Shown here piece after piece: positions 1 through 64,000 of a stretch of 64,000 nucleotides of DNA. The DNA is from Candidatus Nealsonbacteria bacterium (GTDB lineage: Bacteria; Patescibacteriota; Minisyncoccia; Minisyncoccales; RBG-13-36-15). Location of the stretch: assembly GCA_011050465.1 (NCBI GenBank), contig DRFQ01000009.1, forward strand, positions 334 to 64,333, written 5' to 3'. The stretch's first letter is position 1. Every line of letters starts with the position of its first letter. Below the pieces are notes generated by a model. That model did not search any database. It was not told where the DNA came from and was given only the letters and a program-made list of their open reading frames with translations. The position numbers were made by a program, and so were the translations under genes.

Positions 1-1160
1 ATATTGAGAATATTATTAGAAAAGAAATGAATAGTATCGGCGGGCAAGAAATTCTGATGCCGGTTTTACAACCAAGATTTCTTTGGGAAAAGACCGGCAG
101 ATGGTCAAAGGGGATAGGCAAGATTATGTACAAAACCCTTGATACCTCTGGTCAGGAATTAGCTTTGGGTCCCACTCATGAGGAAATATTAACCAATATA
201 ATTTCAAAACATATAAAGTCTTATACCGATCTTCCTTTGTATGTTTATCAGATTCAGGCCAAATTCAGGAAAGAACTAAGGGCAAAATCAGGTTTATTGA
301 GGTGCCGGGAATTCGGGATGAAAGATTTATACAGCTTCCATACTTCAGAAAAAGATTTTAAAAAATATTATGAAATTGTAAAAAAGTCCTATCTTAAGAT
401 TTTTAAGAGATGTGGGCTTAAGATAATTGTTACTGAAGCCTCGGGGGCTGGCTTTACAAAAGAATATACTCACGAGTTTCAAGTTCTGTCTGAGGACGGA
501 GAAGATAGTGTTATTTACTGTTCAAGACATCATTTCGCCCAAAACAAAGAGATAGCCAAGCTTAAAAAAATAGGTCATTGTCCAGTTTGTAAAAACAGCC
601 TTAAAGAAGGAAAATCTATTGAAGTTGGAAACATTTTCCCTTTAGGGACGAAATATTCCAAAGATTTCAATGCTCATTTTATTGATCAAGATGGCAAGAA
701 AAAATTAATTATTATGGGCTGTTACGGCATAGGATCTACCAGGATCATGGGAGCAATTGCTGAAGTGCATTATGATAACAAAGGAATTATTTGGCCAGAA
801 GAGGTAGCTCCCTTTAAGCTTCATTTAATTCCCGTTGAAGATTCGCCACAAGTTAGAAAAGCAGCTGAAAAGCTATATCGAGATTTATCCTCCTTCGCTC
901 CCAAGAAGATGAGCTACGGAGGATCCACCGAAGCCTCTGGCGTAGGTGGACAAAGACAAAAAATTGAAGTACTGTACGACGATAGGAAAGGAAGAAGAGT
1001 GGGGGAGAAATTTGCAGAAGCCGATTTAATCGGTATTCCTTACAGGATTGTAGTAAGTGAAAGAACGTTGAAGAGAAAAAGCATAGAGATAAAGAAAAGA
1101 GATGAAAAGAAAGTTCAATTGGTTAAGATAAAACAATTATCACAATTCTTAAATGACTAA
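1..1160 (+). CDS. proS: Prolyl-tRNA synthetase, 5-prime end cut by the window edge
   Basis: The frame is open from nt 3 (IENIIRKE before the first Met). Class II motifs are present: GPTHEE, FRKELRAKSGLLRCREFGMKD, and the C-terminal anticodon-binding LYDDR..GEKFAEADLIGIP. There is no INS editing domain. It contains a 63-nt GC-rich insert at 888-950. Confidence 0.9.
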   Translation, partial: IENIIRKEMNSIGGQEILMPVLQPRFLWEKTGRWSKGIGKIMYKTLDTSGQELALGPTHEEILTNIISKHIKSYTDLPLYVYQIQAKFRKELRAKSGLLRCREFGMKDLYSFHTSEKDFKKYYEIVKKSYLKIFKRCGLKIIVTEASGAGFTKEYTHEFQVLSEDGEDSVIYCSRHHFAQNKEIAKLKKIGHCPVCKNSLKEGKSIEVGNIFPLGTKYSKDFNAHFIDQDGKKKLIIMGCYGIGSTRIMGAIAEVHYDNKGIIWPEEVAPFKLHLIPVEDSPQVRKAAEKLYRDLSSFAPKKMSYGGSTEASGVGGQRQKIEVLYDDRKGRRVGEKFAEADLIGIPYRIVVSERTLKRKSIEIKKRDEKKVQLVKIKQLSQFLND

Positions 1161-1283
1161 TAACTAATTTCTAATGACCAATCAAATCCTAATAACTAAT
1201 GACCAATGACTAAAATTTTTAGAAATTATATATTTAAAAATTAGGCATTGATTAGAAATTAGGTTAATTAGAAATTTTCGAGT

Positions 1284-2336
1284 ATGCTTGAAAAATTTAT
1301 CTCCCGTTTCTTAGAAGATATAGCTATTGACCTAGGAACTGCCAATTCGCTGGTTTATGTTCGGGGACGAGGCATTGTTATAACAGAACCTTCAGTAGTA
1401 GCAGTTAATCAAAAAACCGGACAGATTTTAGCTATCGGAAGCGAAGCAAAAAAGATGGTTGGACGAACTCCGGCCCATATTATTGCTACTCGGCCTTTGG
1501 TTAATGGGGTTATTTCTGATTTTGAGGTTACAGAACAAATGTTGAGATATTTTATCGAGAAAGCTCAAAAGAAGAAAATGTTTATTGGTCCTCGACCAAG
1601 AGTAATTATCGGTATTCCTTGCGGAGTAACTGAAGTTGAGAAAAAATCTGTCCAAGACGCAGCTCAAAACGCTGGCGCCAGAAAAGTTTTCTTAATTGAA
1701 CAACCAATGGCAGCGGCTATCGGGGCGAAATTACCGGTCCAGGAAGCTGGAGGAAACTTTATTGTTGATATTGGAGGAGGAACAACCGAGGTGGCGGTAA
1801 TTTCATTGGGAGGAATGGTTCTCTCTAGAAGCTTAAGAATAGCTGGAGATAAACTCAATGAAGATATAATTCAGTTTGCAGAACAAGAGTATAAACTTTT
1901 AATTGGGGAGAGAACGGCAGAGGAAGTTAAAACAGGTATTGGGTCTGCTTATCCTATGAAAGAAAAGAGACAGTTACCATTAAGAGGGAGAAACCTGGTA
2001 ACGGGCTTGCCGGAAGAAATTACTATTTCTGATGAAGCGGTAAGGAGGGCAATGGAAAAATCGATAAGGCAGATTGTCGACAATATTAAAATAACCATCG
2101 AAGAAACTCCACCAGAACTGTTGGCTGATATTATGAAAAAAGGAATATATTTGGCTGGAGGAGGAAGTCTTTTACGGGGATTAGACACTTTAATTACAAA
2201 AGAGACAAAAATGCCAACAGTTATTGTAGATGATCCTTTGACTGCTGTTGTCCGAGGAGCCGGGCAAGTTTTAGAAAACCTTGATGAATTACAAGAAGTG
2301 GTGGTCGAAACCGACTATTCAGAATCACCCCGTTAA
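1284..2336 (+). CDS. mreB: Rod-shape protein MreB (actin-like ATPase)
   Basis: Motifs DLGTANSLVY, DIGGGTTEVAV and YLAGGGSLLRGLD are present. The length is about 350 aa. Confidence 0.93.
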   Translation: MLEKFISRFLEDIAIDLGTANSLVYVRGRGIVITEPSVVAVNQKTGQILAIGSEAKKMVGRTPAHIIATRPLVNGVISDFEVTEQMLRYFIEKAQKKKMFIGPRPRVIIGIPCGVTEVEKKSVQDAAQNAGARKVFLIEQPMAAAIGAKLPVQEAGGNFIVDIGGGTTEVAVISLGGMVLSRSLRIAGDKLNEDIIQFAEQEYKLLIGERTAEEVKTGIGSAYPMKEKRQLPLRGRNLVTGLPEEITISDEAVRRAMEKSIRQIVDNIKITIEETPPELLADIMKKGIYLAGGGSLLRGLDTLITKETKMPTVIVDDPLTAVVRGAGQVLENLDELQEVVVETDYSESPR

Positions 2337-2470
2337 GAAATCCTAAATTCGAAATTCGAAATCCTAAACAATATCAAATAACCAAAATCCAAAACAGTTT
2401 TGAGTTTCGAACATTTGAATTTTGAATTTGTTTAGGATTTAGATATTAGTGCTTAGAATTTTCATTAAAT

Positions 2471-2758
2471 ATGATTTCCAAAAAAGAAGTAGAACATATC
2501 GCCAAACTCGCCAGGCTTGGTTTGACCAAAAGGGAAGTTATTAAATTCCAGAAAGAATTATCGAAGATTTTAGATTACATTATTAAACTAGAAAAAGCAG
2601 ATGTTTCTGGGATTGAGCCAACTTCTTATTCAATTTTACTTGAGAATATAACAAGAGAAGATAAAATAAATCTCCAAAAAGCAGAAACTAAAGAAGGTTT
2701 GATTAAGGCCGTGCCAGAAGAGAAGGAGAGATATGTAAAAGTTAAAAGCATTTTGTAG
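2471..2758 (+). CDS. gatC: Asp/Glu-tRNA amidotransferase subunit C
   Basis: A 95-aa protein with the VEHIAKLARLGLT...ILDYI pattern, immediately upstream of gatA. Confidence 0.85.
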   Translation: MISKKEVEHIAKLARLGLTKREVIKFQKELSKILDYIIKLEKADVSGIEPTSYSILLENITREDKINLQKAETKEGLIKAVPEEKERYVKVKSIL

Positions 2759-2770
2759 ATACTAAATGTT

Positions 2771-4255
2771 ATGGAATTATATGAACTTACTATTACTAAA
2801 GCTCACGAGAAACTTGTCAAGAGAGAGATATCATCTTTTGAACTTACTAAAGCTTTTTTAGAAAGAACAGAGGATTTAAATAAAAAAATTTCTTCATATT
2901 TAACAGTTACTTTCGACTCAGCGCTATCTGAAGCAAAAAAGATTGATGATTTAATTCGTCAGAGGAAAAAAATTAGTATGTTGGCAGGAATTCCTCTGGC
3001 TATTAAGGACAATATTCTAGTCGAGGGCGTGAGATGTACAGCAGCTTCAAAAATTTTAGAGGCCTATATTGCTCCTTACGATGCTACCGTGGTAAAAAGA
3101 ATTAAAGAGCAAGGAGCAGTTATCTTAGGAAAGACTAATTTAGATGAATTTGCCATGGGTTCTTCGACTGAGAATTCGGCTTTTGGGACAACAAAGAATC
3201 CTTATGACTTAATGCGGGTCCCTGGTGGTTCTTCGGGAGGATCAACAGCTGCCGTAGCAGCCAATATGTGTTGTTATGCTTTAGGCTCTGATACAGGAGG
3301 TTCTATCCGTCAGCCAGCTTCTTTTTGCGGGGTAGTTGGTTTAAAGCCTACCTATGGAGCAGTTTCTCGTTATGGCTTAATTGCTATGGCTTCTTCTTTG
3401 GATCAGATAGGGTTAGCAACAAAGACAGTAGAGGATGCTAAAATTGTATTTGAGGCGATTGCAGGGAAAGACCCCCTCGATTCAACATCGGTTGAATTAC
3501 CAAAACTACCCGCCAGAGGCGAGGCTCGCCAGAGGCGGCAAACTACAAACTACAGCCCACAGACTTTAAAGATCGGTGTCCCTAAAGAGTACTTTATTCA
3601 AGGAATGGATCCAGAAGTAGAAAGAATAATCCGGGATTCGATTGAGAAGCTCGAAAGTTTAAAGATAAAAATTGAAGAAATTTCTCTTCCTCACACAGAT
3701 TACGCTTTAGCCAGTTATTATATTATTATGCCGTCTGAAGCTTCAGCAAACTTAGCCAGATACGATGGCATAAAGTACGGACATTCTATAACCAGAGACC
3801 GGAAGGCAGAGGTCAAAAATTTATTAGATGTCTATCTAAGATCGAGAGAAGGAGGTTTTGGAGAGGAGGTGAGACGAAGAATCATGTTGGGCACTTATGT
3901 ATTATCTGCGGGTTATTACGAAGCTTACTATTTGAGAGCGCAGAAAGTCAGGACTTTGATTAAGAAAGATTTTGAAAAAGCCTTTCAAAAAGTAGATTTA
4001 ATTTTAACTCCCGTTTCGCCAACGCCAGCCTTTAAAATCGGAGAAAAAATTACCGACCCTTTAACCATGTATCTTTCAGATGTTTTCACCATTGCGGTCA
4101 ATTTAGCTGGTTTGCCGGCAATATCTATTCCTGTTGGAAAGATAGGAAAGCTCCCGGTTGGTCTTCAGATAATCGGGAAGCCTTTTTCAGAGAATACGAT
4201 TTTAGAATTTGGTCAATTTTTTGAAGAAAACCAAATATTTTTTGAAAAAAATTAA
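2771..4255 (+). CDS. gatA: Asp/Glu-tRNA amidotransferase subunit A
   Basis: Amidase signature GGSSGGSTAAVAA and GSDTGGSIRQPASFCG. A GC-rich in-frame insert lies at about 3509-3560 (PARGEARQRRQTTNYSPQ). Confidence 0.93.
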   Translation: MELYELTITKAHEKLVKREISSFELTKAFLERTEDLNKKISSYLTVTFDSALSEAKKIDDLIRQRKKISMLAGIPLAIKDNILVEGVRCTAASKILEAYIAPYDATVVKRIKEQGAVILGKTNLDEFAMGSSTENSAFGTTKNPYDLMRVPGGSSGGSTAAVAANMCCYALGSDTGGSIRQPASFCGVVGLKPTYGAVSRYGLIAMASSLDQIGLATKTVEDAKIVFEAIAGKDPLDSTSVELPKLPARGEARQRRQTTNYSPQTLKIGVPKEYFIQGMDPEVERIIRDSIEKLESLKIKIEEISLPHTDYALASYYIIMPSEASANLARYDGIKYGHSITRDRKAEVKNLLDVYLRSREGGFGEEVRRRIMLGTYVLSAGYYEAYYLRAQKVRTLIKKDFEKAFQKVDLILTPVSPTPAFKIGEKITDPLTMYLSDVFTIAVNLAGLPAISIPVGKIGKLPVGLQIIGKPFSENTILEFGQFFEENQIFFEKN

Positions 4256-4264
4256 AATCAGAGT

Positions 4265-4759
4265 ATGGAATTTTTCTTATCCCCCAACCCCACAATTATT
4301 TTAGTTTTAAAAATTGTTTTTGGTTCAATCTCTTTGTTTTTAATTATTAGTATTATTTATTTTATCGTTAAAAGTAATTACTTGATAACTGTTTATTTGC
4401 GTGATGTAACCGAAGTGTTGTCTTATAAGCCTTATGGAACGAGAAAAATTGTTAAACAGTGGAATAAGATTAAAAGCAGGTTAGATTTGTCCTCTGAGGC
4501 TGAACATAAATTAGCAGTAATTGAGGCCGATAATCTTTTAAATGAAACCTTGGAAAGAATGGGTTACGATGGAGATACCGTGGGTGAGAAATTAAAACAA
4601 ATTACGTCTATTAGGCTTCCCAATATTGATCAGATTCTAGAGGCTCACAAGATCCGTAATAATATTGTTTATGACCCTGACTATCAACTTTCTTTAGATC
4701 AGGGCCAGAGGGCTTTAGAAATTTACGAAAAAACTCTTCAAGAGCTACAAGTGCTTTGA
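4265..4759 (+). CDS. Hypothetical membrane-anchored protein
   Basis: N-terminal hydrophobic helix (IILVLKIVFGSISLFLIISIIYFIV). No recognisable catalytic motif. Confidence 0.5.
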   Translation: MEFFLSPNPTIILVLKIVFGSISLFLIISIIYFIVKSNYLITVYLRDVTEVLSYKPYGTRKIVKQWNKIKSRLDLSSEAEHKLAVIEADNLLNETLERMGYDGDTVGEKLKQITSIRLPNIDQILEAHKIRNNIVYDPDYQLSLDQGQRALEIYEKTLQELQVL

Positions 4760-4767
4760 GACTTCAT

Positions 4768-4935
4768 CCCCCCACCTATTTTGCCAGTTGACATACTGGA
4801 GACACACGATGGGCGAATAGCCCAGTCCACCGAAGGTGGGCCTCACTATTCATGAGAGTGTGTCGCAGGAATTTAACCTCTATATTTTGTATATTTTGGT
4901 TAAACTTAAGATTGAGTAGTAAAATAGGTGGGGGG
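4768..4935. other. Structured GC-rich element enclosed by a perfect 15-bp inverted repeat (candidate ncRNA or palindromic element)
   Basis: ccccccacctatttt (4768-4782) pairs with aaaataggtgggggg (4921-4935). Inner stems are gacacac/gtgtgtc, tgggc-gaata-gccca and ccacc-gaa-ggtgg. Confidence 0.35.
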
Positions 4936-4965
4936 TTGACCCTCCCGTCTTTTTCGTAATATAAT
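4936..4965 (+). promoter_or_regulatory. Sigma70-like promoter of the tRNA operon
   Basis: TTGACC (4936-4941), an 18-nt spacer, then TATAAT (4960-4965). The first tRNA starts 7 nt downstream. Confidence 0.6.
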
Positions 4966-4971
4966 GAACGA

Positions 4972-5043
4972 CGCGCCGTGGAGAAACGGTTATCTCGCCT
5001 GTCTCATAAGCAGGAGCAGTAGGTTCAACTCCTACCGGCGCAA
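4972..5043 (+). tRNA. tRNA-Met (CAU), initiator-like
   Basis: A cloverleaf was folded by hand, with anticodon loop CTCATAA. C1xA72 mismatch and an A11:U24 pair are bacterial initiator hallmarks, but the three G:C pairs of the anticodon stem are absent. CCA is not encoded. Confidence 0.8.
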
Positions 5044-5095
5044 CAATATTGTAAAGCAAATTTGACCGATAACTATTTTGGTAGAATTGGAATTT

Positions 5096-5168
5096 GCCGG
5101 TGTAGCTCAGTGGTTAGAGCAGGGCCTTCATAAGGCCAAGGTCATAGGTTCAAATCCTGTCACCGGCA
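5096..5168 (+). tRNA. tRNA-Met (CAU), elongator type (Ile2/lysidine type not excluded)
   Basis: Acceptor GCCGGTG/CACCGGC, D arm GCTC-AGTGGTTA-GAGC, anticodon loop TTCATAA, T arm ATAGG-TTCAAAT-CCTGT. Confidence 0.85.
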
Positions 5169-5321
5169 TAACGCCGGGTTCGTCCCGTCATTCGACGAGG
5201 CGTCCAGTCGGATGGCTGGGCGAGTCCCACCCTCGGCATAAAATTCGAATAGACCCGTGGTGTAGCCCGTTCGGATACTACGGAGCAAGCACGTTTTTCT
5301 GTCAATTTCGTACCAAAATTT

Positions 5322-5397
5322 GGGCGCGTGGTGTAGCCTGGTTTAACGCGCTTCCCTGTCACGGAAGAGATCGCCGGTTCAAATCCGGTCGCGCCCG
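5322..5397 (+). tRNA. tRNA-Asp (GUC)
   Basis: Acceptor GGGCGCG/CGCGCCC, anticodon arm CTTCC-CTGTCAC-GGAAG, T arm GCCGG-TTCAAAT-CCGGT, discriminator G. Confidence 0.9.
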
Positions 5398-5434
5398 CAC
5401 TTCGACAAGCTCAGTGCAAGACAAAAATTCATCT

Positions 5435-5443
5435 TGATATAAT
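5435..5443 (+). promoter_or_regulatory. Extended -10 promoter (TGATATAAT) for the sigma factor gene
   Basis: A perfect TGnTATAAT lies about 45 nt upstream of ATG 5490. An SD-like GGGAGTGAGAG precedes the start. Confidence 0.4.
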
Positions 5444-5489
5444 AAAAAAAACGAACGGCAGTACAATACCACAAGAAAGGGAGTGAGAG

Positions 5490-6296
5490 ATGTCGGACAG
5501 CACCTTAACAAATAAGAATGATAGCACTTTGGTACAAGCAGCTGAAATTCCACAGAAACCTAATTTTAAAGAAGTGTATACTCAGTACTACAGGCGTATT
5601 CTACGCTATATACAGGCAAGAACTAATAGCCTTGAGATCGCCGAAGATCTGACAGGAAAAGTATTTCTTAAAGCCCTTGAGAGCTACAGAAGATTTAGAA
5701 TGAAAGAAGGCCCAGAATCGCCCAGATTTTGGCTTTTTCGCATAGCCCACAATATCGTTGTGAGTTGGCAAAGAAAAAACGTTATAAGGTTTATCAGGCT
5801 CGATGAAATTGATCTACATATTCCCGATAATCTCGTCGATATCATTGAGAAGAAAGTTAAACGCACTTGGCTCTTGCAGGCAATAAAGAATTTAATATCC
5901 GGGCAGCAATTAGTAATTGCTTTGATTATTTTCTTCGGTTTCAAACTAAAACAAATCGCTAAGATTTTAGACGTTACAGAGGGTTGTGTAAAAACAAGAA
6001 AGCATAAAGCCATCAAAGTTTTGAGGCTGGCAGTTTCAGCTGATAGACTCGACAATAACGAGAATAATAGAGGAACCCTTTCTATTATTGATGTAATTGA
6101 AGCTGCAAAGCATGTTTTGGACTCTGGGCTGCCGCAAACCTCAGCGCCATTACATCAAGTCTTTTCTCTTGAAGTGGCAAAGATCCTGGAAGAAAGAGGC
6201 TACCGATTTCCGGATATTCTTAAGGTTTTATCATCTTTACCGGAAGATTTTTTCAAAGAAATTATTAAAGAGAATCCATACACGCTGAAAATATAG
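5490..6296 (+). CDS. Sigma-70 family (ECF-like) RNA polymerase sigma factor with a C-terminal extension
   Basis: Region 2-like FWLFRIAHNIVVSWQRK. Region 4 HTH LKQIAKILDVTEGCVKTRKHKAIKVLR. An extra C-terminal tail of about 80 aa. Confidence 0.8.
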   Translation: MSDSTLTNKNDSTLVQAAEIPQKPNFKEVYTQYYRRILRYIQARTNSLEIAEDLTGKVFLKALESYRRFRMKEGPESPRFWLFRIAHNIVVSWQRKNVIRFIRLDEIDLHIPDNLVDIIEKKVKRTWLLQAIKNLISGQQLVIALIIFFGFKLKQIAKILDVTEGCVKTRKHKAIKVLRLAVSADRLDNNENNRGTLSIIDVIEAAKHVLDSGLPQTSAPLHQVFSLEVAKILEERGYRFPDILKVLSSLPEDFFKEIIKENPYTLKI

Positions 6297-6376
6297 AACG
6301 AGATTGTTCAATTTATTTTGTAACTAGCTGAGTTTCAGTTATTAAAATCGTATTCAATAAAAGTAACTGAAAGGTA

Positions 6377-6405
6377 GCTGCCGAGCATAACTTGGCGGCT
6401 TTTTA
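6377..6405 (+). terminator. Intrinsic terminator after the sigma factor gene
   Basis: gctgcc-N11-ggcggc stem followed by TTTTTATTTT. Confidence 0.55.
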
Positions 6406-6458
6406 TTTTATCCGTATCACTTTTTGTTTAGAGCAAATTCCATTACCCTTTCTAAAAT

Positions 6459-6486
6459 ACAAAAAGTGGCGGCAGCGGCCGCCACT
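6459..6486 (-). terminator. Intrinsic terminator of the Xer-like gene
   Basis: The minus strand reads agtggcgg-ccgctg-ccgccact followed by TTTTTG. Confidence 0.55.
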
Positions 6487-6506
6487 TTGACTTCAGTGGC
6501 TTAGTT

Positions 6507-7382
6507 TTAGATTTGAAGTCTTTCCCGGAAACGATCTACAGAGTGTTGGTGAGTATGACCAAGTAATTGCTGGAGTTTCTCAGAAGAAACCCCAAGGGCT
6601 AATTGTCGAGCAGCAAAGTTGTATCTTAAGGCCCGTGGAGTTACTTCATTTTTTAGGTTAGCTGAATGAGCGCATTCTCGGATTATCCACCAGACACCAT
6701 TACGGGTCAGTCTCTCGCCGCGTTGATTAAGAAAAAGGGCCTTTTCTTTGAGTGCTTTTTCGGATCGGCCACTAATCAGTTTTAGCCTTGCTTTCTGTAT
6801 ATATTCAGATAGAGCCAAAACTACCCGGAAAGGAAGAGAAATTTTTCTTATATTTCCCCGGTGGCAGATTTTGATTTCGGGATATTCTGCACCTAAATCA
6901 GCCATTTCTAAGTCTAGCGATACTAATTCCGAAGGCTGTATTCCAGTAGCCAGGAATAGTTCTATCATTGCCGAATCTCTAATTCCTTTTGGAGTAGCAC
7001 GTTTGGCTAAAATTTCCAGAAGTTTTTTTATTTTTTTATCGGTTAAAACCTCAAAAATTGTTTTTGGGCTTTCTCTATAAAAAGCCATTTCTTCCACAAG
7101 ATTCTCTTTTATCAGTTTTTTGGCTTTCAAATACCCAAGGAAAGACCTTAGAGCGGCAAGCCTTCGATTTATTGTTGCGCTAGCTATATTCTGTTCCTTC
7201 AGCCATTCGTTATAATCCCTAATGATTTTTGAGTCCATTGTCTTTACGGTTGGCTGTCCTGGATGATTGGCGCAGAATCTTAGGAACTCACTTAAGTCCC
7301 GTCGATAGCTCAAGAGTGTATTATTAGCTGCTGCTTTTTTTGTTTGCATAAAGACGAGAAATTCCTTGATCAGCGTTTCCAT
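6507..7382 (-). CDS. XerC/XerD-like tyrosine recombinase homologue with degenerate active site
   Basis: N-terminal core-binding pattern (NTLLSYRRDLSEFLRF) and C-terminal LRYNFA and LLGH boxes. The Arg-I context reads ATGIQPSEL (Q where R is expected). No Tyr follows LLGH (THQHSVDRFRERLQI-stop). Confidence 0.75.
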   Translation of the reverse strand: METLIKEFLVFMQTKKAAANNTLLSYRRDLSEFLRFCANHPGQPTVKTMDSKIIRDYNEWLKEQNIASATINRRLAALRSFLGYLKAKKLIKENLVEEMAFYRESPKTIFEVLTDKKIKKLLEILAKRATPKGIRDSAMIELFLATGIQPSELVSLDLEMADLGAEYPEIKICHRGNIRKISLPFRVVLALSEYIQKARLKLISGRSEKALKEKALFLNQRGERLTRNGVWWIIRECAHSANLKNEVTPRALRYNFAARQLALGVSSEKLQQLLGHTHQHSVDRFRERLQI

Positions 7383-7480
7383 TGGATTTCACCTCCTATT
7401 AAGTTGTTCAAGAGCAATTCTTTTCTCAAGTTTATATTGATAGAAAAATCCTAAATTGTCAAATTTTCTAAAAGGGGAGC

Positions 7481-7510
7481 TTGACAGAGGTTCTTGAAAA
7501 AGGATATATA
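7481..7510 (+). promoter_or_regulatory. Sigma70-like promoter of a candidate small RNA
   Basis: TTGACA (7481-7486), a 17-18 nt spacer, then ATATAT/TATATA. Confidence 0.5.
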
Positions 7511-7517
7511 GATATAA

Positions 7518-7708
7518 GGGTGGTCCTCGAGACGTTTCGTCGTCGCACCTCCTGGGAACGCATTTCCCTCTAGCACCCCCTAGGGGCATACGTTCCTTTG
7601 TGGCGAGTCACGAGCTAGTTGCTTTCTTGAGGGTCACCCGACAGCTCTTATCATTTATTGCTCTTTTCGTAGTGTAATGGCCTTTCTCTTGCTGAGAGGT
7701 CATTTTTT
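7518..7708 (+). ncRNA. Candidate stand-alone structured small RNA (about 190 nt), identity unknown
   Basis: Own promoter. A GC-rich body with an 11-bp closing helix, gggtggtcctc (7518-7528) pairing with gagggtcaccc (7629-7639), and inner hairpins (ggaacg/cgttcc). Intrinsic terminator at 7678-7708. The ORF on the opposite strand (7389-7589) looks spurious. Confidence 0.4.
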
Positions 7709-7713
7709 CTTGA

Positions 7714-7741
7714 CCCTTCACCTTTAGCTAAAGGTGAAGGG
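7714..7741. promoter_or_regulatory. Perfect 28-bp palindrome (candidate operator) flanked by two TTGACC boxes
   Basis: cccttcacctttagctaaaggtgaaggg is its own reverse complement. It sits just upstream of the -35 of the pyrE-like promoter. Confidence 0.5.
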
Positions 7742-7770
7742 TTGACCATATCCTTCTAATCTGATAGAAA
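7742..7770 (+). promoter_or_regulatory. Promoter of the pyrE-like/pyrF-like operon
   Basis: TTGACC (7742-7747), a 17-nt spacer, then TGATAGAAA (extended -10 type). Confidence 0.4.
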
Positions 7771-7847
7771 CAAGAACAGGAGGCATTTCTTTAACAATTG
7801 AATAAGGGAAGATAAAGAGGACGCGATCAAGCAAGGAGGTAGACGGA

Positions 7848-8594
7848 ATGGGAATCGAGAATAACGCTTTGAATATTTTAGAGGCAGGGGCGGTAGAAAT
7901 TAGAAATGTTCCCCTGAAAGTAACGAATGAGGAAGTAGAAACGCTTCCTCGAGGAAAACAGCCCTTTCTCTACGCCTCAGGTAATTGGGGTCCCGGTTAT
8001 GTGATGATTAAAGACCTGGTTGGACGAAAAAAGACAATAAAGCTTCTCATCAAACAGTTAGCCATTAAGGTGGCAAGGGAAATTCCTCGCCTGGATTTTG
8101 TTGCCGGTAATGTTACCGGAGGAATAATCCCTGGCTGGCAACTTAGCGAAGAACTAGAACTGTTGCTTGGAAAGACCATACCCTTTGTTTACATCCGGGA
8201 AGCTCGGAAAAAGGGCGGACAGAAAGAGTTGATTACTGGGATTGCTGGCAATCCAGAGATTCCGCCAGGAGCCAATGGTTTGGTCGTAGAAGAATTGGTC
8301 AATTTCGCCCAGACTACTTGCAATAGTGCCGATATATTAAGAGAAGCAGGACATGTGGTTAATTACGCAGCAACTATTCTTTTTTATGATAATCCTGAGG
8401 CAATCAGAATTCTTCAAGAGCGTGGGATTGAGATGATATATCTTTTGACTCTACCAGAGCTCTTGACGGTGGCAGAAAAGCATCTGATTTTTTCTCAGCA
8501 AGCTATTGAGAGTTACCGGACATTTCTTACCAATCCGTTAGAATGGCAGATGACCAAAGGCCTAAGGCCAATCGAAAGAGGAGGAACTCTTTGA
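7848..8594 (+). CDS. Type I phosphoribosyltransferase, orotate PRTase-like
   Basis: PRPP-loop-like GLVVEELVNFAQTT (EE in place of the usual DD) and REARKKGGQKE. The SD AAGGAGG lies upstream. Confidence 0.65.
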   Translation: MGIENNALNILEAGAVEIRNVPLKVTNEEVETLPRGKQPFLYASGNWGPGYVMIKDLVGRKKTIKLLIKQLAIKVAREIPRLDFVAGNVTGGIIPGWQLSEELELLLGKTIPFVYIREARKKGGQKELITGIAGNPEIPPGANGLVVEELVNFAQTTCNSADILREAGHVVNYAATILFYDNPEAIRILQERGIEMIYLLTLPELLTVAEKHLIFSQQAIESYRTFLTNPLEWQMTKGLRPIERGGTL

Positions 8595-9307
8595 TGAATC
8601 AACCACTTTTTCTTGTAGCCCTAGACGGCTTAGCCGACAACGAAGAAGAAACCTTTAATATCGCTGATAGATTTTTATTGCATATAGAAGGACATTTCGG
8701 CTTCAAGGTTAACCTGGATTATCTGTTGAGCCCGAATAAGGATTTAAGAACAAAGATTAGAAATATTCAAAATTGGGGCAGACCATTATTCGTCGATCTA
8801 AAGATGTGGAATGGTTCAAGAACTATGACGTCAGTTCTTGAGACTTTAGTTGAGATGGGAGTAGAGTATACAAATATCTATGCTTTAGCCGACGATCTTC
8901 TTAAGAAAGCTCTTAGAGTAACCGAAGGAAGCAATACTAAAGTACTGGGTCTTACTGTATTGACCCACTATAATGATGCCTATTGCCGAAGACACTTCAG
9001 GAGGCCGTTCAAAGAGACGGTAAGGCATTTTGCTGAAGTTGCTATTGAGGCTGGTTGCCACGGGATAATTGTGCCAGGCACCACATTAGAGGTAGTTCGA
9101 GACCTTAACACAACAACATTGGTGTCGGGAGTTCGGCCCAGGTGGTATTCAGATACAAGGCATGAACAAGAAGTCACCCCAGGAGAGGCTGTAGATAAAG
9201 GTGCTGATATTTTAGTCTGCTGTAGCCCCATTTTTAAGAGCTTGGATCAAGTTGGAGCTCTTCAAAAAATTCTCGATGAAATAGCAGGACACTCCGTCTT
9301 GTTTTGA
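8594..9307 (+). CDS. Orotidine-5-phosphate decarboxylase-like protein
   Basis: LFLVALD, FKVNLD and FVDLKMWN resemble the OMPdecase Asp/Lys network. The start was chosen at the TGATG overlap (MNQPLF), with GAGGAGG 10 nt upstream. The track ORF starts earlier, at 8543. Confidence 0.6.
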   Translation: MNQPLFLVALDGLADNEEETFNIADRFLLHIEGHFGFKVNLDYLLSPNKDLRTKIRNIQNWGRPLFVDLKMWNGSRTMTSVLETLVEMGVEYTNIYALADDLLKKALRVTEGSNTKVLGLTVLTHYNDAYCRRHFRRPFKETVRHFAEVAIEAGCHGIIVPGTTLEVVRDLNTTTLVSGVRPRWYSDTRHEQEVTPGEAVDKGADILVCCSPIFKSLDQVGALQKILDEIAGHSVLF

Positions 9308-9379
9308 AGCCTAGGTGAAAGGCTAAAAACTCACTGGAAAAAACTGGTCGGAAAACAATAATTATACTATAATTTTAAA

Positions 9380-9405
9380 GTCGCTGGATTCAGCGACCTT
9401 TTTAT
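9380..9405 (+). terminator. Intrinsic terminator
   Basis: gtcgctg-gatt-cagcgac followed by CTTTTTATTT. Confidence 0.6.
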
Positions 9406-9563
9406 TTGTTTTCGAGTTATTCACAGTTTGATTTTTGCTTAATTTCAAGGTAAAATAAGAGTATAAAAGAGTTTTTTAATGCCCGGTAGAGAAATTTCGA
9501 AATTTCTTTCGGGCAGAAAGAAAATTTCAAAGAAATTTTTCATTCAAAATTCTTCTACGGGGT

Positions 9564-10613
9564 ATGCCAAATCTAAAATTGCTTCAAAAAAAGATTGAAA
9601 AAGATCTAAAAGAAGCTAAAAAATTGAGACAACTTGAAAACGTTTTCCAAAAATATTTAGGTAAAAAAGGCGAAATTACCGGGATTTTACGTTCTTTAAA
9701 AAACCTGTCTCAAACAAAAAGGATTAAAACTGGAAAAGAGGCGAATGAGCTTAAAAGCATTATCAAACAAAAAATAGAAGTTAAAACAAAAAAAATACGT
9801 TCCATTGAAAGGGTCGCCAAAGAAACAGGATGGATTGATATTACTATTCCCGGCAAAAAACCCTTGGCTGGCCATTTGCACCCTTTAACTTTAGTCAAAA
9901 GACAAGTTGAGGAGATATTTCAAGCAATGGGCTTTTCGGTGGTTGATGGGCCAGAAATTGAAACCGAATGGTATAATTTCGATGCCTTAAATATTCCCAA
10001 GGATCATCCGGCTCGCGACATGTGGGATACTTTTTGGCTAAAAGACAGTAAATTACTTTTAAGAACTCATACCTCTCCGGTCCAGATTAGATATATGGAA
10101 AAAAATAATCCTCCTATAAAAATTATTGTGCCCGGAAGAATTTTTCGTCACGAAGCAACTGACGCCTCCCACGAAACTAATTTCTATCACGTCGAAGGAT
10201 TAGTGGTTGATCAAGAAACTTCAACTGCCCATTTTAAATCTATAATCCAGGAGTTTTTCAAAAGATTTTTTTCTGGATCCTCCGAAGCTTTACGCAAAGG
10301 AGGACAAAAAGAAACTAAGATACGCATGAGGCCGAGCTATTTTCCGTTCACTGAACCTTCTTTTGAAATAGATATGAGTTGTTCGAATTGCCAGGGCAAA
10401 GGATGTTCAGCTTGTTCCCAGACCGGCTGGATGGAAATGATGGGAGCTGGAATGGTTCATCCTAATGTCCTCAAAGCCGCTGGTCTGAATCCTAAAAACT
10501 GGCAAGGTTTTGCCTTTGGGATGGGTTTAGACAGATTGGCAATGATGAAATATAAAATCAACGACATCCGCCTTTTTTATGGCGGTGACCTAAGATTTTT
10601 AAATCAATTTTAA
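9564..10613 (+). CDS. pheS: Phenylalanyl-tRNA synthetase alpha subunit
   Basis: FRHEATDASHETNFYHVEG, PSYFPFTEPSFE and GFAFGMGLDRLAMM. A GC-rich in-frame insert lies at about 10275-10312. Confidence 0.93.
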   Translation: MPNLKLLQKKIEKDLKEAKKLRQLENVFQKYLGKKGEITGILRSLKNLSQTKRIKTGKEANELKSIIKQKIEVKTKKIRSIERVAKETGWIDITIPGKKPLAGHLHPLTLVKRQVEEIFQAMGFSVVDGPEIETEWYNFDALNIPKDHPARDMWDTFWLKDSKLLLRTHTSPVQIRYMEKNNPPIKIIVPGRIFRHEATDASHETNFYHVEGLVVDQETSTAHFKSIIQEFFKRFFSGSSEALRKGGQKETKIRMRPSYFPFTEPSFEIDMSCSNCQGKGCSACSQTGWMEMMGAGMVHPNVLKAAGLNPKNWQGFAFGMGLDRLAMMKYKINDIRLFYGGDLRFLNQF

Positions 10614-10618
10614 AAATT

Positions 10619-11563
10619 ATGAAAATAAAAGAAATTTACAATCTGGCGATTAGAATGGGAATAGATAGTGATTTTCGGGGAAAAGAGGGGATCGAGAGAT
10701 TATTGAAAAGACTAAAAGAAAAATATGAGAAAATGGACGAGAATCAGAAAGAAGACTTTGATAAAGAGAGGTTAACTGTTCCTTTTTCTGATACTCGGAT
10801 TCTATTTGGAGATCCGGATAAAGAAATTAAAAAGATTTTAGTAGGTATTGACATTGATGGGGGAGAGCTTTTATTGGCCAAAGACCTGGGCGATATTGAT
10901 TTAGTATTGTCTCATCATCCAAGAGGAAAGGCTCTAGCCGGACTGGATGATGTGATGCAGCTTCAGGTTGATGTGCTTGTTCAATATGGCGTGCCAGTCA
11001 ATATTGCTGAAAAACTTTTAAGAAAAAGAATTGAGGAAGTGGCAAGAGGCATAGCTCCTGTTAATCATAACCGAGCAGTGGATATGGCTAAAATCTTGAA
11101 TATCTCTTTTTTGTGCATTCACACTCCTTCTGATAATTTGGTGGCAAGATTTATTGAAGAAAAATTAAAAAAAGACGATCCTCAAACTTTGGGAGAAATC
11201 ATTAAATCTCTCAGAGAAGTTCCAGAATACAGAGAAGCTATTAGAATTGGGGCCGGCCCCAGAATTTTCGTTGGAGATGAAGAGAATCGGACAGGGAAAA
11301 TTGTTCTTACCGAACTGACAGGGGGAACAGAGGGAGCAGCTGAAATTTATGAGAAATTGGCTCAGGCAGGAGCAGGAACGGTGATTGGCATGCATATATC
11401 AGAAAAGCATAGAGAGGAGGCAGAAAAAGCCCACATTAATGTGGTTATTGCCGGCCATATGTCTTCAGATTCCATTGGCCTGAATTTGTTTTTAGATGAA
11501 TTAGAAAAAAAGGGAATCGAAATCGTTCCCTGTTCAGGATTAATTAGGGTAAAAAGGGTGTAA
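10619..11563 (+). CDS. NIF3-family (dinuclear metal centre) protein, tentative
   Basis: DLVLSHHP and a C-terminal VIAGHMSSD resemble NIF3/YqfO metal-binding motifs. Confidence 0.5.
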   Translation: MKIKEIYNLAIRMGIDSDFRGKEGIERLLKRLKEKYEKMDENQKEDFDKERLTVPFSDTRILFGDPDKEIKKILVGIDIDGGELLLAKDLGDIDLVLSHHPRGKALAGLDDVMQLQVDVLVQYGVPVNIAEKLLRKRIEEVARGIAPVNHNRAVDMAKILNISFLCIHTPSDNLVARFIEEKLKKDDPQTLGEIIKSLREVPEYREAIRIGAGPRIFVGDEENRTGKIVLTELTGGTEGAAEIYEKLAQAGAGTVIGMHISEKHREEAEKAHINVVIAGHMSSDSIGLNLFLDELEKKGIEIVPCSGLIRVKRV

Positions 11564-11576
11564 CCGCTCGGCAACG

Positions 11577-11694
11577 AAGCTTCAAAGTACCGACCCTCAA
11601 AATCCCAGCGAGATTTTGGGGTCTGCGTTCTCGGCTCGTCGTCCGCCCTCGGCGGAACCATGCCGTCGAGCCTCCGAAAGCTACTTTGAAGCTT
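11577..11694. other. GC-rich structured element between the NIF3-like gene and pheT
   Basis: A 13-bp perfect outer stem, aagcttcaaagta (11577-11589) with tactttgaagctt (11682-11694), encloses three hairpins, including ccgcc-ctc-ggcgg. Confidence 0.4.
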
Positions 11695-11729
11695 GCTACC
11701 TCGCTTTTTAAGAAAAATGAGAGAGAATT

Positions 11730-13835
11730 ATGAAATTTTCTTATAATTGGTTAAAAGACCTTATTTCGGGCAAACTGCCAGAGCCTGTCAAACTGGCAGA
11801 TCTTTTAAATATGCATAGTTTTGAGGTTAATGAAATAAAAAGAGCGGGTTCAGATTGGATGATAGATATTGATGTTTTGCCGAATAGGGGACCGGATTGT
11901 TTTTCTCATACAGGAATAGCCCGAGAAGTAGCTGTCATAACCAGCACGAAACTAAAAATTAACCCTTCGACAAGGCTCAGGGTTAATGCTGAGCAGCGTC
12001 GAAGCATTAAAGAAGAAAAATTTATTGAAGACAGAAATTCCAAAATTAAAGACTTTATGGGCGTAGATGTCAAATATCTGCGGGCTTGTCCTCGCTATAC
12101 TGCCAGGATTTTGCATGGAATAACAGTTGGTCCTTCACCAAAATTTATCCAAGAAAGATTAAAAGTTTGTGGACTGAGGCCAATTAATAACATAGTTGAT
12201 ATTACAAATTATGTAATGCTGGAGACTGGCCAGCCCCTTCATGCTTTTGACGGCGAAAAATTGGAAGGCCAAAAAATCATTGTTCGCTTTGCCAGAAATA
12301 ACGAGAAAATTACTACATTAGATGGGGAGAAATATGATTTAGATAGAAATATTTTAGTTATTGCAGACGATAGAAAACCTATAGCAATTGCTGGTATCAA
12401 GGGAGGAAAGATTCCGGAAGTTACCAAGAGAACAAAAATCATTATAATTGAATCAGCTAATTTTAACCCTCAGATTATTAGAAAGGGATCCCAAAGATTG
12501 AATTTAAAGACCGATGCTTCCTTGCGTTTTGAACACGGTATTGATCCCAACCTGACAGAGATAGCTGTTGATCAAGCAGCTTCTCTTATACAGAAAATTA
12601 CCGGCGGGAGAATACAGAAAGATTTGATTGATTTTTATCCAAAAAAAGTTTTATCGAAAAAAGTAAATTTAGACTTAAATTATGTCGAAAGATTATTAGG
12701 TGTAAAGATTTCGAAGAACGAAATAACCAAGATATTAAGAGATCTTGGGTTCAAAATCTCTCAACTCTCAAAACTTAAACTCCAGGTTGAAATTCCGACC
12801 AGAAGACTGGATATTTCTTTACCGGAAGATCTAATAGAAGAAATTAGTCGAATTTACGGCTACAAAAATATTCCTGCAACTTTTCCTTTAACTGTTTTGT
12901 CACCCCCAAGAAGAAATAATTTAATTTTCTGGGAAGATTTTTCAAAGAGAATTCTCAAAGAACTTAGCCTTACCGAAGTTTATAATTATTCTTTTTTAGG
13001 AGAAGAATTAAGAGAAACTTTCGGTTATAAAGTTAAAGAATTAATTGAGATAGAAAATCCAGCCAGCGTCAAACAAAAATATTTAAGGCCAAGCTTAATT
13101 CCCAATTTATTGGTTAATCTTAAAACAAACCTGAAGTATTTCGACAATATTAGAATTTTTGAATTAGGAAAAATATATAGAAAAAGGAGAATGACAGAGA
13201 AAAGAATGCTTAGCGTTGCTATTTTAAAAAAAGAAGGTGGTTCTCGTTCTCAATCAGAAATATTTCTTGAATTAAAAGGAATCATTGATGCTTTGTTAAA
13301 TCAATTAGGGATAAGTAATATCTGGTATGATTTCTACAAACCCGCCCCAACGGAAAGCAGGACATTTTTTTGGCAACTAAAAAAATCGGCTGAAATTAAG
13401 ATTGACCGAAAAGAAATCGGGTTTTTGGGTACAATTTCTCCCAAGATTTTAGACAAGCTAAAGATTACTGAGAATTTGGTCTTTTTCGAGATTGATTTTG
13501 ATGAATTAGCTCAATTATGTTCAGAAGAGCACGAGTTTAGGCCGTTATCTCGTTATCCTGCAGCGGTTAGAGACTTAGCTGTCTTGGTGCCCGGAGGAAT
13601 TTTGGTTGAGGAGGTTTTAAATATAATTAATGTGGTTGGCGGCAGGGTAGTCCGGGATGTAGATCTTTTTGATATTTACGAAGGGCAAGAACTGCCGGAA
13701 GGTAAGAAGAATTTAGCTTTCCATATTATTTATCAAGCCCAAGATAAGACTTTGAAATCATCCGAAATTGATAAAATTCATCAAAAAATAATAAAAGCCC
13801 TAGAAAAAAAGCCAGAATGGCAAGTTAGACAATAA
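11730..13835 (+). CDS. pheT: Phenylalanyl-tRNA synthetase beta subunit
   Basis: B3/4 domain (GQPLHAFD), B5 region, and a C-terminal FDX-ACB-like DLFDIYEG...LAFHI. A GC-rich in-frame insert lies at about 11959-12005. Confidence 0.92.
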   Translation: MKFSYNWLKDLISGKLPEPVKLADLLNMHSFEVNEIKRAGSDWMIDIDVLPNRGPDCFSHTGIAREVAVITSTKLKINPSTRLRVNAEQRRSIKEEKFIEDRNSKIKDFMGVDVKYLRACPRYTARILHGITVGPSPKFIQERLKVCGLRPINNIVDITNYVMLETGQPLHAFDGEKLEGQKIIVRFARNNEKITTLDGEKYDLDRNILVIADDRKPIAIAGIKGGKIPEVTKRTKIIIIESANFNPQIIRKGSQRLNLKTDASLRFEHGIDPNLTEIAVDQAASLIQKITGGRIQKDLIDFYPKKVLSKKVNLDLNYVERLLGVKISKNEITKILRDLGFKISQLSKLKLQVEIPTRRLDISLPEDLIEEISRIYGYKNIPATFPLTVLSPPRRNNLIFWEDFSKRILKELSLTEVYNYSFLGEELRETFGYKVKELIEIENPASVKQKYLRPSLIPNLLVNLKTNLKYFDNIRIFELGKIYRKRRMTEKRMLSVAILKKEGGSRSQSEIFLELKGIIDALLNQLGISNIWYDFYKPAPTESRTFFWQLKKSAEIKIDRKEIGFLGTISPKILDKLKITENLVFFEIDFDELAQLCSEEHEFRPLSRYPAAVRDLAVLVPGGILVEEVLNIINVVGGRVVRDVDLFDIYEGQELPEGKKNLAFHIIYQAQDKTLKSSEIDKIHQKIIKALEKKPEWQVRQ

Positions 13836-13939
13836 ATCAGAAATTCTAAATTCGAAATCGGAAACCCCAGAACTATAAATCTTTCGGATTTAAGTTCAGG
13901 GCAGGCAAATTCTAAATTTAGGTATTGCTTGCCCCGTAG

Positions 13940-16042
<2,103 letters not shown>

Positions 16043-16101
16043 AATTATGAAATATTAACGTTTTAACAGGTCCACTGCTAGCTCTGGATAGAGCAGAAAG
16101 G

Positions 16102-16131
16102 TTGACACCTAAGGTCAAGGGGGGCTATAAT
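16102..16131 (+). promoter_or_regulatory. Sigma70-like promoter upstream of secE
   Basis: TTGACA (16102-16107), an 18-nt spacer, then TATAAT (16126-16131). A hairpin aagccc-aaggt-gggctt plus a T-run follows at 16138-16156. Confidence 0.45.
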
Positions 16132-16197
16132 ATAAGAAAGCCCAAGGTGGGCTTTTTAAGATAATTTATTAATTATAGCCTTTTTTTTAATAAAAAT

Positions 16198-16383
16198 ATG
16201 CTCAGAAAAATTATAACTTTCCTAAAAGAAGTCAGATTAGAGATGAGAAAGATTAATTGGCCGACCAAACAGGAGACTTTAAGGTATACCATCATTGTCA
16301 TTGGTATATCGACAGCTGTGGCAATTTTCTTGGGAAGTTTAGATTTTATTTTCACAACTTTCTTAAGTAAATTTATCTTATAA
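16198..16383 (+). CDS. secE: Preprotein translocase subunit SecE
   Basis: A 61-aa protein with KEVRLEMRKINWPTKQE plus a single TM helix. It sits in the conserved position upstream of nusG. Confidence 0.8.
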   Translation: MLRKIITFLKEVRLEMRKINWPTKQETLRYTIIVIGISTAVAIFLGSLDFIFTTFLSKFIL

Positions 16384-16499
16384 AGAATAACCGAGCATAT
16401 AGTTTGGTTTTCGAAATAAAGTTAGATTTTAGAAAATTTGAGCGAAAACCAAATTATAGTCGATAAGAATACTATGTGCTCGGTGTTCACTTCGTTCGC

Positions 16500-17045
16500 A
16501 TGCCAAAACAAGAATTAACCCAACAAAAAAACTGGTATGTTTTGCACACTTATTCTGGATACGAAGACGCAGTCGCAAAAAGTCTAAGACAGCGGATCGA
16601 GTCTTTGGGCATGGAAGACAAAATTTTTAATGTCTTGGTTCCCAAAGAAAAAAAGATTAAAATAAAAAATGGGAAAAGAAAAGTGATAGAAGAGAAAATT
16701 TATCCAGGTTATGTCTTAGTCGAAATGGTTGTTACAGATGATTCTTGGTATATTGTTCGGAATACTCCCAATGTTACAGGTTTTGTCGGAGCGGGAACTG
16801 TCCCCGTCCCTGTTTCTTTTCAGGAGATAGAGATCTTAAAGAAAAGAATAGGAGTAGACACCCCTCATTTTCAAATTGATTTTAAAGTCGGGGATTCAAT
16901 TAAAATCACCGATGGTCCTTTTAAAGATTTTGATGGTCGAGTTTCTGAAATCGACGAAGAAAAAGGAAAAGTTAAAGTCTTTGTCAATATGTTCGGAAGA
17001 GACACATTGGTAGAATTAGATTCTTTACAGATCAAAAAATTATAA
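16500..17045 (+). CDS. nusG: Transcription antitermination factor NusG
   Basis: NGN domain NWYVLHTYSGYE and KOW motif GDSIKITDGPFKDFDGRVSEID. ATG 16500 is preferred over the GTG 16476 track start, which lies in a long intergenic hairpin. Confidence 0.92.
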   Translation: MPKQELTQQKNWYVLHTYSGYEDAVAKSLRQRIESLGMEDKIFNVLVPKEKKIKIKNGKRKVIEEKIYPGYVLVEMVVTDDSWYIVRNTPNVTGFVGAGTVPVPVSFQEIEILKKRIGVDTPHFQIDFKVGDSIKITDGPFKDFDGRVSEIDEEKGKVKVFVNMFGRDTLVELDSLQIKKL

Positions 17046-17048
17046 AAG

Positions 17049-17471
17049 ATGAAAAAAATAAAAGCCATCGTAAAGTTACAAATTCCTGCTGGCAAAGCTA
17101 CTCCAGCGCCTCCTGTCGGGCCGGCCCTGGCTCCACACGGTTTGAACATTTCTGAATTCTGTCAGAAGTTTAATGAATCCTCAAAGAATCAACAGGGATG
17201 GAAGTTGCCAGTTGAAATTACTGTTTACGAAGACAGAACCTATAATTTTGAGATAAAACAACCTCTGGCTTCCGAGCTTTTGAAGAAAGCAGCTGCTGTG
17301 GAGAAGGGATCGGGGGAACCCAATAAAAAAAAGGTAGGGAAGATTACTGAACTCCAACTGGAGGAAATTGCTAAGAAAAAAATGCCAGATCTGAATACAG
17401 ATGATCTTAAACAAGCCAAGAAGATTATTGAAGGCACCGCAAAAAATATGGGAATTGAAATAGAAAAGTAA
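17049..17471 (+). CDS. rplK: Ribosomal protein L11
   Basis: [26 protein letters not shown] is the L11 N-terminal signature. Confidence 0.95.
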
Positions 17472-17482
17472 CACCTCATACC

Positions 17483-18079
17483 ATGATTTTATCTGATTGT
17501 GATATCAAAAAATACATAAAAGAAGGAAGAATTAGAATTACCCCAAAACCTAATTTTCAAGACCAACTCGGCCCTTGTTCTTTAGATTTACGGCTAGGAA
17601 AGGTTTTCAAGACTTTCAAACGAGCTGAATTTCCTTTCATCGACCTAAAGGCAAAATTCCCTATTGAGAAAATAATGTTTGAGATTAGACCATCTCCGGG
17701 AAAACCATTGATTATGCAACCCGGGGATTTTATTATCGCTTCAACAGAAGAATCTATTGAAATTCCATCCGACTTAGTTGCTAGAATTGACGGCAGGTCA
17801 TCTCTGGGAAGATTGGGGATAGTTATTCATATCACTGCCGCCCGCTTTGACCCTGGCTGGAAAGGGAAAGCGGTAATTGAACTCGGTAACCTAGGCATTA
17901 TGCCGGTGGCTTTATATCCTGGAATGAGAATTTGCGCTATAACCTTTGAGACTCTTTCTAGTCCCGTTGAGGTGCCTTATTTAAAACAAAAGGATCACAA
18001 ATATGCTTACCAGAAATCTCCTCGTGCAAGCAGGCTAAATCAGGAAGAAGAATTCAAAAAAAAGAAAAAATCAATATAA
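17483..18079 (+). CDS. dcd: dCTP deaminase
   Basis: It aligns by eye along the whole length of E. coli Dcd: MILSDCDI..EGRI, LDLRLG, DGRSSLGRLGI, DPGWKG..IELGN with the catalytic Glu retained. Confidence 0.88.
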   Translation: MILSDCDIKKYIKEGRIRITPKPNFQDQLGPCSLDLRLGKVFKTFKRAEFPFIDLKAKFPIEKIMFEIRPSPGKPLIMQPGDFIIASTEESIEIPSDLVARIDGRSSLGRLGIVIHITAARFDPGWKGKAVIELGNLGIMPVALYPGMRICAITFETLSSPVEVPYLKQKDHKYAYQKSPRASRLNQEEEFKKKKKSI

Positions 18080-18160
18080 GCGATGTCACGGAGCGTGAAT
18101 CGCTTGAATTTCCGTCACTCGTCCCAGATGAAAATAAATTTTCACCCGTGGACATAAACT

Positions 18161-18856
18161 ATGGATAAGTGGAAAGACTTAAGGAAAAACTTGTTTCGGG
18201 CAGTAGAACCCAAGATTAAACTTGTTGCCATGACTCAACCGGTCGGTGAGTACAGGCATCTTTGTACTCCAGAAACTCTTCCTGCCTTTACAGCCAGGGC
18301 TTCTTATGAATCAAAAGGAACAAAAGAAGACGATATAAGGCTTAATAGAACCCTGATAAAGCTTGGCCACGACACTCCATTGCAAGCTGTCCAATTTGTT
18401 TTTTATTTTTCTGGGACAACCAAATCCCTACAGGCTCAGTGGACAAGACATAAAGTCGGAGTTGGCTGGACCTTTAGAAGTACTCGTTATATTTCGGCAG
18501 GTCAAAATTGTTTTGTTTATAATACTTATGATTACATAAATGAGGAAGAAAAAGTAAAAGAACTTTTGAAAATAGATGAAACAGTTGCCAAACAATCCAT
18601 TGATCTATATGAAAAAAAGAGAACCCTAGGGTCTACGAAACAAGATGCCAGAAAAATAATGCCAGTTTTTTGGGCAACTTCCTGTTATTTTTATGTTAAT
18701 GCCAGAGCTTTGCGTCATCTTTTTAAACTAAGACTGGACAAGGCTGCGGAATGGGAGATTAGAAGAATGGTCTCAATTCTTTTCGATATTTGCATGCAGT
18801 GGACACCTTCATTCTTCGAAGATTTTAAAGAATTAAGAAATAAATCAGAATTTTAG
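18161..18856 (+). CDS. ThyX-like (flavin-dependent thymidylate synthase family) protein, divergent copy 1
   Basis: The ThyX-motif region reads TRHKVGVGWTFRSTRY, compared with the consensus RHRxxSxxxxSxRY. Length about 230 aa. Confidence 0.55.
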   Translation: MDKWKDLRKNLFRAVEPKIKLVAMTQPVGEYRHLCTPETLPAFTARASYESKGTKEDDIRLNRTLIKLGHDTPLQAVQFVFYFSGTTKSLQAQWTRHKVGVGWTFRSTRYISAGQNCFVYNTYDYINEEEKVKELLKIDETVAKQSIDLYEKKRTLGSTKQDARKIMPVFWATSCYFYVNARALRHLFKLRLDKAAEWEIRRMVSILFDICMQWTPSFFEDFKELRNKSEF

Positions 18857-18871
18857 GCAATTCAACAAACT

Positions 18872-19411
18872 ATGATATTAGGGGTGGATAAATTATTAAA
18901 ATTAGTTAAGGAAAAAAAGTTGGTGGAAAATCTTTCAGAGAGAGAACTTAAAAGCCCCGAGGGGGCTGGTTTTGACTTAAGATTGGGAGAAATTTATGAA
19001 ATTTCAGGAAATGGATTTTTGGGCCGGGAAGAACGAAAGACGCCGAAAGCGGAGTTGTTGGCCAAATATAACCCTAAAAAGAAACAAAGCTTTATTTTTA
19101 AACCCGGTAAATATTATTTAATGAAGACTATTGAGAAAGTTAACACGCCAGGGAATATTTTAATTTTATTTAGACCAAGAACAACACTTTTCAGATCTGG
19201 ATTAATGCTTTTTACCGGCAATGTTTCGCCGGGCTATCAAGGAGAATTGACTTTTGGCATTGCTAATTTTAGTTCTTGTGAAATAAAAATTGAACTCGGG
19301 GCCCGAGTTGTTCACGCTATGTTTTATGAAGTGAGAGGAAAGACAAATTTATACCGGGGTCAGTGGCAGGGCGGCCGGGTCTCGACAAAGAAGAAAGAAA
19401 AACAGATATAG
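18872..19411 (+). CDS. Dcd/dUTPase-superfamily protein, divergent (dUTPase-like motif, no deaminase Glu)
   Basis: FDLRLGE, RTTLFRSGL and GNVSPGYQGELTFGIAN match the Dcd/Dut fold. The position of the Dcd catalytic Glu is Gly. Confidence 0.6.
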   Translation: MILGVDKLLKLVKEKKLVENLSERELKSPEGAGFDLRLGEIYEISGNGFLGREERKTPKAELLAKYNPKKKQSFIFKPGKYYLMKTIEKVNTPGNILILFRPRTTLFRSGLMLFTGNVSPGYQGELTFGIANFSSCEIKIELGARVVHAMFYEVRGKTNLYRGQWQGGRVSTKKKEKQI

Positions 19412-19441
19412 AAAAATTTGGAGATTTTTGTCTTCATACCT

Positions 19442-19470
19442 TTGACAAAAAACATGAGGGTTTATATTAT
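19442..19470 (+). promoter_or_regulatory. Sigma70-like promoter for the second thyX-like unit
   Basis: TTGACA (19442-19447), a 17-nt spacer, then TATTAT (19465-19470). The strong SD AAGGAGGG precedes ATG 19561. Confidence 0.5.
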
Positions 19471-19560
19471 ATAACCAGAGGAAAAGAATCAATAGAGGAG
19501 GTCTTTTCTTGAATTAAAGCTCTTTTATACGCCAAACTGGACCTCTGAAAGGAGGGTAAG

Positions 19561-20277
19561 ATGGAGATTCTTCAGAATGCGGGTTCTCACCGAATTTTAG
19601 CAATTATGGCGGGGTCAGCCGGAGAAAGTCCTCTTGAGTTAATTGAACTTGCCGGTCGAACCTCATATCAGTCCAGAAATAGGATAACCAAGGGATCTGC
19701 GACTAAGTTTGTACGGATGTTGCGAAAGATTGGCCATGAAAGCGTTCTTGAACATTCATCAATGACTGTCGAATTTAATAATGTCTCGAGGGGTTTTACC
19801 CACGAATTGGTGCGTCATCGATTGGTGGCTTACACCCAAGAGTCGACCCGCCGGGTGGACGAAAGTGATTTCGGGGTGGTTATTCCGCCGGATAGAGATC
19901 CCGATGAGAAATTGGTGACATTACAGATATTCGACCAGATAGGAGTAGTATCCATTCCTCATATATTTACTGTTTCTTTTGGTGAATGGATGAAATTAAA
20001 TGAACAGATGTACCGTGGTTTGAGGAAAGCAAGCTGGAAACCAGAAGATGCAAGACAAGTCTTGCCTATTGGCATAAAATCTCAAATCGTGGATACCTGT
20101 AATTTGAGGGAATGGCGGCATATCTTCAGGTTGAGATGTGCCAAGGATGCCCATTGGGAGATTAGACGAGTGATGGTTAATCTCTTGCGGGAAGTTCAAA
20201 AAAGAATACCGGTAATTTTCGATGATTTTGTTATCGCAAAAGATGGAAAAAGCGCCATACTGAGAGGAGGGGATTAA
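19561..20277 (+). CDS. thyX: ThyX-like flavin-dependent thymidylate synthase, copy 2
   Basis: RHRLVAYTQESTRRV is close to the ThyX motif but has Ala at the first Ser position. HWEIRR is shared with copy 1 (EWEIRR). Confidence 0.65.
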   Translation: MEILQNAGSHRILAIMAGSAGESPLELIELAGRTSYQSRNRITKGSATKFVRMLRKIGHESVLEHSSMTVEFNNVSRGFTHELVRHRLVAYTQESTRRVDESDFGVVIPPDRDPDEKLVTLQIFDQIGVVSIPHIFTVSFGEWMKLNEQMYRGLRKASWKPEDARQVLPIGIKSQIVDTCNLREWRHIFRLRCAKDAHWEIRRVMVNLLREVQKRIPVIFDDFVIAKDGKSAILRGGD

Positions 20278-20549
20278 TGGATACGTTTAAAGGCAGTCCC
20301 CAAGACACAGCTTTCCAGGAATGGTGTAATCGTTTAATAAGAAACAAGAGAATGATAGTAGCGGTTGCGACAGATGAGATTTCTTGCTATAAGGCCAGGA
20401 CAACTCTAAAAGAAGTATCTTCTTTTCAATTTTCTCATACCTTAGAAAACCTTAAGGAGGCAGTAGTTCATGTGACTACTTGCTGGGATCAGGGATGTAA
20501 GGTAATCTTTTCCCGATTTCTAGAAGGTAAGCAGTTGAAAGTCTCCTGA
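20277..20549 (+). CDS. Hypothetical protein (90 aa), translationally coupled to thyX copy 2
   Basis: TAATG overlap with the upstream gene. No recognisable motif. Confidence 0.4.
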   Translation: MDTFKGSPQDTAFQEWCNRLIRNKRMIVAVATDEISCYKARTTLKEVSSFQFSHTLENLKEAVVHVTTCWDQGCKVIFSRFLEGKQLKVS

Positions 20550-20565
20550 ATTTTTCAGGAGCCAT

Positions 20566-20605
20566 ACCCCGAACTGAGTTTTGCTCTGGTTTGGGGCTTT
20601 TTATT
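20566..20605 (+). terminator. Intrinsic terminator
   Basis: ccccgaac...ggtttgggg stem followed by CTTTTTATTTT. Confidence 0.5.
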
Positions 20606-20634
20606 TTCCTAAAATTTGTTAAGATAAAAAGAAG

Positions 20635-21039
20635 ATGAAAAAAGAGCTATTAATAGTTACAGCAGCGATAATTAAAAGGAGAGGAAGATATTTAATTACT
20701 CAAAGACTCGAAGGGAAACATCTGGCTAAAAAATGGGAATTCCCGGGTGGGGCCATAGAATTTGGAGAAGATCCTAAAAGATGCTTAAAAAGAGAAATTA
20801 AAGAAGAGATAGATATAAATATAAAAGTAGGAAAGTTTTTCGATTATTCTTCCTTTGTTTATGATGATCAAAGACATATAATATTATTGGCTTTTTTATG
20901 TGATTTCCTCTCGGGAAAGATAAAAAATTTCGTTATCAGAGATTATAAATGGATTACGCCCAAAGAGATGACTAATTATGATTTTTGTAAGGCCGACATA
21001 CCATTTATTAAAAAAATACAAAAACATGAACATTGCTAA
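20635..21039 (+). CDS. Nudix hydrolase (MutT/NudG-like)
   Basis: Nudix box GGAIEFGEDPKRCLKREIKEEIDI. Confidence 0.85.
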   Translation: MKKELLIVTAAIIKRRGRYLITQRLEGKHLAKKWEFPGGAIEFGEDPKRCLKREIKEEIDINIKVGKFFDYSSFVYDDQRHIILLAFLCDFLSGKIKNFVIRDYKWITPKEMTNYDFCKADIPFIKKIQKHEHC

Positions 21040-21682
21040 AATTATCGATCATACTAATATAAGGCCCGAGGCCACCGAAGAAGATATAAAGAAAACCTGC
21101 CAGGAAGCTAAAAAATATGGCTTTCGGGGAGTCTGTATTAATCCAGAATGGATAAAATTGGTCAGCGAAGAATTGAAAGGAACAGACATTAAGACCATTG
21201 TTTTGATTGATTCACCAATTGGTGATAGTCCGTATCCAGAAAGATTAAAAATTTGTCAAAAAGCTAAAACTGAGGGAGCTGATGAGTTGGATATCGTAAT
21301 TAATGTCCCCGCTGTAAAACACGAGAGATATGGCGAGATTTTAGAAGATTTGAAAGAAATTTCAAAAATTTTACCCACCAAAGTAATTATTGGTTCCGGG
21401 TATTTAACAGACCAAGAGATAAGAAAGGCTTCAGAAATTGTTAAAGAGGCGGGAGCTGTTTGCGTTAAAACTTCAACAGCTAAAGATCCTTTGGATCAGC
21501 TTGAATTAAAAGAAAAAGCAAAACACCTAAAAATAATGAGAGAGTCTGCTCCTGGCCTCGAAATTAAAGCTGCCGGAAACATTAGGAACCATCAAGACCT
21601 CAAAATGATGGTAGAAGCCGGCGCGGACATTATCGGAACAAGTTCGGGAATAGAGATTATTAGAGAAGCTAAAGAAGAATAA
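21026..21682 (+). CDS. deoC: Deoxyribose-phosphate aldolase
   Basis: IIDHTNIRPEAT, GVCINP, ADELDIVIN and CVKTSTA (Schiff-base Lys region). ATG 21026 (MNIAKIIDHT) is preferred over the track start 20978. Confidence 0.8.
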   Translation: MNIAKIIDHTNIRPEATEEDIKKTCQEAKKYGFRGVCINPEWIKLVSEELKGTDIKTIVLIDSPIGDSPYPERLKICQKAKTEGADELDIVINVPAVKHERYGEILEDLKEISKILPTKVIIGSGYLTDQEIRKASEIVKEAGAVCVKTSTAKDPLDQLELKEKAKHLKIMRESAPGLEIKAAGNIRNHQDLKMMVEAGADIIGTSSGIEIIREAKEE

Positions 21683-21684
21683 TT

Positions 21685-23235
21685 ATGACCTATACGCCAA
21701 TAGTTGGCCTGGAAATTCATGTTGAGCTGAAGACTCGATCAAAGATGTTTTGCGGTTGCGCGAATGATCAAAACGAAAAACATCCTAATAATAATATTTG
21801 CCCGATTTGCATGGGGCATCCCGGTACCCTGCCGGTGATTAACCGAGAAGCAGTTAGAAAAGTAATAAAAACAGGTCTTGCTTTACATTGCCAAATTTTA
21901 GAAAATTCTAAATTTGACCGGAAAAATTATTTTTATCCAGACTTACCCAAAGGATATCAAATTTCTCAATATAATCTTCCTCTTTGTAAAGAAGGCTATC
22001 TCCAAGTGACCCTAGGCAATTTCATCCCGCCCCGTTTACAAGAGGGGCGAGGCAGGCAATCGAAAGTCAGAATTAGAAGAATTCATTTAGAGGAAGATAC
22101 TGGAAAACTTTTACATCCAGAAGGCACTGATTATTCTTTGGTCGATTTTAATAGAGCTGGCATTCCTTTAATGGAATTGGTGACTGAACCCGATATAAGA
22201 TCAGCAAAAGAAGCCAGGAGGTTTTCAGAAGAATTGAGATTAATTTTAAGATATTTAGGAGTCTCTGATGTTAATATGGAAAAGGGGCAGATGAGAGTAG
22301 AAGTTAATTTAAGCCTACTCCCGGCCGAAAAAGCAAAACAAAGAATAAAAAGCGATAAAGAATTAGGAACAAAAGTAGAAATTAAAAATTTGAACTCATT
22401 TCGGGCAGTAGAAGGAGCCCTAAAGTATGAAACTAAGAGGCAGACTGAAGTTTTAGAATCTGGCAAGAAAGTTATTCAAGAAACGCGGGGTTGGTCCAAA
22501 AGCAGAGGAGTAACATTATCTCAGAGAGAGAAAGAGGAGGCTTATGATTACCGATATTTTCCAGAGCCCGACTTACCCCCTCTTCATATTACAGGGAAAG
22601 AAATTTCAGAGATTAAATCAGAGATTCCCGAGCTTCCTCAACAAAAAAGAGAAAGATTTGCCAAAGAATATAATTTGGACGAGAGAGATGTAGAAGTTTT
22701 TGTTCAAAACAAAGACCTTGGCGCATATTTTGAGAAAGTTATATCGGAACTTAAGGATTGGATAAAGTCGATAGAACTTAAAACCAAACTATCTGATAGA
22801 GAAATCAAGAGATTCGTTAAGTTAGCGGCAAATTATGTATTGACGGATCTTCAAAGGCTTTTAAAAAAGGCTTCGGTGGCGGGTGATGATTTTCCAATTA
22901 CCCCAGAGAATTTCGCTGAGTTTATAGCTTTGATTTATGAAGGAAAAATATCAAGCAAAATTGCCAAGCAGGTTCTTTTAGAAATGTTTAAAACAGGAGC
23001 CGATCCATCCCATATTATTAAAGAGAAAAAACTTAGCTTAATTACTGATGAATCAGAGATTGAGAAAATTATAAAAAACGTTTTAAATAAAAATCAGACG
23101 GCAATTAATGATTTCAAGGATGGCAAAGGAAACGCTTTACAATTTTTAGTTGGTCAGGTAATGCAGGAGACAAGGGGCCGGGCTAATCCCCAAACAGTAA
23201 AAGATATTTTAGAAAAAGAGTTGACAAAAACTTAA
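21685..23235 (+). CDS. gatB: Asp/Glu-tRNA amidotransferase subunit B
   Basis: GLEIHVELKT, CPICMGHPGTLP, IHLEEDTGK and a C-terminal YqeY-like tail. A GC-rich in-frame insert lies at about 22022-22060. Confidence 0.93.
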   Translation: MTYTPIVGLEIHVELKTRSKMFCGCANDQNEKHPNNNICPICMGHPGTLPVINREAVRKVIKTGLALHCQILENSKFDRKNYFYPDLPKGYQISQYNLPLCKEGYLQVTLGNFIPPRLQEGRGRQSKVRIRRIHLEEDTGKLLHPEGTDYSLVDFNRAGIPLMELVTEPDIRSAKEARRFSEELRLILRYLGVSDVNMEKGQMRVEVNLSLLPAEKAKQRIKSDKELGTKVEIKNLNSFRAVEGALKYETKRQTEVLESGKKVIQETRGWSKSRGVTLSQREKEEAYDYRYFPEPDLPPLHITGKEISEIKSEIPELPQQKRERFAKEYNLDERDVEVFVQNKDLGAYFEKVISELKDWIKSIELKTKLSDREIKRFVKLAANYVLTDLQRLLKKASVAGDDFPITPENFAEFIALIYEGKISSKIAKQVLLEMFKTGADPSHIIKEKKLSLITDESEIEKIIKNVLNKNQTAINDFKDGKGNALQFLVGQVMQETRGRANPQTVKDILEKELTKT

Positions 23236-23293
23236 TAAGATTTATACTAATTTTAGTACTCTGACTTGAACCTTAACAAAAGGAGGGGGGGGC

Positions 23294-23530
23294 ATGCTCA
23301 TCTGTCCGCGTAACGGAGAAAGACAAGTGATGGTTGATTATGATTATTTTACCTGTCTGACGTGTGGTTGGTCTGCACATGAAGATCAAGTAATGATTGA
23401 GGGAGATAAGATAATTGTTTGTGAGAATCCATTACTTATTCAAGAAAAAAATAACAACCAACAGAAGGTTTCAGCTGAACCAAAGAGAGCTAGACAAAGC
23501 AATCCTCGACATGGTAAATATCCGTTGTAG
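23294..23530 (+). CDS. Hypothetical small Cys-containing protein (possible zinc ribbon)
   Basis: A strong SD (AAGGAGGGGGG) lies upstream. CPRNG...CLTCG pattern. GC-richer than its neighbours. Confidence 0.4.
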   Translation: MLICPRNGERQVMVDYDYFTCLTCGWSAHEDQVMIEGDKIIVCENPLLIQEKNNNQQKVSAEPKRARQSNPRHGKYPL

Positions 23531-23572
23531 GAGAGGAAAACGGATAAGGTTCTCTCGAAAGGAGGAAGGACA

Positions 23573-23821
23573 ATGAGAGAGACAGTGATCAATGATGAAG
23601 GGATTTGGAGGGATGAGCCGCCGTTGTTCGGATCACCGCGCTATCCCATTCTATTTCCTTTTGTTATTTTTTGGGTTTCGGTAGCCGAGAGCTTCGTCGC
23701 CTGGGCAGCTTTGTTTGGGCATTGGCGAGTAAGACAGACGGAAATTCTCTTTGGCTCTTGCCGCCCAGGGAGTATGGAACAAGACCTTGATGCCGTAGAT
23801 GATTTGGTAAGCCGATTCTAA
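23573..23821 (+). CDS. Hypothetical small membrane protein
   Basis: SD AAGGAGGAAGG lies upstream. One hydrophobic helix (YPILFPFVIFWVSVAESFVAWAALF). GC-rich. The coding status is uncertain. Confidence 0.35.
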   Translation: MRETVINDEGIWRDEPPLFGSPRYPILFPFVIFWVSVAESFVAWAALFGHWRVRQTEILFGSCRPGSMEQDLDAVDDLVSRF

Positions 23822-23851
23822 AGATAGACGTTCTCGGAAGAAGCACATTGG

Positions 23852-23888
23852 AATAAGAGGTCCCCTAGGGATCTCTTATTTATTTTTT
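23852..23888 (+). terminator. Hairpin terminator between convergent genes
   Basis: aataagag-gtcccctagggat-ctcttatt followed by a T-run. It overlaps the miaA stop codon. Confidence 0.5.
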
Positions 23889-24794
23889 CAGAAATTCTTC
23901 AATTAATCTTTCTGCTTCTTCTAATTTTTCCAACCAATGGATTCTCTTGTCTTTTTTGAACCAAGTCATTTGACGTTTGGCAAAATGTTCAATTTCTTTC
24001 TCTAATCTTTTTAGCATCTGCTGATAATCTAATTTCCTCTGTAGATATAAAGATATGTATCTATATTCCAGACCAAATTCTTCTAATCTTCTCCAGGAAA
24101 GACCGGCCTTTTTCAGCCTTCTAGTTTCAGCTATCATTCCTTGTTTTAATCTCTTCAATAGCCTTTTTTTAATTAATTTTTTTATTTCTTGAGAGGACTT
24201 TTTAATCCCAATAATTAAAATCTCAAATTGAGGAGGTTTTTTCAATAGAGGCGGTACGGGTTTTTCTGTTTTAACTAAAATTTCCAACGCTCTAATTAGC
24301 TTTCTTTTATTTTGTCTGTCAATATTTCTGGCTCTCTGTGGGTCTATTTTTTTTAACAGTCCAAAGAGATCTTTGGCTTCTTCCTTTTCCAATTTTTTTC
24401 TTAATTTCCAATCAGGTTTTACTCTAGGTATCGAAATTTGATCAACGATAGCCTGAATATAGAATCCTGCCCCCCCAACCAAAAATGGATTTTTTCTCTT
24501 CTTTAAGATTTTTTTGATTGCACTCTGAGCTAATTTTTGATATTGAACGACTGTAAATCTTTTTTTTGGATAAGCAACATCCAAAAGATAATGGGGAATA
24601 CCTTTCATTTCTTTTTTCGTTATTTTTCCTGTACCAATATCCATTCCTCGATAAATCTGTCGGGAATCAGCAGAGACAACTTCGCCGTTGAACTTTTTGG
24701 CCAGCTCTATTGCCCAATGACTTTTTCCAGAAGCCGTTGGTCCCAGAATAACTATCAATTTATTTTTCATATCATTTCTCCTTTTAACCTCCAA
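23880..24794 (-). CDS. miaA: tRNA dimethylallyltransferase
   Basis: P-loop GPTASGKS, SADSRQIYRGMDIGTGK and GGAGFY. Confidence 0.92.
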   Translation of the reverse strand: MEVKRRNDMKNKLIVILGPTASGKSHWAIELAKKFNGEVVSADSRQIYRGMDIGTGKITKKEMKGIPHYLLDVAYPKKRFTVVQYQKLAQSAIKKILKKRKNPFLVGGAGFYIQAIVDQISIPRVKPDWKLRKKLEKEEAKDLFGLLKKIDPQRARNIDRQNKRKLIRALEILVKTEKPVPPLLKKPPQFEILIIGIKKSSQEIKKLIKKRLLKRLKQGMIAETRRLKKAGLSWRRLEEFGLEYRYISLYLQRKLDYQQMLKRLEKEIEHFAKRQMTWFKKDKRIHWLEKLEEAERLIEEFLKK

Positions 24795-26095
24795 GGAAAC
24801 GCATCAACAATTTTTATTTTAGTGAATTTGCCGATTAGGTTTTTTGGACCTTTAAATTCTATAGTTTTATAGTTCCGTGTTTTTCCATATAAATATCCGT
24901 GCCTGTCCCGCACCGAACCTGCCTGCCCCACACTTCTGGTGCGGGGTCGTTCCGTTTCTATTAATACATCTAATGTTTTTCCAAGGTATTTTTTATTTTT
25001 CTCTAAGGCAGTTTTTCTCAAAATATTGGTCAAAATCTTCCACCTTCTTTCTTTTTCTAAGCGAGGGATATCATCTTTGAAATTAGCAGCTTTTGTTCCT
25101 GACCTTGGAGAATATTGAGAGATATAAGCCATATCATATTTTATTTCTTTAAAAAGCTTAACTGTATTCTCAAATGCTTTTTCTTTCTCTCCCGGGAAAC
25201 CAATAATAACATCGGTAGATAGAGTAATATTAGGAATTTTTTTTCGGATTTTCCTAATTATATTTTTGTATATTTCCATAGTATATGGTCGGTTCATTTT
25301 TTTTAGAATTTCATCATCACCGGACTGGACAGGTAAATTTAAATATTCAGTCACTTTTTCGCAACTGGCCATAATATTGATTAATTCTGCCGAGAAGTCT
25401 TTGGGGTGAGAGCTGGTAAAGCGAATCCAAAAATCGCCCCCAATATCATTTACCATATTCAAAAGTTTCGGAAAATTAGCCCCTTTAAATTTATAGCTGT
25501 TTACATTTTGCCCTAATAGCCAGATTTCTTTGTATCCTCGTTTAATTAGATTTTGAACCTCGCAAATAATTTCTTTGGCTGGCCGGGAGATTTCGCGACC
25601 TCGAGTATAAGGGACAACGCAAAAAGTGCAGAAATTATTACAGCCTGTCATTATTGGTACGTAGGCAGAAAAATTATCGGAATGTTCGGGTTCAATCCTC
25701 AAATAAGACTCATTCTGTAATGCGCTGTCTTTAATCGTTAAATTGCTAAATTGCTTTATTGTTAAGAGTTTTTCTGGTAATTCTGGTAAATCATTGATAT
25801 CTAAAACTAAATTGAAATTCTTGGCAAATTTTCCTTTATCTTTTTTCAAGACGCAGCCTGTTATCACAGTCCTTAGCTCAGAATTTTTAGTTTTTAATTT
25901 TTGGAATTTTTTAGTTTGGCCCCAAATTCTATCAATAGCTGACTGCCTGACCGAGCAAGCATTAACCAGGATTAAATCGGCCTCATTCATATTTAAAGCT
26001 GGCTGATATTTAATATTTTCCAAAACAGTAGCAATTCTCTCACTATCTGAATGATTCATCTGGCATCCGAATGTAATAATCCAATATTTTTTCAT
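24767..26095 (-). CDS. miaB: tRNA-i6A37 methylthiotransferase (radical SAM)
   Basis: N-terminal FGCQMN, radical-SAM CNNFCTFCVVP and a C-terminal TRAM domain. The start is taken at MKKYWIITFGCQMN; the track ORF extends to 26125. A GC-rich in-frame insert lies at about 24895-24955. Confidence 0.9.
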   Translation of the reverse strand: MKKYWIITFGCQMNHSDSERIATVLENIKYQPALNMNEADLILVNACSVRQSAIDRIWGQTKKFQKLKTKNSELRTVITGCVLKKDKGKFAKNFNLVLDINDLPELPEKLLTIKQFSNLTIKDSALQNESYLRIEPEHSDNFSAYVPIMTGCNNFCTFCVVPYTRGREISRPAKEIICEVQNLIKRGYKEIWLLGQNVNSYKFKGANFPKLLNMVNDIGGDFWIRFTSSHPKDFSAELINIMASCEKVTEYLNLPVQSGDDEILKKMNRPYTMEIYKNIIRKIRKKIPNITLSTDVIIGFPGEKEKAFENTVKLFKEIKYDMAYISQYSPRSGTKAANFKDDIPRLEKERRWKILTNILRKTALEKNKKYLGKTLDVLIETERPRTRSVGQAGSVRDRHGYLYGKTRNYKTIEFKGPKNLIGKFTKIKIVDAFPWRLKGEMI

Positions 26096-26295
26096 AATTT
26101 GTTCATTCTTGCCCCGTAGCTCCACTGAAAGCGGATGGTATCGGGGTGACCGTAAGTGATGATGTGTATTTCATACAAGTCATTCTAAAACAGAAAAGCG
26201 GCCCTTTCAAGACCGTTTTTCTTAAGAACATTGTCCGGTAACCTTACTTGCTCCGCAAGAACAATCAGAACCTGTTTCACAATAAGATTCGCTTT

Positions 26296-27591
26296 TCACC
26301 TCATTATCTCAGGCCTTACTTCAAGAATTTTCCCACATATTCCTCTATGCTCTACCTCTATTCCTGCTATTTTAGCAAAACATCCATTACTGTAAGTGTT
26401 GCCATCTTTACCGCAGACCGGATCCCACAAAGCAATACAAGCTTCCTTTTCAAGAAATGGTGGTACTTCTGGTGCTGGGATGGGTAAGGGTCGAGTTTCC
26501 ACTTCTCCTGGAATTACACATTTTGGAGGCAGGGGACAGCCTTTGACATCTTTTTCAATAATAATTCTTCCTTTCTCACAGGGACCTGGATCAGTCCAGA
26601 CGAATTTAGGACATAGGGGAATACTTGATCTTTCTAATCCCTCTTTTACTTTCTCTAATATATTAACCTTGCTTTCGTCTAATCTTTTCTTTAATTCTAG
26701 GAGCCGGGGTGTTTCAGGGATTGCCCGGATTCCCGATCTAAGATTCTCTAAAATTTCAAGATGTTTTTCTTTTGCTCCAGAGATTTTTTCTAAATATTCT
26801 TTAAATCTCTCTTGATCTTCGGGCGACATTTTTTCTAAATTCCCCTGTAATCTTTTCAGAGAATTTTCCTGAGCCCTTCTTATTGCATCTTTTGCTTCCT
26901 CTGGCACTTTTTCCTCTAATTCTGATAAAATCTCCAGATTCTTAAAGTGCTTAAATTGACTTCCTTTTTGTGCTTCTAAAATATCTGTCAATTTTTCACC
27001 AATTTTTTCTCTTCTATCTTCTAATTTTAACATCACATCCCCGAATTTTTCTAAATGCATTTCTCTGGCTTCTTTTATTTTTTCAAAAGCTTGTTCTGGC
27101 ACTTGATTTTCTAATTTTTGTAAAAGTTTTTGGTGCAAGATTTGCTGGTGAATAAATTTATCTAAGAATTTATCAACTTTCGGATTTTCCTTTGCTTTTT
27201 CTCTTATTTTTTCAGTCTCTGATTTAACTCTTTCTATCTCTTTTTGATAATTACCCGTGGCTCTTTTAATTGCTTCAGGGTTTTTCTTTCTTTCTATCAT
27301 CTTTTTTACTTCTATCAATTTCTCATTGGCAAATCGAGATCTTAATTCAGACTTGGCTACCGAGTTGAAAGTAAGAAGAGATCGAATATCCCTGGCCCAG
27401 TTTTTTAGAAAATACAGAGGGTGATCTGGTAGAATCCGAGGGTCTCCCACGCCTAAATCTTGAGGTTGAATATCTTCGTCAAGATTAACCTCTTCAGTTA
27501 CATCAACAGGCGCTTCTTGGGCGAAAGCGATTGAACCTCCGACAAAGACAAAAAAAGCGCTAATTACTATTATTCCAATCAGTTTAGTCAT
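26296..27591 (-). CDS. Secreted coiled-coil protein (DUF5667-like N-terminal region) with C-terminal Kazal-like Cys-rich domain
   Basis: Signal peptide ending AFAQEA, LPDHPLYFLKNW, a long K/E-rich helical region, and a C-terminal CIALWDPVCGKDGNTYSNGC...HRGIC. Confidence 0.6.
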   Translation of the reverse strand: MTKLIGIIVISAFFVFVGGSIAFAQEAPVDVTEEVNLDEDIQPQDLGVGDPRILPDHPLYFLKNWARDIRSLLTFNSVAKSELRSRFANEKLIEVKKMIERKKNPEAIKRATGNYQKEIERVKSETEKIREKAKENPKVDKFLDKFIHQQILHQKLLQKLENQVPEQAFEKIKEAREMHLEKFGDVMLKLEDRREKIGEKLTDILEAQKGSQFKHFKNLEILSELEEKVPEEAKDAIRRAQENSLKRLQGNLEKMSPEDQERFKEYLEKISGAKEKHLEILENLRSGIRAIPETPRLLELKKRLDESKVNILEKVKEGLERSSIPLCPKFVWTDPGPCEKGRIIIEKDVKGCPLPPKCVIPGEVETRPLPIPAPEVPPFLEKEACIALWDPVCGKDGNTYSNGCFAKIAGIEVEHRGICGKILEVRPEIMR

Positions 27592-27664
27592 ATTAAAACG
27601 TAAATTAGTTTTTAAGATTATTTATTAACTCGACTTTTATTGTATTACAATACAAAATTTAATT

Positions 27665-29269
27665 TTAATGTATTTCTTCTTTTTTCTCTTTTAGGAAATA
27701 CCTCCATTGCTCTAAGAATTCGATGAAAAACTGGAACGGAAGCTCAATCAAAATGTTAAATACAATCATCAGAACGCTAACCCTTTCCCACTGCGAAGAC
27801 AGCCATTTTCCGACTTGGACAAGGGGAAGAGTTAAGAAATCAAGAGCCGAAGTTATTATTGTCTCTTTTTCCTCCTCAACCTGAAGCTCTTTGGCTCTGT
27901 GCCTGATTCTCGTTCCGGCAAAAAGAATTAACGACAAGAAAACAATAAATATTATAATTGACAGAATTCCAAAGTCTAATTTTTGGAGTCCCCAAATAAT
28001 AATGCCAAAAGAAACAAAAAAACTCAGCAGATAAAAAACAAGCAGAATTCCTTTCATAATGAGACCCCTTTTCGGGGATGGTCTTATTGGATAGATGTCT
28101 TTCTTTTTACCCTCATAAGCAATCTTCATAACCTCCCATATTACTTTTTGGAGATTTTCTTTAGAGGGCGGCCGGACGGTTAAAATCATTAAAAACATAA
28201 GCAGGGGAGGAATTAGAATATTTAAGCCCAAAGCAGAATAATTGAATTGGTGGGTTATGTATCTCTCAAAAGGAATCTCAATGAGCAGGACTATAAGCAT
28301 TTTTGTAGCAAAAATAGAAATAATACTATAGAGGGCGGCTCGAAAAAGCTTTTCTTTTAATCTCAAAGACCGTTTACCGTATGCCTCTTTCACTGAATCC
28401 TCTAAAGTTTCCGGCTGAGATATCTTCTCTCTGGCAGTTATTGGATTTTTAGTTAGAATATCACCCAGAATTAAATAAAGCGTATCATATTTTTCGCAGA
28501 CTTGATAGAATTTTTCACCTAAAGAGCTTTTTAGATCTTTTTCAATTCTCCTCCAGATTGAATAAATATCTTTGGCTATTTCTTCCAATTGTTCCTGAGG
28601 AAGATTCTGCCACAGGGGATAATAAAATTCCAAGAGATGATAGCTGATAATAGGAGAGTCTAATTTAAAAAGGGCTCTCTGGGCAGCAATATAAATTTGC
28701 TTTTGCTTTTCTTTCTCAGATATTCCTTTAATTACAAAAATTCCTTCTTTTACTTCTATCTTTTCCTTCATAAGCTCTGTCATATAGTCAATCAAAGCTC
28801 TTTCTCTCTGGGGAGGGTCAAGAACTTCTTCAATTTCACAAGCAGTAATTCCCAAAAGCCAACTAGAAAGCCGGGTTTTTATTTTTTCTTTATCAGGAGA
28901 AGGGCTGTTTCTTATGATAAAGATATACTTTTGAATTAGCTTCTGGACAATCTCAACTTTTTTTTCTTCAATGCTATCATTTAGAAAATGTCCGCCTCTA
29001 ATCAGTTCTAACACTAGAGGTCCGGCAATTTTTTCCCCATCTTCCATTAAAAAAAATCTTCTCTTCAGCACTCTCTCAATGGCCGTTTTCCTTAAAAGAT
29101 GTTCTTCTCTCCATTCAATAACTCCTCTTATTTTTTCGTAGAAAGCTGCTACCTTCGAGGCTATTTCATCAACATGCAAGACAGAAACTCCCTCTTTTTG
29201 TTGCAGAGATTGATGCCAACTTTGGTATTTTTGGATGAGTTCTTGGGTTTGCCGAGAAATTATTGCCAT
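27665..29269 (-). CDS. Hypothetical polytopic membrane protein
   Basis: A soluble N-terminal half with at least four hydrophobic helices in the C-terminal half. No motif recognised. Confidence 0.5.
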   Translation of the reverse strand: MAIISRQTQELIQKYQSWHQSLQQKEGVSVLHVDEIASKVAAFYEKIRGVIEWREEHLLRKTAIERVLKRRFFLMEDGEKIAGPLVLELIRGGHFLNDSIEEKKVEIVQKLIQKYIFIIRNSPSPDKEKIKTRLSSWLLGITACEIEEVLDPPQRERALIDYMTELMKEKIEVKEGIFVIKGISEKEKQKQIYIAAQRALFKLDSPIISYHLLEFYYPLWQNLPQEQLEEIAKDIYSIWRRIEKDLKSSLGEKFYQVCEKYDTLYLILGDILTKNPITAREKISQPETLEDSVKEAYGKRSLRLKEKLFRAALYSIISIFATKMLIVLLIEIPFERYITHQFNYSALGLNILIPPLLMFLMILTVRPPSKENLQKVIWEVMKIAYEGKKKDIYPIRPSPKRGLIMKGILLVFYLLSFFVSFGIIIWGLQKLDFGILSIIIFIVFLSLILFAGTRIRHRAKELQVEEEKETIITSALDFLTLPLVQVGKWLSSQWERVSVLMIVFNILIELPFQFFIEFLEQWRYFLKEKKEEIH

Positions 29270-29318
29270 ATAAACGCGTTAGTATTTAAACATTTTTCAT
29301 CCGGATTTATTAAGACAT

Positions 29319-31076
29319 TCAGATGTTAATATGTTTGAATGTCTTTTTTTTTATTTCTATCTTGACTTTTTCTAAAAATTTATTTAATTCTATCTGTCCG
29401 ATATCGCCTCTATTTCTTTCTCTGACTCTTACTGATTTTGATTTTTTTTCTTTATCACCAACAACCAATAAATAAGGAATTTTTTGAATTTCTCCCTCTC
29501 TTATTTTTTTAGAAACGGTTTCGGCCGTATCCCTGATTTCATATCTTAAATCCAAGGTCTCAAACTTCTTGCCAATTTCTTGTGCATATTTTCGGTGGCG
29601 AGATCCTACTGGAATTACCCAGGCCTGAACAGGGGAGAGCCACAAAGGAAAAGATCCCGCATAATACTCAATTAATATACCTATAAATCTTTCCAGAGCT
29701 CCTAAAATAGCTCTATGAATCATAAATGGCTTTTGTTTTTTACCCTTTTTATTTATATAAGAGATATTGAATTTTTCTGGTAGGTTAAAGTCAAGTTGGA
29801 CTGTTGTACATTGCCAGGGTCTTCCCAGAGAATCTTCTATTTTGATATCAATTTTTGGTCCGTAGAAAACTCCTTCGCCAGGATCTATCTGGTATTTCAA
29901 TTTTGTTTTTTTCAGGGCGTATTTCAAACTGTTGATGGCTTTTTCCCAATTTTTTAACTCTCCAGTATATTTTTTAGGGCGGGTGGAAAGATAAACCTCA
30001 TACTTTTTAAATCCGAATGTTTTTAATATTTTTAGAGTTAGACGTAAAACAGAAATTAATTCAGTTCCCAGTTGCTCTGGTGTGCAAAATATATGAGCAT
30101 CATCTTGGGTAAAGCCTCTAACTCGAACCAGACCGTGCAAAACTCCGGATTTTTCGTATCTGTAAACTGTTCCGAACTCAGAAAATTTAATCGGTAAATC
30201 TTTGTAGCTTCTAATCTTAGATTTATAAATCTTAATGTGAAAAGGACAGTTCATTGGCCTTAAATAATATTTCTCTTTTTCAATCTCAAAAGGGGAATAC
30301 ATGTTTTCTTTGTAAAAATCTAGATGGCCAGAGGTTTTAAATAAGCTTTCTTTTCCAATGTGAGGAGAACTAACCAACTGATAACCTGTTTTCAATAGTT
30401 CTTGATTAATAAAGTCTTCAATGATTTTCCTCAGTATTGTTCCTTTCGGATGCCATAAAGGCAACCCTGCTCCTACTTCAGGATCAAAAGAAAATAAATC
30501 TAATTTTTGGCCTAAAAGTCGATGGTCTCTTTTTTTAGCTTCTTCTTGCTTCCTGTGATAATCATCGAGTTCTTTTTTTGTTTTAAAGGCTACTCCGTAG
30601 ATCCTGGTGAGCATTGTCCTTGTTTCAGATCCACGCCAATACGCTCCGGCAATTTTGGTCAATTTAAAAGCGTCTGGAATCTCTTTCGCCTGCCCCGAAC
30701 GAAGTTGAAGGGTCGATTTAACATGAGGGCCCTTGCAAAGATCTACAAAATCGCCTGATTCATAAACAGACACTCTGTCGTCTTTTATTTCATTTATTAA
30801 CTCTAATTTATAAGACTGATTTTTGAATATCTTTCTTGCTTCAGTTTTTGGAATTAACCTTTTTTTGAAGGTAATATTTTGCTGAAGGAGGCTCCTCATT
30901 TTTTTCTCGATTTTCGGTAGATCGGCGGGGGTTAAACTTTTTGGCAGGTCAAAATCATAATAAAAACCATTCTCAATTATGGGGCCGATACCAAGCTTCA
31001 CTTCCGGATAGAACTGTTGAACAGAATGAGCCATTATATGAGCCAAAGAATGTCTGATTATCTCTATATTTTTCAT
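29319..31076 (-). CDS. thrS: Threonyl-tRNA synthetase (no TGS domain)
   Basis: HSLAHIMA (editing/SAD), RPMNCPFH, FGTVYRYEKSG, GFTQDDAHIF and an anticodon-binding C-terminus. Confidence 0.93.
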   Translation of the reverse strand: MKNIEIIRHSLAHIMAHSVQQFYPEVKLGIGPIIENGFYYDFDLPKSLTPADLPKIEKKMRSLLQQNITFKKRLIPKTEARKIFKNQSYKLELINEIKDDRVSVYESGDFVDLCKGPHVKSTLQLRSGQAKEIPDAFKLTKIAGAYWRGSETRTMLTRIYGVAFKTKKELDDYHRKQEEAKKRDHRLLGQKLDLFSFDPEVGAGLPLWHPKGTILRKIIEDFINQELLKTGYQLVSSPHIGKESLFKTSGHLDFYKENMYSPFEIEKEKYYLRPMNCPFHIKIYKSKIRSYKDLPIKFSEFGTVYRYEKSGVLHGLVRVRGFTQDDAHIFCTPEQLGTELISVLRLTLKILKTFGFKKYEVYLSTRPKKYTGELKNWEKAINSLKYALKKTKLKYQIDPGEGVFYGPKIDIKIEDSLGRPWQCTTVQLDFNLPEKFNISYINKKGKKQKPFMIHRAILGALERFIGILIEYYAGSFPLWLSPVQAWVIPVGSRHRKYAQEIGKKFETLDLRYEIRDTAETVSKKIREGEIQKIPYLLVVGDKEKKSKSVRVRERNRGDIGQIELNKFLEKVKIEIKKKTFKHINI

Positions 31077-31107
31077 ATTCTTATTTTATCACGAATGTAA
31101 AGAAAGT

Positions 31108-31132
31108 AAAAAAAACCGAGAACCGTTCTCGG
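31108..31132 (-). terminator. Intrinsic terminator of dnaE
   Basis: The minus strand reads ccgagaa-cgg-ttctcgg followed by TTTTTTTT. Confidence 0.65.
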
Positions 31133-31179
31133 AATTCATATCGCAATATAACAATTTAACAATGTAGCGATGTAACCAT

Positions 31180-34100
31180 TTAACTGGTTTCTATAATCTC
31201 TTCAATTTCCTCGCAGATTATTTTAGGGGTGCCTCCCCGGTTGTCTATTCTTCCCGAAATCAGAACAATTTTATTTTCCTGGAAAATAGTGGGATTTTTT
31301 TCAATGACTCTAGGAAAAGCAATAACCTCAATTCTATCGTGTTGGTCTTCTAAGTTTATAAAAAGCATCGGCTTCCCCATTTTGGTGATAACCTTTTTAA
31401 TTTTAGAAATGACTCCCCCCGTTTTTATAAATCTTCCAGCTAGACCCTTAGAGACCTTGGAAAGAGGCGAGACGTTTTCAAAGACTTTTTTGAAACCCTC
31501 TAAAGGATGGGAGGTGACGAAAAGACCCAAAAGCTCTTTTTCCCAGGTAAGTTTTTCTGCTTGAGAAAGCGGAGAAGCTTCTGAAAGGACAAAATTAGAG
31601 TTAGAATTAAAACTATGCCCTTCTCCAAACAGGCTTTTTTGTCCTTGATTTTTAGCTCTTCTGATCTCTCGATTATGTTCAAGTAACTTCTCTAAATTAG
31701 AAAGCAATTTATTCCTTTCTTCAAATTGATCAAAAGCTCCGGTTTTAATTAAACTCTCCAGAGATTTTTTATTTAAATCCTTAGAGTCGATTCTGGAGAT
31801 AAAATCTTGGATCGATTTAAAAGTTCCTCCTTTTTCTCTATCCTTGATAATTGCATCGACAACATTATGGCCAACATTTTTGATGGTCAAAAGTCCAAAC
31901 CTTATCTTATTTTCTTTTGGTACGACGCTGAAATTTCTAAAACTTTCATTTATATCAGGGGGAAGAATCTGAATGCCCATTTTCTTACATTCTGTGATTA
32001 AAAAGCCAATTCTCTCAATATCGGATTTTTCAGACGTTAGAAGAGCAGCCATAAACTCAATGGGATAATGGGCCTTAAGATAGGCTGTTTGGTAAGCAAT
32101 AGCAGCGTAAGCTGTGCTATGAGATTTATTAAAACCATAACGAGCGAAAGGTAAAATCCATCTCCAAATTTCTCGAGCAACTTCTTCTCTTATTCCGTTA
32201 TTTTTCATTCCTCTCATCATTTTTTCTTTCTGGGCAACCAATAAAGACTTAATTTTTTTACCAATTGCTTTTCTTAAAATGTCAGCTTCGGCCAAACTGA
32301 AACCTGCTAATTTCTGGACAATCTGCATTAATTGTTCCTGGAAAATACAAATTCCATAAGTAGATTTTAAGATTGGCTTTAAATCAGGATGTAAATATTC
32401 TACTTTTCTCTTTTTGTGTTTCCCCTTGATATAGTCTGGGATAAGTTCTATGGGGCCTGGTCTATATAGAGCTATCATGGCAATTATATCTTCAAATTCA
32501 GTTGGTTTCAGCTCTTTTAAATATCTTTTCATTCCGTCGCTCTCAAGTTGAAAGATGCCCGTGCTGTCTCCATGTTGTAAAAGTTTGTAAGTTTTTCTGT
32601 CATTTTGGGGAATGTTTTCGATATCTATCTTGGTATCTCGTATCACATAAATTCGGGCCAGACAGTCTTCAATAATGGTTAGATTTTTTAACCCCAGAAG
32701 ATCCATCTTCAAAAGACCAAGACTTTCAATAGACCCCATTTCGTATTGGGTAACAACAATTTTTTCGTTCTGGGTCGGGTGTTGTAAAGGCACAATATTT
32801 TCTAAGGGTTCTTTTGAGATTACCACTCCGCAAGCATGGGTTGAAGCGTGCCTGGCCACACCTTCTAATTTTTTGGCAGCATCTATTAGTTTTCTTGCCT
32901 GAGAATCTGTTTCATAGATTTGTTTGAATTCTGCCACTTTTTCCATGGTTTCTTTGAGGGTAAAAGAGAGGGGAATCATCTTGGCGATTCGGTCACAGTA
33001 AATATAAGGATAATTCATTGCTCTTCCTACGTCCCTGATGACGGCTTTCGCCGCCATTGTTCCAAAAGTGATAATTTGGGCAACTTTGTTTCGACCATAT
33101 TTTTGGGCAACATATTCTATTACTTCGTCTCTTCTTCGGTCGGCAAAATCAAGGTCTATGTCGGGAAGAGAGATTCTCTCTGGATTTAAAAATCTTTCAA
33201 ATAAAAGATTATATTTCAGAGGATCGACAGTGGTAATATCTAATAAGTAAGAAACCAGAGAACCGGGAGCTGATCCTCGTCCAGGGCCCACAATAATTCT
33301 GTTTCCTTTTGCCCATTTAACAAAATCCTGAACAATTAAAAAGTAAGAAGCAAAACCCATTTGTTTAATTATTGAAAGTTCATATTCTAAACGTTCAATT
33401 GTTTCTTTGGGCAACTTCTTATAACGTTTTTCTAGTCCTTGATGGCAAAGTTCTTTTAAATATTCATCTGCTGTCTTGTCTGCAGGAAGAGGGAACTGGG
33501 GAAGCTTTGTTTTTCCTAATTCAAATTGGAAGTTGCATAAATCGGCTATCTTCTGAGTATTTTCGATTGCTTCCGGCTTTGATTTGAAGGCAGCTGCCAT
33601 TTCGGTCTGGCTTTTTAAAGAGAAATCATCAGTCTTTAGCGTTAATCTTTCGGGATCATTAGAGTTAGCCCCGGTATTGATTAACATTAAAATATCTTGG
33701 GCTTCGGCATCTTCTGGTTTTAAATAATGGACATCCTGGGTGGCTACCAAAGGAATTTTTGTTTTCTTTGAAAGCGCTATTAAACCTTTATTGACAATTC
33801 CCTGTTCTTTTATTTTAGGGTGGTGTTGAATTTCCAGATAAAAGCTATCTTGGTCAAAAATCTCTTTGAACTTGAAAGCCAACTCTTCAGCTTCTTTTGT
33901 CTTTTTAGCTAAAATTAATCTGGAAATTTTACCCTGAAGACAGCCGGACAGACAAATTAATCCTTTTCCGTATTCTTTCAGTAAATCCATATCGACTCTT
34001 GGTTTATAATAAAAGCCTTCCAGGTGGGCTTTGGTAATAAGCTTTACCAGATTTTTGTAACCTTCAGCATTTTTCACCAAGAGAGTCAAATGATATCTTT

Positions 34101-34356
34101 TATCATCAATATTAGGTCTTTTCTGATCCATTCTTTCATAGGCCAGATAGGCTTCTACCCCCAGGATGGGTTTTAAACCTCGTTCTTTGGCTTTCTGATA
34201 GAATTCAACCGCTCCATATAGAGTTCCATGATCAGTTAAAGCAATCGAGTCCATTCCCAACTCTTTTACCCGATCTAAAAGCTCGTCGATCTTTGGCAGA
34301 CCATCGAGCAGTGAGTAGTGACTATGAACATGGAGGTGGGTAAACCTTTGAGTCAT
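31180..34356 (-). CDS. dnaE: DNA polymerase III alpha subunit
   Basis: PHP domain FTHLHVHSHYSLLDG, PDIDLDF, GLLKMDLLGL and a C-terminal OB fold. Length 1058 aa. Confidence 0.95.
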   Translation of the reverse strand: MTQRFTHLHVHSHYSLLDGLPKIDELLDRVKELGMDSIALTDHGTLYGAVEFYQKAKERGLKPILGVEAYLAYERMDQKRPNIDDKRYHLTLLVKNAEGYKNLVKLITKAHLEGFYYKPRVDMDLLKEYGKGLICLSGCLQGKISRLILAKKTKEAEELAFKFKEIFDQDSFYLEIQHHPKIKEQGIVNKGLIALSKKTKIPLVATQDVHYLKPEDAEAQDILMLINTGANSNDPERLTLKTDDFSLKSQTEMAAAFKSKPEAIENTQKIADLCNFQFELGKTKLPQFPLPADKTADEYLKELCHQGLEKRYKKLPKETIERLEYELSIIKQMGFASYFLIVQDFVKWAKGNRIIVGPGRGSAPGSLVSYLLDITTVDPLKYNLLFERFLNPERISLPDIDLDFADRRRDEVIEYVAQKYGRNKVAQIITFGTMAAKAVIRDVGRAMNYPYIYCDRIAKMIPLSFTLKETMEKVAEFKQIYETDSQARKLIDAAKKLEGVARHASTHACGVVISKEPLENIVPLQHPTQNEKIVVTQYEMGSIESLGLLKMDLLGLKNLTIIEDCLARIYVIRDTKIDIENIPQNDRKTYKLLQHGDSTGIFQLESDGMKRYLKELKPTEFEDIIAMIALYRPGPIELIPDYIKGKHKKRKVEYLHPDLKPILKSTYGICIFQEQLMQIVQKLAGFSLAEADILRKAIGKKIKSLLVAQKEKMMRGMKNNGIREEVAREIWRWILPFARYGFNKSHSTAYAAIAYQTAYLKAHYPIEFMAALLTSEKSDIERIGFLITECKKMGIQILPPDINESFRNFSVVPKENKIRFGLLTIKNVGHNVVDAIIKDREKGGTFKSIQDFISRIDSKDLNKKSLESLIKTGAFDQFEERNKLLSNLEKLLEHNREIRRAKNQGQKSLFGEGHSFNSNSNFVLSEASPLSQAEKLTWEKELLGLFVTSHPLEGFKKVFENVSPLSKVSKGLAGRFIKTGGVISKIKKVITKMGKPMLFINLEDQHDRIEVIAFPRVIEKNPTIFQENKIVLISGRIDNRGGTPKIICEEIEEIIETS

Positions 34357-34506
34357 ATTCTAATGGCTGATTCTAGAGATTATCCTATTATATAAAGTTT
34401 TTGGGCAAAAGAAAAGCCAATCTTTATATTGAACCAGAAATAATCTCTAATTGTTGCAGGGATTTACTTTCCCTAAAAATTTGCTAAAATGAGGCTGAAA
34501 AGAAAA

Positions 34507-35668
34507 ATGCCCAACACATCTTCCAGACTAAACGAACTTCAAGATAAACTCCATCATTTGATGGACTGTCTTTGAATTAGAGAAAAAGAAAGAGAAAATT
34601 AAAGAGCTGGAAAAAGAAAGAGAAAATCCTGATTTTTGGCAAAACCAGAAAAGAGCAGTCAGAATTAATCAAGACATCGCCCTTTTGAAAGAGGAAACAG
34701 AAAGACTCGAGAGTTTCAGAAAGGAACTGGACGATTTGGAAGAATTGAATAAATTAATTAAAGGAGAGGAGGTAAAAGACATTGAGAGCAAGATTGAATC
34801 TCTGGAAACAAAAATTAAAGAAGAAGAATTCAAAACTTTTCTCTCCGGAAAGTATGATAAATCTTCAGCTGTTCTTTCTATTTATGCAGGGGCCGGCGGA
34901 CAGGATTCTCAGGACTGGGCAACGATGCTGTTGAGAATGTATGAGAGATTTTGCTATGGCAGGGGATTTAGAACCAAAATTTTACATCAGTCTTTTGGCG
35001 AAGGCGGAGGGCCGGACGGAAGAATTGGGACGAAATCCGTAACCTTAGAAATTCAAGGGCACTATGCTTTCGGCTTTTTAAAAAAAGAATCAGGAGTTCA
35101 TAGGTTGGTTAGAATTTCGCCTTTTTCTCCCCAGCAACTTCGTCATACCTCTTTTGTTTTAGTTGAAGTTTTGCCGGAAATTGAAAAGGAGACAGAAGAT
35201 GAAATCAAAATCAAACCAGAAGATTTGAGAATTGATTTTTATCGAGCTTCGGGGCCCGGCGGCCAACATGTTAATCGTCGGGAAACAGCTGTCAGAATTA
35301 CCCATTTGCCAACCAACCTTGTGGCCTCTTGCCAGGCAGAAAGATCGCAGGGACAGAACAGAGAGAGAGCAATGAAGATGATTTATTCAAAACTTTATCA
35401 ATTGAAAGAGGCTGAACAGCAAGAAAAAATATCTCAGATAAAAGCCGCCGAACGGCAAGCTTCCCGCCTAAAGCGAGGTTCGCCCGAGGCGACGTCCGGA
35501 GGGCAGGGAAAAGCTATTTCAGCCAGCTGGGGAAATCAAATCAGGTCTTATGTCCTTCATCCATATAAATTAGTTAAAGATTTGAGAACCAATCTTGAAA
35601 CTTCAGACGTAGAAGGAGTATTAGACGGTAATCTGGGCCAATTCATTGAAGCCGGAATTAAAATATAA
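34507..35668 (+). CDS. prfB: Peptide chain release factor 2, with programmed +1 frameshift at 34570-34575 (CTT TGA)
   Basis: Frame 0 reads MPNTSSRLNELQDKLHHLMDCL then TGA. The +1 frame continues ELEKKKEKIKELEKERENPDFWQN..., then GGQHVNRRETAVRITH (GGQ) and WGNQIRSYV. A GC-rich in-frame insert lies at about 35444-35512. Confidence 0.9.
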
Positions 35669-35746
35669 TCTGAATATCACGCATTCCTTGGGTGTACATC
35701 TTATCCGGAGCATTCGGATGAGATTCGTAGATTCGGATCATACTTT

Positions 35747-36427
35747 ATGATTAATTTTCAAAATATTGCCAAAATTTATTCCTCAACCATTGTCGCCTTA
35801 GAAGACGTTTCTTTTAAGATAGAAAAAAAAGAGTTTGTTTCTATTGTTGGAAAATCAGGAGCCGGGAAAACAACCCTGCTTAAATTGCTTCTGGCCCAAG
35901 AGAAACCCTCTCGGGGAAAAGTTTTTTTTGATAATCAAGATGTTCATAAAATTCCTTCTTCAAAGATTCCCCAATATCGCCGGAGAATCGGCTCTATTTT
36001 CCAGGATTATAAGCTTTTCCCAAATAAAACCGCCTATGAAAATGTAGCTTACGTTTTAGAGGTTACCGGAGCTTCTGATTTGGAAATTTCGCAAAATGTT
36101 CCCCAGGTGCTGGAAATAGTCGGCCTGAGCCACAGATATTCTAATTTTCCTCCAGAGCTTTCAGGGGGTGAGCGTCAAAGAGTGGCTATTGCCAGAGCCT
36201 TGATTCATCGGCCGGACGTTATTTTAGCTGACGAGCCAACCGGAAACTTAGACCCATATCATACCCGGGAGATTATTCATCTATTGTCAAGGATTAATGA
36301 AATGGGAACAACAATCATTTTGGCTACCCACAATAAAGAGGTTGTAAACACCTTGTCAAAAAGGGTGATCACTATTGAGAAAGGTACGATACTTAGAGAC
36401 GATAAAATAGGAAGGTTTACTCTTTAA
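35747..36427 (+). CDS. ftsE: Cell-division ABC ATPase FtsE
   Basis: Walker A GKSGAGKTT, signature LSGGERQR and Walker B ILADEPTGNLD. It is followed by ftsX. Confidence 0.9.
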   Translation: MINFQNIAKIYSSTIVALEDVSFKIEKKEFVSIVGKSGAGKTTLLKLLLAQEKPSRGKVFFDNQDVHKIPSSKIPQYRRRIGSIFQDYKLFPNKTAYENVAYVLEVTGASDLEISQNVPQVLEIVGLSHRYSNFPPELSGGERQRVAIARALIHRPDVILADEPTGNLDPYHTREIIHLLSRINEMGTTIILATHNKEVVNTLSKRVITIEKGTILRDDKIGRFTL

Positions 36428-36440
36428 ATTAAAATTCCTT

Positions 36441-37349
36441 ATGTTTACTTCTTTAAAAAGGATTATTAAAGCAGGTTTCCTGAATTTTCGCCGTCAGGGC
36501 GGTTTTACCTTTGCTACGGTTTCTATTATGGTAATGACTATTTCCTTGATTACTTTTCTCTATTTTTTCCAGGGGATTGTTCAATATCTAGTTTTAAATC
36601 TTCAAGAAAAAGTTGACGTTTCAGTTTATTTTAAAAAAGACTCTCTTGAAATAGAGATTTTGGAGGCAAAAGAAGAAATTAGCAGGATTCCAGAAGTAAA
36701 GAGCATCGAATATGTATCACAGGAAGAAGCCTTGGATCGTTTCACCCAGAAACACAAAGACAATTCTCTCTTAATGGAAGCATTGGCTGAAGTAGGAGAT
36801 AATCCTTTATTGGCTTCTTTAAATATTAAAGCTTGGCAGGTAGATCAATATGAAGCTTTAGCTAATTTTTTAGAAGGCGCCCCTTTCCAGGATTTAATTG
36901 AGAAAGTAGATTATCACCAGAATAAAATTGTTATTGGGAAAATTTTTGATATTTCTTCTAATATTAGATTTGCCGGAATTATTTTTAGTTTAATTTTGGG
37001 AATAATTGCGATTGTTGTTGCTTTCAATACCACCAGATTAGCAATTTATAGTTCAGAAGAGGAAATTGCAACAATGAGATTGGTGGGCGCTTCCAACTGG
37101 TTTATCAGGGGGCCATTTCTGGCTCAAGGGATAATGGTAGGAATGATAGCCATTTTTATTACCATTTTGCTTGTTGCTTCAATAAATTTATTTTTGAGTC
37201 CAAAACTCGAAACCATTTTATCAGGATTCAGTCTTTTCGGTTATTTTATTAATAATTTTTGGACCTTATTCTTAATCCAGCTTACTGCTGGCATCGGCCT
37301 TAGTATAATTTCTAGTATGATAGCCATCAGGAAATATCTGAAAGTTTAA
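36441..37349 (+). CDS. ftsX: Cell-division permease-like protein FtsX
   Basis: One N-terminal TM helix, a periplasmic domain and three C-terminal TM helices. MRLVGASNWFIRGPF motif. Confidence 0.85.
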   Translation: MFTSLKRIIKAGFLNFRRQGGFTFATVSIMVMTISLITFLYFFQGIVQYLVLNLQEKVDVSVYFKKDSLEIEILEAKEEISRIPEVKSIEYVSQEEALDRFTQKHKDNSLLMEALAEVGDNPLLASLNIKAWQVDQYEALANFLEGAPFQDLIEKVDYHQNKIVIGKIFDISSNIRFAGIIFSLILGIIAIVVAFNTTRLAIYSSEEEIATMRLVGASNWFIRGPFLAQGIMVGMIAIFITILLVASINLFLSPKLETILSGFSLFGYFINNFWTLFLIQLTAGIGLSIISSMIAIRKYLKV

Positions 37350-37387
37350 ACATTCTGCCTCTTCGGTAGATACGCCGAGGAGGCGTA

Positions 37388-37461
37388 TGCGGGGTCGTCT
37401 AACGGTAGGACGGATGCCTCTGGAGCATTTAATCTAGGTTCGAATCCTAGCCCCGCAGCCA
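37388..37461 (+). tRNA. tRNA-Gln (CUG), CCA encoded
   Basis: U1-A72 acceptor TGCGGGG/CCCCGCA, D arm GTCT-AACGGTA-GGAC, anticodon arm GATGC-CTCTGGA-GCATT, T arm CTAGG-TTCGAAT-CCTAG, then GCCA. Confidence 0.9.
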
Positions 37462-37487
37462 TCATATGCTAAGTCAGGTGACCGAGA
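37456..37487 (+). repeat. Left direct repeat (att-like): cagccatcatatgctaagtcaggtgaccgaga
   Basis: It matches 46194-46225 at 30 of 32 positions and overlaps the tRNA-Gln 3-prime end. Confidence 0.85.
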
Positions 37488-37489
37488 TG

Positions 37490-37511
37490 CCCGGCATTGC
37501 CGGGTGTTTTT
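37490..37511 (+). terminator. Hairpin plus T-run downstream of tRNA-Gln
   Basis: cccggc-att-gccggg followed by TGTTTTT. Confidence 0.5.
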
Positions 37512-37581
37512 AGTTATTGACTTTTTTTGAAAATAGAACAGAATTAAGGATGAATTATTATTTATAAAAAGAAATTTATAT

Positions 37582-38043
37582 ATGAATTTCGAAAGCATTA
37601 TTAAGGGAAGAATTGCCAGTATTATTACTAGCTTAATGTTTCAAGACGCTGATTATTTAGTCGTAAATTACGGACATGAAAGTATCCCTGATCGCCTTGT
37701 ACAATTAGGCGTCTCAAAAGACGGTAAGGCCGCGGAAGTATTACTCACTAGCCCATCTTTTATTGTCATGAATAAAAAGGATCGTTCCGTTAATTTGCTC
37801 CAAATCAGATACCAAGGTGAGGGCGCTAGTGGTAGAAATATTATTTGGAGATATGAAAAAATGCAGAGATATTGGCCTGGTAGTCATTTATTATTAGTTC
37901 GTCCCAGAAAGCCTTACTTTTTTATAATGACCGTAACAAAAAATGGGCCTAAGCCCATTCCATTAATAGATTCTAAAATTTTCAATGTAGATAAGGGAAT
38001 AGTTTTGAAATTTGGGCAATTCGTTAAGAAGTTTCTTTCATAA
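37582..38043 (+). CDS. Hypothetical protein (153 aa), first gene of the element
   Basis: An intact ORF with no confident motif. Confidence 0.4.
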   Translation: MNFESIIKGRIASIITSLMFQDADYLVVNYGHESIPDRLVQLGVSKDGKAAEVLLTSPSFIVMNKKDRSVNLLQIRYQGEGASGRNIIWRYEKMQRYWPGSHLLLVRPRKPYFFIMTVTKNGPKPIPLIDSKIFNVDKGIVLKFGQFVKKFLS

Positions 38044-38066
38044 AAAAGCCCAAGATTAACGCGGTG

Positions 38067-38102
38067 CTTTGACTACACTGCCTACAGGCAGTGTAGTCAA
38101 AG
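38067..38102. repeat. Perfect palindrome, 17-bp arms with a 2-nt centre
   Basis: ctttgactacactgcct-ac-aggcagtgtagtcaaag. Confidence 0.9.
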
Positions 38103-38263
38103 AGGAGACATTTGTCAATACCAAATCCGTAGTCATTATGAATAACATCAATGAAACTGATATCGATAGCAATGATTTTTTGGAAGGAATAAGAGTCATG
38201 CTCAATTATATTTTATCAGAAAATAGGAGAAAGCGCAAGCGCAAAAATAGTTAGAAAGCAAAT

Positions 38264-38291
38264 AAAAACCGCTTTATAATAGGCGGTTTTT
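38264..38291. terminator. Bidirectional hairpin terminator
   Basis: aaaaaccgc-N10-gcggttttt, with A/T runs on both sides. It lies just past the recombinase stop. Confidence 0.55.
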
Positions 38292-38298
38292 ATTTTTA

Positions 38299-39615
38299 CT
38301 ATTTTTCCAGCAGGATTTTTTTGTCTTTTAGAATTAGTTTGCTTTTCAGAAAGAAGAGGAATTCTCTTTTTTCAACCAGCGTTCCTTCTCTGAGAAGATA
38401 CTTTGCGTAATTTCGTATATCGATATCAACGTTATTATTTTCTTTTTTATGGCCCAGTACTCCGATCCTGAATTTATTGAATCTTGTGATTTCCTGTTCT
38501 ATTCTTGATTTTACCCCTAACTCATCTAAATCAATTCTATCCATCAATTCTATCAACTCGTTGATTAAATTTGGTTCATTGACAGCAGGATTTTTACAAT
38601 CAATATTTCTGGCTTTCGTGCAGAAATAATAGACGTGGCGGTTTACACCACCATCTTTTAATTTTTTGAACTTTTCATCAGCTGATATTCCCGAACCGCA
38701 ATAGCCGCATTTAATCAGTTTCGTGAAAGCGAATTCTTTGCTCTCGGTTTTTGGAATAAAGTTTTCATTAAGCGTCGTCTGAACCCTATCAAATAATTCC
38801 TTATTTATAATCGGCGTGTGCTTGCCAATATACCACTTGTTACTTCCCACTGGATATTCAAACTCTCCGTAATAGAAGTGATTTCGGAGAATGAGATAAA
38901 TGTTGGCAAGCACAAGCAGCTTGCCGTTTTTAGTTTTGAATTTTATCTCTCTCAGCCAACGATATACCTTACGTCCGCTCCATTGTTCGCTTGCCACTCT
39001 TTCAAACATCTGCTTTATAACCGGAGCTCTCTTTGGGTCAATCCTCGCCTGGCACTTTTTATCAGCGTGTTTTTCGTTGAGGTAGCCTGTAGGAGCGACT
39101 CCCGGCCTAAGTCCCATCTCGCATCTGGTTCGCAGCCCTCGCTTCACATTTACCGCTTTGTTGTCATTCTCGAGCTTAGCTTGAGATCCCAATATCATAA
39201 GCATGAACTTTTCGTTCGGGTTATTAGTGAATCTTTGCCCGAATGTCCTTATTTCCAATAGAAGCTTTTTATCCATCAAATCTACGATAGAACCTAAGTC
39301 TCCGGCATTTCTGCTCAGCCGGTCTGGAGCCCAAGTTAAAATACCATTGTATTTTCCTTCTTTTATTTCAGCCAGCATTTGATTAAAAATCTCTCTTTGG
39401 CCGACTTCCTTTGAAGAATGAGATTCGCGCTTGATATCTACAACTTTGAGGTTGTCTTTTTCTGCCAAAACCAACATCTCTTTTACCTGCGATTCTATAG
39501 AAAGAGTTTGTTTATCTTCTGCTTCAGTTGATTTTCTGGCATACAGGCAGTAACGTATATCAACCTTAACAGGGGATTGAAAATTATTAAGTCGTTCTTT
39601 TGTCGCTTGTTCCAT
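38299..39615 (-). CDS. Large serine recombinase
   Basis: N-terminal resolvase domain (CLYARKSTEAEDKQTLSIESQ), a recombinase domain, and a zinc-ribbon CGYCGSG...YYFCTK. Length 438 aa. Confidence 0.9.
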   Translation of the reverse strand: MEQATKERLNNFQSPVKVDIRYCLYARKSTEAEDKQTLSIESQVKEMLVLAEKDNLKVVDIKRESHSSKEVGQREIFNQMLAEIKEGKYNGILTWAPDRLSRNAGDLGSIVDLMDKKLLLEIRTFGQRFTNNPNEKFMLMILGSQAKLENDNKAVNVKRGLRTRCEMGLRPGVAPTGYLNEKHADKKCQARIDPKRAPVIKQMFERVASEQWSGRKVYRWLREIKFKTKNGKLLVLANIYLILRNHFYYGEFEYPVGSNKWYIGKHTPIINKELFDRVQTTLNENFIPKTESKEFAFTKLIKCGYCGSGISADEKFKKLKDGGVNRHVYYFCTKARNIDCKNPAVNEPNLINELIELMDRIDLDELGVKSRIEQEITRFNKFRIGVLGHKKENNNVDIDIRNYAKYLLREGTLVEKREFLFFLKSKLILKDKKILLEK

Positions 39616-39753
39616 ATCCTTGAATAGTCCTTAATTATTATAATTCGACCTTTCAAGGAGAGGATGCCGCAACGGCTCTGATGAGTCCAGGCCCCATCAG
39701 TTGACAACTTTTCAACCCAAAATTCTTCACTAATTTCATGGATAGACAAAAAA

Positions 39754-39768
39754 CTGCCAAAATGGCAG
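39754..39768. promoter_or_regulatory. Palindrome ctgccaaaatggcag (candidate operator O1) in the divergent control region
   Basis: 6-bp arms. It shares the CCAAA(A)TGG core with the palindrome at 39823-39840. Confidence 0.4.
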
Positions 39769-39816
39769 AATTAAGGTAGTTTTAAGAGAAATCAAACTTA
39801 TTCACAGGTTAATCTC

Positions 39817-39846
39817 TTGACACCCGACCAAATGGTCGGGTATTAT
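39817..39846 (+). promoter_or_regulatory. Promoter of the lexA-like/hsdM operon with an embedded palindromic operator (cccgaccaaatggtcggg, 39823-39840)
   Basis: TTGACA (39817-39822), an 18-nt spacer made up of the 18-bp palindrome, then TATTAT (39841-39846). ATG 39853 lies 6 nt after the -10 box. Confidence 0.5.
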
Positions 39847-39852
39847 AATATA

Positions 39853-40500
39853 ATGACTATAAAAAAAGAAATTATTACCAGAAGACAAAAAGAGTTATTA
39901 TCTATTATTTACGAATATATTAAGGACACTGGATATCCGCCAACCTTTGAAGAAATGAGAAAAAGATTAAATGTGTCCTCAAACCAATCGATTATCGATC
40001 TTTTGGTAAAATTAGAAAAACAGGGAGTTATTAAACGAAATGAGTCTTCGGCTCGAGGTTTAGCAATGTTGCCTTTAGGATATAGGATGCTTGGCCAACC
40101 GTCACTTGCTGCTTTTTTAGGCATTACAAGTGCAGGAGCACCCATTGAGGCTATAGAAATATCGGGAGAATGGCAATCAGTTTCTTCGGATATTAAAAAA
40201 CTTAAGGACGAAGTTTTTCTTTTGAAAATTTCCGGTGATTCAATGATTAATGCCGGTATTGAAGACGGCGATGTTGTTTTAGTAAAGGATCAAAAAGAAT
40301 TTTCCTCTCGCGATATTGTCTTAGCTCAAGTAGGGGACGACTCGACTATCAAGCGTTTTATTTCAGAAGATACACCACCATATGTTTATCTTAAGCCGGA
40401 AAATCCAAAATATAATATTATTCTTTTTACCGAAGAAAGTCGACTTATAGGAAAGGTTATTTCTGTTTTTAAAAATGGCTATTGGAAGCCGGTTAAATAA
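39853..40500 (+). CDS. LexA-like S24-peptidase repressor
   Basis: N-terminal winged-helix region (LLSIIYEYIKDTGYPPTFEEM..SNQSIIDLLVKLEKQGVI), an Ala-Gly cleavage-site context (SAGAP), Ser in GDSM and Lys in TIKRF. Confidence 0.85.
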   Translation: MTIKKEIITRRQKELLSIIYEYIKDTGYPPTFEEMRKRLNVSSNQSIIDLLVKLEKQGVIKRNESSARGLAMLPLGYRMLGQPSLAAFLGITSAGAPIEAIEISGEWQSVSSDIKKLKDEVFLLKISGDSMINAGIEDGDVVLVKDQKEFSSRDIVLAQVGDDSTIKRFISEDTPPYVYLKPENPKYNIILFTEESRLIGKVISVFKNGYWKPVK

Positions 40501-40509
40501 TTAAAATCT

Positions 40510-42465
40510 ATGCCAACTAAAAAACTCAATAAAACCAAAGAAATAATTGATAAAATTTTTCGCGACCCAGAAATAACCTATGGTTTAAAAGAATTCGAAG
40601 AAATTGACTTCGAAAAAGTTTTAGAAATTACCGAGGAAAGTCGAGATAAATTTTACATTAAAGACATTAAATCAAAAAAACTAAAACTTGTTTTTGATGA
40701 ATCAAAAAAGCAGGGTAAACCCGAAGAAATTATTCGACAACTTTGGCTCTACAAACTTAATACTCAGTATAAATATCCTTTTGATCGTATAGATACAGAA
40801 AAAAGTATTCACTTTGGTCGAGAGATTCACGCCAAAGCTGCTGACATCGTTGTTTATAAAAAAGATAAAATCACGCCGTTTATTATCCTAGAGATTAAAA
40901 GTCCAACCGAAAAGAAAGGAATTGAACAACTTAAAAGCTATCTTTCTGCCGAAGGTTCAGAAATAGGGGTTTGGTCAAATGGTAAAGAGCGAGTAATATT
41001 ATATAGACCATATCCAAAAGAGTTTCAAGATTCTTTAAGTGATATACCTCGAGCCGATCAAACCATCGACGATTTATTTGAAATCAAAAAAACTTGGTCC
41101 GAATTAAATCCAAAATTTGATTTTGTTAGAATTATCAAACGTATAGAAGAATTAGCTCTCGCTGGTTCTGGAGCAAATGTTTTTGAAGAAATCTTTAAAA
41201 TAATTTATGCCAAACTCTATGATGAAAAACTGGCACGTGAGCGGCGCGAGAACCAAGAAGTGCTTTTTAGGAAATATCGTGATCCCGAGAAAACATTTGA
41301 GGTGATCAACGACCAGCTTTTTAAAAATGCAATTAAAGAATGGCCAGATACTTTTGAAGAGTCAGATCGTATTAAGCTTTCTTCAGCAAGGCTTAATATC
41401 TGTGTGCCATTTTTGGAAAATGTTCGTCTTTTTGAATTAGGGAAAGGCGAACTGGAAATTATTGATAGTGCGTTTGAATATTTAATCACGGAAGTTTCAA
41501 AAGGTAAAAAAGGACAGTATTTTACACCTCGGCATGTCATCAAAATGTGTGTAAAGATGACGAATCCTAAAGCTGACGAATATATTATTGATCCCGCCTG
41601 TGGCTCCGGCGGTTTTCTTTTACATACAATGTATTATGTTTGGGAGAAATTAACCACAGAGGCAGCAAAAAATGATTATGCAGCAAAGTACCTCTTTGGG
41701 TTGGATTTTGACGAGAATATGCGTCGTATTTCCCAGGCTTTAATGCTTATTGCAGGTGATGGTAGACATCATATTTTTAAACGTGATTCACTTGATGCTC
41801 GGGACTGGCAAGGAGTAGAAAGCGAGGAGGCACGAGTAGCGTTGAAGCCGCTTTTATTAAAATTGGAAAATCCATCTGAAGCAAAAGAAAATCAACTTAC
41901 TTATAGGTATTTGAATTTTGACATTTTATTGACCAATCCGCCTTTTGCCGGAGAAAATCCCGAGTCAGGATTGTTGCGCCAATATGAACTTGCTAAAAAA
42001 GATGGCAAATTAAAGAATAATGTTGAGAGGCACATTCTTTTTATTGAGCGTTCTCTTGACGTCATTCGTCCTGGCGGCCGAATGGCAATCGTCTTGCCGC
42101 AAGGCGTCTTAAATAATACTAATATGGAGTTTGTCCGAGAATATGTTCTTAGTAAAGCAAGGATTTTAGCCGTAGTCGGACTCCATGTTAACACATTTAA
42201 ACCTCATGCTGGAACCAAAACTTCTATTTTATTTTTACAAAAATGGAATGAAAAAGAAAAACCACCTAAAAATTATCAAATTTTTATGGCGGTTTCAAAA
42301 AAGCCAGGCAAAGATAATTCCGGAGATTATGTGTATAAAAAAGATGATAAAGGAAATTATATTCACGATGCCAAAGGCCGTAAAGTTTTAGACCACGACC
42401 TCGGTGAGATCGCCGAAGCATTTGTTGATTTTGCCAAAAAACAAAAATTTAGTTTTTGGGAATAG
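40510..42465 (+). CDS. hsdM: Type I-like N6-adenine DNA methyltransferase (HsdM) fused to an N-terminal HsdR_N/PD-(D/E)xK-like domain
   Basis: Motif I DPACGSGGFL and motif IV NPPFAG. The N-terminal region AADIVVYKKDKITPFIILEIKSP...QLKSYL...WSNG resembles the HSDR_N nuclease-like fold (D...ExK). Confidence 0.85.
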   Translation: MPTKKLNKTKEIIDKIFRDPEITYGLKEFEEIDFEKVLEITEESRDKFYIKDIKSKKLKLVFDESKKQGKPEEIIRQLWLYKLNTQYKYPFDRIDTEKSIHFGREIHAKAADIVVYKKDKITPFIILEIKSPTEKKGIEQLKSYLSAEGSEIGVWSNGKERVILYRPYPKEFQDSLSDIPRADQTIDDLFEIKKTWSELNPKFDFVRIIKRIEELALAGSGANVFEEIFKIIYAKLYDEKLARERRENQEVLFRKYRDPEKTFEVINDQLFKNAIKEWPDTFEESDRIKLSSARLNICVPFLENVRLFELGKGELEIIDSAFEYLITEVSKGKKGQYFTPRHVIKMCVKMTNPKADEYIIDPACGSGGFLLHTMYYVWEKLTTEAAKNDYAAKYLFGLDFDENMRRISQALMLIAGDGRHHIFKRDSLDARDWQGVESEEARVALKPLLLKLENPSEAKENQLTYRYLNFDILLTNPPFAGENPESGLLRQYELAKKDGKLKNNVERHILFIERSLDVIRPGGRMAIVLPQGVLNNTNMEFVREYVLSKARILAVVGLHVNTFKPHAGTKTSILFLQKWNEKEKPPKNYQIFMAVSKKPGKDNSGDYVYKKDDKGNYIHDAKGRKVLDHDLGEIAEAFVDFAKKQKFSFWE

Positions 42466-42470
42466 AAATT

Positions 42471-44369
42471 ATGAAATTATTTCTTAAAGCAATTGAATTC
42501 GAAGATTACAGAAATATAAAAAATGGCTCAAGACTAATTTTTGAGCCTATTACTACTTTAGTTGGAGCAAATGAGAGCGGGAAGAGTAATATAATTAGAG
42601 CCATACAATTGTTATCCGAGGATTTTAATGAAAATGACACGAAAATGGGCAGTATTAGGGCATCAAGAAACGAAATGCCATTACTTAGGTATTTTTTTGA
42701 ACTTAAAAGTAAAGACCTGTTCGGATATTTTAAACAAAGTATTAAAAATTTCAGGGATAAAAATCTGATTTGTTTAATCGTAAGTGGTGAAACAAATGAA
42801 TTAATGTTATCAGATCAACGTTTTTCATTAAGGGAAATTGAATATAGAAATCAATGGAAGAATACTAGTGGTCAGCCCATGAAATTTAAGGCTCGCAAAG
42901 GAAAAGAGATAGAATTACAACAAAACGAAAAAATTTTTGGGGATAATGATAATAAATTTGCTATAGCGAAACTAGCTAGAGAGAATAAAATAACGAAACT
43001 TACGACTGAAGAAATAGACTCAGATGTTATAGATAAAATTTTTAAAGATTTTCTTCCAGAAATAGAATACTGGGAATATGACCAAGATAAACATTATCTT
43101 CCAGACCATGTATTCTGGGATAAATTTTTAACAGCGCCAGATAACTTTTTACCAGTTAAAAATTTATTTTTAATTGCTTGCTCCGAAGGAAATCTAACAG
43201 ATTTTAATACTGCCTTATCTAGTTTTAAAGGTAAAGATCATGAGATTCAAAAATATCTTGATGATGTTAGTAAGTCGCTTAACAAAATTATCAAAAAAAC
43301 ATGGAAGCAAAGCAATATAGAACTACAACTTTTTTATCAAACAGATAAATTGAGATTTGATATATACGAAGGAGGTCGCAGAACTCCTCCAAGCGTAAGA
43401 AGCGATGGTTTAAAATGGTTTCTTTCCTTTTTGCTTGATTTTAGATCAAGAGGTGAGTTGCAAAATAAGATTATTTTATTTGATCAACCGGGTGAGAAAT
43501 TACACCCCGGTGGTCAAAAAGAGTTACGAGAGCGTTTTACAGAAATTGCTTTAAAAAATCAAGTGATTTTTGCAACCCAATCTCCATTTTTAATTGATCG
43601 TAATTCTTGGTCAAAAGTAAAATTTTTACAAAGAAAAAATGGAGACCCTGAAATTAAGCAACCTACTAAATATGATGTAAAGAACGATGAATTACTTCGG
43701 CATTCACTTGGGTATTCACTGGCAGATGTGGGACAAGCCAATGACTTTAATATTGTCGTAGAGGGTTATACCGACCAGTTTTTATTATTAGATATAGGAA
43801 GAAGACTTAATGAAATAGCGTCTTATTTAGAAAAGAAACCGATTATTAATTTAAATAAGATAGCTATCTTTGATTCGCGTGGATTTACCACAATTAAAAA
43901 AAGGGTTGATGAATTACTACAAGCTAATTTGCATGCCATCGGCCTTTATGATGGCGATGATGTTAGTAAAAAACGGTTCTCTCAAGATCGTAAATCTAAG
44001 AGATTTAGAAATCTTCTATTTTCCTTAGATGAAATAGTTGATCAGAATAATTATAAAACGATTGAGGATTTAGTCCCTGAAAGATTATGGGAGAAATCAT
44101 GCAAGGAATATTTTAAAAAGAATCGGTCTAAATTAACTAAGAAAAACTTTTGTCATCCTCGTTGGGGAAAAATTAAGGAATGGTACAAGAATAACTATAA
44201 TACCGAAATTACCCGAAAAGAGAAAGAGAGTCTATGGGAAGTTATTTTTGATAATTGGGATCAATATTTTGATAGCGTAAAAGATATTTCAAAAATTTCT
44301 GAGATTAATATAACAAAACAGGCATTAGAAAGTTTAGCTAAAAAAGTTGCTCGTGGAAAGAATAAATAA
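42471..44369 (+). CDS. OLD-family protein: ABC-type ATPase fused to a C-terminal TOPRIM nuclease domain
   Basis: Walker A GANESGKS, SDGLKWFLSF (signature-like), ILFDQPGEKLHP (Walker B region), and TOPRIM VVEGYTDQ ... GLYDGDD. The start is taken at ATG 42471 (MKLFLK). Confidence 0.75.
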   Translation: MKLFLKAIEFEDYRNIKNGSRLIFEPITTLVGANESGKSNIIRAIQLLSEDFNENDTKMGSIRASRNEMPLLRYFFELKSKDLFGYFKQSIKNFRDKNLICLIVSGETNELMLSDQRFSLREIEYRNQWKNTSGQPMKFKARKGKEIELQQNEKIFGDNDNKFAIAKLARENKITKLTTEEIDSDVIDKIFKDFLPEIEYWEYDQDKHYLPDHVFWDKFLTAPDNFLPVKNLFLIACSEGNLTDFNTALSSFKGKDHEIQKYLDDVSKSLNKIIKKTWKQSNIELQLFYQTDKLRFDIYEGGRRTPPSVRSDGLKWFLSFLLDFRSRGELQNKIILFDQPGEKLHPGGQKELRERFTEIALKNQVIFATQSPFLIDRNSWSKVKFLQRKNGDPEIKQPTKYDVKNDELLRHSLGYSLADVGQANDFNIVVEGYTDQFLLLDIGRRLNEIASYLEKKPIINLNKIAIFDSRGFTTIKKRVDELLQANLHAIGLYDGDDVSKKRFSQDRKSKRFRNLLFSLDEIVDQNNYKTIEDLVPERLWEKSCKEYFKKNRSKLTKKNFCHPRWGKIKEWYKNNYNTEITRKEKESLWEVIFDNWDQYFDSVKDISKISEINITKQALESLAKKVARGKNK

Positions 44370-44375
44370 CTACTT

Positions 44376-45737
44376 ATGGTTACTCATCTCATAATCCAAA
44401 AATCACAACTAGAAGGCGGTTTGCGTCTTGATGCGGAATATTATCAACCGGAATATTTAGAGTTAAAAAATAGATTGTGTAAAACCGAATCATATAAATT
44501 CTGGAAAGATATTAAAGGAAACTTTATTACGGGACCCTTTGGCTCAGAATTTAATGTTGAAAACTATGTTTTAAACGGGAAATATCGGTATGTTCGTGGA
44601 AAAGACGTTAAAGAATTTTTCCTTTCTGACGATGATAACGTATATATACCCCAAAAAGACTTTGAAAGACTTAAAAAATATTCATTAAAAGAAAATGATA
44701 TTTTAATTTCAGTTGTTGGAACGCTTGGAAATGCTGCTATTATTGATAATTCTGTTCCTCCAGCAATTTTTAGCTGTAAGAGTACAGTTTTTCGTAGCGA
44801 ATCGATAAATCCTTACTATTTTATTAGTTATCTTAATTCGCTTTATGGTCGAAAATTATTAGGCCGTAATGTACGCGGCGCAGTTCAGACAGGACTTAAT
44901 ATTGATGATTTGAGATTATTGCCAGTATTTATTCCACCAAAACAACAACAGGAATTGATTGGTTCGTTGGTCTCGAAGGCAAAGGAGGAATATGAAAATA
45001 CTAAATTATTTTATTCTCAAGCTGAAGATTTACTTTTAGAAGAATTGGGTTTAAAAGATTTTGAAGTCGGGGATGATTTGTCTTATGTTGTTAATCTTTC
45101 AGATTTAAAATTAGTTAACCGTATTGATGCCGAGTACTTTCAGCCGAAACACGAGAAATTAATATCAAAAATTAAAAACCAAAATATAAAAAAACTTGCT
45201 GATTTAGTTTCAATAAAAAAGGGGATTGAGATAGGAAGTGAGAAATATCAAAAAGAGGGAAAGTTATTTGTTCGAGTGAGCAATCTTTCAAAACAGGGGA
45301 TTATTGATAAGGATCAGAAATATTTAAGCGAAGAATTATATCAGAAACTAAAAAAAGATTTTGAGCCAAAAGCAGGAGAAATTTTACTAACTAAAGATGC
45401 AACTCCGGGCATGGCTTATTTATTAAAAGAATCAATTGAGGGAATAATTGCCGGCGGAATTTTAAGATTAAAACCCGAAACAAAAATCGAACCAGAATAT
45501 TTAGCTTTAGTGATAAATTCTATTGTTGGTCAATCACAAGTAGAACGAGATACCGGTGGTTCAGTAATTATCCACTGGCGACCAGAACAAATTAAAAATT
45601 GTTCAATTCCAATTTTACCTAAATCTACCCAGCAAAAAATTGCTGATTTGGTTCGCCAATCCCACGAAGCTCGCAAAAAAGCAAAAGAATCATTAGAACA
45701 AGCCAAACAAAAAGTCGAAGAATTAATTGAGAAATAA
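44376..45737 (+). CDS. hsdS: Type I restriction-modification specificity subunit (two target-recognition domains)
   Basis: Duplicated TRD openings RLDAEYYQPEY and RIDAEYFQPKHEKL. Conserved helical spacers (QQQELIGSLV, QQKIADLVRQ). Confidence 0.85.
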   Translation: MVTHLIIQKSQLEGGLRLDAEYYQPEYLELKNRLCKTESYKFWKDIKGNFITGPFGSEFNVENYVLNGKYRYVRGKDVKEFFLSDDDNVYIPQKDFERLKKYSLKENDILISVVGTLGNAAIIDNSVPPAIFSCKSTVFRSESINPYYFISYLNSLYGRKLLGRNVRGAVQTGLNIDDLRLLPVFIPPKQQQELIGSLVSKAKEEYENTKLFYSQAEDLLLEELGLKDFEVGDDLSYVVNLSDLKLVNRIDAEYFQPKHEKLISKIKNQNIKKLADLVSIKKGIEIGSEKYQKEGKLFVRVSNLSKQGIIDKDQKYLSEELYQKLKKDFEPKAGEILLTKDATPGMAYLLKESIEGIIAGGILRLKPETKIEPEYLALVINSIVGQSQVERDTGGSVIIHWRPEQIKNCSIPILPKSTQQKIADLVRQSHEARKKAKESLEQAKQKVEELIEK

Positions 45738-45748
45738 TCAAAAATATT

Positions 45749-46018
45749 ATGACAAAAATTAAAGTTAAAAAAATAACAGATGGTGACACCTTTCAGGGCA
45801 CAAGGGGTGGATTTTACCGCTTAGCTAATGTTGATGCTCCCGAAAAAAGAGAGCGGGGGTATCAAAAGGCCAAAGAAACCTTAAAAGAACTTATTGAAGG
45901 CGAAAAGCTTATTGTTAAAGTTGAGGGCACATCTTATGGTAGAAAAGTTGCAACCGTCAGAATACCAGGCGAAAAAACGAGTATTAATGAAAAAATGAGG
46001 CGTAGGGGTTATAAATAG
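45749..46018 (+). CDS. Small staphylococcal-nuclease-like (SNase/thermonuclease fold) protein
   Basis: ITDGDTF, YRLANVDAPE and SYGRKVATV match the SNase Ca-binding and catalytic residues. At 89 aa it is shorter than typical SNases. Confidence 0.65.
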   Translation: MTKIKVKKITDGDTFQGTRGGFYRLANVDAPEKRERGYQKAKETLKELIEGEKLIVKVEGTSYGRKVATVRIPGEKTSINEKMRRRGYK

Positions 46019-46193
46019 AATTTCCTCAGGTCGTTTTTAAAATGGTACGTCATACTATCCCAAATGGAACACCCCCTTTCTGTGTCCCATTTGTCCCATT
46101 TTAGCTTAAAAAGCCCCGACCGAGACGCCTAAATGGAACACGGCCAAAATCGCCCAAAACACCCTTAAAACTGGGGTTCAGAACTGAGGTACA

Positions 46194-46225
46194 CAGCCAT
46201 CCTATGCTAAGTCAAGTGACCGAGA
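46194..46225 (+). repeat. Right direct repeat (att-like): cagccatcctatgctaagtcaagtgaccgaga
   Basis: 30/32 match to 37456-37487. Confidence 0.85.
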
Positions 46226-46258
46226 CTTGTTCGATTTGAGTCCTGAGCCAGCAATATA

Positions 46259-47224
46259 ATGATTGATCAACTATCCAATTTAATAGTTAATCTGGACCTT
46301 GTCTTTCTGGCTATTTCGCCAATGGTTTTTGTGTTTAGCGTTACCTTGTTGGGCGACGCTATTGGACATGCGCAACAAGAGGAAAAAGCTGCCAGAGACA
46401 ATGATAAAATCACCATACAAAAAGATATAACAGAGGTGGAAACAGCCTTAGAAGAAACTAAAAGGAAGGGATATATCACCGACAAACTTGATGAAAATTT
46501 AACACGATTACAAAGTAGACGGCAGCAAACTGAAAAGAAAATTAGGGATATAAAAATTAAATATAGCGCTATTGATCTTAGAAATACTGTTGTATATCCT
46601 TGTTTTTCTTTTCTACTCTCTATTTTAATTGACCCGCTTAGAAATCTATCGGGAAATTTTGATATATCTTATTATTTAATTTTCTTTTCACAAACACTTT
46701 TATTTTTATACGGTTTTATAAAAATTTATAAAAGTCTTCAACTCGTACAACAGACAACCACCAAGAAAAAATCTGGAGAATACTTTAGGCATATAAAAAC
46801 AGCTTTTAAAGATGCGCTGGAAGAATATTATCAAAGCACAAAAGAAGAGGTTTCTGTAGAGTTTAAAGATATAGCTTTTCCGTTAAATATAGCGCCGTCA
46901 ACAGAATTAAATATTTTTCTAAGGACGGAGCTAATAAAAGGCTCTCTTCTAAGAAACGCATCTGTATGGTTTTATGTCGCTGATGGCTTAGAGTTAATTG
47001 ATCCTCCCGAAACTAGTAGTTGGAGGCAATCGGCAGACTATAACCCACCAAACATCCGAACAGTTAAAGTTGATCTTGGTGATTTAAGTATAGGTCAATA
47101 TATTCCAAGGACTCTAAAACTTAAAATGCCAACAATTCCAGGAAAATACTTACTTAGATATGTAGTCAAGGGGGATGGTTATTCTGGACCATCAAAAGAT
47201 TTAACATTATTGGTGACTGGATAA
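46259..47224 (+). CDS. Hypothetical membrane protein with coiled-coil and a C-terminal beta-rich domain
   Basis: One N-terminal TM helix, a charged helical segment, two to three TM helices and a C-terminal region of about 120 aa. No motif recognised. Confidence 0.45.
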   Translation: MIDQLSNLIVNLDLVFLAISPMVFVFSVTLLGDAIGHAQQEEKAARDNDKITIQKDITEVETALEETKRKGYITDKLDENLTRLQSRRQQTEKKIRDIKIKYSAIDLRNTVVYPCFSFLLSILIDPLRNLSGNFDISYYLIFFSQTLLFLYGFIKIYKSLQLVQQTTTKKKSGEYFRHIKTAFKDALEEYYQSTKEEVSVEFKDIAFPLNIAPSTELNIFLRTELIKGSLLRNASVWFYVADGLELIDPPETSSWRQSADYNPPNIRTVKVDLGDLSIGQYIPRTLKLKMPTIPGKYLLRYVVKGDGYSGPSKDLTLLVTG

Positions 47225-47352
47225 ATTCGTCCCTGACCGAGACGCGTCAATGAGACACGCCTCAAACCCCCTAATTTCCCCTTAAAACACAGGTTCTAGA
47301 CTAAGGATGTCAGCAACAGTCAGCGCAGTATCGAGGCCGACCGAGAGGCCTC

Positions 47353-47404
47353 AAAATCGCCAACCTGTCCGCCTCTGGAGGAGAAGGCGGTTTTTTGATA
47401 GAAT
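47353..47404 (+). repeat. 52-nt junction module (hairpin terminator plus TGATAGAAT extended -10)
   Basis: aaaatcgccaacctgtccgcctctggaggagaaggcggttttttgatagaat. A 50/52 identical copy lies at 61900-61951. Shorter variants lie at 48873-48903 and 62572-62600. Confidence 0.85.
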
Positions 47405-47410
47405 AGAAAA

Positions 47411-48001
47411 ATGAAACGAGTAAAAATTAACCCACCATATATTCCCTTAACTCAACAGAAATTATGTTGCGTGCCTTGTGCTATTCAGTGGATTTTGTTA
47501 AGAAGGGGTTTGAAATTAGTTGACCAAGAAACAATAGGAAATGCATTAGGTTTAATGGTGCCTAAAAAACACAAGAATTTATTTATTAGTAAGGTAAAAG
47601 TAGGAAAGAAAACTCCAAAAAGAGGCTGGGGAACTAATGAAACAGATGGTTCAAAAATGAACAGGTTTTTCAAAAAACACAGAATTCCGTTACGGGCCAA
47701 GAAGGTTTTTTATTCAGAAATTAAAGACGCGGCAAAGTTGATTATAGAAAGCCTGAAAAAGGGCAATGATTTAATGCCGGTTACTTATATGTCAATAATA
47801 GAACCTAAAGAGAAATATGGACACGCATTATTGATTAGTGAAATTATTTTAAGCAAGAAGCCGAAAGTTATTGTTGGTGACCCTCGTTTTCTTTCAAAAA
47901 AATTCTGGGAAGTTGACTTAGATAGGCTCATTAAAGGAATGAGCAAGAAGTTTGACGGAGAAGAAAGGGGAATATATATTTTTACCAAGCATAAAATATG
48001 A
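47411..48001 (+). CDS. Hypothetical protein, possible papain-like cysteine peptidase fold
   Basis: The Q..CC...C...W near the N-terminus and GHALLI later suggest a Gln/Cys...His arrangement. The evidence is weak. Confidence 0.35.
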   Translation: MKRVKINPPYIPLTQQKLCCVPCAIQWILLRRGLKLVDQETIGNALGLMVPKKHKNLFISKVKVGKKTPKRGWGTNETDGSKMNRFFKKHRIPLRAKKVFYSEIKDAAKLIIESLKKGNDLMPVTYMSIIEPKEKYGHALLISEIILSKKPKVIVGDPRFLSKKFWEVDLDRLIKGMSKKFDGEERGIYIFTKHKI

Positions 48002-48522
48002 AAATATATTTCGCTGCTCACGCAACATCAAAAGATAATGAAGCTGAAATTGCTTCTGGCTGGAAAGATGTTGAGTTGTCTGAATTGGGTATCCAACAAG
48101 CAAAAGAATTAGGCGAGAGGTTTAAAGATATAAAGATAGATTTAATCTGTTGTTCAGATTTAAAAAGGGCTGTAGATACAGTGAAAATAGCGTTTAATGA
48201 CAAATATCCCGTTATTGCAGATAAAAGGCTAAGAGAGCTTAATTACGGTGATCTCAATGGCAAGCCAAGCGAAGTTGTAGGTTATATGAAAAAAGAAAGG
48301 ATAAAAGAGTCCTTTCCTAATGGAGAAAGTTATGAGTTGGCAATGGTTAGAATTCACGAGTTTTATAAAGAGCTAAAAGAAAACCATCCAGAAAAGACAG
48401 TTTTAGTTGTTGGTCATCGTGCTACCCAATTCGGTTTAGATACGCTTGCTGGCGGTAAAACCCTTGAAGATTGCTTAAGCGTGCCATTTAAATGGCAGCC
48501 ATACTGGAAATACGAGTTTTAA
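47998..48522 (+). CDS. Histidine phosphatase (phosphoglycerate mutase) family protein
   Basis: YFAAHATSKDN (AHA in place of the canonical RHG), LSELGIQQA and VVGHRAT. ATGA overlap with the upstream gene. Confidence 0.7.
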   Translation: MKIYFAAHATSKDNEAEIASGWKDVELSELGIQQAKELGERFKDIKIDLICCSDLKRAVDTVKIAFNDKYPVIADKRLRELNYGDLNGKPSEVVGYMKKERIKESFPNGESYELAMVRIHEFYKELKENHPEKTVLVVGHRATQFGLDTLAGGKTLEDCLSVPFKWQPYWKYEF

Positions 48523-48535
48523 TTAAATAAAAAAT

Positions 48536-48856
48536 ATGAAGAAATTTAAAATTAGTAAGATTATTAGAAAAATTAAGAAATCTTGGAAGCCTATTGATGT
48601 AGTTGATTTTAACAACTATACATTAAGAATAGCGTTATTCAAAGGAGAATATCATTGGCATAAGCACGATAAGGAAGATGAATTTTTCTATGTTTATCAG
48701 GGTAAAATTTTAATTGAGACAGAATTAGGGAATATGATACTAAATAAAGGAGAAGGTTGCGTAATTCCCAAAAGAATAAAACATAAACCTTCGTCTAAAG
48801 TGAAATCATATGTGTTTATGATTGAACCAAAGAAATTAGCAAGTAGGGGAGACTAA
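48536..48856 (+). CDS. Cupin-domain protein
   Basis: HWHKHDKEDEFFYVYQGK ... IPKRIKHKP matches the two cupin motifs. Confidence 0.7.
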   Translation: MKKFKISKIIRKIKKSWKPIDVVDFNNYTLRIALFKGEYHWHKHDKEDEFFYVYQGKILIETELGNMILNKGEGCVIPKRIKHKPSSKVKSYVFMIEPKKLASRGD

Positions 48857-48925
48857 TTAAGCATAAGGCAATAAAAATCGCCAAGAAGGCGGTTTTTTGA
48901 TATTCGTCCGAGAGTTGCCTTGGGC

Positions 48926-48954
48926 TTGACTTATTTGCGGCAAATTGATAGATT
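48926..48954 (+). promoter_or_regulatory. Sigma70-like promoter
   Basis: TTGACT (48926-48931), a 17-nt spacer, then TGATAGATT. The SD AAGGAGG precedes ATG 48996. Confidence 0.45.
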
Positions 48955-48995
48955 ATTCTTAGCATCATTTCCAACAAAGAGGTAAGGAGGGTTAA

Positions 48996-49556
48996 ATGAT
49001 GAAGCCTCAAACAATAAAGAGAAGCTCGTTCCTTTATAGATACACAAAATGGCTTTGGGGAAGCTTTATTACTGATACAAACGTTGAAAACACCAAGAAT
49101 GCCTGCAACTTTCTTTGGGGTAGGTTAATTGGTGGAACTTTAATCTTGATATTCGGAAGCATCGTGCTCTTTGGGATAGTAGTTCCCATAGTCTGGTTTC
49201 TCGGCTACCATTTTATCCGCAAAGAAGACAAAAACAAATATACCAAAGACAGGATGTGCTACAATTATAAATTCAACGGGAAGACTTATCAAAGATTCGC
49301 CCCTTGGGAGATAGCAATAGCTATTAGCGTCCTAGGCGCGATTATCTACCTCTCTGCTTTCAATCAGTCTTTGGGAACTGACATTGGTAAGATAACAGGT
49401 CTCGCTGTTGCCTCACTAATCGGCCTCATTCTGATTCTAGCCTTGCTACTTACTGTTTTTTCCAGGGGTTGGAGAAGCACAATTGGCAAAGCCATCAGAG
49501 AAACGACCGCGACAAGACTCAAGAATGCCTGTCCTCCAATTAAATATGTAGATTAA
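48996..49556 (+). CDS. Hypothetical membrane protein
   Basis: Three or four hydrophobic helices. No motif recognised. Confidence 0.45.
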   Translation: MMKPQTIKRSSFLYRYTKWLWGSFITDTNVENTKNACNFLWGRLIGGTLILIFGSIVLFGIVVPIVWFLGYHFIRKEDKNKYTKDRMCYNYKFNGKTYQRFAPWEIAIAISVLGAIIYLSAFNQSLGTDIGKITGLAVASLIGLILILALLLTVFSRGWRSTIGKAIRETTATRLKNACPPIKYVD

Positions 49557-49712
49557 CAAATAGAAAATTACGCGAGCTTATCCTAAAAGCGGTGCGACAT
49601 CAAGTCAAACCGCCTTTTTGTTACTAAACACCCAACAATTCCCTTGATTGTTTCAACACAAGCTCCGGATATTGAACTAATTCTGCCCAGCTAATGGTTC
49701 TAACGTCGTCCA

Positions 49713-49725
49713 AGCCCCGCAGCCA
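49713..49725 (+). repeat. Exact 13-nt copy of the tRNA-Gln 3-prime end (agccccgcagcca)
   Basis: Identical to 37449-37461. It abuts the start of the 147-nt repeat. Confidence 0.8.
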
Positions 49726-49866
49726 AGCACAACTCGGTATCGAGGGCGACCGATTCCCGTACAAAATTGGTTCGAGTCCAGGTGCCGTCGCGGTACTAGA
49801 CCGAGGCGGTTCGAGTCGCAGCCCCCCAGCACCAGTCAGCGCAGTATCGAGGCCGACCGAGAGGCC
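49720..49866 (+). repeat. 147-nt direct repeat, copy A
   Basis: It differs from 51151-51297 at 5 positions by eye. It contains two degenerate tRNA T-arm-like segments (ggttcgagtcc, ggttcgagtcg) and ends in gaccgagaggcc. Confidence 0.9.
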
Positions 49867-50032
49867 TATTTTGAAGCTATTTTCTTGACGGGTCTAGGAC
49901 GTCCTAAACCCGTACCCGTCTAGGAATAGAACTCTACGAACAAAAAAGGAGCAGTTCGAGTAGTAGCGCCAGAGCATTTCTACGGATTTCTTCGGATTTT
50001 AAACTTTCAATTCTTTAATATAATTTATGTAA

Positions 50033-51091
50033 ATGGACAAATTAACTTTTAGAAAAAAGTTGGAAGGTCAATTAGAGCAATTCTACTCTGATGAAATACA
50101 AATCGCACCAACCCCGCAATTTACAAAACTATTGGAAAGGATGAAGTCTTTAACTCTAGCAGGTGGGAAACGATTTCGCCCTTATGTCGCTTTCTTAACC
50201 TACTCTTCATATGGTGGAAAAGATTTCGATAAATTACTACGAGTTGCCCTTTCTTCAGAGCTTCTACATAATTATATATTGATTCACGATGATATCATTG
50301 ATAATGACCTAGAGCGTTATGGGGTGCTAAACATAACCGGGCAATACCTCAAAGATTTTACCTCACTAGAAAATGATTCGGACAGATTAAGACTTGCAGA
50401 AGGAATGGCAATAATAGCGGGTGATATTGGACACTCACTCGCATACAAGAACTTATTAAGTATCGATTCTCTTGATGATAGGGAGAAAAAACAATTATGC
50501 AAGCTCTTAACTAACTGCAACATTGACCTGTTGGCTGGACAACAAATGGATACTCTTAATATTGAATTATTGATTGATGATTTTACATTAGATCGGTTAA
50601 TAACCACCTGCATGCTTAAATCCTCTTCATACTCGACGATAATTCCTATGAAAATGGCTGCGATTCTACTTGATTTAAATAATAGAGAAGTTAAACTAAT
50701 AGAAAAATTTGCCGTTCAGTTCGGAATACTTTACCAACTTGTCGATGACTACTCTGACTATTTTATTAATAAGACCGATTTCAATATAAAGGCCAAATAT
50801 AGAGATTTTAGACAAGGGAAAATAACTCATCCATATTTTGTGGCGCTAGAACTCGCAAGCGAACAGGAACGAGATTTTCTTAAAGAAAATTTTGGAAATA
50901 AAAAAATACCTCAAGACCAATTAGAAAGAGTTACAAATATCTTGCTAAATTGTGGAGCAAAAGACAAGGCGATAGAATTAATTTCCAAATATGCAGTGGA
51001 ATCTCAAAATTGCCTTAACAAATTGAATATTTCTAAGGAAGGAAAAAATCAAATGCTAGGGCTGATTGAGCACTATAAAACTGTTGTTTAA
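50033..51091 (+). CDS. Polyprenyl diphosphate synthase (trans-isoprenyl diphosphate synthase family)
   Basis: First Asp-rich motif LIHDDIIDND and second motif VDDYSD. Confidence 0.8.
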   Translation: MDKLTFRKKLEGQLEQFYSDEIQIAPTPQFTKLLERMKSLTLAGGKRFRPYVAFLTYSSYGGKDFDKLLRVALSSELLHNYILIHDDIIDNDLERYGVLNITGQYLKDFTSLENDSDRLRLAEGMAIIAGDIGHSLAYKNLLSIDSLDDREKKQLCKLLTNCNIDLLAGQQMDTLNIELLIDDFTLDRLITTCMLKSSSYSTIIPMKMAAILLDLNNREVKLIEKFAVQFGILYQLVDDYSDYFINKTDFNIKAKYRDFRQGKITHPYFVALELASEQERDFLKENFGNKKIPQDQLERVTNILLNCGAKDKAIELISKYAVESQNCLNKLNISKEGKNQMLGLIEHYKTVV

Positions 51092-51150
51092 CTTTTTTAG
51101 TATAGGTTACGGTATTTTATTGGTCCGAAATAATTCTCCGAAAATCGTCC

Positions 51151-51297
51151 CAGCCAAGCACAACTCAGTATCGAGGGAGACCGATTCCCGTACAAAATTG
51201 GTTCGAGTCCAGGTGCCGTCACGGTACTAGACCGAGGCGGTTCGAGTCGCAGCCCCGCAGCAACAGTCAGCGCAGTATCGAGGCCGACCGAGAGGCC
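51151..51297 (+). repeat. 147-nt direct repeat, copy B
   Basis: See copy A. Confidence 0.9.
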
Positions 51298-51359
51298 CTT
51301 TGTCTGAGGCGTACAGCCTCGGGGTTTTGTTTCTGTTTTTAGTTTGGTAAAATGAAATA

Positions 51360-54300
51360 ATGGCTAAAATTGTTAAAAATAAATTAGGGAATTTTTTGGC
51401 GATTTGCCTTATCCTTTTGATGGTGGCGGGTTGGATTTTTTCTGGCTGGCCACAAGTGTGGCACGATCCTCCTTTTCCTCCAAAAGTTGAAGACGTACAT
51501 GCTACAACAAGAACAATTGAGCAGCAGATAAATATTATTGACCAGGAGTATGAGTCGGAGGTGCTGGGTTCTTATAAGCCAACCGATAATAGTCTTGGCC
51601 TGATCCGTTGGGATAGTGCCAAATATCCTGGCGCTGTGGTTTATTTTGAAGCAGTAGCAATGGTGTTTGCCGAGACCGATACTGTCAAGGTAGCTCTTTT
51701 TAGCTCTGACGGAACACAAGTTGCAAATAGTGAAGTAACCCATTCTAGCGCTGGTAATTATACAAGAGTAAGATCTAGCGCCCTTACTTTGGGTACGCTC
51801 CCCAATTTGCAGAGCAATACCGATTATTCTGTAAGGGTAAAAGCCGTGAATGATTGGGTTTCGCTCAAAGCCGCCCGCCTCATAATTGTCCAGTCCGACG
51901 GCACAAAAATTACAGATACCGTTACTCAAATTGAAGCTGGGGATAATCAGTCTACGACGGCAACCTCAGGAAGTCCGAGCACCCTTGCAAACCCAAATTA
52001 TTATATGTTTGACAAGGATATGTTTTCAGGAACATACGGGACAGACATTAACGCTTATTTTGAGGCGTCTCTTAAAGCTTCAGCAATACTCTCCGCTGCC
52101 GCTTATTATTTCAACGCCTACGACAGCGGTACCGCCTGGACCAACGCCCCAGCGCAGATGGTTGACGGTTCAACGAGCAACTTCGCGGTAACCGGCGGCT
52201 CCGATGAAAATCAACGCAACACCGCAAGCACGTGCGACGCCACATGCGGTGCAAAAAGCGAGACAATCACAAAAGTGGAATTAAGAGTTTATGCTTGCCA
52301 AGATAACGCTGATAACGGATGGATTACCTTAACCCCGTATTTTTCCGGTTCATCGCAGGGAGACGGGCACACTTGGTCGGCGGTTCCCGACGGGAATAGC
52401 TGTGAAACCGGGGTTGCCGCCTGGAGCCCTTATTTTGACATTACAAGCGATACAAATGCTCCGGGCACTTGGGGATGGAGCGATGTAGAAAACCTTGATG
52501 TTAATGTGTTCGGTGACAGACAGGGAGGAGCCGATGTTATCCACGCGGCGCAAGTCGATATTCAAGTAACGTATGAACCGGGTACAACATCTACCGCATA
52601 CGCAGAGCTTTATAACCGCACCAATAGCGCAGTAGTTGGTAATAGTACTATTTCTGTGAATAGCACTAGTTGGACGCGAGTTCGTGGCGCAAGTGCTTTG
52701 AACTCGTCAGACAACTGGGATATAACCAATGATGATGAATATGAAGTGCGCATTTATTCTTCAAGCGGTTCTGACGCCGCCTATATTGCTAATGCTAAAA
52801 TTGTTATTGAACAGAGTATTTCAGGGGGTATAGATAAACTGGAGACGGTGCATCAGTATAATAATACGTTGGTAAGTCTCGGAGGTGATGTGGTAACTGT
52901 TTATGCTCAATTAACTATTTCAGGAGGTGCTGCCATCTCTGGTAGTAAGCAAAGTACTGGTAGTGGCAGTTATACGCGGTTGAGAAGCAGTGGTTTAACA
53001 TTATCTACTAATGATTTTGATGTTGAGTTAAGCGTGAACGATTCAGCATATACGGAACAAGGATTTATGAACAAATATGATTCTACTAATTGGGTGGGTG
53101 GAACTTTTGTATATTTATTTGAAACAATACTTAAAAATGTTGTTACAGTTAGAGAGGACTCCTCAACTTCCTGGCTTATCATTCAGATATCTGGGCTTGC
53201 TTCTATTATCGCAACTACTACCATTGGTGATGGTACTGACCCCAGTGATTCAACGGTTGCACCGGAAAGCGGGATTACTGATCTTGATGCAGTCACTTTC
53301 GTTACCAACACCGGCACTGATTCCATTACTGCCGTAACCGTTACTCTTGGGGCAGGTGATTCAGATAATTTGAGCGAGGTGCGGATTACAAACGATAATG
53401 GATTAACGACATATTTTTCCGCAATTTCCAGTCCCTCAAGTGACACACTCAATTTTAGCGGTGGCACACCAATACCGGTTACAGCTTCATCAACGCAGTT
53501 TAAGGTCAGAATCACTCCAGAAACTCACGCCAACATGCCAGCTCCCCAGGGAGCAGAATATGCTATAACCGGAACCATTACCGCTTTTACCAGTACCAAC
53601 ACCCAGGCAGGAACAGATACCGGCAGTGCCATGATAACCATTGACAACTTATCGCCCAATAACGCCACATCCACAAGTGGTAGTGTTACTTCAGATACTG
53701 AAATAACAATCAACTGGACGACTTCCAACAGTACCGATTACAATCGCTCAATCGTACTGCGGTGGCAAGCCTCCCTTCCTGGGGCCGATGTGCCAGCAGA
53801 AGGTACTAATTATAGTCTTGATGATACCATTGGCGGAGCAAAGGTGGCTTGTGTAGAGAATACCGGTACTTCTTCTACGGCCTACAGCGGGGTTGATGGT
53901 TCTGGTGCAGATGAGTGTAGCACTACCGCTTTGTCTGTCGGTACGCAATATTCATATAAACATTTTGAGAAGGATGATAACGGAAACTGGAATACAGGAT
54001 TTACGAACGCCAGCTCTCCTTTAACGACAACCGGCGGCGCAACTTTAACCTTTAGTATTTCCGACAACGATATATTCTTTGGTGATTTGAGCGCTTCGGC
54101 GTCTAAATGGGCAGATAATACCGCAGACGGAAGCACTACAGCAGTGGTTGCCCATACGCTCGCCGCCTCAACAAACGTCACCAACGGATACACCATAACC
54201 GTAAACGGAACCACGCTTACTTCGGGTGGTGATACCATTATTGCCATGGCTTCTGAAGCTATTCTTACCACCGGGCAAGAAGAGTTTGGTCTGCGCATTA

Positions 54301-54527
54301 CGGCTTCTGGCGGAAACGGTACGGTTGATGCTGATTATGACAATAGTCCAGCTGACAGCTATGCCCTCATTACTGGTAACTTTCCGGATGTGATTGCAAC
54401 AGACGCAGACGGCGATGACGTGAGCACCACATATTCGCTCTACTATGCAGCAAACATTACCGCAAACACCGAGGCCCACACCGACTACACTTCCAGCCTA
54501 ACCTACGTTGCAACCGGAAACTTTTAG
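51360..54527 (+). CDS. Large (1055 aa) Thr/Ser/Asn/Gly-rich cell-surface protein with N-terminal membrane anchor, internal repeats, FN3-like module and a C-terminal domain shared with the next gene
   Basis: TM helix LAICLILLMVAGWIF. A motif repeated three times (YTRVRSSALTL / WTRVRGASAL / YTRLRSSGLTL). ITINWTT...YSYKHF is FN3-like. The last 190 aa or so are paralogous to 54678-55817. It is GC-richer than the core genes. Confidence 0.7.
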   Translation: MAKIVKNKLGNFLAICLILLMVAGWIFSGWPQVWHDPPFPPKVEDVHATTRTIEQQINIIDQEYESEVLGSYKPTDNSLGLIRWDSAKYPGAVVYFEAVAMVFAETDTVKVALFSSDGTQVANSEVTHSSAGNYTRVRSSALTLGTLPNLQSNTDYSVRVKAVNDWVSLKAARLIIVQSDGTKITDTVTQIEAGDNQSTTATSGSPSTLANPNYYMFDKDMFSGTYGTDINAYFEASLKASAILSAAAYYFNAYDSGTAWTNAPAQMVDGSTSNFAVTGGSDENQRNTASTCDATCGAKSETITKVELRVYACQDNADNGWITLTPYFSGSSQGDGHTWSAVPDGNSCETGVAAWSPYFDITSDTNAPGTWGWSDVENLDVNVFGDRQGGADVIHAAQVDIQVTYEPGTTSTAYAELYNRTNSAVVGNSTISVNSTSWTRVRGASALNSSDNWDITNDDEYEVRIYSSSGSDAAYIANAKIVIEQSISGGIDKLETVHQYNNTLVSLGGDVVTVYAQLTISGGAAISGSKQSTGSGSYTRLRSSGLTLSTNDFDVELSVNDSAYTEQGFMNKYDSTNWVGGTFVYLFETILKNVVTVREDSSTSWLIIQISGLASIIATTTIGDGTDPSDSTVAPESGITDLDAVTFVTNTGTDSITAVTVTLGAGDSDNLSEVRITNDNGLTTYFSAISSPSSDTLNFSGGTPIPVTASSTQFKVRITPETHANMPAPQGAEYAITGTITAFTSTNTQAGTDTGSAMITIDNLSPNNATSTSGSVTSDTEITINWTTSNSTDYNRSIVLRWQASLPGADVPAEGTNYSLDDTIGGAKVACVENTGTSSTAYSGVDGSGADECSTTALSVGTQYSYKHFEKDDNGNWNTGFTNASSPLTTTGGATLTFSISDNDIFFGDLSASASKWADNTADGSTTAVVAHTLAASTNVTNGYTITVNGTTLTSGGDTIIAMASEAILTTGQEEFGLRITASGGNGTVDADYDNSPADSYALITGNFPDVIATDADGDDVSTTYSLYYAANITANTEAHTDYTSSLTYVATGNF

Positions 54528-54677
54528 TTTATAGGTTTTCCACAACCAGCTTATTGATGTTGTTGCTTGATACTGGTATTCTGTTATAATAAATAAAAAC
54601 CATAAAAAGGTTACGTTTCGTATCAGCCAATATAACTATTCCTTTCCCTTGGTCGATAAGGAATACAAAAACTGCCA

Positions 54678-55817
54678 ATGAACCAACTATATTTTATAAG
54701 AAGAAACATAGATATAAAAAAAGTCCTTACCAGCTTGGGGCTTATTGTCGCAGTGCTGGTGTTGTTGATAGCGCCGCCCGTGCAGATTGCAAGGGCAGCT
54801 ACCTTGCTGAACATGAGAGACACTCTCACTACCGTGAAGGCAAGTACCGTAACTGACCATGAGATTATATTCCGCACGCCAACGGGAGCTGATGAGTCCA
54901 CAGACACCATCATCATTGACATTGGAGCTACCGATACCTCGTGGAATACCAGCAGCTTAGCGATTGGTGACGTGGATTTGGCGCACTCAGCCGGTGCCCA
55001 GAGCGACTGCGACGCTCCAACATTCAGCAACGAGGAGACACTTGCAGCTTCCGCTACCGCCACCGATTGGCAACTGGACTTTGACACCACAAACGATATC
55101 CTTACCTTCACTGCCCCAACAGACGGCGTGGGAGCCGCTGCTATTGCAACTAACGCCTGTGTGCAGATACAGATTGGTACCAATGCTAGTGGAGGATCAA
55201 ACCAGATTACCAACAGCACTGCGGGCAGCAAGAATATAGACATTTTGGGTACCTTTAACGACACCGGTACCATAGTGGTAACGCTCATAGCTGACGATAT
55301 AGTAGTGACAACTGCCACGGTCGTTGCTTCTCTAACGTTTACCGTTGATGATAATGATATCTTTTTTGGCACCTTGGGCGCTGGGGCAGCAAAATGGGCA
55401 GATAATACCGCAGACGGAAGCACTTCGTCAGTCGTTGGCCACACCATGACCGTAGGTACCAACAGTACATCCGGCTACAGTGTTACTTACAACGGTACCG
55501 CGCTCACGTCTGGTTCAGATAAAATTTCCGATAGCGGCAACACCACCATTACCGGAGATGCGGACGGAACTCCCGGCTCAGAGGAGTTTGCCATTGGGGT
55601 TACCGTGAGCGACAACGCGACTATTGCTTCTGGATATGAGCAGGCCTCCAACAACTTCAAGTTTGTTGAAAGCACCACTGCCACACTTGTCTCTGAAACT
55701 ATTCAAACCGCCGCAGAAACAATCTCTGTCTACTACATAACCAACATTGCCGCAAACACCGAGGCCCACATCGACTACACTTCCAACATAACCTACATTG
55801 CAACCGGGAACTTCTAG
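54678..55817 (+). CDS. Secreted surface/fibre-subunit-like protein, paralogous C-terminal domain
   Basis: Signal peptide ending IARA-ATLL. The C-terminal domain (DNDIFFG..KWADNTADGST...TEAHIDYTSNITYIATGNF) aligns with the C-terminus of the 1055-aa protein. Confidence 0.7.
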   Translation: MNQLYFIRRNIDIKKVLTSLGLIVAVLVLLIAPPVQIARAATLLNMRDTLTTVKASTVTDHEIIFRTPTGADESTDTIIIDIGATDTSWNTSSLAIGDVDLAHSAGAQSDCDAPTFSNEETLAASATATDWQLDFDTTNDILTFTAPTDGVGAAAIATNACVQIQIGTNASGGSNQITNSTAGSKNIDILGTFNDTGTIVVTLIADDIVVTTATVVASLTFTVDDNDIFFGTLGAGAAKWADNTADGSTSSVVGHTMTVGTNSTSGYSVTYNGTALTSGSDKISDSGNTTITGDADGTPGSEEFAIGVTVSDNATIASGYEQASNNFKFVESTTATLVSETIQTAAETISVYYITNIAANTEAHIDYTSNITYIATGNF

Positions 55818-55861
55818 GAGCTCTCTTGCTCGATGCCGTGCTGGCGTGATAGCATAACATC

Positions 55862-56959
55862 ATGAAATTTTGGGTACTCATTGGCTTTTTTTTGGCTATT
55901 GGGGTAATGCTTTTACCTCAAGGAGCACAGGCTCTCACCGTTTCCCCGGTGCGGGTGGAACTTGCTGCCGACCCCGGAGCAAACGTGAAAGGCGTGATTT
56001 TGCTTATTAATGAACAGGAAGGAACCAGAACTTTTTATTCTTCTCTTGAAAATTTTGAAGCTCTGGGAGAAACAGGCACACCAACATTTATTGAAAGCGC
56101 AGAAGGACTGGCAACGTGGATTGAAACTGCTTCTCAAGTAACCATAGAGCAAGGAGAGAAAAAAGAAGTTCCCTACACCATTATAGTACCCCAGGACGCT
56201 GACCCCGGAGGCCACTTTGCAGCCATTTTCTGGAGCACTTCTCCTCCCCGAGCAGAAGAGGAAGGAGGGGTTTCTATTGGGGTTAAACTCGGTGTTCTCA
56301 TATTGCTCCGCGTAAGCGGAGAAATAGAAGAGGAAGGAGGACTTCTAGAATTTAACGCTCAAGATAAACAAAGCTTTTTCAGTTCGTTACCCATAACGCT
56401 TACCTACCGTTTTCAAAACGGTGGGGGTGACCGCGTGAAGCCAGAGGGAGAGATAACGATAAAGAATATATTTGGCAGAATCTCAGCTGTTCTCCCAGCA
56501 AACGAATCTGAGGGAAATGTATTGCCCCAGTCTATTCGGAAGTTTCAGGTGACCTGGGATATAACCCAGAAGGAGGGCGAGCTCAATACGAGGCAGGCAC
56601 AAAAGGATGATGAGAAAGTTGGATTTTTTGGAGCAGTCAAAAGACAATGGAGCGATTTTCATTTTGGTAGATATACTACTCAGCTAAACTTAAATTATGG
56701 GGCGGAAAATGAAAAAGCTGAAGCTGGCTTCAGCTTTTTTGTTATTCCCTGGCAGCTTCTGAGTATTATACTTTTTGTGGTGATGGTTGTTGGTCTTCTT
56801 AGTAAAATAGCAATAAAGAGATATAACCAATGGATTATCGCAAGGGCCGTACAGATGCAAGTACCTAAAGAAATCAACACAACCAAAGCGAGGAAGAAAA
56901 TAAAAACAAACCTTCGTAAAAACAAAAGAAGCCAAGTAAAACGAAGTATTAAAAGATGA
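55862..56959 (+). CDS. Signal-peptide protein with two beta-sandwich-like halves, a C-terminal TM helix and a basic tail (DUF916/DUF3324-like, chaperone-like)
   Basis: AQA-LTVSPVRVEL start, PGGHFAAIFW, then a C-terminal TM helix (LLSIILFVVMVVGLL) and a K/R-rich tail. The architecture resembles CscA-type partners of WxL proteins. This is an inference. Confidence 0.55.
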   Translation: MKFWVLIGFFLAIGVMLLPQGAQALTVSPVRVELAADPGANVKGVILLINEQEGTRTFYSSLENFEALGETGTPTFIESAEGLATWIETASQVTIEQGEKKEVPYTIIVPQDADPGGHFAAIFWSTSPPRAEEEGGVSIGVKLGVLILLRVSGEIEEEGGLLEFNAQDKQSFFSSLPITLTYRFQNGGGDRVKPEGEITIKNIFGRISAVLPANESEGNVLPQSIRKFQVTWDITQKEGELNTRQAQKDDEKVGFFGAVKRQWSDFHFGRYTTQLNLNYGAENEKAEAGFSFFVIPWQLLSIILFVVMVVGLLSKIAIKRYNQWIIARAVQMQVPKEINTTKARKKIKTNLRKNKRSQVKRSIKR

Positions 56960-57997
56960 ATGAAGCCTTTTATCAATTACTTTTTATCGCTAATAATTAT
57001 TCTCATTTTCTTAGGTGTAACATCTTTTTTCCATATTCACGCTGCTGAAGAAACTGTTACTATTTCAGCCACCGTAGAAGATTGCGGTAATGACGTTAAA
57101 GGAGGAGATGAACAATGCGATGGCTCTGATTTAAATGGGGAAACTTGTGTGAGCCGTGGTTTTACTGGTGGCACTTTAAGTTGTAACGATAATTGTACTT
57201 TTAATACTTTTGGTTGTAGCTCAGGCGGAGGAGGTGGCGGAGGAGCCTATATTCCGCCTCCGCCGCAAACTGCAGTAAATTTTAGTGGTAGGGCCTATCC
57301 ACTAAGCAAAGTTACCGTTTTAAAGGACGGCCAAGTAGCAATAACCACCATAGCAGGTCCTGATGCAAATTTTTATATTTCATTATCCGGTTTGTCTTCC
57401 GGTAATTATATATTTTCGGTTTATGGTGAGGATAATAAACAAAGACGCTCTAGTTTATTTACATTTCCAGTATTTGTTACCAGAGGTGCCATTACAACTA
57501 TCAGTGGTATTTTTCTTGCACCCACAATTGATGTTGATAAAAGCGAAGTGAAGCGAGGCGACAATATCGCTATTTTCGGGCAGAGCGCGCCTCAAGGCGA
57601 AATTACTATTTCTATTAATTCAGAAGAGGAAATTTTTGTAAAAACTAATACTGATGCAGACGGTATTTATTTATATAATTTCGACACTAGTCCATTAGCG
57701 ATAAGACAACATCTTACCAAATCAAAAGTTGCTGCAGATGGGATTATTAGTTCTTTTAGTAAAACGGTAACTTTTAATGTTGGAACCAAGACAGTTTTCA
57801 AAGAAAAACCAGAATTTTTAAAAGGCGATTTGAATAATGACGGTAGAGTAAACCTTGTTGATTTTTCTATTGCGGCCTATTGGTATAAACGGTCGATCAG
57901 CGCTGAATTTGCCCGAAAGGAAGCCGAGAGGTTAAATAACGACGGCAAAATTGATTTAGTGGATTTTAGTATTATGGCATTTTATTGGACAGGATAA
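56960..57997 (+). CDS. Secreted protein with Cys-rich module, poly-Gly/Pro linker, Ig-like region and C-terminal dockerin-like repeats
   Basis: CGNDVKGGDEQCDGSDLNGETC...C..NC.F..C; GGGGGGGAYIPPPP; GDLNNDGRVNLVDFSI and LNNDGKIDLVDFSI (two EF-hand-like dockerin segments, about 57818-57994). Confidence 0.65.
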   Translation: MKPFINYFLSLIIILIFLGVTSFFHIHAAEETVTISATVEDCGNDVKGGDEQCDGSDLNGETCVSRGFTGGTLSCNDNCTFNTFGCSSGGGGGGGAYIPPPPQTAVNFSGRAYPLSKVTVLKDGQVAITTIAGPDANFYISLSGLSSGNYIFSVYGEDNKQRRSSLFTFPVFVTRGAITTISGIFLAPTIDVDKSEVKRGDNIAIFGQSAPQGEITISINSEEEIFVKTNTDADGIYLYNFDTSPLAIRQHLTKSKVAADGIISSFSKTVTFNVGTKTVFKEKPEFLKGDLNNDGRVNLVDFSIAAYWYKRSISAEFARKEAERLNNDGKIDLVDFSIMAFYWTG

Positions 57998-58023
57998 GAA
58001 CTTCATTTGATTAATATTTCAAT

Positions 58024-58947
58024 ATGCAAAAACCAATAAAATTAAAAACCCCAAATTATTTCCTAATAATATTGCTAGTTTCGGTACTACTTTTTGTTGC
58101 CGGGCAGGTTTTTGCAGCTAGGGTCTTTATAGATTCTAAGAGTCAAGAAATGAAGATAGATGCTCAATTTGAAGCGAGTATTTTTCTCGATACAGAGGAA
58201 GCATATATTAATGCGATAGAAGGAAAGATTATATTTCCAGCAGATTTATTAGAATTAAAAGAAATAAGAGACGGCAATTCTATTGTTAATTTTTGGATTG
58301 AAAGGGCAAGAGTTGAATCTGCGGGACAAGTTATTTTTTCAGGAATTACTCCCGGCGGTTATATAGGAGAGAGGGGTTTAATTTTTTCTATTATCTTTGA
58401 ATCGAAAAAAGAAGGTAGGGGCATAATTGAGATTCATAGCGCCAAAACATTACTTAATGACGGAAAGGGCACAGAGGCGACGGTAACAACTTCTGATTTG
58501 CAATTTCTTATATCTGGGCAAATGTCACCTTCTGAAATTTCAATTCCTGAGATTGTAGATAGCGATTCGCCAGAACCATTTGAGCTAACTATTGCTCAAG
58601 ACTCAGAAATATTTGATGGAAAGTATTTTTTAGTATTTACTGCTCAAGATAAAGGAGCAGGGATAGATCATTACGAAATCTTAGAAGCTAGTCAGCGCGG
58701 TTCTCTGCAAGGCTTAATAAAAAAAGAAGAATGGCAAGGTGGAGAGAGTCCGTACGTTTTGCGGGATCAAAAACTCAAAAGCTATATCTATGTGAAGGCG
58801 ATTGACAGAGCGGGGAACGAAAGGATTGCCACATTGCATCCTCAAAATTCGCTAAAATGGTATGAAAATTATTTCGTTTATATTATAATCATAGTAGGCT
58901 TCGTCGTTATCTATATGCTATGGCGGATTCTAAGAAAAAGAAAATAA
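58024..58947 (+). CDS. Membrane-anchored protein with cohesin-like domain
   Basis: N-terminal signal/TM. A cohesin-like beta domain (FEASIFLDTEEAYINAIEGKIIFPADLLEL). GIDHYEI...AIDRAGNE module. C-terminal TM plus RKRK. Confidence 0.55.
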   Translation: MQKPIKLKTPNYFLIILLVSVLLFVAGQVFAARVFIDSKSQEMKIDAQFEASIFLDTEEAYINAIEGKIIFPADLLELKEIRDGNSIVNFWIERARVESAGQVIFSGITPGGYIGERGLIFSIIFESKKEGRGIIEIHSAKTLLNDGKGTEATVTTSDLQFLISGQMSPSEISIPEIVDSDSPEPFELTIAQDSEIFDGKYFLVFTAQDKGAGIDHYEILEASQRGSLQGLIKKEEWQGGESPYVLRDQKLKSYIYVKAIDRAGNERIATLHPQNSLKWYENYFVYIIIIVGFVVIYMLWRILRKRK

Positions 58948-60722
58948 ATATAGAACAAGGGCATCATTATAAACCCAATAAAAGCACTGAAAAATTTGGC
59001 TTAGGCTTCATTTTTTTATTGGGTATGGTTTTAACGATTATTAATTTGACACTGCCTAATTTTGTATTAGCGGCAGATCTGTATTTTTATCCTTCCGTTG
59101 ATTCTTATAATGTTGGCCAGATTTTTTCTGTTATTGTGTATGTTTCGAGTACTGACCAAACAATGAATGCGGCTTCTGGTGTCGTCTCTTTTCCTAAAGA
59201 CAAATTAAATGTTATTTCTATTTCTAAAAGCGAATCTATCTTTAGCTTATGGGTACAGGAACCAATTTTTTCCAACAGTATCGGCACAATTAATTTTGAG
59301 GGTATAGTGTTGAACCCCGGCTTTATAGGATTAACCGGGAAAATCCTTGCCATAAATTTTAAAGCAAAAAATACTGGAAATGCATCTTTAGCTTTTTCTT
59401 CCGGTTCAGTATTAGCTAATGATGGTAGGGGAACAAGCATATTAGAAGCTATGGATTCTGCAAGCTATACTCTAAACTCAGAAGAAGTTACCTCTCAAGA
59501 TGAGGAAGAAAAAGAGTATATTCCGCCTAAAATTGGAGTACCGATTGCTCCAACGGTTTCTTCATCTACCCATCCCGATTCTGAAAAATGGTATTCAAAT
59601 AATGACCCTGAATTCTACTGGAAACTGCCGTCTGATGTCACTGGGGTAAGCTTCTTGCTTTATAAGAGTTCCATTGCTAACCCAGGACCAATTTCCGATG
59701 GCATAATGGAATCTAAAAAATTTGAAGATATTGATGATGGCGTGTGGTATTTCCATATCCAACTTAAAAATAAATATGGTTGGGGAGAAATTACGCACAG
59801 GAAAGTTTTAATTGATACTGTTCCTCCAGAGTTGTTCGAGATTGAAACCCAAAAAGATGACCCACTAGATCCTCGACCAAAATTTCTTTTTACATCTACA
59901 GATAATACTTCGGGAATTAGTTATTATGAGGTAAAAATTGGCAAGGAATATTCAGAAACAGTATCAGCAGCTGATATAAAAGAAAAACCCTATCAAGTAC
60001 CGCCACAGTCCCCAGGAAAACATTTGATTGAAGTTAAGGCATTCGATAGGGCAGGAAATTTTAGTTCAGATTCGATTGAAATCGAAATTTTACCAATTGA
60101 AGAACCAAGTATTTTGAATTATCCCGAAAGAATTAGAATTGGGGAGATTTTAGAGATTGAAGGAAGGTCGTTACCTGAAACTTCGGTAATAATTTTTATT
60201 CAAAGAGAAGAGAAGGTGCCAATTTTAGAAGAAGTTAAGACTGATTCTCAAGGAGATTGGAAATTTGTTTATGAGAAAGCTTTAGTCCAAGGTAGATATA
60301 GTTTCTGGGCTCAGGCTAAAGACGGGAGAGAAGCATTAAGCTACCCTACTCAAAAATATTTTTTTGAAATTGGCTTACCTCCTTTTTTAAAACTTGGGAA
60401 AATAACAATAGAATATTTAACTACCGTGGTTACTCTATTTATTTTAATCGTTGCAACCGTCGTTATTATCTTTTATGCTTGGTATCGAATTTTACTCTGG
60501 AGGAAAAAACTTAAAACGGAAACTACGGAAGCGGAGAAGGCCCTCCGTAAAGCCTTTAGTTTTTTGAGGAAAAGAATTAACGAACAGATTAGAATGTTCG
60601 ATTCTCGGCCTGGTCTAAGCGGAAAAGAAAGAAGAATTCGAGATAGCTTAGAGGATAGCCTAAAGATTGCCAAAGAAATTGTTGCCAAAGAAATTAAAGA
60701 TATAGAAAAGGAATTAGAGTAA
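58920..60722 (+). CDS. Membrane-anchored protein with cohesin-like domain, Ig-like modules, C-terminal TM and a cytoplasmic coiled-coil tail
   Basis: FSVIVYVSSTDQTMNAASGVVSFPKDKLNV is cohesin-like. GISYYEV...AFDRAGN is the same module as in the previous gene. TM helix VVTLFILIVATVVIIFYAW. It overlaps the previous gene by 28 nt, and the start is uncertain. Confidence 0.55.
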   Translation: MADSKKKKINIEQGHHYKPNKSTEKFGLGFIFLLGMVLTIINLTLPNFVLAADLYFYPSVDSYNVGQIFSVIVYVSSTDQTMNAASGVVSFPKDKLNVISISKSESIFSLWVQEPIFSNSIGTINFEGIVLNPGFIGLTGKILAINFKAKNTGNASLAFSSGSVLANDGRGTSILEAMDSASYTLNSEEVTSQDEEEKEYIPPKIGVPIAPTVSSSTHPDSEKWYSNNDPEFYWKLPSDVTGVSFLLYKSSIANPGPISDGIMESKKFEDIDDGVWYFHIQLKNKYGWGEITHRKVLIDTVPPELFEIETQKDDPLDPRPKFLFTSTDNTSGISYYEVKIGKEYSETVSAADIKEKPYQVPPQSPGKHLIEVKAFDRAGNFSSDSIEIEILPIEEPSILNYPERIRIGEILEIEGRSLPETSVIIFIQREEKVPILEEVKTDSQGDWKFVYEKALVQGRYSFWAQAKDGREALSYPTQKYFFEIGLPPFLKLGKITIEYLTTVVTLFILIVATVVIIFYAWYRILLWRKKLKTETTEAEKALRKAFSFLRKRINEQIRMFDSRPGLSGKERRIRDSLEDSLKIAKEIVAKEIKDIEKELE

Positions 60723-60857
60723 ATTAGGATCTGAAGCCAACATCATATAGTTTGCCAAAATTAAACCTGCTATAATCAAAGCAGGTTTAAAGTCTACCTG
60801 AAATGTTAATTATATGCCAAAACCGGCACCTCAAAATACTCTTTGGTATTCATAAAA

Positions 60858-60888
60858 TAGGTTCGAACAGCGTTCACGCCCCGCAGCA
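60858..60888 (+). pseudogene. Degenerate copy of the tRNA-Gln 3-prime half (taggttcgaa...gccccgcagca)
   Basis: It shares taggttcgaa and gccccgcagc with tRNA-Gln 37438-37461, but the T stem is disrupted. It marks the far end of the accessory region. Confidence 0.55.
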
Positions 60889-60993
60889 CTTCGACAAGCT
60901 CAGTGCAGGCCACCTTGAGCGCAGTATCGAGGCCGACCGTGAGGGCTTCCCGTTAGGGCGACCGAGATGGATATAAGTAAAAAAAATCGCTAG

Positions 60994-61767
60994 ATGAACG
61001 ATTTTTTGTTAGGATTAAGATATATGGCAGACGAAGAAATTGAGAAACATAAAATAGCAGCCAAAAAATTAGAATTGGTTAAAAATGAAGCGCTTCGGTT
61101 TATTAAAAGGAACCTTGGCCAGGTTTCTGAATATGATGTTCACGAATTTATTCTTTCAGAGTTTAGAAAGAAAAATTTAATAACCGATAGAAATAATCCC
61201 ATTCAGATCGTGGCCGTTGATCAAGATACAGCAATTGTTCATTATTTTCCGCCAAAAAGAAAATCAAAAATTATCAAAAAGAATAATTTAATTTTAATCG
61301 ATATTTGGGCAAAATTAAAAGAGAAAAACGCTCCCTTCGCTGATATCACTTGGATAGCTTATTCTGGAACAGATATACCAAAAGCTATTGAGAAGATTTT
61401 CAATAAAGTGATTACTGCCCAAGATGTCGCTTTAAATTTTATTAAGGAAACTTTAAAGAACAAAAAACTTCCCAAAACAAAGAATGTTGATGAAGCGGCA
61501 AGGAATTATTTTAAGAAATTTGCTTTAGAAAAATATTTTCTTCACGGCTTAGGCCATAGTTTGGGAATTACCGAGTGTCATGGAAAATATTTCCGTTTTG
61601 GGGAGAAAAGTAAGGCTAAATTAAAATCAGGTATTCCGTTTACTATTGAGCCTGGGCTTTATTTTAAAAATAAGTTCGGAATTAGAAGCGAAATCGATTG
61701 TTATATAACTAAAGATTTTAAGCTAATTATAACTACCGAAGTCCAAAAAAAGATAGTCAAAATTTAA
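60994..61767 (+). CDS. M24-family metallopeptidase (Xaa-Pro/creatinase fold), short form
   Basis: HGLGHSLG, FTIEPGLY and the SEIDCYIT region are pita-bread fold metal ligand motifs. Confidence 0.7.
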   Translation: MNDFLLGLRYMADEEIEKHKIAAKKLELVKNEALRFIKRNLGQVSEYDVHEFILSEFRKKNLITDRNNPIQIVAVDQDTAIVHYFPPKRKSKIIKKNNLILIDIWAKLKEKNAPFADITWIAYSGTDIPKAIEKIFNKVITAQDVALNFIKETLKNKKLPKTKNVDEAARNYFKKFALEKYFLHGLGHSLGITECHGKYFRFGEKSKAKLKSGIPFTIEPGLYFKNKFGIRSEIDCYITKDFKLIITTEVQKKIVKI

Positions 61768-61899
61768 CCCAAAATGAGATACCAAAATATACCCTTAAGG
61801 ACTGTTTCATTTGTCTCATCCCGGCCCTCTATGCTGTATGTTTATCTATTTGCTTAGAGGGCGGGACACCCCGGCCGAGCCGCGTTATTTACGAACTTT

Positions 61900-61951
61900 A
61901 AAATCGCCAACCTGTCCGCCTGTGGAGGAAAAGGCGGTTTTTTGATAGAAT
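61900..61951 (+). repeat. 52-nt junction module, second copy
   Basis: 50/52 identical to 47353-47404. Confidence 0.85.
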
Positions 61952-61962
61952 TAAATAGAATT

Positions 61963-62538
61963 ATGAAAATATCAAAGGCAGAATTTGTTAAAGGTGTTAT
62001 AGGGAACGATTACAGCCTGGAAGGCAATTTACCGCACGTCGCTTTTTTTGGCCGTTCCAATACGGGGAAATCAAGCGTGATTAACTCTTTAGTCGGCAAA
62101 AAAGATCTTGTAAGAACAAGCAAGATGCCGGGGAAAACACGAGAAGCGAATTTTTTCCGCATCAATGATTCTTTCTATTTTGTGGATTTTCCCGGATATG
62201 GATATGCAATGCGTTCGAAACTGGAGCGCAACAAAATAATCAAAAGGATTTTTTGGTATGTGGAGTTTTCCAATACGAGGCCCAAAGCAGTTTTCTTAAT
62301 TATTGACGCTCAGGTTGGTTTGACTGATTTCGATCGGGATATGATAAAAATTCTCGAGGCAAATAAACATCAAATTGTCATCATTGCAAACAAAATTGAT
62401 AAATTAACTAAAGACGCCGCGGGAGAACAGCTTTCCTCGATTCAAAAAGAAGTGCGAGATATACCGGTTTTGGGATATTCGGCCAAAACAAACGAAGGGA
62501 AAAACGAATTAACTAAAAAAATTGCGAGTTTTGTATAA
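61963..62538 (+). CDS. engB: Ribosome-biogenesis GTPase EngB/YsxC
   Basis: G1 GRSNTGKSS, TSKMPGKTR, DFPGYGY and NKIDK. ATG 61963 is preferred over the track start 61942. Confidence 0.88.
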   Translation: MKISKAEFVKGVIGNDYSLEGNLPHVAFFGRSNTGKSSVINSLVGKKDLVRTSKMPGKTREANFFRINDSFYFVDFPGYGYAMRSKLERNKIIKRIFWYVEFSNTRPKAVFLIIDAQVGLTDFDRDMIKILEANKHQIVIIANKIDKLTKDAAGEQLSSIQKEVRDIPVLGYSAKTNEGKNELTKKIASFV

Positions 62539-62609
62539 AATAAGCTGACCGAGCCGCGATTTACGAATTTTAAAATCGTCAATCTGGCGATTTTTTGATA
62601 TCCAAAAAC

Positions 62610-62638
62610 TTGACAAATTCAGAGAGATATGCTATGGT
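62610..62638 (+). promoter_or_regulatory. Sigma70-like promoter
   Basis: TTGACA (62610-62615), a 17-nt spacer, then TATGGT. Confidence 0.35.
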
Positions 62639-62842
62639 GTAGATGTAAGAGAGAGCGGGTATTTTAATATTAAATTTGTCATAGACGGCTCTCTCCAGGG
62701 CCGTTTCTTGTTTAGAGAATAGAACTTTGGAAAATAAATAAGGATTGTAACAATTGAGACGCTAGTCCTTCCGAAATTTCTCTTATCAAAAGAGAAGGGA
62801 AGTTTCGGACGGAAAGTAGCAAAAGAATGAAGGAGAGATTAG

Positions 62843-63100
62843 GTGAAATTCTTTGAGATATGGATGAGGACGGCGGATCGATTCGCCTCGGACACGAGAC
62901 AAGCTATCCGAGATAATGTCAAGATGAGGGGGACGGCAATAGTAGGATCTATGCTAGTCTTCCTCGTAGGTGCCGGTGGAATTATGATGGCACGAGGCTT
63001 CGACAGCTCTATGGTTGCATCAGTGTTCTCGATCATCAGCATTCTTGGACTCATGTCCATCGTCATCCTCGTCCTTTTGCCAGGCAAGCAAGGGAGGTAG
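62843..63100 (+). CDS. Hypothetical small membrane protein (GTG start)
   Basis: SD AAGGAGAG. Two hydrophobic helices. It lies in a GC-rich patch. Confidence 0.35.
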   Translation: MKFFEIWMRTADRFASDTRQAIRDNVKMRGTAIVGSMLVFLVGAGGIMMARGFDSSMVASVFSIISILGLMSIVILVLLPGKQGR

Positions 63101-63294
63101 CGGTGCTAGCCCGAAATCCTGGGCATTATGCTTCGCTCCGGCGAAGCAGGGTAATTGTTAAGGAGGACCACACCAACATCATCAGGTCCTCCTCCACTCA
63201 GAATTCATTAAACCTTAGTGGGTTGTGAGTGGAGAAAAGAACGAGTTTCCGCAGAAATGCGGACTCCGAGTAATCTTGGAGAGAGAGGAAAAAA

Positions 63295-63510
63295 GTGAGA
63301 ATCAGAGAGTCACGCACCTTCAAGGTTTTGGAGGGACTAAACCGAGAAATCGGGAACCTCCATGCCCTCGTCATACTAACCGTCTTCTTGTTCTTTTACG
63401 GGCTTGGATGGTGGTTGTTTGGCGAGAATGGCATGCTTCTGGGGCTTGTAGTCCTTCCATATGCGGCATATGTTATGCACAGTGCCGTACGGAGAGTGCG
63501 TCAGCGCTAA
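63295..63510 (+). CDS. Hypothetical small membrane protein (GTG start)
   Basis: Two hydrophobic helices, followed by the hairpin agagctcgc-ttcg-gcgggctct. It competes with the overlapping ORF 63225-63635. Confidence 0.3.
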   Translation: MRIRESRTFKVLEGLNREIGNLHALVILTVFLFFYGLGWWLFGENGMLLGLVVLPYAAYVMHSAVRRVRQR

Positions 63511-63765
63511 GGGCTTCGGCTCAAAAACAAGAGCTCGCTTCGGCGGGCTCTTCATGTTTCTATCTATCTTTTAGATGGGTTTTTGTTTTCAATCTGTCAA
63601 CAGACTTGTTATCCGCCTTTATTTTTTTAGGTTGACTAATTGTTTTTTAAATGTTAATCTTATATATAAGATAGTTGCCTAATGAAAATTTAGTCGAGTT
63701 TATTCGGGAAACTAAACTTTAGGATAAAACCTTAAAACATTAATTAAATTAATTTATATCTAATT

Positions 63766-63963
63766 ATGGAAGGAACAATTAAAACTCTTACAGAAAGAGG
63801 ATTTGGATTTATTACTGTTGATGGCGAAGAGAAAGATCTCTTTTTTCACGGTAATGAACTTAAGGATGTAAAATACGAAGAGTTGAAAGTAGGTGACAAG
63901 GTATCTTTTGAGAAGGCTACTTCTGACAAAGGACCCAACGCAGTAAACGTAACTCGTATTTAA
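63766..63963 (+). CDS. cspA: Cold-shock domain protein
   Basis: GFGFI (RNP1) and LFFHG (RNP2-like). Length 65 aa. Confidence 0.9.
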   Translation: MEGTIKTLTERGFGFITVDGEEKDLFFHGNELKDVKYEELKVGDKVSFEKATSDKGPNAVNVTRI

Positions 63964-64000
63964 GAATCGATACTTCGGCAGACTCAGTATCAACCCTGAG

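Follow-up and report, generated by a model that had tools for sequence, protein, structure and literature searches.

Two tRNA synthetase genes of an ultra-small bacterium, proS and pheS, contain short in-frame blocks that are probably copies of one REP- or RPE-like family of very small, GC-rich palindromic DNA repeats, selfish in nature and translated with their host genes. The blocks are precise insertions relative to both close and distant orthologues, and near-identical strains have gained or lost them. The same insert sequences recur in unrelated genes and genomes. Moreover, the stems of the inserts covary, their lengths are divisible by three and a single reading frame prevails.

The stretch of DNA analyzed (hereafter the window; 64,000 nt) is AT-rich, with a GC content of about 37%. 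Its source is a Nealsonbacteria-like Patescibacterium, and the best matches of its proteins are to Candidatus Nealsonbacteria and other Parcubacteria or Patescibacteria. Inserts are found in at least four, and perhaps five, of its approximately sixty genes (proS, pheS, gatA and prfB, with gatB as a possible fifth; Table 1). Since only 64 kb of this genome are visible, any number of copies per genome is an extrapolation.

Table 1. Host genes, inserts and hairpins located in the window
Feature	Position	Strand	Description
proS (prolyl-tRNA synthetase, ProRS)	3-1160		ORF, 5'-truncated
proS insert	888-950		63 nt, 21 codons, SSFAPKKMSYGGSTEASGVGG between DL and QRQK; orthologue alignment
proS hairpin 1 (36 nt)	888-923	+	TCCTCC-TTC-GCTC..GAGC-TAC-GGAGGA; fold, orthologue alignment, DNA of relatives
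proS hairpin 2 (27 nt)	924-950	+	TCCACC-GAA-GCC-TCT-GGC-GTA-GGTGGA; fold, signature, alignment
gatA insert (30 nt)	3509-3538	+	PARGEARQRR; CCCGCC-AGA-GGCGA-GGC-TCGCC-AGA-GGCGG, "type B"
Intergenic 15-nt mini-hairpin	4826-4840	.	TCCACC-GAA-GGTGGG; upstream of tRNA cluster
pheS (PheRS alpha subunit)	9564-10613		ORF
pheS insert (33 nt, 11 codons)	10272-10304	+	SGSSEALRKGG between RFF and QK; TCTGGA plus the 27-nt hairpin
pheS hairpin (27 nt)	10278-10304	+	TCCTCC-GAA-GC-TTTAC-GC-AAA-GGAGGA
Intergenic 15-nt mini-hairpin	11642-11656	.	TCCGCC-CTC-GGCGGA; nested in a larger hairpin in the gap between NIF3-like gene and pheT
Candidate gatB insert	22024-22059	+	IPPRLQEGRGRQ; hairpin CCGCCCC...GGGGCGAGG; GC-island scan, translation, fold (not checked against orthologues)
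prfB (RF2) insert (63 nt)	35444-35506	+	AAERQASRLKRGSPEATSGGQ; 33-nt type-B-like element plus nested 30-nt hairpin block

Inserts in proS, pheS and other genes of the window

The original prediction held that the proS block is exactly 63 nt long and forms two tandem hairpins, and the orthologue alignment and the folds agree. Among 120 close ProRS clusters, five (that of the window and four others) carry the 63-nt block, two further clusters have a 10-residue (30-nt) short form at the same site, and the remaining ones read DL-QKQK without a gap. The pheS insert is similarly restricted: 112 of 120 homologues lack it and read RFF-xK, seven close clusters (the window's and six more) carry 5-24 extra amino acids at the window's site, and two have an insert 2 amino acids downstream of it. 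For each of the two genes, about 110 of 120 close orthologues have no insert. The blocks are also missing from distant orthologues and from solved structures. One residue in the ProRS structure 5znj lies opposite 23 in the window's protein, and the P. aeruginosa PheRS structure 4p71 has an 11-residue gap exactly at the pheS insert. As anticipated, the inserts stay in frame where these synthetases have short connectors, and they measure exactly 21 and 11 codons. In a structure model, the pheS insert sits between helix 221-237 and strand 252-256; because this model is only of medium quality (pLDDT 65.5), we used it for this placement alone. Both blocks are indeed GC-rich islands in AT-rich genes, with GC fractions of 0.59 versus 0.35 for proS and 0.52 versus 0.37 for pheS.

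Comparison of close strains allowed us to observe filled and empty sites directly. In a relative that is 95% identical to the window in nucleotides (L010), the pheS site is precisely empty and reads AGATTTTTT followed by CAAAGT, while the window has AGATTTTTT, the 33 nt of the insert, and then CAAAAA. No target-site duplication is found when these filled and empty pheS sites are compared. A second relative (L009), which is 98.4% identical over 11 kb, differs from the window by two indels in all. The sole coding indel in these 11 kb is a 39-nt hairpin-forming block nested inside the pheS hairpin. We found no template for this block in the 11 kb of surrounding sequence available, and local templating of it was rejected on this basis.

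The resemblance between the proS and pheS blocks was the starting point of this work. The two strings originally quoted are present, ggatccaccgaagcctctggcgtaggtggacaaag at 921-955 and ggatcctccgaagctttacgcaaaggaggacaaaa at 10275-10309, although the end coordinates given for them were a few bases too long. The predicted alignment of about 36 nt is recovered by blastn, which aligns 921-960 with 10275-10314 (75% identity over 40 nt; this is the top non-self match, with E = 5e-4 against the window). However, the shared 3' CAAA(G/A)A lies outside the element and represents Gln-Lys codons that are already there at empty sites. Because this CAAA belongs to the host gene, part of the similarity reflects similar insertion sites and not the element itself. 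In addition, the blastn score alone is weak evidence, being one match of an all-against-all comparison.

Within the element, the stem reads tccAcc/ggTgga in proS and tccTcc/ggAgga in pheS, so that both arms changed together, as had been claimed. This variable stem pair is therefore A-T in the window's proS and T-A in its pheS, and it is G-C in the pheS of another genome (L001). The signature TCCNCC...GGNGGA with complementary N occurs at three places in the 64 kb (888-923, 924-950 and 10278-10304), as against approximately 0.25 in shuffled sequences, and all three hairpins adopt the predicted folds (z-scores from -3.1 to -3.4). In another lineage (L253), PheS has a composite of two hairpins whose junction is that of proS (..TAC-GGNGGA joined to YCCNCC-GAA-GC..). 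Since this PheS carries a composite of the proS type, it ties the proS and pheS inserts together directly. The shuffles, the gaps in orthologues and the size of the family described below rule out a chance similarity of the two blocks.

The module common to the inserts of both genes is a 6-bp stem of the form YCCNCC-loop-GGNGGR. It closes either a 3-nt loop, for a total of 15 nt, or a 3x3 internal loop with a small inner hairpin (27-36 nt). The 15-nt module occurs singly, as an inverted dimer (a 30-nt palindrome), as a direct dimer and with further small hairpins inside its loop, which yields the 27-36-nt hairpins with 3x3 internal loops in proS and pheS. The short form of the proS insert in two relatives (L006 and L007) consists of two such 15-nt mini-hairpins, TCCGCC-CAA-GGCGGA-TCCACC-GCA-GGTGGA. 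Many of the 3-nt internal loops are direct repeats (GAA/GAA, GTA/GTA, AGA/AGA or TTC/TTC). The 12 nt that distinguish long from short forms are bounded by GTA(G), which looks like a loop insertion with a 3-nt duplication, or the reverse deletion. In proS, hairpin 2 has GTAG in its 3' internal loop and hairpin 1 has it on the opposite strand; the window's pheS hairpin has none. Wherever the length of an insert is defined, it is divisible by three (15, 27, 30, 33, 39, 54 and 63 nt), and no insert has a stop codon.

We analyzed how the proS insert varies among five copies. Variable columns make up 7 of the 21 unpaired positions versus 6 of the 42 paired ones. Changes in stems are compensatory or are C-to-T opposite G, barring the inner stem of hairpin 1, which is partly decayed in the window's lineage (relatives keep GCTCCT/AGGAGC). 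For example, hairpin 2 of L001 has CCCACC/GGTGGG, in which the terminal pair changed from T-A to C-G. Eight of the 10 variable codons are non-synonymous, including E/V, S/F, M/R and S/P exchanges, and between relatives the DNA of the insert is 86-94% identical versus 63-73% for flanking proS. Given that the insert is more conserved than its flanks, that its stems are compensated and that its codons change mostly non-synonymously, we conclude that constraint on the proS insert acts on pairing and not on the peptide.

Whether the inserts were gained repeatedly is harder to determine. In neighbour-joining trees from which the insert columns had been removed, insert-bearing ProRS sequences fall in four separate places and PheS sequences in six, and each adjoins insert-free sequences. 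This scatter, together with the conservation of the insert, fits both repeated acquisition at the same hot spot and one old gain followed by many precise losses, where the latter scenario also needs strong constraint at the nucleotide level. Neighbour-joining trees on 340-360 columns cannot decide between these possibilities.

The original prediction also called for further copies, and these exist in the window's gatA and prfB genes and at no fewer than 240 other loci. The gatA insert is 80% GC and contains two direct CGCC-AGA-GGCG mini-hairpins. Its boundaries were inferred from pheS copies of the same type B element. Type B copies in the gatA gene of one genome (L008) and the pheS gene of a Patescibacterium of an unrelated lineage (L011) are identical at 28 of 30 positions and would encode PAGGEARQGR; in a third genome (L012), type B occurs in pheS, with another hairpin nested inside, and in pheT. 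The prfB insert is missing in 106 of 120 homologues, and seven have only an 11-amino-acid basal form, whose DNA has the same GGCGAGCCTCGCC core. The candidate insert in gatB was noticed in a gene whose GatB_N match takes up 300 residues for 273 profile positions. If the blocks are translated, predicted junction peptides are MSYGGSTEASGVGGQR, FFSGSSEALR and LPARGEAR.

Several trivial identities could be set aside. GGATCC is a BamHI site, and a literature search with GGCGGATCCGCC returned only PCR primers, but an assembly artefact or linker is ruled out by diverged, compensatory copies in independent ENA, JGI, NCBI and Logan assemblies. An Rfam search gave no known RNA family for the hairpins; four tRNAs were its sole matches. 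The blocks are too short to be inteins.

Size and range of the family

We searched for the 30-nt palindrome with the pattern TCCNCCNNNGGNGGATCCNCCNNNGGNGGA, using one genome per species. By our estimate (about 40 bits, 596 Gb, both strands), approximately one match is expected by chance, while TCCGCC-NRA-GGCGGA-TCCGCC-TYN-GGCGGA is present at 120 or more loci. Among the 80 loci listed, about half are named as Patescibacteria, and other hosts listed are Omnitrophota, Kiritimatiellae, Lentisphaerae, Elusimicrobia and Ignavibacteria. With its flanks, the consensus is an inverted dimer of the 15-nt module preceded by TT and followed by AAA, i.e., the flanks are mirror-symmetric. Positions that the pattern leaves free share a consensus across phyla: the free stem pair is G-C in 86% of cases, position 9 is A in 93% and position 22 is T in 94%. 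No target duplication is visible at the 30-nt palindromes, as the flanks are mirror-symmetric and not direct repeats, and none of the 124 palindromes inspected among the matches listed is flanked by a GTAG or CGTC tag, the flanks being TT and AA. The palindromes are not intrinsic terminators: T-runs precede and A-runs follow them on both strands, which is the reverse of a terminator.

Palindrome copies are frequently located within genes. Among the matches listed, 84 of 126 copies (two thirds) are well inside long ORFs, and 75 of these 84 (89%) are in frame 0, where they read S-A-x-G-G-S-A-x-G-G, even though all three frames are open. The 72 host ORFs among these matches are diverse and match 139 Pfam families, including primase, helicases, several tRNA synthetases, Pol III alpha, Pol A and ribonucleotide reductase.

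The pattern of the 27-nt hairpin found in proS and pheS ("type A") occurs at a minimum of 120 metagenome loci. In low-GC metagenome contigs, 32 of the 37 type A copies among the matches listed are non-coding. On account of these non-coding copies, we regard type A as a widespread REP-like repeat of which the proS and pheS copies are the intragenic members. The original description needs refining here, in that the 27-nt hairpin is mostly intergenic in other organisms. Among the matches listed, about 40% of type A copies have GTAG, which lies exclusively within the structure and alternates with GAAG.

Covariation is also seen among the matches to the patterns. Compensated variants that depart from the consensus at the free stem pair number 17 versus 1.2 expected for one pattern, and 28 versus 5.4 expected for a second pattern.

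We also looked for a candidate transposase. No Y1 or RAYT gene lies near the elements in the loci available, except for an apparently unrelated Y1-like gene in L006 that has different flanking repeats. A tblastn search with this Y1-like protein of 1.6 Mb of loci, which include no whole genomes, gave matches in L006 and L060 only. No link of the elements to a RAYT or Y1 transposase was found in these loci.

Possible origins of the inserts

It is important to distinguish these observations from the mechanism that we propose for them. We infer that copies would arise by insertion at junctions of T-rich and A-rich sequence, TT^(C)AA, without target duplication. The inserts would be transcribed and translated with the host protein, an inference that rests on frame and length only. 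Selection would presumably spare just those copies whose short peptide, either Ser/Ala/Gly-rich or charged, falls in a surface connector. Pairing may be kept at the nucleic-acid level, whether because the hairpin is under selection or because one arm serves as template to correct the other, and inserts could evolve by nesting and deletion while their stems stay paired. The most speculative step, in which we have low confidence, is that an enzyme recognising hairpins might move the elements in trans as single-stranded DNA, by analogy with REPs and RAYT; no mobilising enzyme or transposase was identified in the loci examined. The original proposal of a palindromic element that colonises coding sequence is supported, but the colonising itself is inferred from presence and absence, with no mobilising enzyme found.

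The strong conservation of the hairpins could reflect function rather than selfishness. The inserts might be selected cis-acting RNA hairpins that were repeatedly recruited, for example to pause ribosomes for co-translational folding or to protect mRNA from RNases or target it to them. We consider this unlikely, although not to be neglected. It would account for stems that covary, for an insert that is more conserved than its flanks while its peptide changes freely, for two stem changes of C to T opposite G, which RNA would tolerate as G-U, and for folding z-scores near -3. However, the most frequent form, a 30-nt palindrome, is symmetric between strands and so are its TT/AA flanks, which indicates a feature of DNA. 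Copies are also present at non-equivalent positions in 139 unrelated protein families (among the matches listed) and in intergenic regions, the 95%-identical strain does without the pheS copy, and no Rfam family matches.

A further possibility is that palindromes are generated locally and never move, e.g., by template switching, fold-back priming or slipped duplication at AT-rich junctions. Their likeness would then be due to such processes and to selection that favours GC-rich stems coding for Ser and Gly. The direct repeats in the 3-nt internal loops, the 12-nt difference bounded by GTA(G) repeats, the nested growth in place seen in L009, and the fact that neither transposase nor target duplication was found are all compatible with this idea. 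Nonetheless, it leaves unexplained why the 39-nt nested insert has no template in the surrounding 11 kb, why unconstrained positions share a cross-phylum consensus, and why gatA and pheS copies of different lineages are 28/30 identical. We also judge it unlikely.

The blocks could, in principle, be removed without being translated, either by intron-like RNA excision or by ribosomal bypassing, as for the mitochondrial "byp" elements. They are compact, stable hairpins inside essential genes, and Patescibacteria are reported to be rich in introns in RNA genes (PMC13011429). Yet every defined length is a multiple of three without a stop codon, 75 of 84 intragenic palindromes (among the matches listed) are in one frame although all three are open, and there is neither an Rfam match nor bulge-helix-bulge geometry. 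Specifically, an archaeal-type bulge-helix-bulge intron was rejected because the 3-nt loops are directly opposite each other and not staggered, and because lengths and frames favour translation. In view of lengths and frames, removal is less plausible than functional mRNA hairpins or palindromes formed in place, and we assign it only a very small probability. Finally, the notion of ordinary lineage-specific protein loops under protein-level selection, with a chance nucleotide similarity between two Gly/Ser-rich linkers, is barely tenable and is already contradicted by the present results: both sites are surface connectors of variable length among orthologues, but the peptides undergo radical exchanges of residues whereas the stems persist, unrelated proteins share the same DNA, covariation greatly exceeds what is expected and the signature is enriched over shuffles.

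A family of translated palindromic repeats remains our preferred explanation, and it has a bolder version, which we regard as possible but doubtful. In this version, the 15-nt module TCCGCC-NRA-GGCGGA and its dimers would be smaller than any mobile DNA seen so far. They would spread both inside phyla and across them (Patescibacteria, Omnitrophota, PVC and others) without RAYT or target duplication, preferring TT^AA, re-entering their own loops and repeatedly striking one and the same site in orthologous essential genes. Such same-site strikes would make insert-bearing ProRS and PheS polyphyletic and the insert more conserved than the gene.

Relation to known repeats and significance

Among the closest known systems are intragenic REPs. 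Di Nocera et al. (2013) described REPs tagged by GTAG or CGTC with stems of 6-9 bp and dimers that are sometimes 1-2 bp apart (PMC3733652). A terminal GTAG or CGTC is found in more than 90% of members (PMC3733652). REPs are mostly extragenic, but some are in frame in replication, repair, helicase and tRNA-synthetase genes, where they encode 20-30 amino acids; these intragenic REPs include Rickettsia RPE-4 and RPE-6 and are thought to be neutral in flexible loops (PMC3733652). Our elements are likewise short GC-rich stem-loops and close inverted dimers, in frame in similar classes of gene, and their 6-bp outer stems and units of 15-36 nt fit the description of REPs as imperfect palindromes of 20-40 bp with a GC-rich stem. 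However, the 30-nt palindrome fails with respect to the tag, since its flanks are TT/AA with no GTAG or CGTC. The present elements also differ from REPs in that the monomer is 15 nt, the dimer has no spacer, growth is nested and modular, and no association with a REPtron (a RAYT gene flanked by the repeats) or RAYT was seen in the loci searched. As to location, type A is non-coding in 32 of 37 cases while two thirds of 30-nt palindromes are intragenic (both among the matches listed). The hosts are Patescibacteria and other uncultured phyla, which lie outside the earlier survey (PMC3733652). In summary, intragenic REPs are already known, and the present elements work like them but are tagless, smaller, modular and in other phyla.

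The original prediction drew an analogy to the Rickettsia palindromic elements. According to Ogata et al. (2000, 2002), who are also cited in PMC3733652, these elements lie in frame in a large number of mutually unrelated genes, often essential ones, within a reduced genome, and they are said to be presumed translated and tolerated on protein surfaces, with RPE-1 reportedly about 100-150 bp long. The analogy is apt for in-frame palindromes: our elements are in frame in proS, pheS, gatA and prfB, and elsewhere in 139 Pfam families (among the matches listed). It breaks down in that our elements are far smaller (15-63 nt) and modular, with a 15-nt core and nested growth, and are closer to intragenic REP dimers; they also have a Patescibacterial host and span several phyla, whereas RPEs belong to one genus. 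We claim no sequence relationship to RPEs, as no RPE consensus was compared.

Other systems share individual properties. REPINs, reportedly introduced by Bertels and Rainey in 2011, are said to be inverted REP doublets that form one long hairpin of about 100 nt, are extragenic and are tied to a single-copy RAYT. Our 30-nt palindrome has this inverted-doublet form, but the size of about 100 nt, the extragenic location and the tie to RAYT were not found for it. The SDRs of heterocystous cyanobacteria, attributed to Elhai et al. (2008), are reportedly 21-27-nt hairpins with compensatory mutations, self-nesting and no known transposase. The present elements resemble SDRs in these respects, but they differ in sequence and host, and to our knowledge SDRs are not characteristically in frame inside housekeeping genes. 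MITEs have terminal inverted repeats, a target-site duplication, a length of 70-300 bp and a related autonomous IS. They are ruled out by the lack of a duplication between filled and empty pheS sites, by the mirror-symmetric flanks and by a size far below theirs. Lastly, hairpin-forming inverted repeats are in frame in conserved protein genes of Nematomorpha mitochondria (PMC6649704). Such mitochondrial coding palindromes or GC clusters are, like our inserts, in-frame hairpins in AT-rich compact genomes, but the Nematomorpha palindromes are organellar, reach 284 bp, have two coding arms and form no dispersed cross-species family (PMC6649704). In the literature that we searched, such elements are not described for Patescibacteria or the Candidate Phyla Radiation, and the family of 15-63-nt palindromic repeats is apparently undescribed.

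The genomes of Patescibacteria are minimal, with little intergenic space, and repeats inside essential genes show how selfish or structured DNA persists under these circumstances. They offer a mechanism for many unexplained insertions in conserved proteins of Patescibacteria. Because near-identical inserts are present in non-sister lineages, they are a hazard for concatenated-marker phylogenomics, and they are also one for annotation and alignment. On the other side, they are markers at the level of strains. If the elements are truly mobile, they would reduce the minimum size known for mobile DNA and would point to an unidentified hairpin-processing enzyme common to several uncultured phyla. 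And if the bolder reading, of the smallest mobile DNA, turned out to be true, the elements would continually supply proteins of ultra-small bacteria with new surface loops.

Structure within coding sequence

In gatA, a conserved 8-bp hairpin, GATTCAAC-ATCG-GTTGAATT, lies inside conserved codons (DSTSVE), immediately upstream of the insert in this gene. The counterpart in the DNA locus L001 is CGATTCGAC-GTCG-GTCGAATCG. Because the resulting A-T to G-C change is compensatory and occurs at synonymous sites, this comparison of sequences suggests that the structure is under selection within conserved coding sequence. A palindrome is also present in the coding sequence of a Big_6/dockerin-like ORF, where a Gly run (GGCGGAGGAGGTGGCGGAGGA) base-pairs with a Pro run (CCGCCTCCGCCG) further downstream. 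The peptide is SSGGGGGGGAYIPPPPQ, and the encoded amino acids differ between the two arms.

Features of the window and of loci from relatives (L006, L012)
Feature	Location	Strand	Context
gatA hairpin	window 3479-3498		
Short repeat ACTTCGACAAGCTCAGTGCA(A/G)G	window 5397-5426		after tRNA-Asp
Short repeat ACTTCGACAAGCTCAGTGCA(A/G)G	window 60888-60915		
GC-rich repeat families	window 37437-37487, 46114-46225, 47231-47351, 49720-49867, 51151-51298, 60888-60947		intergenic
High-GC region	window 52000-56000		
89-nt repeat	window 54439/55729		in high-GC region
Coding palindrome	window 57221-57262		ORF 56960-57997
Y1 transposase genes (two)	L006 81-764, 4972-5661		
RVT_1 reverse transcriptase (298 aa)	L012 8486-9382	-	upstream of pheS

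Intergenic repeats and a high-GC region

The GC-rich intergenic repeat families begin with a sequence that resembles the 3' end of a tRNA (GGTTCGA.TC...CAGC), followed by tails that are conserved (..CAGTCAGCGCAGTATCGAGGCCGACCGAGAGGCC). The genuine 3' end of tRNA-Gln accounts for one copy, and a unit of 147 nt recurs with 97% identity. Neither ARAGORN nor Rfam gave a match at these repeats in the window. They could be att-like fragments of tRNAs, undetected tRNAs that contain introns, or another repeat family.

One region of the window has a markedly elevated GC content of 0.46-0.49, versus 0.32-0.41 elsewhere, and contains an ORF of 1055 aa as well as the 89-nt repeat, whose copies are 87% identical. 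This region may represent a horizontal acquisition or a repetitive surface-protein locus.

Other inserts and enzyme genes in relatives

A different insert of 26 aa (e.g., SASPHIKQRQAAEGGKSDEVSLRSGV) is found in the RF2 homologues P0278, P0285, P0304 and P0316, a few residues downstream of the insertion site in the window's prfB, and the ProRS proteins P0036 and P0070 carry a distinct 15-aa insert (GTRTIMRGGKEDLSS). Additional insert families appear, as judged from these sequences, to occupy the same connectors in RF2 and ProRS.

The reverse transcriptase gene is located roughly 600 bp upstream of a pheS gene bearing a nested type B element (a 30-nt insert of two direct mini-hairpins); no link to the elements has been shown. 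The two Y1 transposase genes are diverged and IS200/RAYT-like, with an HUH motif. One of them has the repeat TTAACGC(G/C)TTA(T/C)GATCTCGTTAAT on either flank; this repeat bears no relation to the GC-rich hairpins.

A larger repeat in Kiritimatiellae

In the Kiritimatiellae MAG STD1_155 (loci L014, L079 and L017, the last with two copies), the 30-nt palindrome lies at one end of a larger repeat of more than 90 nt, arranged as GCAYAGGAATTT-[palindrome]-CAATCCGTCTTTGTTGTCATTCCGAGCGTAG... In this repeat, the palindrome is adjoined by GC-rich sequences of the type TTCGAC..GCTCAG, which are similar to the short repeat of the window. This likeness hints at more small repeats that are shared across phyla. 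Given its terminal position in STD1_155, the 30-nt palindrome may be a component of a bigger element in some phyla.

Follow-up and report, generated by a model that had tools for sequence, protein, structure and literature searches.

Introduction

Rickettsia palindromic elements (RPEs), reportedly described by Ogata et al. in 2000, include the classical RPE-1 of about 100-150 bp. GC-rich palindromic mobile elements also occur in the AT-rich compact genomes of fungal mitochondria, as GC clusters or double-hairpin elements and as the byp elements of Magnusiomyces, and are found there within genes too; the ribosome bypasses byp elements, which need not keep the frame. MITEs are short non-autonomous elements, typically of 70-300 bp, that can insert in-frame. 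Among bacteria, in-frame REPs and RPEs are known in uvrA, uvrB, dnaE and aaRS genes (PMC3733652). REPs, of the GTAG/CGTC super-families, are GC-rich imperfect palindromes of 20-40 bp, often arranged as inverted pairs (Di Nocera et al., 2013, PMC3733652), and intragenic REP dimers encode 20-30 aa in hosts including uvrB, dnaE and tRNA synthetase genes (PMC3733652).

Here we analyse GC-rich blocks in housekeeping genes of a 64-kb stretch of DNA (64,000 nt, the window) from Candidatus Nealsonbacteria. We consider it probable (roughly three chances in four) that these blocks are several families of ~30-69 nt, GC-rich, hairpin-forming, non-autonomous repeats of the REP/RPE type that circulate in CPR bacteria (Patescibacteria). 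No report of Rickettsia-like selfish DNA within genes was found for the CPR group.

In-frame insertions in eight housekeeping genes

The identities of the host genes, proS, gatA, pheS, pheT, gatB, miaB, thrS and prfB, are supported by NCBIfam and Pfam. All eight carry a GC-rich in-frame segment of 21-69 nt (50-80% GC vs 38% in the surroundings), and the reading frame is unbroken in every host ORF. The segments are missing in close relatives (orthologues 75-82% identical), proS being compared with the solved ProRS 5znj only. In-frame insertions had been predicted in at least eight housekeeping genes, and gaps in the alignments of relatives bear this out for 8/8. The alternative that the blocks are ancestral was checked by the same alignments, which show lineage-specific insertions, gained in the window's lineage. 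Their translations are rich in Arg, Gly, Gln and Ser, as anticipated.

The proS insert (886-956, + strand) encodes about 23 aa (SSFAPKKMSYGGSTEASGVGGQR). That of gatA (3509-3538, + strand; 10 aa, PARGEARQRR) is missing in P0242 (80% identical) and others; the block had been placed at 3509-3560, and its remainder, 3539-3560 (QTTNYSPQ), is ancestral. The pheS insert (10272-10304, + strand; 11 aa, SGSSEALRKGG) faces an exact 33-nt gap in the orthologue of L082 (80% identical), and the pheT insert (11958-12005, + strand; 16 aa, INPSTRLRVNAEQRRS) is found, among 120 homologues, only in the window and in P0001 (97% identical). Comparison of empty and filled sites in pheS and pheT revealed no target duplication. 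The gatB insert, with approximate borders at ~22012-22059 (+ strand; ~13-15 aa, containing GNFIPPRLQEGRGR), is missing in 23 CPR GatB relatives and in solved GatB. In miaB, a minus-strand gene, the insert lies at 24903-24948 (+ strand coordinates; 15 aa) and is missing in 9 MiaB relatives, while the thrS insert (30686-30706, - strand; 7 aa, within TLQLRSGQAKEIP) corresponds to a gap in 7 ThrRS relatives. Finally, the prfB insert (35444-35506, + strand; 21 aa, AAERQASRLKRGSPEATSGGQ) is missing in most RF2 relatives, some of which have an 11-aa version. An AlphaFold model presents the RF2 insert as a helix extension and a low-confidence loop (pLDDT <50 at residues 265-283), and it is predicted to be tolerated.

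A strain 98.3% identical to the window (L081) covers pheT and gatB and contains both inserts; this lack of any presence/absence difference gives no sign of recent mobility in the window's lineage. The gatB insert differs between the two by 5 substitutions in 55 nt and changes faster than its gene.

Self-complementarity

Self-complementarity was scored as z against shuffled sequences, using DNA and RNA folding. The self-complementarity claimed for these blocks is clear in pheT (z = -4.4), gatA (z = -3.3, DNA), proS (z = -2.9, DNA) and miaB (z = -2.0 to -2.7), and weak in pheS (z = -1.1), gatB (z = -1.1 to -1.2, a weak hairpin) and prfB (z = -0.9 for DNA, -2.0 for RNA). It does not extend to thrS, where the insert is GC-rich yet forms no hairpin (z = +0.4 to +1.8). 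When the whole window was scanned by folding 60-nt segments (mean MFE -9.6 kcal/mol), six of the eight inserts were among those with MFE <= -20 kcal/mol, a value that conserved coding regions likewise attain.

At least four unrelated repeat families

Among nine GC-rich coding blocks, i.e. the eight inserts and a conserved prfB block at 34990-35032, k-mers are shared beyond the composition-matched null of mononucleotide shuffles (8-mers, p = 0.02; 10-mers, p = 0.003), in agreement with the original prediction. Within the window, GCCTCTGGCG has 3 matches vs 0.06 expected, CGCC-N3-GGCG 4 vs 0.13, and GGATCCWCCGAAGC, with up to 2 mismatches, 3 vs 0.42. Other proposed links did not hold: GGCAGGC, put forward as a common core, occurs 5 times vs 3.0 expected, a count reached by 19/100 shuffles, and is missing from prfB. 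The GCCTCTGG at 47371, taken for a related copy, is probably a chance match, since it lies inside a terminator-like hairpin and is found within tRNA-Gln as well. Nor is there a single repeat family, as had been suggested. The blocks fall into at least four unrelated sequence families: A (gatA, gatB, prfB), B (miaB), C (pheT and tRNA trailers) and D (proS, pheS), with 3-4 copies of A, 3 of D and 3 related to C in the 64-kb window. The thrS insert, assigned to none of these families, shares the 9-mer GGGGCAGGC with that of miaB.

Family A is a twin CGCC-loop-GGCG hairpin whose elements begin with (C)CCGCC. The gatA insert (CCCGCC-AGA-GGCGAGG / CTCGCC-AGA-GGCGG) is 23/23 identical to positions 3221-3243 of metagenome contig L323, in an unrelated ORF of 679 aa and on the opposite coding strand. 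The gatB insert is a variant (TTTCATCCCGCCCC-loop-GGGGCGAGGC, then AGGCAA) that has TTTCATCCCGCCC and GGGCGAGGC in common with the L323 element. In prfB, an outer 33-nt element contains a nested 30-nt family-A copy at ~35463-35492 (CGCCTAAAGCGAGGTTCGCCCGAGGCGACG); P0122, P0147 and others have only the 33-nt version, GCCGCCGAAYGGCGAGCCTCGCCYGGAGGGCGG, at this site, and it belongs to the same family as the gatA insert. One and the same DNA is read as PARGEARQRR in gatA, SAASGEPRPDGRDE in L323 and AAERRASPGGR in RF2. L327 and L329 share 91% identity over the RF2 element, although their flanking codons differ. The 33-nt element occupies an identical single site across scattered lineages, and may thus have been inserted long ago and then precisely lost several times.

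The miaB insert is a partial family-B element, consisting of hairpin 2 (GTCCCGCACC-GAA..TTCT-GGTGCGGGG), inverted relative to the gene and with its apex replaced. Its stem and flanks recur, in opposite orientation, in the pheT inserts of L203 and L204, and on at least 120 metagenome contigs (median GC 0.39), where the full element is a 69-nt double hairpin (z = -9.5 and -7.5 for full copies). Among 47 non-redundant canonical copies, 42 have the same length, information content is ~0 beyond the 69-nt core, and neither a target-site duplication nor a repeated flank is seen. The termini are inverted repeats (CCCAGCACCAGAG vs CCCCGCACCAGAA, 11/13) and the hairpins are preceded by AAAC and AGTC/TGTC. 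Stems have compensatory pairs and conserved single-base bulges; apexes vary in sequence and are always self-complementary. Copies are >90% identical across contigs, whereas the host genes are only ~60% identical at the protein level.

With a length that is a multiple of three and no stop in any of the six frames, an openness found in 1% of composition-matched shuffles, family B would almost always be ORF-safe on insertion. Sixty percent of its copies lie within ORFs (at least 50 codons on each side) vs 52% of random positions. The hosts include PNPase, UvrB, IF-2, TsaD, PolX, H+-PPase, TrxR, Mur ligase, YebC, PheT, FemAB and the CCA-adding enzyme, as well as TatD at two sites and MiaB at a site other than the window's; membrane and metabolic enzymes are among them, and the copies have no consistent placement with respect to gene starts, gene ends or domain borders. 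One orientation and frame is shared by 26 of the 35 intragenic copies, a bias that reveals either selection on the peptide or some rule of targeting.

The family-C element in pheT is 48 nt long, with interleaved arms TTAACCC/GGGTTAA, CTTCGAC/GTCGAAG and GCTCAG/CTGAGC. It matches L267:3003 at 35/38 positions and an intergenic copy, L293:1352, at 34/37, and L264 has a reverse copy inside an ORF. Covariation is seen in stem A (CCC/GGG, CTC/GAG, TCC/GGA), and the ends ATTAACCC/GGGTTAAT are internal, not terminal. Family C is related to tRNA-trailer hairpins: the window has three occurrences of CTTCGACAAG, at 5400, 11965 and 60889, an intergenic relative (5398-5420, + strand; hairpin CACTTCGACAAGCTCAGTGCAAG) lies directly 3' of tRNA-Asp, and a second intergenic copy of CACTTCGACAAGCTCAGTGCAGG (60886-60910, + strand) lies 3' of a fragment resembling the 3' end of tRNA-Gln. 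Related copies thus sit in spacers too, as expected of repeats acting on both coding and intergenic DNA.

Family D comprises GGATCC hairpins, two in proS and one in pheS. In proS, two units are inverted around a central GGATCC (unit 1, ATCCTCC..GGAGGAT; unit 2, TCCACC-GAA-GCC-TCT-GGC-GTA-GGTGGA), with pattern matches at 913-926 (- strand) and 921-934 (+ strand). The single pheS unit, TCTGGATCC-TCC-GAA-GC-TTTAC-GC-AAA-GGAGGA, can be aligned to unit 2 of proS, and its stem differs by a compensatory change that can be read directly from the sequence. GTAG is found only within the internal loops of family-D units. A search of 1.3 Mb of CPR DNA revealed no relatives of this family other than those in the window.

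Spread among CPR bacteria

Near-identical relatives of families A-C occur on other CPR metagenome contigs; some lie in unrelated genes, others in spacers, and both orientations are represented. Occurrence of the same sequence in both orientations and different frames supports the view that the inserts are DNA-level repeats, not peptide motifs. In 120 PheT homologues there are 66 sporadic inserts at ~38 positions, with G, S, P, A and R overrepresented 1.8-2.5-fold, and identical peptide motifs recur at different sites in PheT, RF2 and GatA. The phenomenon is widespread in CPR bacteria and not peculiar to the Nealsonbacteria genome.

Origin of the inserts

The reading of the blocks as circulating REP/RPE-type repeats draws on patterns that the alignments show. 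The same DNA recurs in other CPR genomes: in unrelated genes, at differing positions of one gene, in either orientation and in spacers. Stems are preserved by compensatory changes, apexes are swapped between copies, and copies can nest in one another. Copying to new sites would most likely involve folded single strands on which an enzyme acts in trans; failing that, recombination or gene conversion would account for it. In gene-dense genomes most insertions would strike genes, and persisting copies would be those that keep the frame and lie in permissive surface loops; translation would then give essential proteins flexible loops rich in Gly, Ser, Pro, Ala and Arg, and the copies would gradually decay where they lie. 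A search for a mobilising enzyme gave a negative result: a serine recombinase is all that the window encodes, with no RAYT (Y1 HUH transposase) or IS200-type gene, and tblastn with approximate IS200 and IS608 TnpA queries gave no match in 3.3 Mb of DNA.

Independent, lineage-specific loop expansions under protein-level selection, for example Arg/Gly-rich loops holding RNA, would make self-complementarity and shared k-mers mere by-products. All eight hosts in the window act on tRNA or the ribosome, and the R-, G-, Q- and S-rich peptides go in the same direction, as do the single frame of GGGGCAGGC (Gly-Gln-Ala) in miaB and thrS, that of proS unit 2 and pheS (GS[ST]EA..GG), and the strong one-frame preference of family-B copies. 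However, the same DNA is read on both strands and in several frames (gatA, L323, RF2), copies occur in spacers (L293, tRNA trailers), family B also inhabits membrane and metabolic enzymes, and stems covary while apex sequences differ; we regard this explanation as quite improbable. Somewhat better, if still unlikely, is the proposal that the hairpins are selected nucleic-acid signals, such as binding sites for host proteins, mRNA stabilisers, pause sites or recombination sites of folded strands, whose spread in genes is domestication rather than selfish. It is compatible with the reading as circulating repeats, and agrees with the high identity of family B in hosts of ~60% identity, the conserved bulges, the family-C relatives directly 3' of tRNA genes and the RF2 element conserved between differing flanking codons. 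Against it stand the inconsistent positions relative to gene starts, ends and domain borders, the degenerate window copies (the replaced miaB apex, and a gatB insert that outpaces its gene) and the lack of any Rfam 15 match at the scanned window inserts or at the family-B/family-C copies of L203, L204 and L293.

Palindromes could also be made locally, by template switching, slippage or hairpin-mediated repair at fragile sites, with no transfer between sites. The tandem CGCCAGAGGCG pair in gatA, the nested prfB copy adjoining the first, the several lineages hit at one RF2 site and the lack of both a transposase and a target duplication would all fit. Yet the inserts are far GC-richer than their surroundings and were therefore not copied from flanking DNA, and near-identical elements recur across genes and genomes with unrelated flanks, which leaves local origin very unlikely. 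Although the window derives from a metagenome-assembled genome, an assembly or binning artefact is scarcely credible, given that an independent assembly of a different run (Logan SRR33235153, L081) also has the pheT and gatB inserts, that insert-bearing RF2 is found on 10 contigs (P0121), and that all host ORFs are intact.

Comparison with described elements

Taken as circulating repeats, the CPR elements would be of a REP/RPE-like kind already known, and differ in their CPR host, 30-69 nt size and six-frame openness. With REPs they share the size of the GC-rich palindromic unit, paired inverted units, in-gene hosts and the lack of target duplication. The GTAG/CGTC tag is, however, missing at the ends of the family-A and family-B consensus; REPs are also mostly extragenic, whereas family B does not avoid coding DNA (see above). 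Byp elements and GC clusters are organellar, and, unlike byp, the CPR elements preserve length and frame, which favours read-through translation. MITEs are likewise short and non-autonomous, and family B has terminal inverted repeats; the CPR elements nevertheless lack target-site duplications and a recognisable parent IS, and are much shorter. RPEs are palindromic repeats of a reduced AT-rich genome that lie in-frame in many housekeeping genes as well as in spacers; translation turns them into additional surface segments, and each genome has several families (PMC3733652). The CPR elements share these traits, being palindromic repeats in-frame in functional protein-coding genes and in non-coding DNA. 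They are 30-69 nt long, GC-richer than the genome and hosted by Patescibacteria, and are likened to RPEs by description, with no claim of membership. Family B further differs from RPEs in being conserved across distantly related hosts and open in six frames.

More tentatively, CPR bacteria may host an undescribed class of 'ORF-safe' multi-family hairpin elements (30-69 nt, a multiple of three, stop-free in six frames, with no avoidance of coding DNA) that spread across distant hosts without known REP/RAYT or IS200 machinery. If so, these elements would supply a large share of the new surface loops that essential proteins of ultra-small bacteria acquire.

Structured spacers in the window

A hairpin upstream of gyrB (13893-13942, + strand; GGGCAGGCAA..TTGCTTGCCCC; z = -3.2) has GGCAGGCAA in common with the gatB insert. 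It is present in L081 with one substitution and missing in L082, where the pheT-gyrB gap is 15 nt. Between pheT and the NIF3 gene lies a GC-rich, structured spacer (11575-11729, + strand) with no Rfam match; it has a CGCC-CTC-GGCG hairpin at 11644-11654 and is wholly replaced in L081, despite the 98.3% identity of that strain.

GC-rich blocks are in-frame insertions in core genes

Searches with NCBIfam and Pfam upheld the predicted gene names for proS (27-1160, partial), gatA (2771-4255), pheS (9564-10613), pheT (11730-13835), gatB (21685-23235), miaB (24767-26125, minus strand), thrS (29319-31076, minus strand) and prfB, encoding RF2 (34685-35668). The window has a G+C content of 37.8%, its GatA matches a protein of a Candidatus Nealsonbacteria metagenome-assembled genome at 100% identity, and the closest relatives of its gatB are all from CPR/Patescibacteria. 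The original prediction that GC-rich blocks in these genes are insertions is borne out by orthologue alignments, which place gaps at the blocks in both solved orthologues and close relatives. Against solved orthologues, gaps lie exactly at the blocks of gatA, gatB, prfB and proS. L082, an ENA contig whose gene order matches that of the window and whose proteins are 75-82% identical, lacks exactly 33 nt in pheS and exactly 48 nt in pheT, and the 16-aa PheT segment was found in only the window and one 97%-identical protein among 120 PheT homologues. At the respective blocks, relatives lack about 13-15 residues in GatB, 15 in MiaB and 7 in ThrRS, while the 21-aa RF2 segment is missing in most relatives and some carry an 11-aa version in the same place. 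The gatA block had been drawn too widely at 3509-3560: PARGEARQRR (30 nt, 3509-3538) is precisely missing from GatA relatives at 80% identity, but the same relatives indicate that the following QTTNYSPQ is ancestral. A 98.3%-identical strain that was assembled independently (L081) also carries the pheT and gatB inserts, which are thus not assembly artefacts. The inserts have been gained in a lineage-specific manner and are tolerated in essential genes; the phenomenon is real and wider than first proposed, although some of the proposed details were wrong.

Other candidates were rejected. The GC spike at 34990-35032 of prfB (EGGGPDGR) is conserved in all CPR RF2 examined and is therefore ancestral; this segment is missing from solved RF2 structures and represents a clade-level feature rather than a mobile insert. 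The intragenic folding windows at 4121, 8061, 10476, 18246, 19781, 31531 and 35856 correspond to conserved protein motifs, TCTGGTGCTGGG at 26468 was discarded as an element copy, and no window-specific inserts were found in gyrB, dnaE or the 27665 ORF.

Two features of the host genes were observed in passing. The prfB gene has a classical programmed +1 frameshift (34507-34690), with an ORF0 that starts at the ATG at 34507 and ends in CTT TGA (34569-34574), the +1 frame running on into the listed ORF. In window PheT (11730-13835) the N-terminal tRNA-binding domain is missing, and alignment to the bacterial PheT profile starts at position 159 of 798; CPR homologues of this protein have comparable lengths (660-762 aa).

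Hairpin potential and sequence sharing

The blocks had been described as palindromic, and measured against dinucleotide shuffles this holds in part. Hairpin z-scores were strongest for the inserts of pheT (-4.4), gatA (-3.3, DNA), proS (-2.9) and miaB (-2.0 to -2.7), followed by prfB (-0.9 as DNA, -2.0 as RNA), gatB (-1.1 to -1.2) and pheS (-1.1), whereas the thrS insert showed no such potential (+0.4 to +1.8). In a 60-nt scan of the whole window (mean -9.6, sd 4.3), six inserts were among the windows with MFE <= -20 kcal/mol, and a few conserved coding regions also fold strongly. A generic listing of inverted repeats was swamped by AT-rich chance palindromes and of no use, and Rfam gave no match at gathering or permissive thresholds.

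Sharing of k-mers was assessed on nine blocks, namely the eight inserts and the conserved one of prfB at 34990-35032. Different GC-rich coding blocks share 8-mers in 6 pairs (2.1 in shuffles, p = 0.02) and 10-mers in 2 pairs (0.12 in shuffles, p = 0.003), so that the predicted excess over a shuffled null is confirmed; GCCTCTGGCG occurs 3 times (0.06 expected) and CGCC-N3-GGCG 4 times (0.13 expected). GGCAGGC, proposed as a common core, is not enriched and is missing from prfB. Sequence is therefore shared between blocks as had been suggested, but among several families instead of a single one.

Families of dispersed hairpins

The clearest case is family B, a 69-nt double hairpin (z = -9.5 and -7.5) found at residue 88 of one CPR PheT and at residue 188 of another. 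Its hairpin 2, GTCCCGCACC-GAA...TTCT-GGTGCGGGG, is the window miaB block, which is inverted relative to the gene, has its apex replaced and retains hairpin 1 as a remnant. The hairpin is present in at least 120 metagenome contigs, with a median G+C of 0.39 among the matches listed. From 47 non-redundant canonical copies among these matches we derived the consensus AAR C CCAGCACC A GAGC RRA GCTC GGTGCTGG ACYAGT CCCGCACC GAAAC RAA GTTTC T GGTGCGGG G. Borders are sharp, length is identical in 42 of the 47 copies listed, and none of the 47 shows a target duplication. Stems carry compensatory changes. In hairpin 2 the apex takes many different sequences, some of them nested family-A-like hairpins, yet it is self-complementary in every case. 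All six frames of the consensus are free of stop codons, as is the case for ~1% of composition-matched shuffles. Among the listed matches, 28/47 copies (60%) are flanked on either side by at least 50 codons of the ORF that contains them, a setting that also applies to 52% of random positions on the same contigs, and all 28 have a length that is a multiple of three. Hosts include PNPase, UvrB, IF-2, MiaB (at another site), TsaD, PolX, H+-pyrophosphatase, TatD (two sites), thioredoxin reductase, Mur ligase, YebC, PheT, FemAB and the CCA-adding enzyme. Of the 35 clearly intragenic copies among the matches listed, 26 share an orientation and reading frame that yields K|PSTRAxLGAGxVPHRNxVSGAG. The window pheT insert also opens with PSTR, a peptide coincidence because the DNA differs. 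In L203, a CPR contig, the PheT gene with the double hairpin adjoins a gyrB (3251-8146) whose 1631-aa product has two intein splicing domains.

Family A comprises the gatA, gatB and prfB blocks. The gatA block, CCCGCC-AGA-GGCGAGG/CTCGCC-AGA-GGCGG, matches at 23/23 bases an element of contig L323 that lies inside an unrelated 679-aa ORF and is read on the other strand relative to gatA; TTTCATCCCGCCC and GGGCGAGGC are common to this element and the window gatB block. In relatives whose RF2 has the 11-aa insert, that insert is a 33-nt family-A-type element (GCCGCCGAAYGGCGAGCCTCGCCYGGAGGGCGG). Two RF2 genes, one 81% and the other 69% identical to window RF2, share this element at 91% identity and differ in the flanking codons. 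The window insert consists of this element carrying a further, nested family-A copy (CGCCTAAAGCGAGGTTCGCCCGAGGCGACG); in the structure model it lengthens the long helix and then forms a loop at residues 265-283 with pLDDT <50. Other copies were found in contigs L222 and L236.

In family D, the proS block is made of two oppositely oriented hairpin units arranged around a central GGATCC, and the pheS block of one unit (3 matches to the pattern, 0.42 expected). Alignment of proS unit 2 (GGATCC-A-CC GAA GCC TCT GGC GTA GG-T-GGA) with the pheS unit (GGATCC-T-CC GAA GC TTTAC GC AAA GG-A-GGA) shows a compensatory change in the outer stem; the inner stems differ yet still pair. A search of 1.3 Mb of other CPR DNA gave no relatives of this family.

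Family C, the 48-nt pheT block, has relatives in contigs L267 (35/38) and L293 (34/37, intergenic) and an inverted one inside an ORF of L264. Its outer stem covaries (TTAACCC/GGGTTAA, TTAACTC/GAGTTAA, TTAATCC/GGATTAA), and its core CTTCGACAAG-CTCAG is also found 3' of tRNA-Asp (5398-5420) and of a tRNA-Gln-like fragment (60886-60910). This core resembles a hairpin motif, N4-TTCGACAAGCTCA-N4', found in many viral-collection contigs of very different G+C.

Taken together, these are dispersed DNA-level repeats, inserted regardless of frame and orientation, whose hairpins are conserved and whose copies nest.

Two further observations concern these hairpins. The hairpin CACTTCGACAAGCTCAGTGCA(A/G)G lies directly 3' of tRNA-Asp and of a fragment resembling the 3' end of tRNA-Gln. 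The TTCGACAAGCTCAGNGC core occurs in at least 120 viral-collection contigs (G+C 0.34-0.72), an exact-match count that, for a pattern of 16 bases, by itself stands little above chance; the case for the motif rests instead on extended shared context. Among the matches listed, the core usually takes the form (G)CCC-TTCGACAAGCTCA-GGGC with covarying stems. It looks like a cross-phylum hairpin motif, for which we found no name.

Spread across CPR proteins and relation to known elements

We counted 66 sporadic inserts (>=5 aa), spread over about 38 alignment positions, in 120 CPR PheT sequences. Their composition is shifted towards G, S, P, A and R (1.8-2.5-fold enrichment) and away from I, D, E, F, L and K. 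Peptide motifs recur across positions and proteins (for example NPPTTRQGK, GDE.K.SSSPF, CPVGS..DSYG and PVKS..AKQFNRV). Palindromic inserts of unrelated sequence are also present in other GatB genes, and one of these has a perfect 19-bp stem.

The elements are REP/RPE-like in-frame hairpin elements. The closest described situations, in which elements behave similarly, are Rickettsia palindromic elements (RPE) and intragenic REPs, whose dimers encode 20-30 aa in uvrA, uvrB, dnaE and tRNA synthetase genes (Di Nocera et al., PMC3733652). Unlike REPs, the CPR elements have no terminal GTAG or CGTC tag and no known transposase partner; compared with typical MITEs they are shorter, target duplications are absent, and family B is distinguished by not avoiding coding DNA and by its six-frame-open design. 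No description of such elements for CPR/Patescibacteria came up in the literature searched, nor any of the sequences or peptides themselves.

As to mechanism, folded single strands may be copied by a trans-acting enzyme, or spread may be driven by recombination, and a later filter would retain frame-preserving copies in permissive loops. No mobilising enzyme was found in the window, and genomes sharing the 69-nt hairpin seem to lack the usual transposases; a tblastn search of 3.3 Mb of DNA for IS200/IS608 TnpA gave no matches, a weak negative. Since the split from the 98.3%-identical L081, no evidence of activity was seen between the two strains. The GC-rich structured spacer 11575-11729 is nevertheless swapped wholesale between them. 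Because the 69-nt element combines a length divisible by three with six open frames, its copying between genomes is directly testable.

If this reading is correct, a sizeable share of unexplained length variation in CPR core proteins would be selfish hairpin DNA rather than adaptation. This would bear on CPR marker-gene alignment and phylogeny, on structure prediction and annotation, where the elements would make recurrent 'junk' peptides such as PSTRAKLGAGPVPHRNEVSGAG, and on selection estimates in reduced genomes; it would also provide a natural experiment on random loop insertion tolerated by essential enzymes.

Other repeats and islands in the window

The spacer 11575-11729 (L081:712-881; L082:6342-6503) lies between a NIF3-family gene and pheT, folds strongly and has no Rfam family match. 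Its replacement in L081 is a different GC-rich structured sequence, and L082 (75-80% identical) keeps a window-like version. The 98.3%-identical strain also differs from the window by a 12-nt indel (ACTCGCTAGGAA) at 18151, in the spacer before the first thyX-like gene.

A map of 11-mers shared between the window and CPR loci was too noisy at low thresholds and recovered only family B, by construction, and the CTTGCCCCGTAG motif. This motif (CTTGCCCCGTAG / CTACGGGGCAAG) lies just upstream of the gyrB (13928-13940) and miaB (26106-26119) starts and is present in 11/134 further loci of low G+C, most of them from CPR; it could represent a regulatory site or an additional repeat module.

Finally, the region 37388-62000 looks like tandem integrated islands. 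After a tRNA-Gln (37388-37461) come a serine recombinase (38299-39615) and a type I restriction-modification system (40510-45737), and the region contains repeated tRNA-3'-end-like fragments, a module CAGCGCAGTATCGAGGCCGACCGAGAGGCC at 47321, 49830, 51270 and 60917, and a block of 44-51% G+C (51-57 kb) with large ORFs without Pfam matches.

Follow-up and report, generated by a model that had tools for sequence, protein, structure and literature searches.

A probable deoxythymidylate-supply locus with two divergent flavin-dependent thymidylate synthases between rplK and gatB of a Nealsonbacteria-like chromosome

A described counterpart of the genes analyzed here is the E. coli-type route leading from dcd through dut to a thymidylate synthase, the genes for successive steps of which are clustered with tmk in relatives of this bacterium. 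The present locus follows the same logic with a canonical Dcd; it differs in that two ThyX proteins stand in for ThyA, and in that a Dcd-fold protein, not a classical trimeric Dut, is given the dUTPase step. M. tuberculosis and Corynebacterium, which possess both thyA and thyX, are a precedent for two thymidylate synthases within a single genome; there the pair combines ThyA with ThyX, whereas this genome holds two ThyX from different subfamilies. A second ThyX paralogue with a new function is PolB of Streptomyces, an enzyme of polyoxin biosynthesis that methylates both UMP and dUMP (PMC5954106).

Our analysis covered a window of 64 kb, the whole stretch of DNA under study, in which five co-directional open reading frames lie between the upstream anchor rplK and the downstream anchor gatB (Table 1). 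Pfam and NCBIfam call them, in order, Dcd, ThyX, a DCD/dUTPase-fold protein scoring under both curated cut-offs, ThyX and a protein of no family. All five frames of an earlier note on this DNA are real. The locus is the same base for base in independent assemblies, which excludes an assembly artefact. We consider it fairly likely that these genes form one deoxythymidylate-supply locus on the Parcubacteria (Nealsonbacteria-like) chromosome of an ultra-small member of the Patescibacteria, in a slot that is prone to recombination and bounded by rplK and gatB, and that the two ThyX are old divergent paralogues and not parts of a modified-base pathway.

Table 1. Features of the rplK–gatB slot and its flanks (positions in the window)
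Feature	Position	Strand	Basis or remark
rplK (ribosomal protein L11)	17049..17471	+	bounds the variable slot upstream; Pfam Ribosomal_L11 families called on L061, an identical locus
dcd, dCTP deaminase, 198 aa	17483..18079	+	TIGR02274 and 1xs1 match
thyX-1, flavin-dependent thymidylate synthase, 231 aa	18161..18856	+	TIGR02170; T. maritima ThyX alignment
dcdL, Dcd-fold dUTPase-like protein, 179 aa	18872..19411	+	profile alignment, AF2 model, Foldseek
sigma-70-like promoter site, TTGACA-17-TATTAT	19442..19470	+	consensus match only; in the 149-nt spacer 5' of thyX-2
Shine-Dalgarno AGGAGG	19550..19555	+	read from sequence; 5 nt 5' of the thyX-2 ATG
thyX-2, flavin-dependent thymidylate synthase, 238 aa	19561..20277	+	TIGR02170; M. 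tuberculosis ThyX match
orf90	20277..20549	+	translationally coupled to thyX-2; no assigned family
terminator-like hairpin and T-run, 3' of orf90	20583..20607	+	flanking sequence conserved in L005
NUDIX hydrolase, MutT/pyrimidine-dNTP-diphosphatase-like	20635..21039	+	in the rplK–gatB slot; TIGR00586, PRK10546
deoC, deoxyribose-phosphate aldolase	20978..21682	+	TIGR00126, 171.5 vs cut-off 117.3
gatB	21685..23235	+	downstream anchor of the slot

The earlier note had read the genes as two tandem Dcd-ThyX pairs, the second GC-richer and equipped with its own promoter and strong Shine-Dalgarno sequence. That grouping is wrong, as the promoter-like site falls inside the supposed second pair, between dcdL and thyX-2. 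Both signals exist, the former as an 11/12 sigma-70-like match (such sites are no more numerous across the region than in shuffled sequence), but they lie on the thyX-2 side, 3' of dcdL; likewise the higher GC applies to thyX-2 (0.437, neighbours 0.36-0.40) and not to dcdL (0.376), which starts 15 nt past thyX-1. With dcd starting 11 nt after the rplK stop codon, the transcription units look like dcd-thyX1-dcdL following rplK, and then thyX2-orf90 with its own promoter-like site and Shine-Dalgarno sequence. Nor does tandem duplication fit, since the two Dcd-fold proteins share 21% identity and the two ThyX 27%; judged by these values, neither pair consists of recent duplicates. The motifs that the note had cited can all be read in the proteins (IELGN in Dcd, RHKVGVGWTFRSTRY in ThyX-1 and RHRLVAYTQESTRRV in ThyX-2), and the deviant ones are subfamily signatures, not peculiarities of this genome.

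Dcd exceeds the TIGR02274 cut-off (189.3 vs 92.8 bits) and matches E. coli Dcd (1xs1) with an E value of 3e-42, with RSSLGRLG…FDPGW…IELGN aligned; it is canonical in keeping the residues that correspond to E. coli Ser111, Arg115, Asp128 and Glu138. In the proposed flow it deaminates dCTP to dUTP, as its homology and full set of catalytic residues show. The 179-aa DcdL covers a complementary step and is not a duplicate of Dcd. As the note had stated, it carries Gly (Gly129) in place of the deaminase Glu and Ser (Ser119) in place of the motif-III Asp, which pairwise and profile alignments to five solved Dcd/Dut structures bear out. Its scores stay under both NCBIfam cut-offs (75.7 vs 130 for the archaeal dUTPase model PRK02253, 75.4 vs 92.8 for Dcd). 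The AF2 model (pLDDT 82.7) resembles Dcd:Dut and archaeal dUTPases in Foldseek (TM 0.65-0.75), the best solved relatives being the archaeal Dcd-like dUTPases (NF002598/PRK02253) of T. pacificus (8y1w), P. furiosus (P45, 9ln0) and S. tokodaii (2zdc), together with 9w59, which have the same fold at Foldseek probability 1.0. Like DcdL, these lack the deaminase Glu and contain the PR(S/T)(S/T)…R…G, G-x-R and Y-R-G-x-(Y/W)-Q motifs; 9w59 also shares its N-terminal helix and ERK-x-P loop. In contrast, all solved members have the Asp of (D)(P/A)G(W/Y/F), where DcdL has a Ser that varies within its family, and DcdL differs in its distribution across CPR bacteria and DPANN archaea.

DcdL has 4818 homologues and is the recurring cassette member in CPR bacteria and DPANN archaea. 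It was found in 41 GTDB species loci from Parcubacteria, Microgenomates, Woesearchaeota and Micrarchaeota, 31 of which have dcd, dCMP deaminase, tmk, thyA, thyX or DHFR genes within 2.5 kb. Bit-score ratios to the relative L001 (DcdL 0.84, L11 0.80, NusG 0.84, Dcd 0.65) indicate that it is conserved to the same degree as L11 and NusG. Taken as a member of a branch of archaeal Dcd-like dUTPases that is specific to CPR/DPANN, it would convert dUTP to dUMP and PPi; this assignment follows from fold, nearest characterized relatives and gene context, and the lack of the canonical catalytic Asp makes it uncertain. A canonical Dut without that Asp is nearly inactive, the M. tuberculosis D83N variant having a relative efficiency of 0.0002 (PMC5519681). 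The missing Asp and the score under the curated archaeal dUTPase cut-off make the dUTPase role a tentative one. DcdL could instead bind nucleotides as a regulator, or catalyze another reaction on a pyrimidine dNTP, in which case dUMP would derive from a bifunctional Dcd or a dCMP deaminase. We regard this as rather unlikely. It would account for the unreached dUTPase and Dcd cut-offs, for a motif-III position that is S/A/N/D/P/H across the family against 37 other invariant positions, for the family's own invariant motifs (N-terminal K13…E25…P29-E30, C-terminal Y161-x-GQW…G168-R169…E176-x-Q178) and for cassettes that pair DcdL with dCMP deaminase and need no dUTP intermediate. However, DcdL keeps Dut motifs I (AGFDL), II (PR[ST]T) and IV (G-x-R), the Tyr122 that stacks on the sugar and a C-terminal arm motif that is ordered, and some archaeal members retain the Asp; no other dUTPase candidate was found in the cassettes or the window, and the dUTP pool must be sanitized whichever route supplies dUMP. 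The alternative touches one step and is compatible with a dTMP-supply role for the remaining locus. Canonical dut, tmk and thyA were sought in the 64-kb window and none is present.

ThyX-1 (TIGR02170, 116.6 vs 87.9) belongs to a CPR/DPANN subfamily with an RH[RK]X8S signature, in which the motif RH[RK]IG[VI]GW.. RSTR[YF] is conserved. The mechanistic reference is T. maritima ThyX (TM0449), of which it keeps H53, Q75, R78, H79, S88, R90, Y91, R147, N163, R165 and R174. It differs from TM0449 by a one-residue insertion, giving RHK-X8-S instead of RHRX7S, and a conserved IG-x-GW segment, both in the RHR-to-Ser88 loop, by R80K (Arg in many family members), by a non-acidic residue at the Glu86 position and by H178A; the extra residue and the K for R had been correctly noted before. 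Archaeal genes of this type adjoin SHMT, NrdD/NrdG and dCMP deaminase genes, or thioredoxin, a DCD-family gene and class II RNR. From its conserved catalytic residues and these housekeeping contexts we infer that ThyX-1, apparently co-transcribed with dcd and dcdL, would methylate dUMP to dTMP.

ThyX-2 (TIGR02170, 126.1 vs 87.9) is M. tuberculosis-like, a type common among Parcubacteria; it aligns with M. tuberculosis ThyX from end to end (E 1e-29) and shares the RHR-X7-S-x-R motif of the M. tuberculosis and Corynebacterium enzymes. The original motif definition RHRX7S does not take in the first Ser, at which the earlier note had pointed to an Ala; the letters are there, but Ser and Ala alternate freely in the family and no catalytic deviation results. 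The real deviation, overlooked in that note, is Arg98 at the position of T. maritima Tyr91 and M. tuberculosis Tyr108; Asp also replaces M. tuberculosis His203. Tyr91 is described as strictly conserved and has been proposed to act as general acid when the carbinolamine hydroxyl is lost; in the Y91A variant a key step is over 100-fold slower (PMC8316439, PMC11940539). The position is Y/F/H/N/T among ThyX-1 family proteins that are apparently sole synthases, so that the Tyr is less strict than the literature states. The Arg of ThyX-2, the missing motif-III Asp of DcdL and the departure of ThyX-1 from RHRX7S are points against reading the locus as a dTMP supply.

The start of orf90 overlaps the thyX-2 stop codon (TAATG), confirming the coupling proposed earlier. 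Its product has no family in Pfam, NCBIfam or PHROG, and its four-helix AF2 model found no fold match in a PDB search. It is rare: 1.8 billion cluster representatives include about eight relatives, all of them short (85-95 aa); the homologues share invariant G6, I35, C37, A40, H65, C69 and C74 in a C…H…C…C pattern. In Candidatus Nealsonbacteria RBG_13_36_15 a homologue starts directly after thyX-2.

One may ask whether one ThyX, most plausibly ThyX-2 with orf90, no longer makes dTMP for replication; it would then act on UMP, CMP or dCMP in the manner of PolB, or release a 5-hydroxymethyl-dUMP-type C5 product, feeding a modified-base or secondary-metabolite route. PolB, the neofunctionalized copy in a genome with two thyX genes, is the precedent, and the substituted residue is the proposed general acid. 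A motif census and NJ tree place Tyr→Arg in at least two clades independently and Tyr→His in one, which looks like selection and not decay. The other conserved positions of ThyX-2 are kept, two genomes retain the thyX2-orf90 pairing, and relatives with the Arg (about 70% identity) are located on contigs that resemble mobile elements or viruses. We nevertheless hold this to be very improbable. ThyX-2 still has the uracil-activating Arg (R174 in T. maritima), Ser88 and the Arg residues that bind phosphate. Arg-type and Tyr-type copies share the tmk-thyX2 context, and orf90 is found behind a Tyr-type copy as well and is absent behind a further Arg-type copy. ThyX-2 scores 28.6 bits against PolB, the structure of which we take to be PDB 4p5a, and 106.6 against M. 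tuberculosis ThyX; unlike in the PolB setting, there is no antibiotic gene cluster and both copies lie within a dTMP cassette.

The related proposal of the earlier note, a phage-like modified-pyrimidine pathway, is not supported; the locus is better described as an operon for dTMP in which one synthase is redundant. Its genes occupy a conserved chromosomal slot, each protein groups with a large CPR/DPANN family used in the dTMP cassettes of relatives, the deviant motifs are family-wide and both ThyX keep the uracil-activating Arg. Among 50,697 GenBank phage records DcdL and ThyX-1 have no close homologue (best identities 35% and 28%); the best match of ThyX-2 among IMG/VR viral contigs has 58% identity. 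No gene for a kinase, a glycosyltransferase, an aGPT-Pplase or another modification enzyme was found nearby. Both supposed pairs group with housekeeping orthologues, which the note had named as evidence against its reading, but some canonical catalytic residues are absent.

The variable rplK–gatB slot is a conserved chromosomal site where relatives carry alternative dTMP cassettes, with thyA and DHFR, thyX1 alone or thyX2 alone, together with dcd or dCMP deaminase and tmk. Examples are dcd-thyA-DHFR-dcdL-tmk (L001/L047), dCMP deaminase-thyX1-orf92-dcdL (L002), dCMP deaminase-tmk-thyX2-deoC (L003), dcd-thyX1-dcdL-orf88-nudix-deoC (L005/L006) and dcd-thyX1-dcdL-tmk-thyX2-orf90' (L007). The ancestral order was probably dcd-thyX1-dcdL-tmk-thyX2-orf90, as still present in RBG_13_36_15; tmk would have been lost from the slot in this genome, and the sister lineage L005/L006 lacks thyX2. 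The thyX2-orf90 unit would thus encode a second thymidylate synthase of the type used by most Parcubacteria, making dTMP synthesis redundant or differently regulated. Redundancy or an acquired spare set, the other suggestion made earlier, comes closer, for ThyX only. That the thyX2-orf90 cassette came in laterally or is a remnant, of little present use and heading for loss while ThyX-1 does the work, seems to us quite unlikely. The high GC and own promoter-like site, the substituted critical Tyr, an unrelated 88-aa ORF exactly at its place in L005/L006, the closest long relative, and the reported horizontal acquisition and exchange of thymidylate synthase genes in Patescibacteria (PMC12455944) would agree with it. 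On the other side, the frame is intact, the Shine-Dalgarno sequence strong and a conserved partner coupled, RBG_13_36_15 keeps the same two-ThyX arrangement, and against 106 Tyr-type relatives only Y98R, K112R and a 7-aa insert affect positions conserved at 85% or more. In the NJ tree thyX2 nests in a chromosomal Nealsonbacteria-type clade, not with viral copies, which argues against a fresh phage import.

Two synthases in a streamlined genome, with no evident reason, sit uneasily with the dTMP-supply reading, as do the GC of thyX2 and the mobile-element-like contigs of its Arg-variant relatives. Towards gatB, the NUDIX hydrolase scores under both cut-offs (TIGR00586 91.1 vs 97.9, PRK10546 84 vs 156), and the true start of deoC may be 21026, as called on an identical contig.

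All genes of the locus with an assignable function are members of known superfamilies, and together they make up the established dcd/dut/thymidylate route. Dcd would convert dCTP to dUTP, DcdL would hydrolyze dUTP to dUMP, and ThyX-1, probably together with ThyX-2, would convert dUMP to dTMP; the last step is proposed from conserved residues and from the occurrence of either type, in some relatives, as the only synthase gene seen in the cassette. The assignment of Dcd rests on homology and on its catalytic residues: it scores 189.3 bits with TIGR02274 (cut-off 92.8), aligns to E. coli Dcd (1xs1) with an E value of 3e-42, and keeps the residues aligned to E. coli Ser111, Arg115, Asp128 and Glu138 in the motifs RSSLGRLG and IELGN. 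It matches E. coli Dcd better (147 bits) than the Dcd:Dut of M. tuberculosis (127) or M. jannaschii (93), and may be monofunctional, forming dUTP, or bifunctional, forming dUMP. Roles in dNTP sanitation and deoxyribose salvage would suit the NUDIX enzyme and DeoC, which share the slot.

Features of the locus and other stretches of the window discussed in the text
Feature	Position	Strand	Length	Assignment
ORF A, dcd	17483-18079	+	198 aa	canonical dCTP deaminase
ORF B, thyX1 (ThyX-1)	18161-18856	+	231 aa	above the curated TIGR02170 cut-off (116.6 vs 87.9)
ORF C, dcdL (DcdL)	18872-19411	+	179 aa	Dcd/Dut-fold protein
ORF D, thyX2 (ThyX-2)	19561-20277	+	238 aa	above the curated TIGR02170 cut-off (126.1 vs 87.9)
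ORF E, orf90	20277-20549	+	90 aa	no family
NUDIX gene	20635-21039			NUDIX protein
tRNA cluster	4972-5398		about 430 nt	two tRNA-Met, one tRNA-Asp
GC-rich stretch	51360-56959
ORF after the GC-rich stretch	56960-57997			weak Big_6 and Dockerin matches

The five ORFs fill 17483-20549 in a single direction, on a low-GC Patescibacteria chromosome segment (window GC 0.378) with the gene order gyrB, secE, nusG, rplK, the five-ORF locus, the NUDIX gene, deoC and gatB, with miaA on the opposite strand. An earlier note described the locus as two tandem Dcd-ThyX pairs, the second GC-richer and with its own promoter and ribosome-binding site. All motifs that it quoted are present in the sequence, but the pairing does not stand: identity is 21% between A and C and 27% between B and D, which rules out a recent tandem duplication, and a promoter-like site between dcdL and thyX2 splits the second pair. 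A/C and B/D are ancient paralogues of different subfamilies. The GC and promoter claims apply to thyX2, which has a GC content of 0.437 and TTGACA-17-TATTAT and AGGAGG upstream, and not to dcdL, which has ordinary GC and lies upstream of the promoter-like site. Gene dcd starts 11 nt past rplK and dcdL 15 nt past thyX1. This spacing, the ordinary GC of dcdL and the position of the promoter-like site suggest that the natural units are dcd-thyX1-dcdL and thyX2-orf90, the former probably read through from the secE-nusG-rplK operon and the latter perhaps under separate regulation. No riboswitch or leader was found in the region, the Rfam scan of the whole window giving four tRNAs only. The DNA of the locus recurs base for base on contig DRHR01000036.1 of GCA_011049515.1 and in assemblies of marine sediment that come from separate runs; with identity in four independent assemblies an assembly chimera is ruled out, and the arrangement is therefore no assembly artefact. 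Its closest named relative is Ca. Nealsonbacteria RBG_13_36_15.

DcdL, a very conserved, uncharacterized branch of the dUTPase superfamily that lacks the catalytic Asp, is the part of the locus most worth following up. Its family is large, restricted to CPR and DPANN, and without the catalytic residues of either Dcd or Dut; automatic annotation labels it "dCTP deaminase" or "hypothetical". The window protein reaches the curated cut-off of neither the archaeal dUTPase model NF002598 (75.7 vs 130) nor the Dcd model (75.4 vs 92.8). It has Gly129 in place of the Dcd deaminase Glu and Ser119 in place of the motif-III catalytic Asp (E. coli Dut Asp90, Dcd Asp128), two replacements that the earlier note had pointed out and that are borne out in pairwise and family-profile alignments to five solved structures, every one of them with Asp at this position. 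Across the family the catalytic-Asp position is occupied by S, A, N, D, P or H. The homologues detected number 4818; the gene occurs in 41 GTDB species genomes of Parcubacteria, Microgenomates, Woesearchaeota and Micrarchaeota, and a dTMP-pathway gene lies no more than 2.5 kb away in 31 of the 41 loci. Judged from bit-score ratios to L001, the corresponding locus of a relative, DcdL (0.84) is conserved on a par with L11 (0.80) and NusG (0.84), the ratio for Dcd being 0.65. Across these phyla 37 positions are invariant, including a Dut-like motif I (G31-A-G33-F-D35-L-R37), PR103-T-T105…R108-S-G110, G121-Y122-x-G124, N132, G143-x-R145 and a C-terminal arm, Y161-R-G-Q-W-Q-G-G-R169…E176-x-Q178. 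DcdL retains motifs I, II and IV (AGFDL, PRTT and G143-x-R145) and the sugar-stacking aromatic Y122. A Dcd/Dut beta-barrel fold is predicted by AF2 (pLDDT 82.7), and Foldseek matches the model to 4xjc, 2qlp, 2zdc, 8y1w and 9ln0 (E about 1e-10, TM 0.65-0.75), which are Dcd:Dut enzymes and archaeal Dcd-like dUTPases. The best solved relatives by sequence are the archaeal dUTPases 9ln0 (P45), 8y1w (T. pacificus), 9w59 and 2yzj; 9w59 shares with DcdL an N-terminal helix and an ERK-x-P loop.

We infer that DcdL carries out the dUTP-to-dUMP step of these organisms, because the cassettes lack this step alone and neither they nor the window showed another candidate for it. A canonical Dut without this Asp retains 0.0002 of the normal catalytic efficiency (PMC5519681), a loss so severe that the dUTPase activity of DcdL is best treated as putative; a compensating residue or a different function is possible. 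If hydrolysis is independent of Asp, the water may be activated by another invariant acidic residue, for example E25, E30 or E88, or by the nearly invariant E141. The active site is located at the trimer interface. A bolder reading makes DcdL a new functional type in the dUTPase/Dcd superfamily, catalyzing either Asp-independent dUTP hydrolysis or a different pyrimidine-dNTP reaction, alongside recurrent Tyr91-to-Arg ThyX variants, in this locus coupled to the C…H…C…C protein orf90, that could be flavin enzymes of altered product or one-carbon chemistry; we regard this combination as unlikely. Our literature search found no paper on Asp-less Dcd-like dUTPases. Should DcdL prove to be their dUTPase, the textbook Asp mechanism would not hold universally; should it prove otherwise, these organisms would make or sanitize dUMP by a novel route. 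The adjacent NUDIX protein scores 91.1 with the MutT equivalog model (cut-off 97.9) and 84 with PRK10546, the model of the pyrimidine (deoxy)NTP diphosphatase NudG (cut-off 156), and could, from its sequence, be another pyrimidine-dNTP pyrophosphatase that offers an alternative route to dUMP or dCMP.

ThyX-1 reads RHKVGVGWTFRSTRY at the ThyX motif, that is RHK-X8-S in place of RHR-X7-S, and the HMMER alignment gaps T. maritima ThyX by one residue; the extra residue and the Lys for Arg had been noticed correctly from the sequence alone. The insertion is conserved in the subfamily, in which Lys and Arg alternate, giving the signature RH[RK]IG[VI]GW[TS][FY]RSTR[YF…]. Members come from Patescibacteria, DPANN archaea and some MAGs labelled Deltaproteobacteria or Thermodesulfobacteriota. 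ThyX-1 retains the counterparts of T. maritima H53, Q75, R78, H79, S88, R90, Y91, R147, N163, R165 and R174, among them the catalytic and substrate-binding residues H53, S88, R90, Y91, R147 and R174. In L002 and L005/L006 the fetched flanks of the dTMP cassette contain no ThyX or ThyA gene other than one of the ThyX-1 type. In two archaeal loci the surroundings are housekeeping dNTP contexts: in L068 the gene adjoins those for SHMT, NrdD/NrdG and dCMP deaminase, and in L067 those for thioredoxin, a DCD-family protein and a class II RNR. At the position of T. maritima Tyr91, after S-x-R, the subfamily (hits P0121-P0240) has Tyr, Phe, His, Asn or Thr.

ThyX-2 conforms to RHR-X7-S (RHRLVAYTQES) and is matched by M. 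tuberculosis ThyX with an E value of 1e-29. The Ala at the first Ser, presented in the earlier note as a deviation, is ordinary variation, since the position switches freely between Ser and Ala among 120 close relatives. The pointed change is Arg98, located at T. maritima Tyr91 (M. tuberculosis Tyr108), a position held by Arg in 13 and by His in one of the 120 relatives. Compared with 106 Tyr-type relatives, ThyX-2 deviates at positions conserved in at least 85% only by Y98R, K112R and a 7-aa insert. The family is common in Parcubacteria, with about 5300 homologues detected. In a neighbor-joining tree the window protein and the homologue P0243, both with Arg, nest among Tyr-type chromosomal copies including that of L007, while another Arg clade, set apart from these and with P0281 and P0305 among its members, comes from contigs resembling mobile elements or viruses. 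By these comparisons ThyX-2 is an intact enzyme, and its single pointed substitution has arisen at least twice. Tyr91 is reported to be strictly conserved and critical, Y91A slowing carbinolamine consumption more than 100-fold (PMC8316439, PMC11940539). Because of the range of residues found there in the ThyX-1 subfamily, the requirement for Tyr91 in nature would seem to be less strict than published work suggests. The existence of abundant natural subfamilies in which Tyr91 and RHR-X7-S are broken bears on the proposal of Tyr91 as general acid and on ThyX inhibitor design, and the natural Tyr91-to-Arg variants rank second to DcdL in follow-up worth. ThyX-2 is far nearer to M. tuberculosis ThyX than to PDB 4p5a, which we take to be PolB. 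Streptomyces PolB is a precedent for two ThyX paralogues in one genome (PMC5954106); our literature search brought up nothing on ThyX in Patescibacteria, nor on a second thyX in organisms other than Streptomyces.

The contigs L048 (1-14717, with P0305) and L050 (1-9562, with P0281) are virus- or plasmid-like, with many small unannotated ORFs. They carry PCNA, MCM_N, ParB_N, an SPL-like radical-SAM gene, another radical-SAM gene, an ERCC3/RAD25-type helicase and a PAPS-reductase-like gene; PCNA plus MCM suggests an archaeal host, perhaps DPANN. In both, a small ORF (…FILLYPDLHDG.LCEER…) directly follows thyX.

Relatives place their dTMP-supply genes in the same slot between rplK and gatB, which is syntenic in many Patescibacteria.

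Gene content of the rplK-gatB slot in relatives
Locus	Slot content
L001/L047	dcd, thyA, DHFR, dcdL, tmk
L002	dCMP deaminase, thyX1-type, unrelated 92-aa ORF, dcdL
L003	dCMP deaminase, tmk, thyX2-type, deoC
L005/L006 (closest long contigs; ThyX-1 83% identical)	dcd, thyX1, dcdL, unrelated 88-aa ORF, nudix, deoC
L007 (Ca. Nealsonbacteria RBG_13_36_15)	dcd, thyX1, dcdL, tmk, thyX2, start of an orf90 homologue at the contig end

Aligned with L005 at the DNA level, the window has conserved flanks, between which the 88-aa ORF of L005 takes the place of thyX2 and orf90. Within the fetched flanks (6-8 kb on either side), ThyX-1-type, ThyX-2-type and ThyA genes are each seen as the sole thymidylate synthase gene of some relative's cassette; two synthase genes are kept in the window and in L007. 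Most simply, the two synthases are retained from an L007-like ancestor, in a slot with frequent swaps of the thymidylate module. Content varies among quite close relatives, with thyA plus DHFR, thyX1 or thyX2, with dcd or dCMP deaminase, and with or without tmk, nudix and deoC; the slot looks like a recombination hot spot. Bacterial rplK usually precedes rplA-rplJ-rplL-rpoB, and here it precedes the dTMP cassette (window 17049-17483; same slot in L001-L047). Patescibacteria are reported to have gained thyA by horizontal transfer (PMC12455944). The rplK-gatB slot of Parcubacteria is hot-swappable, a clear natural case of non-orthologous replacement in minimal genomes.

Altered active sites in duplicated pyrimidine enzymes had raised the possibility of a phage-type pathway for modified pyrimidines, for which we find no support. 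The context, syntenic as it is, is not viral; no 5-hmU kinase, glycosyl- or amino-transferase or aGPT-Pplase was found among the neighbors (NUDIX, DeoC, GatB), and the uracil-recognition residues are unchanged, the Arg equivalent to T. maritima R174 being retained in both ThyX proteins. GenBank phage records hold no close homologue of ThyX-1 or DcdL, and the Dcd-like genes of tailed phages are distant from DcdL (no more than 35% identical). A fresh phage import of thyX2 is rejected as the main reading: ThyX-2 nests with chromosomal copies from the same slot, and its best match on an IMG/VR viral contig is 58% identical. The locus is one of ordinary dTMP supply and reveals no new DNA modification.

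The product of orf90 belongs to no Pfam, NCBIfam or PHROG family. Its relatives are about eight short proteins (85-95 aa) among 1.8 billion cluster representatives, with none in IMG/VR or in JGI metagenome contigs. AF2 models it as a four-helix protein, for which Foldseek gave no match in the PDB at E ≤ 0.001. Its invariant residues C37, H65, C69 and C74 form a potentially metal-binding pattern; a role as a redox or metal-binding accessory is speculation. The homologue P0363 (47% identical) begins immediately after thyX2 in L007, so that two genomes share the thyX2-orf90 pair. As that thyX2 is Tyr-type and no orf90 follows the Arg-type P0243, orf90 is not tied to the Arg variant. A recurring ThyX partner was considered and rejected, the small ORFs after thyX in L002, L005, L048 and L050 being unrelated and a true homologue following thyX2 in L007 only. 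A different small Cys-rich ORF (MKGQCFTCMY…SCCSVHGE…), unrelated to orf90, occurs after thyX1 or before dcdL in two Parcubacteria cassettes, at L002:8714-8992 and, as an 84-aa ORF between dCMP deaminase and dcdL, in L008.

Elsewhere in the window, a GC-rich stretch (0.44-0.51 vs the mean of 0.378) contains large ORFs of 1055, 379 and 365 aa without a Pfam match and may be a laterally acquired surface-protein region. The clustered tRNA genes were called in agreement by ARAGORN and Rfam.
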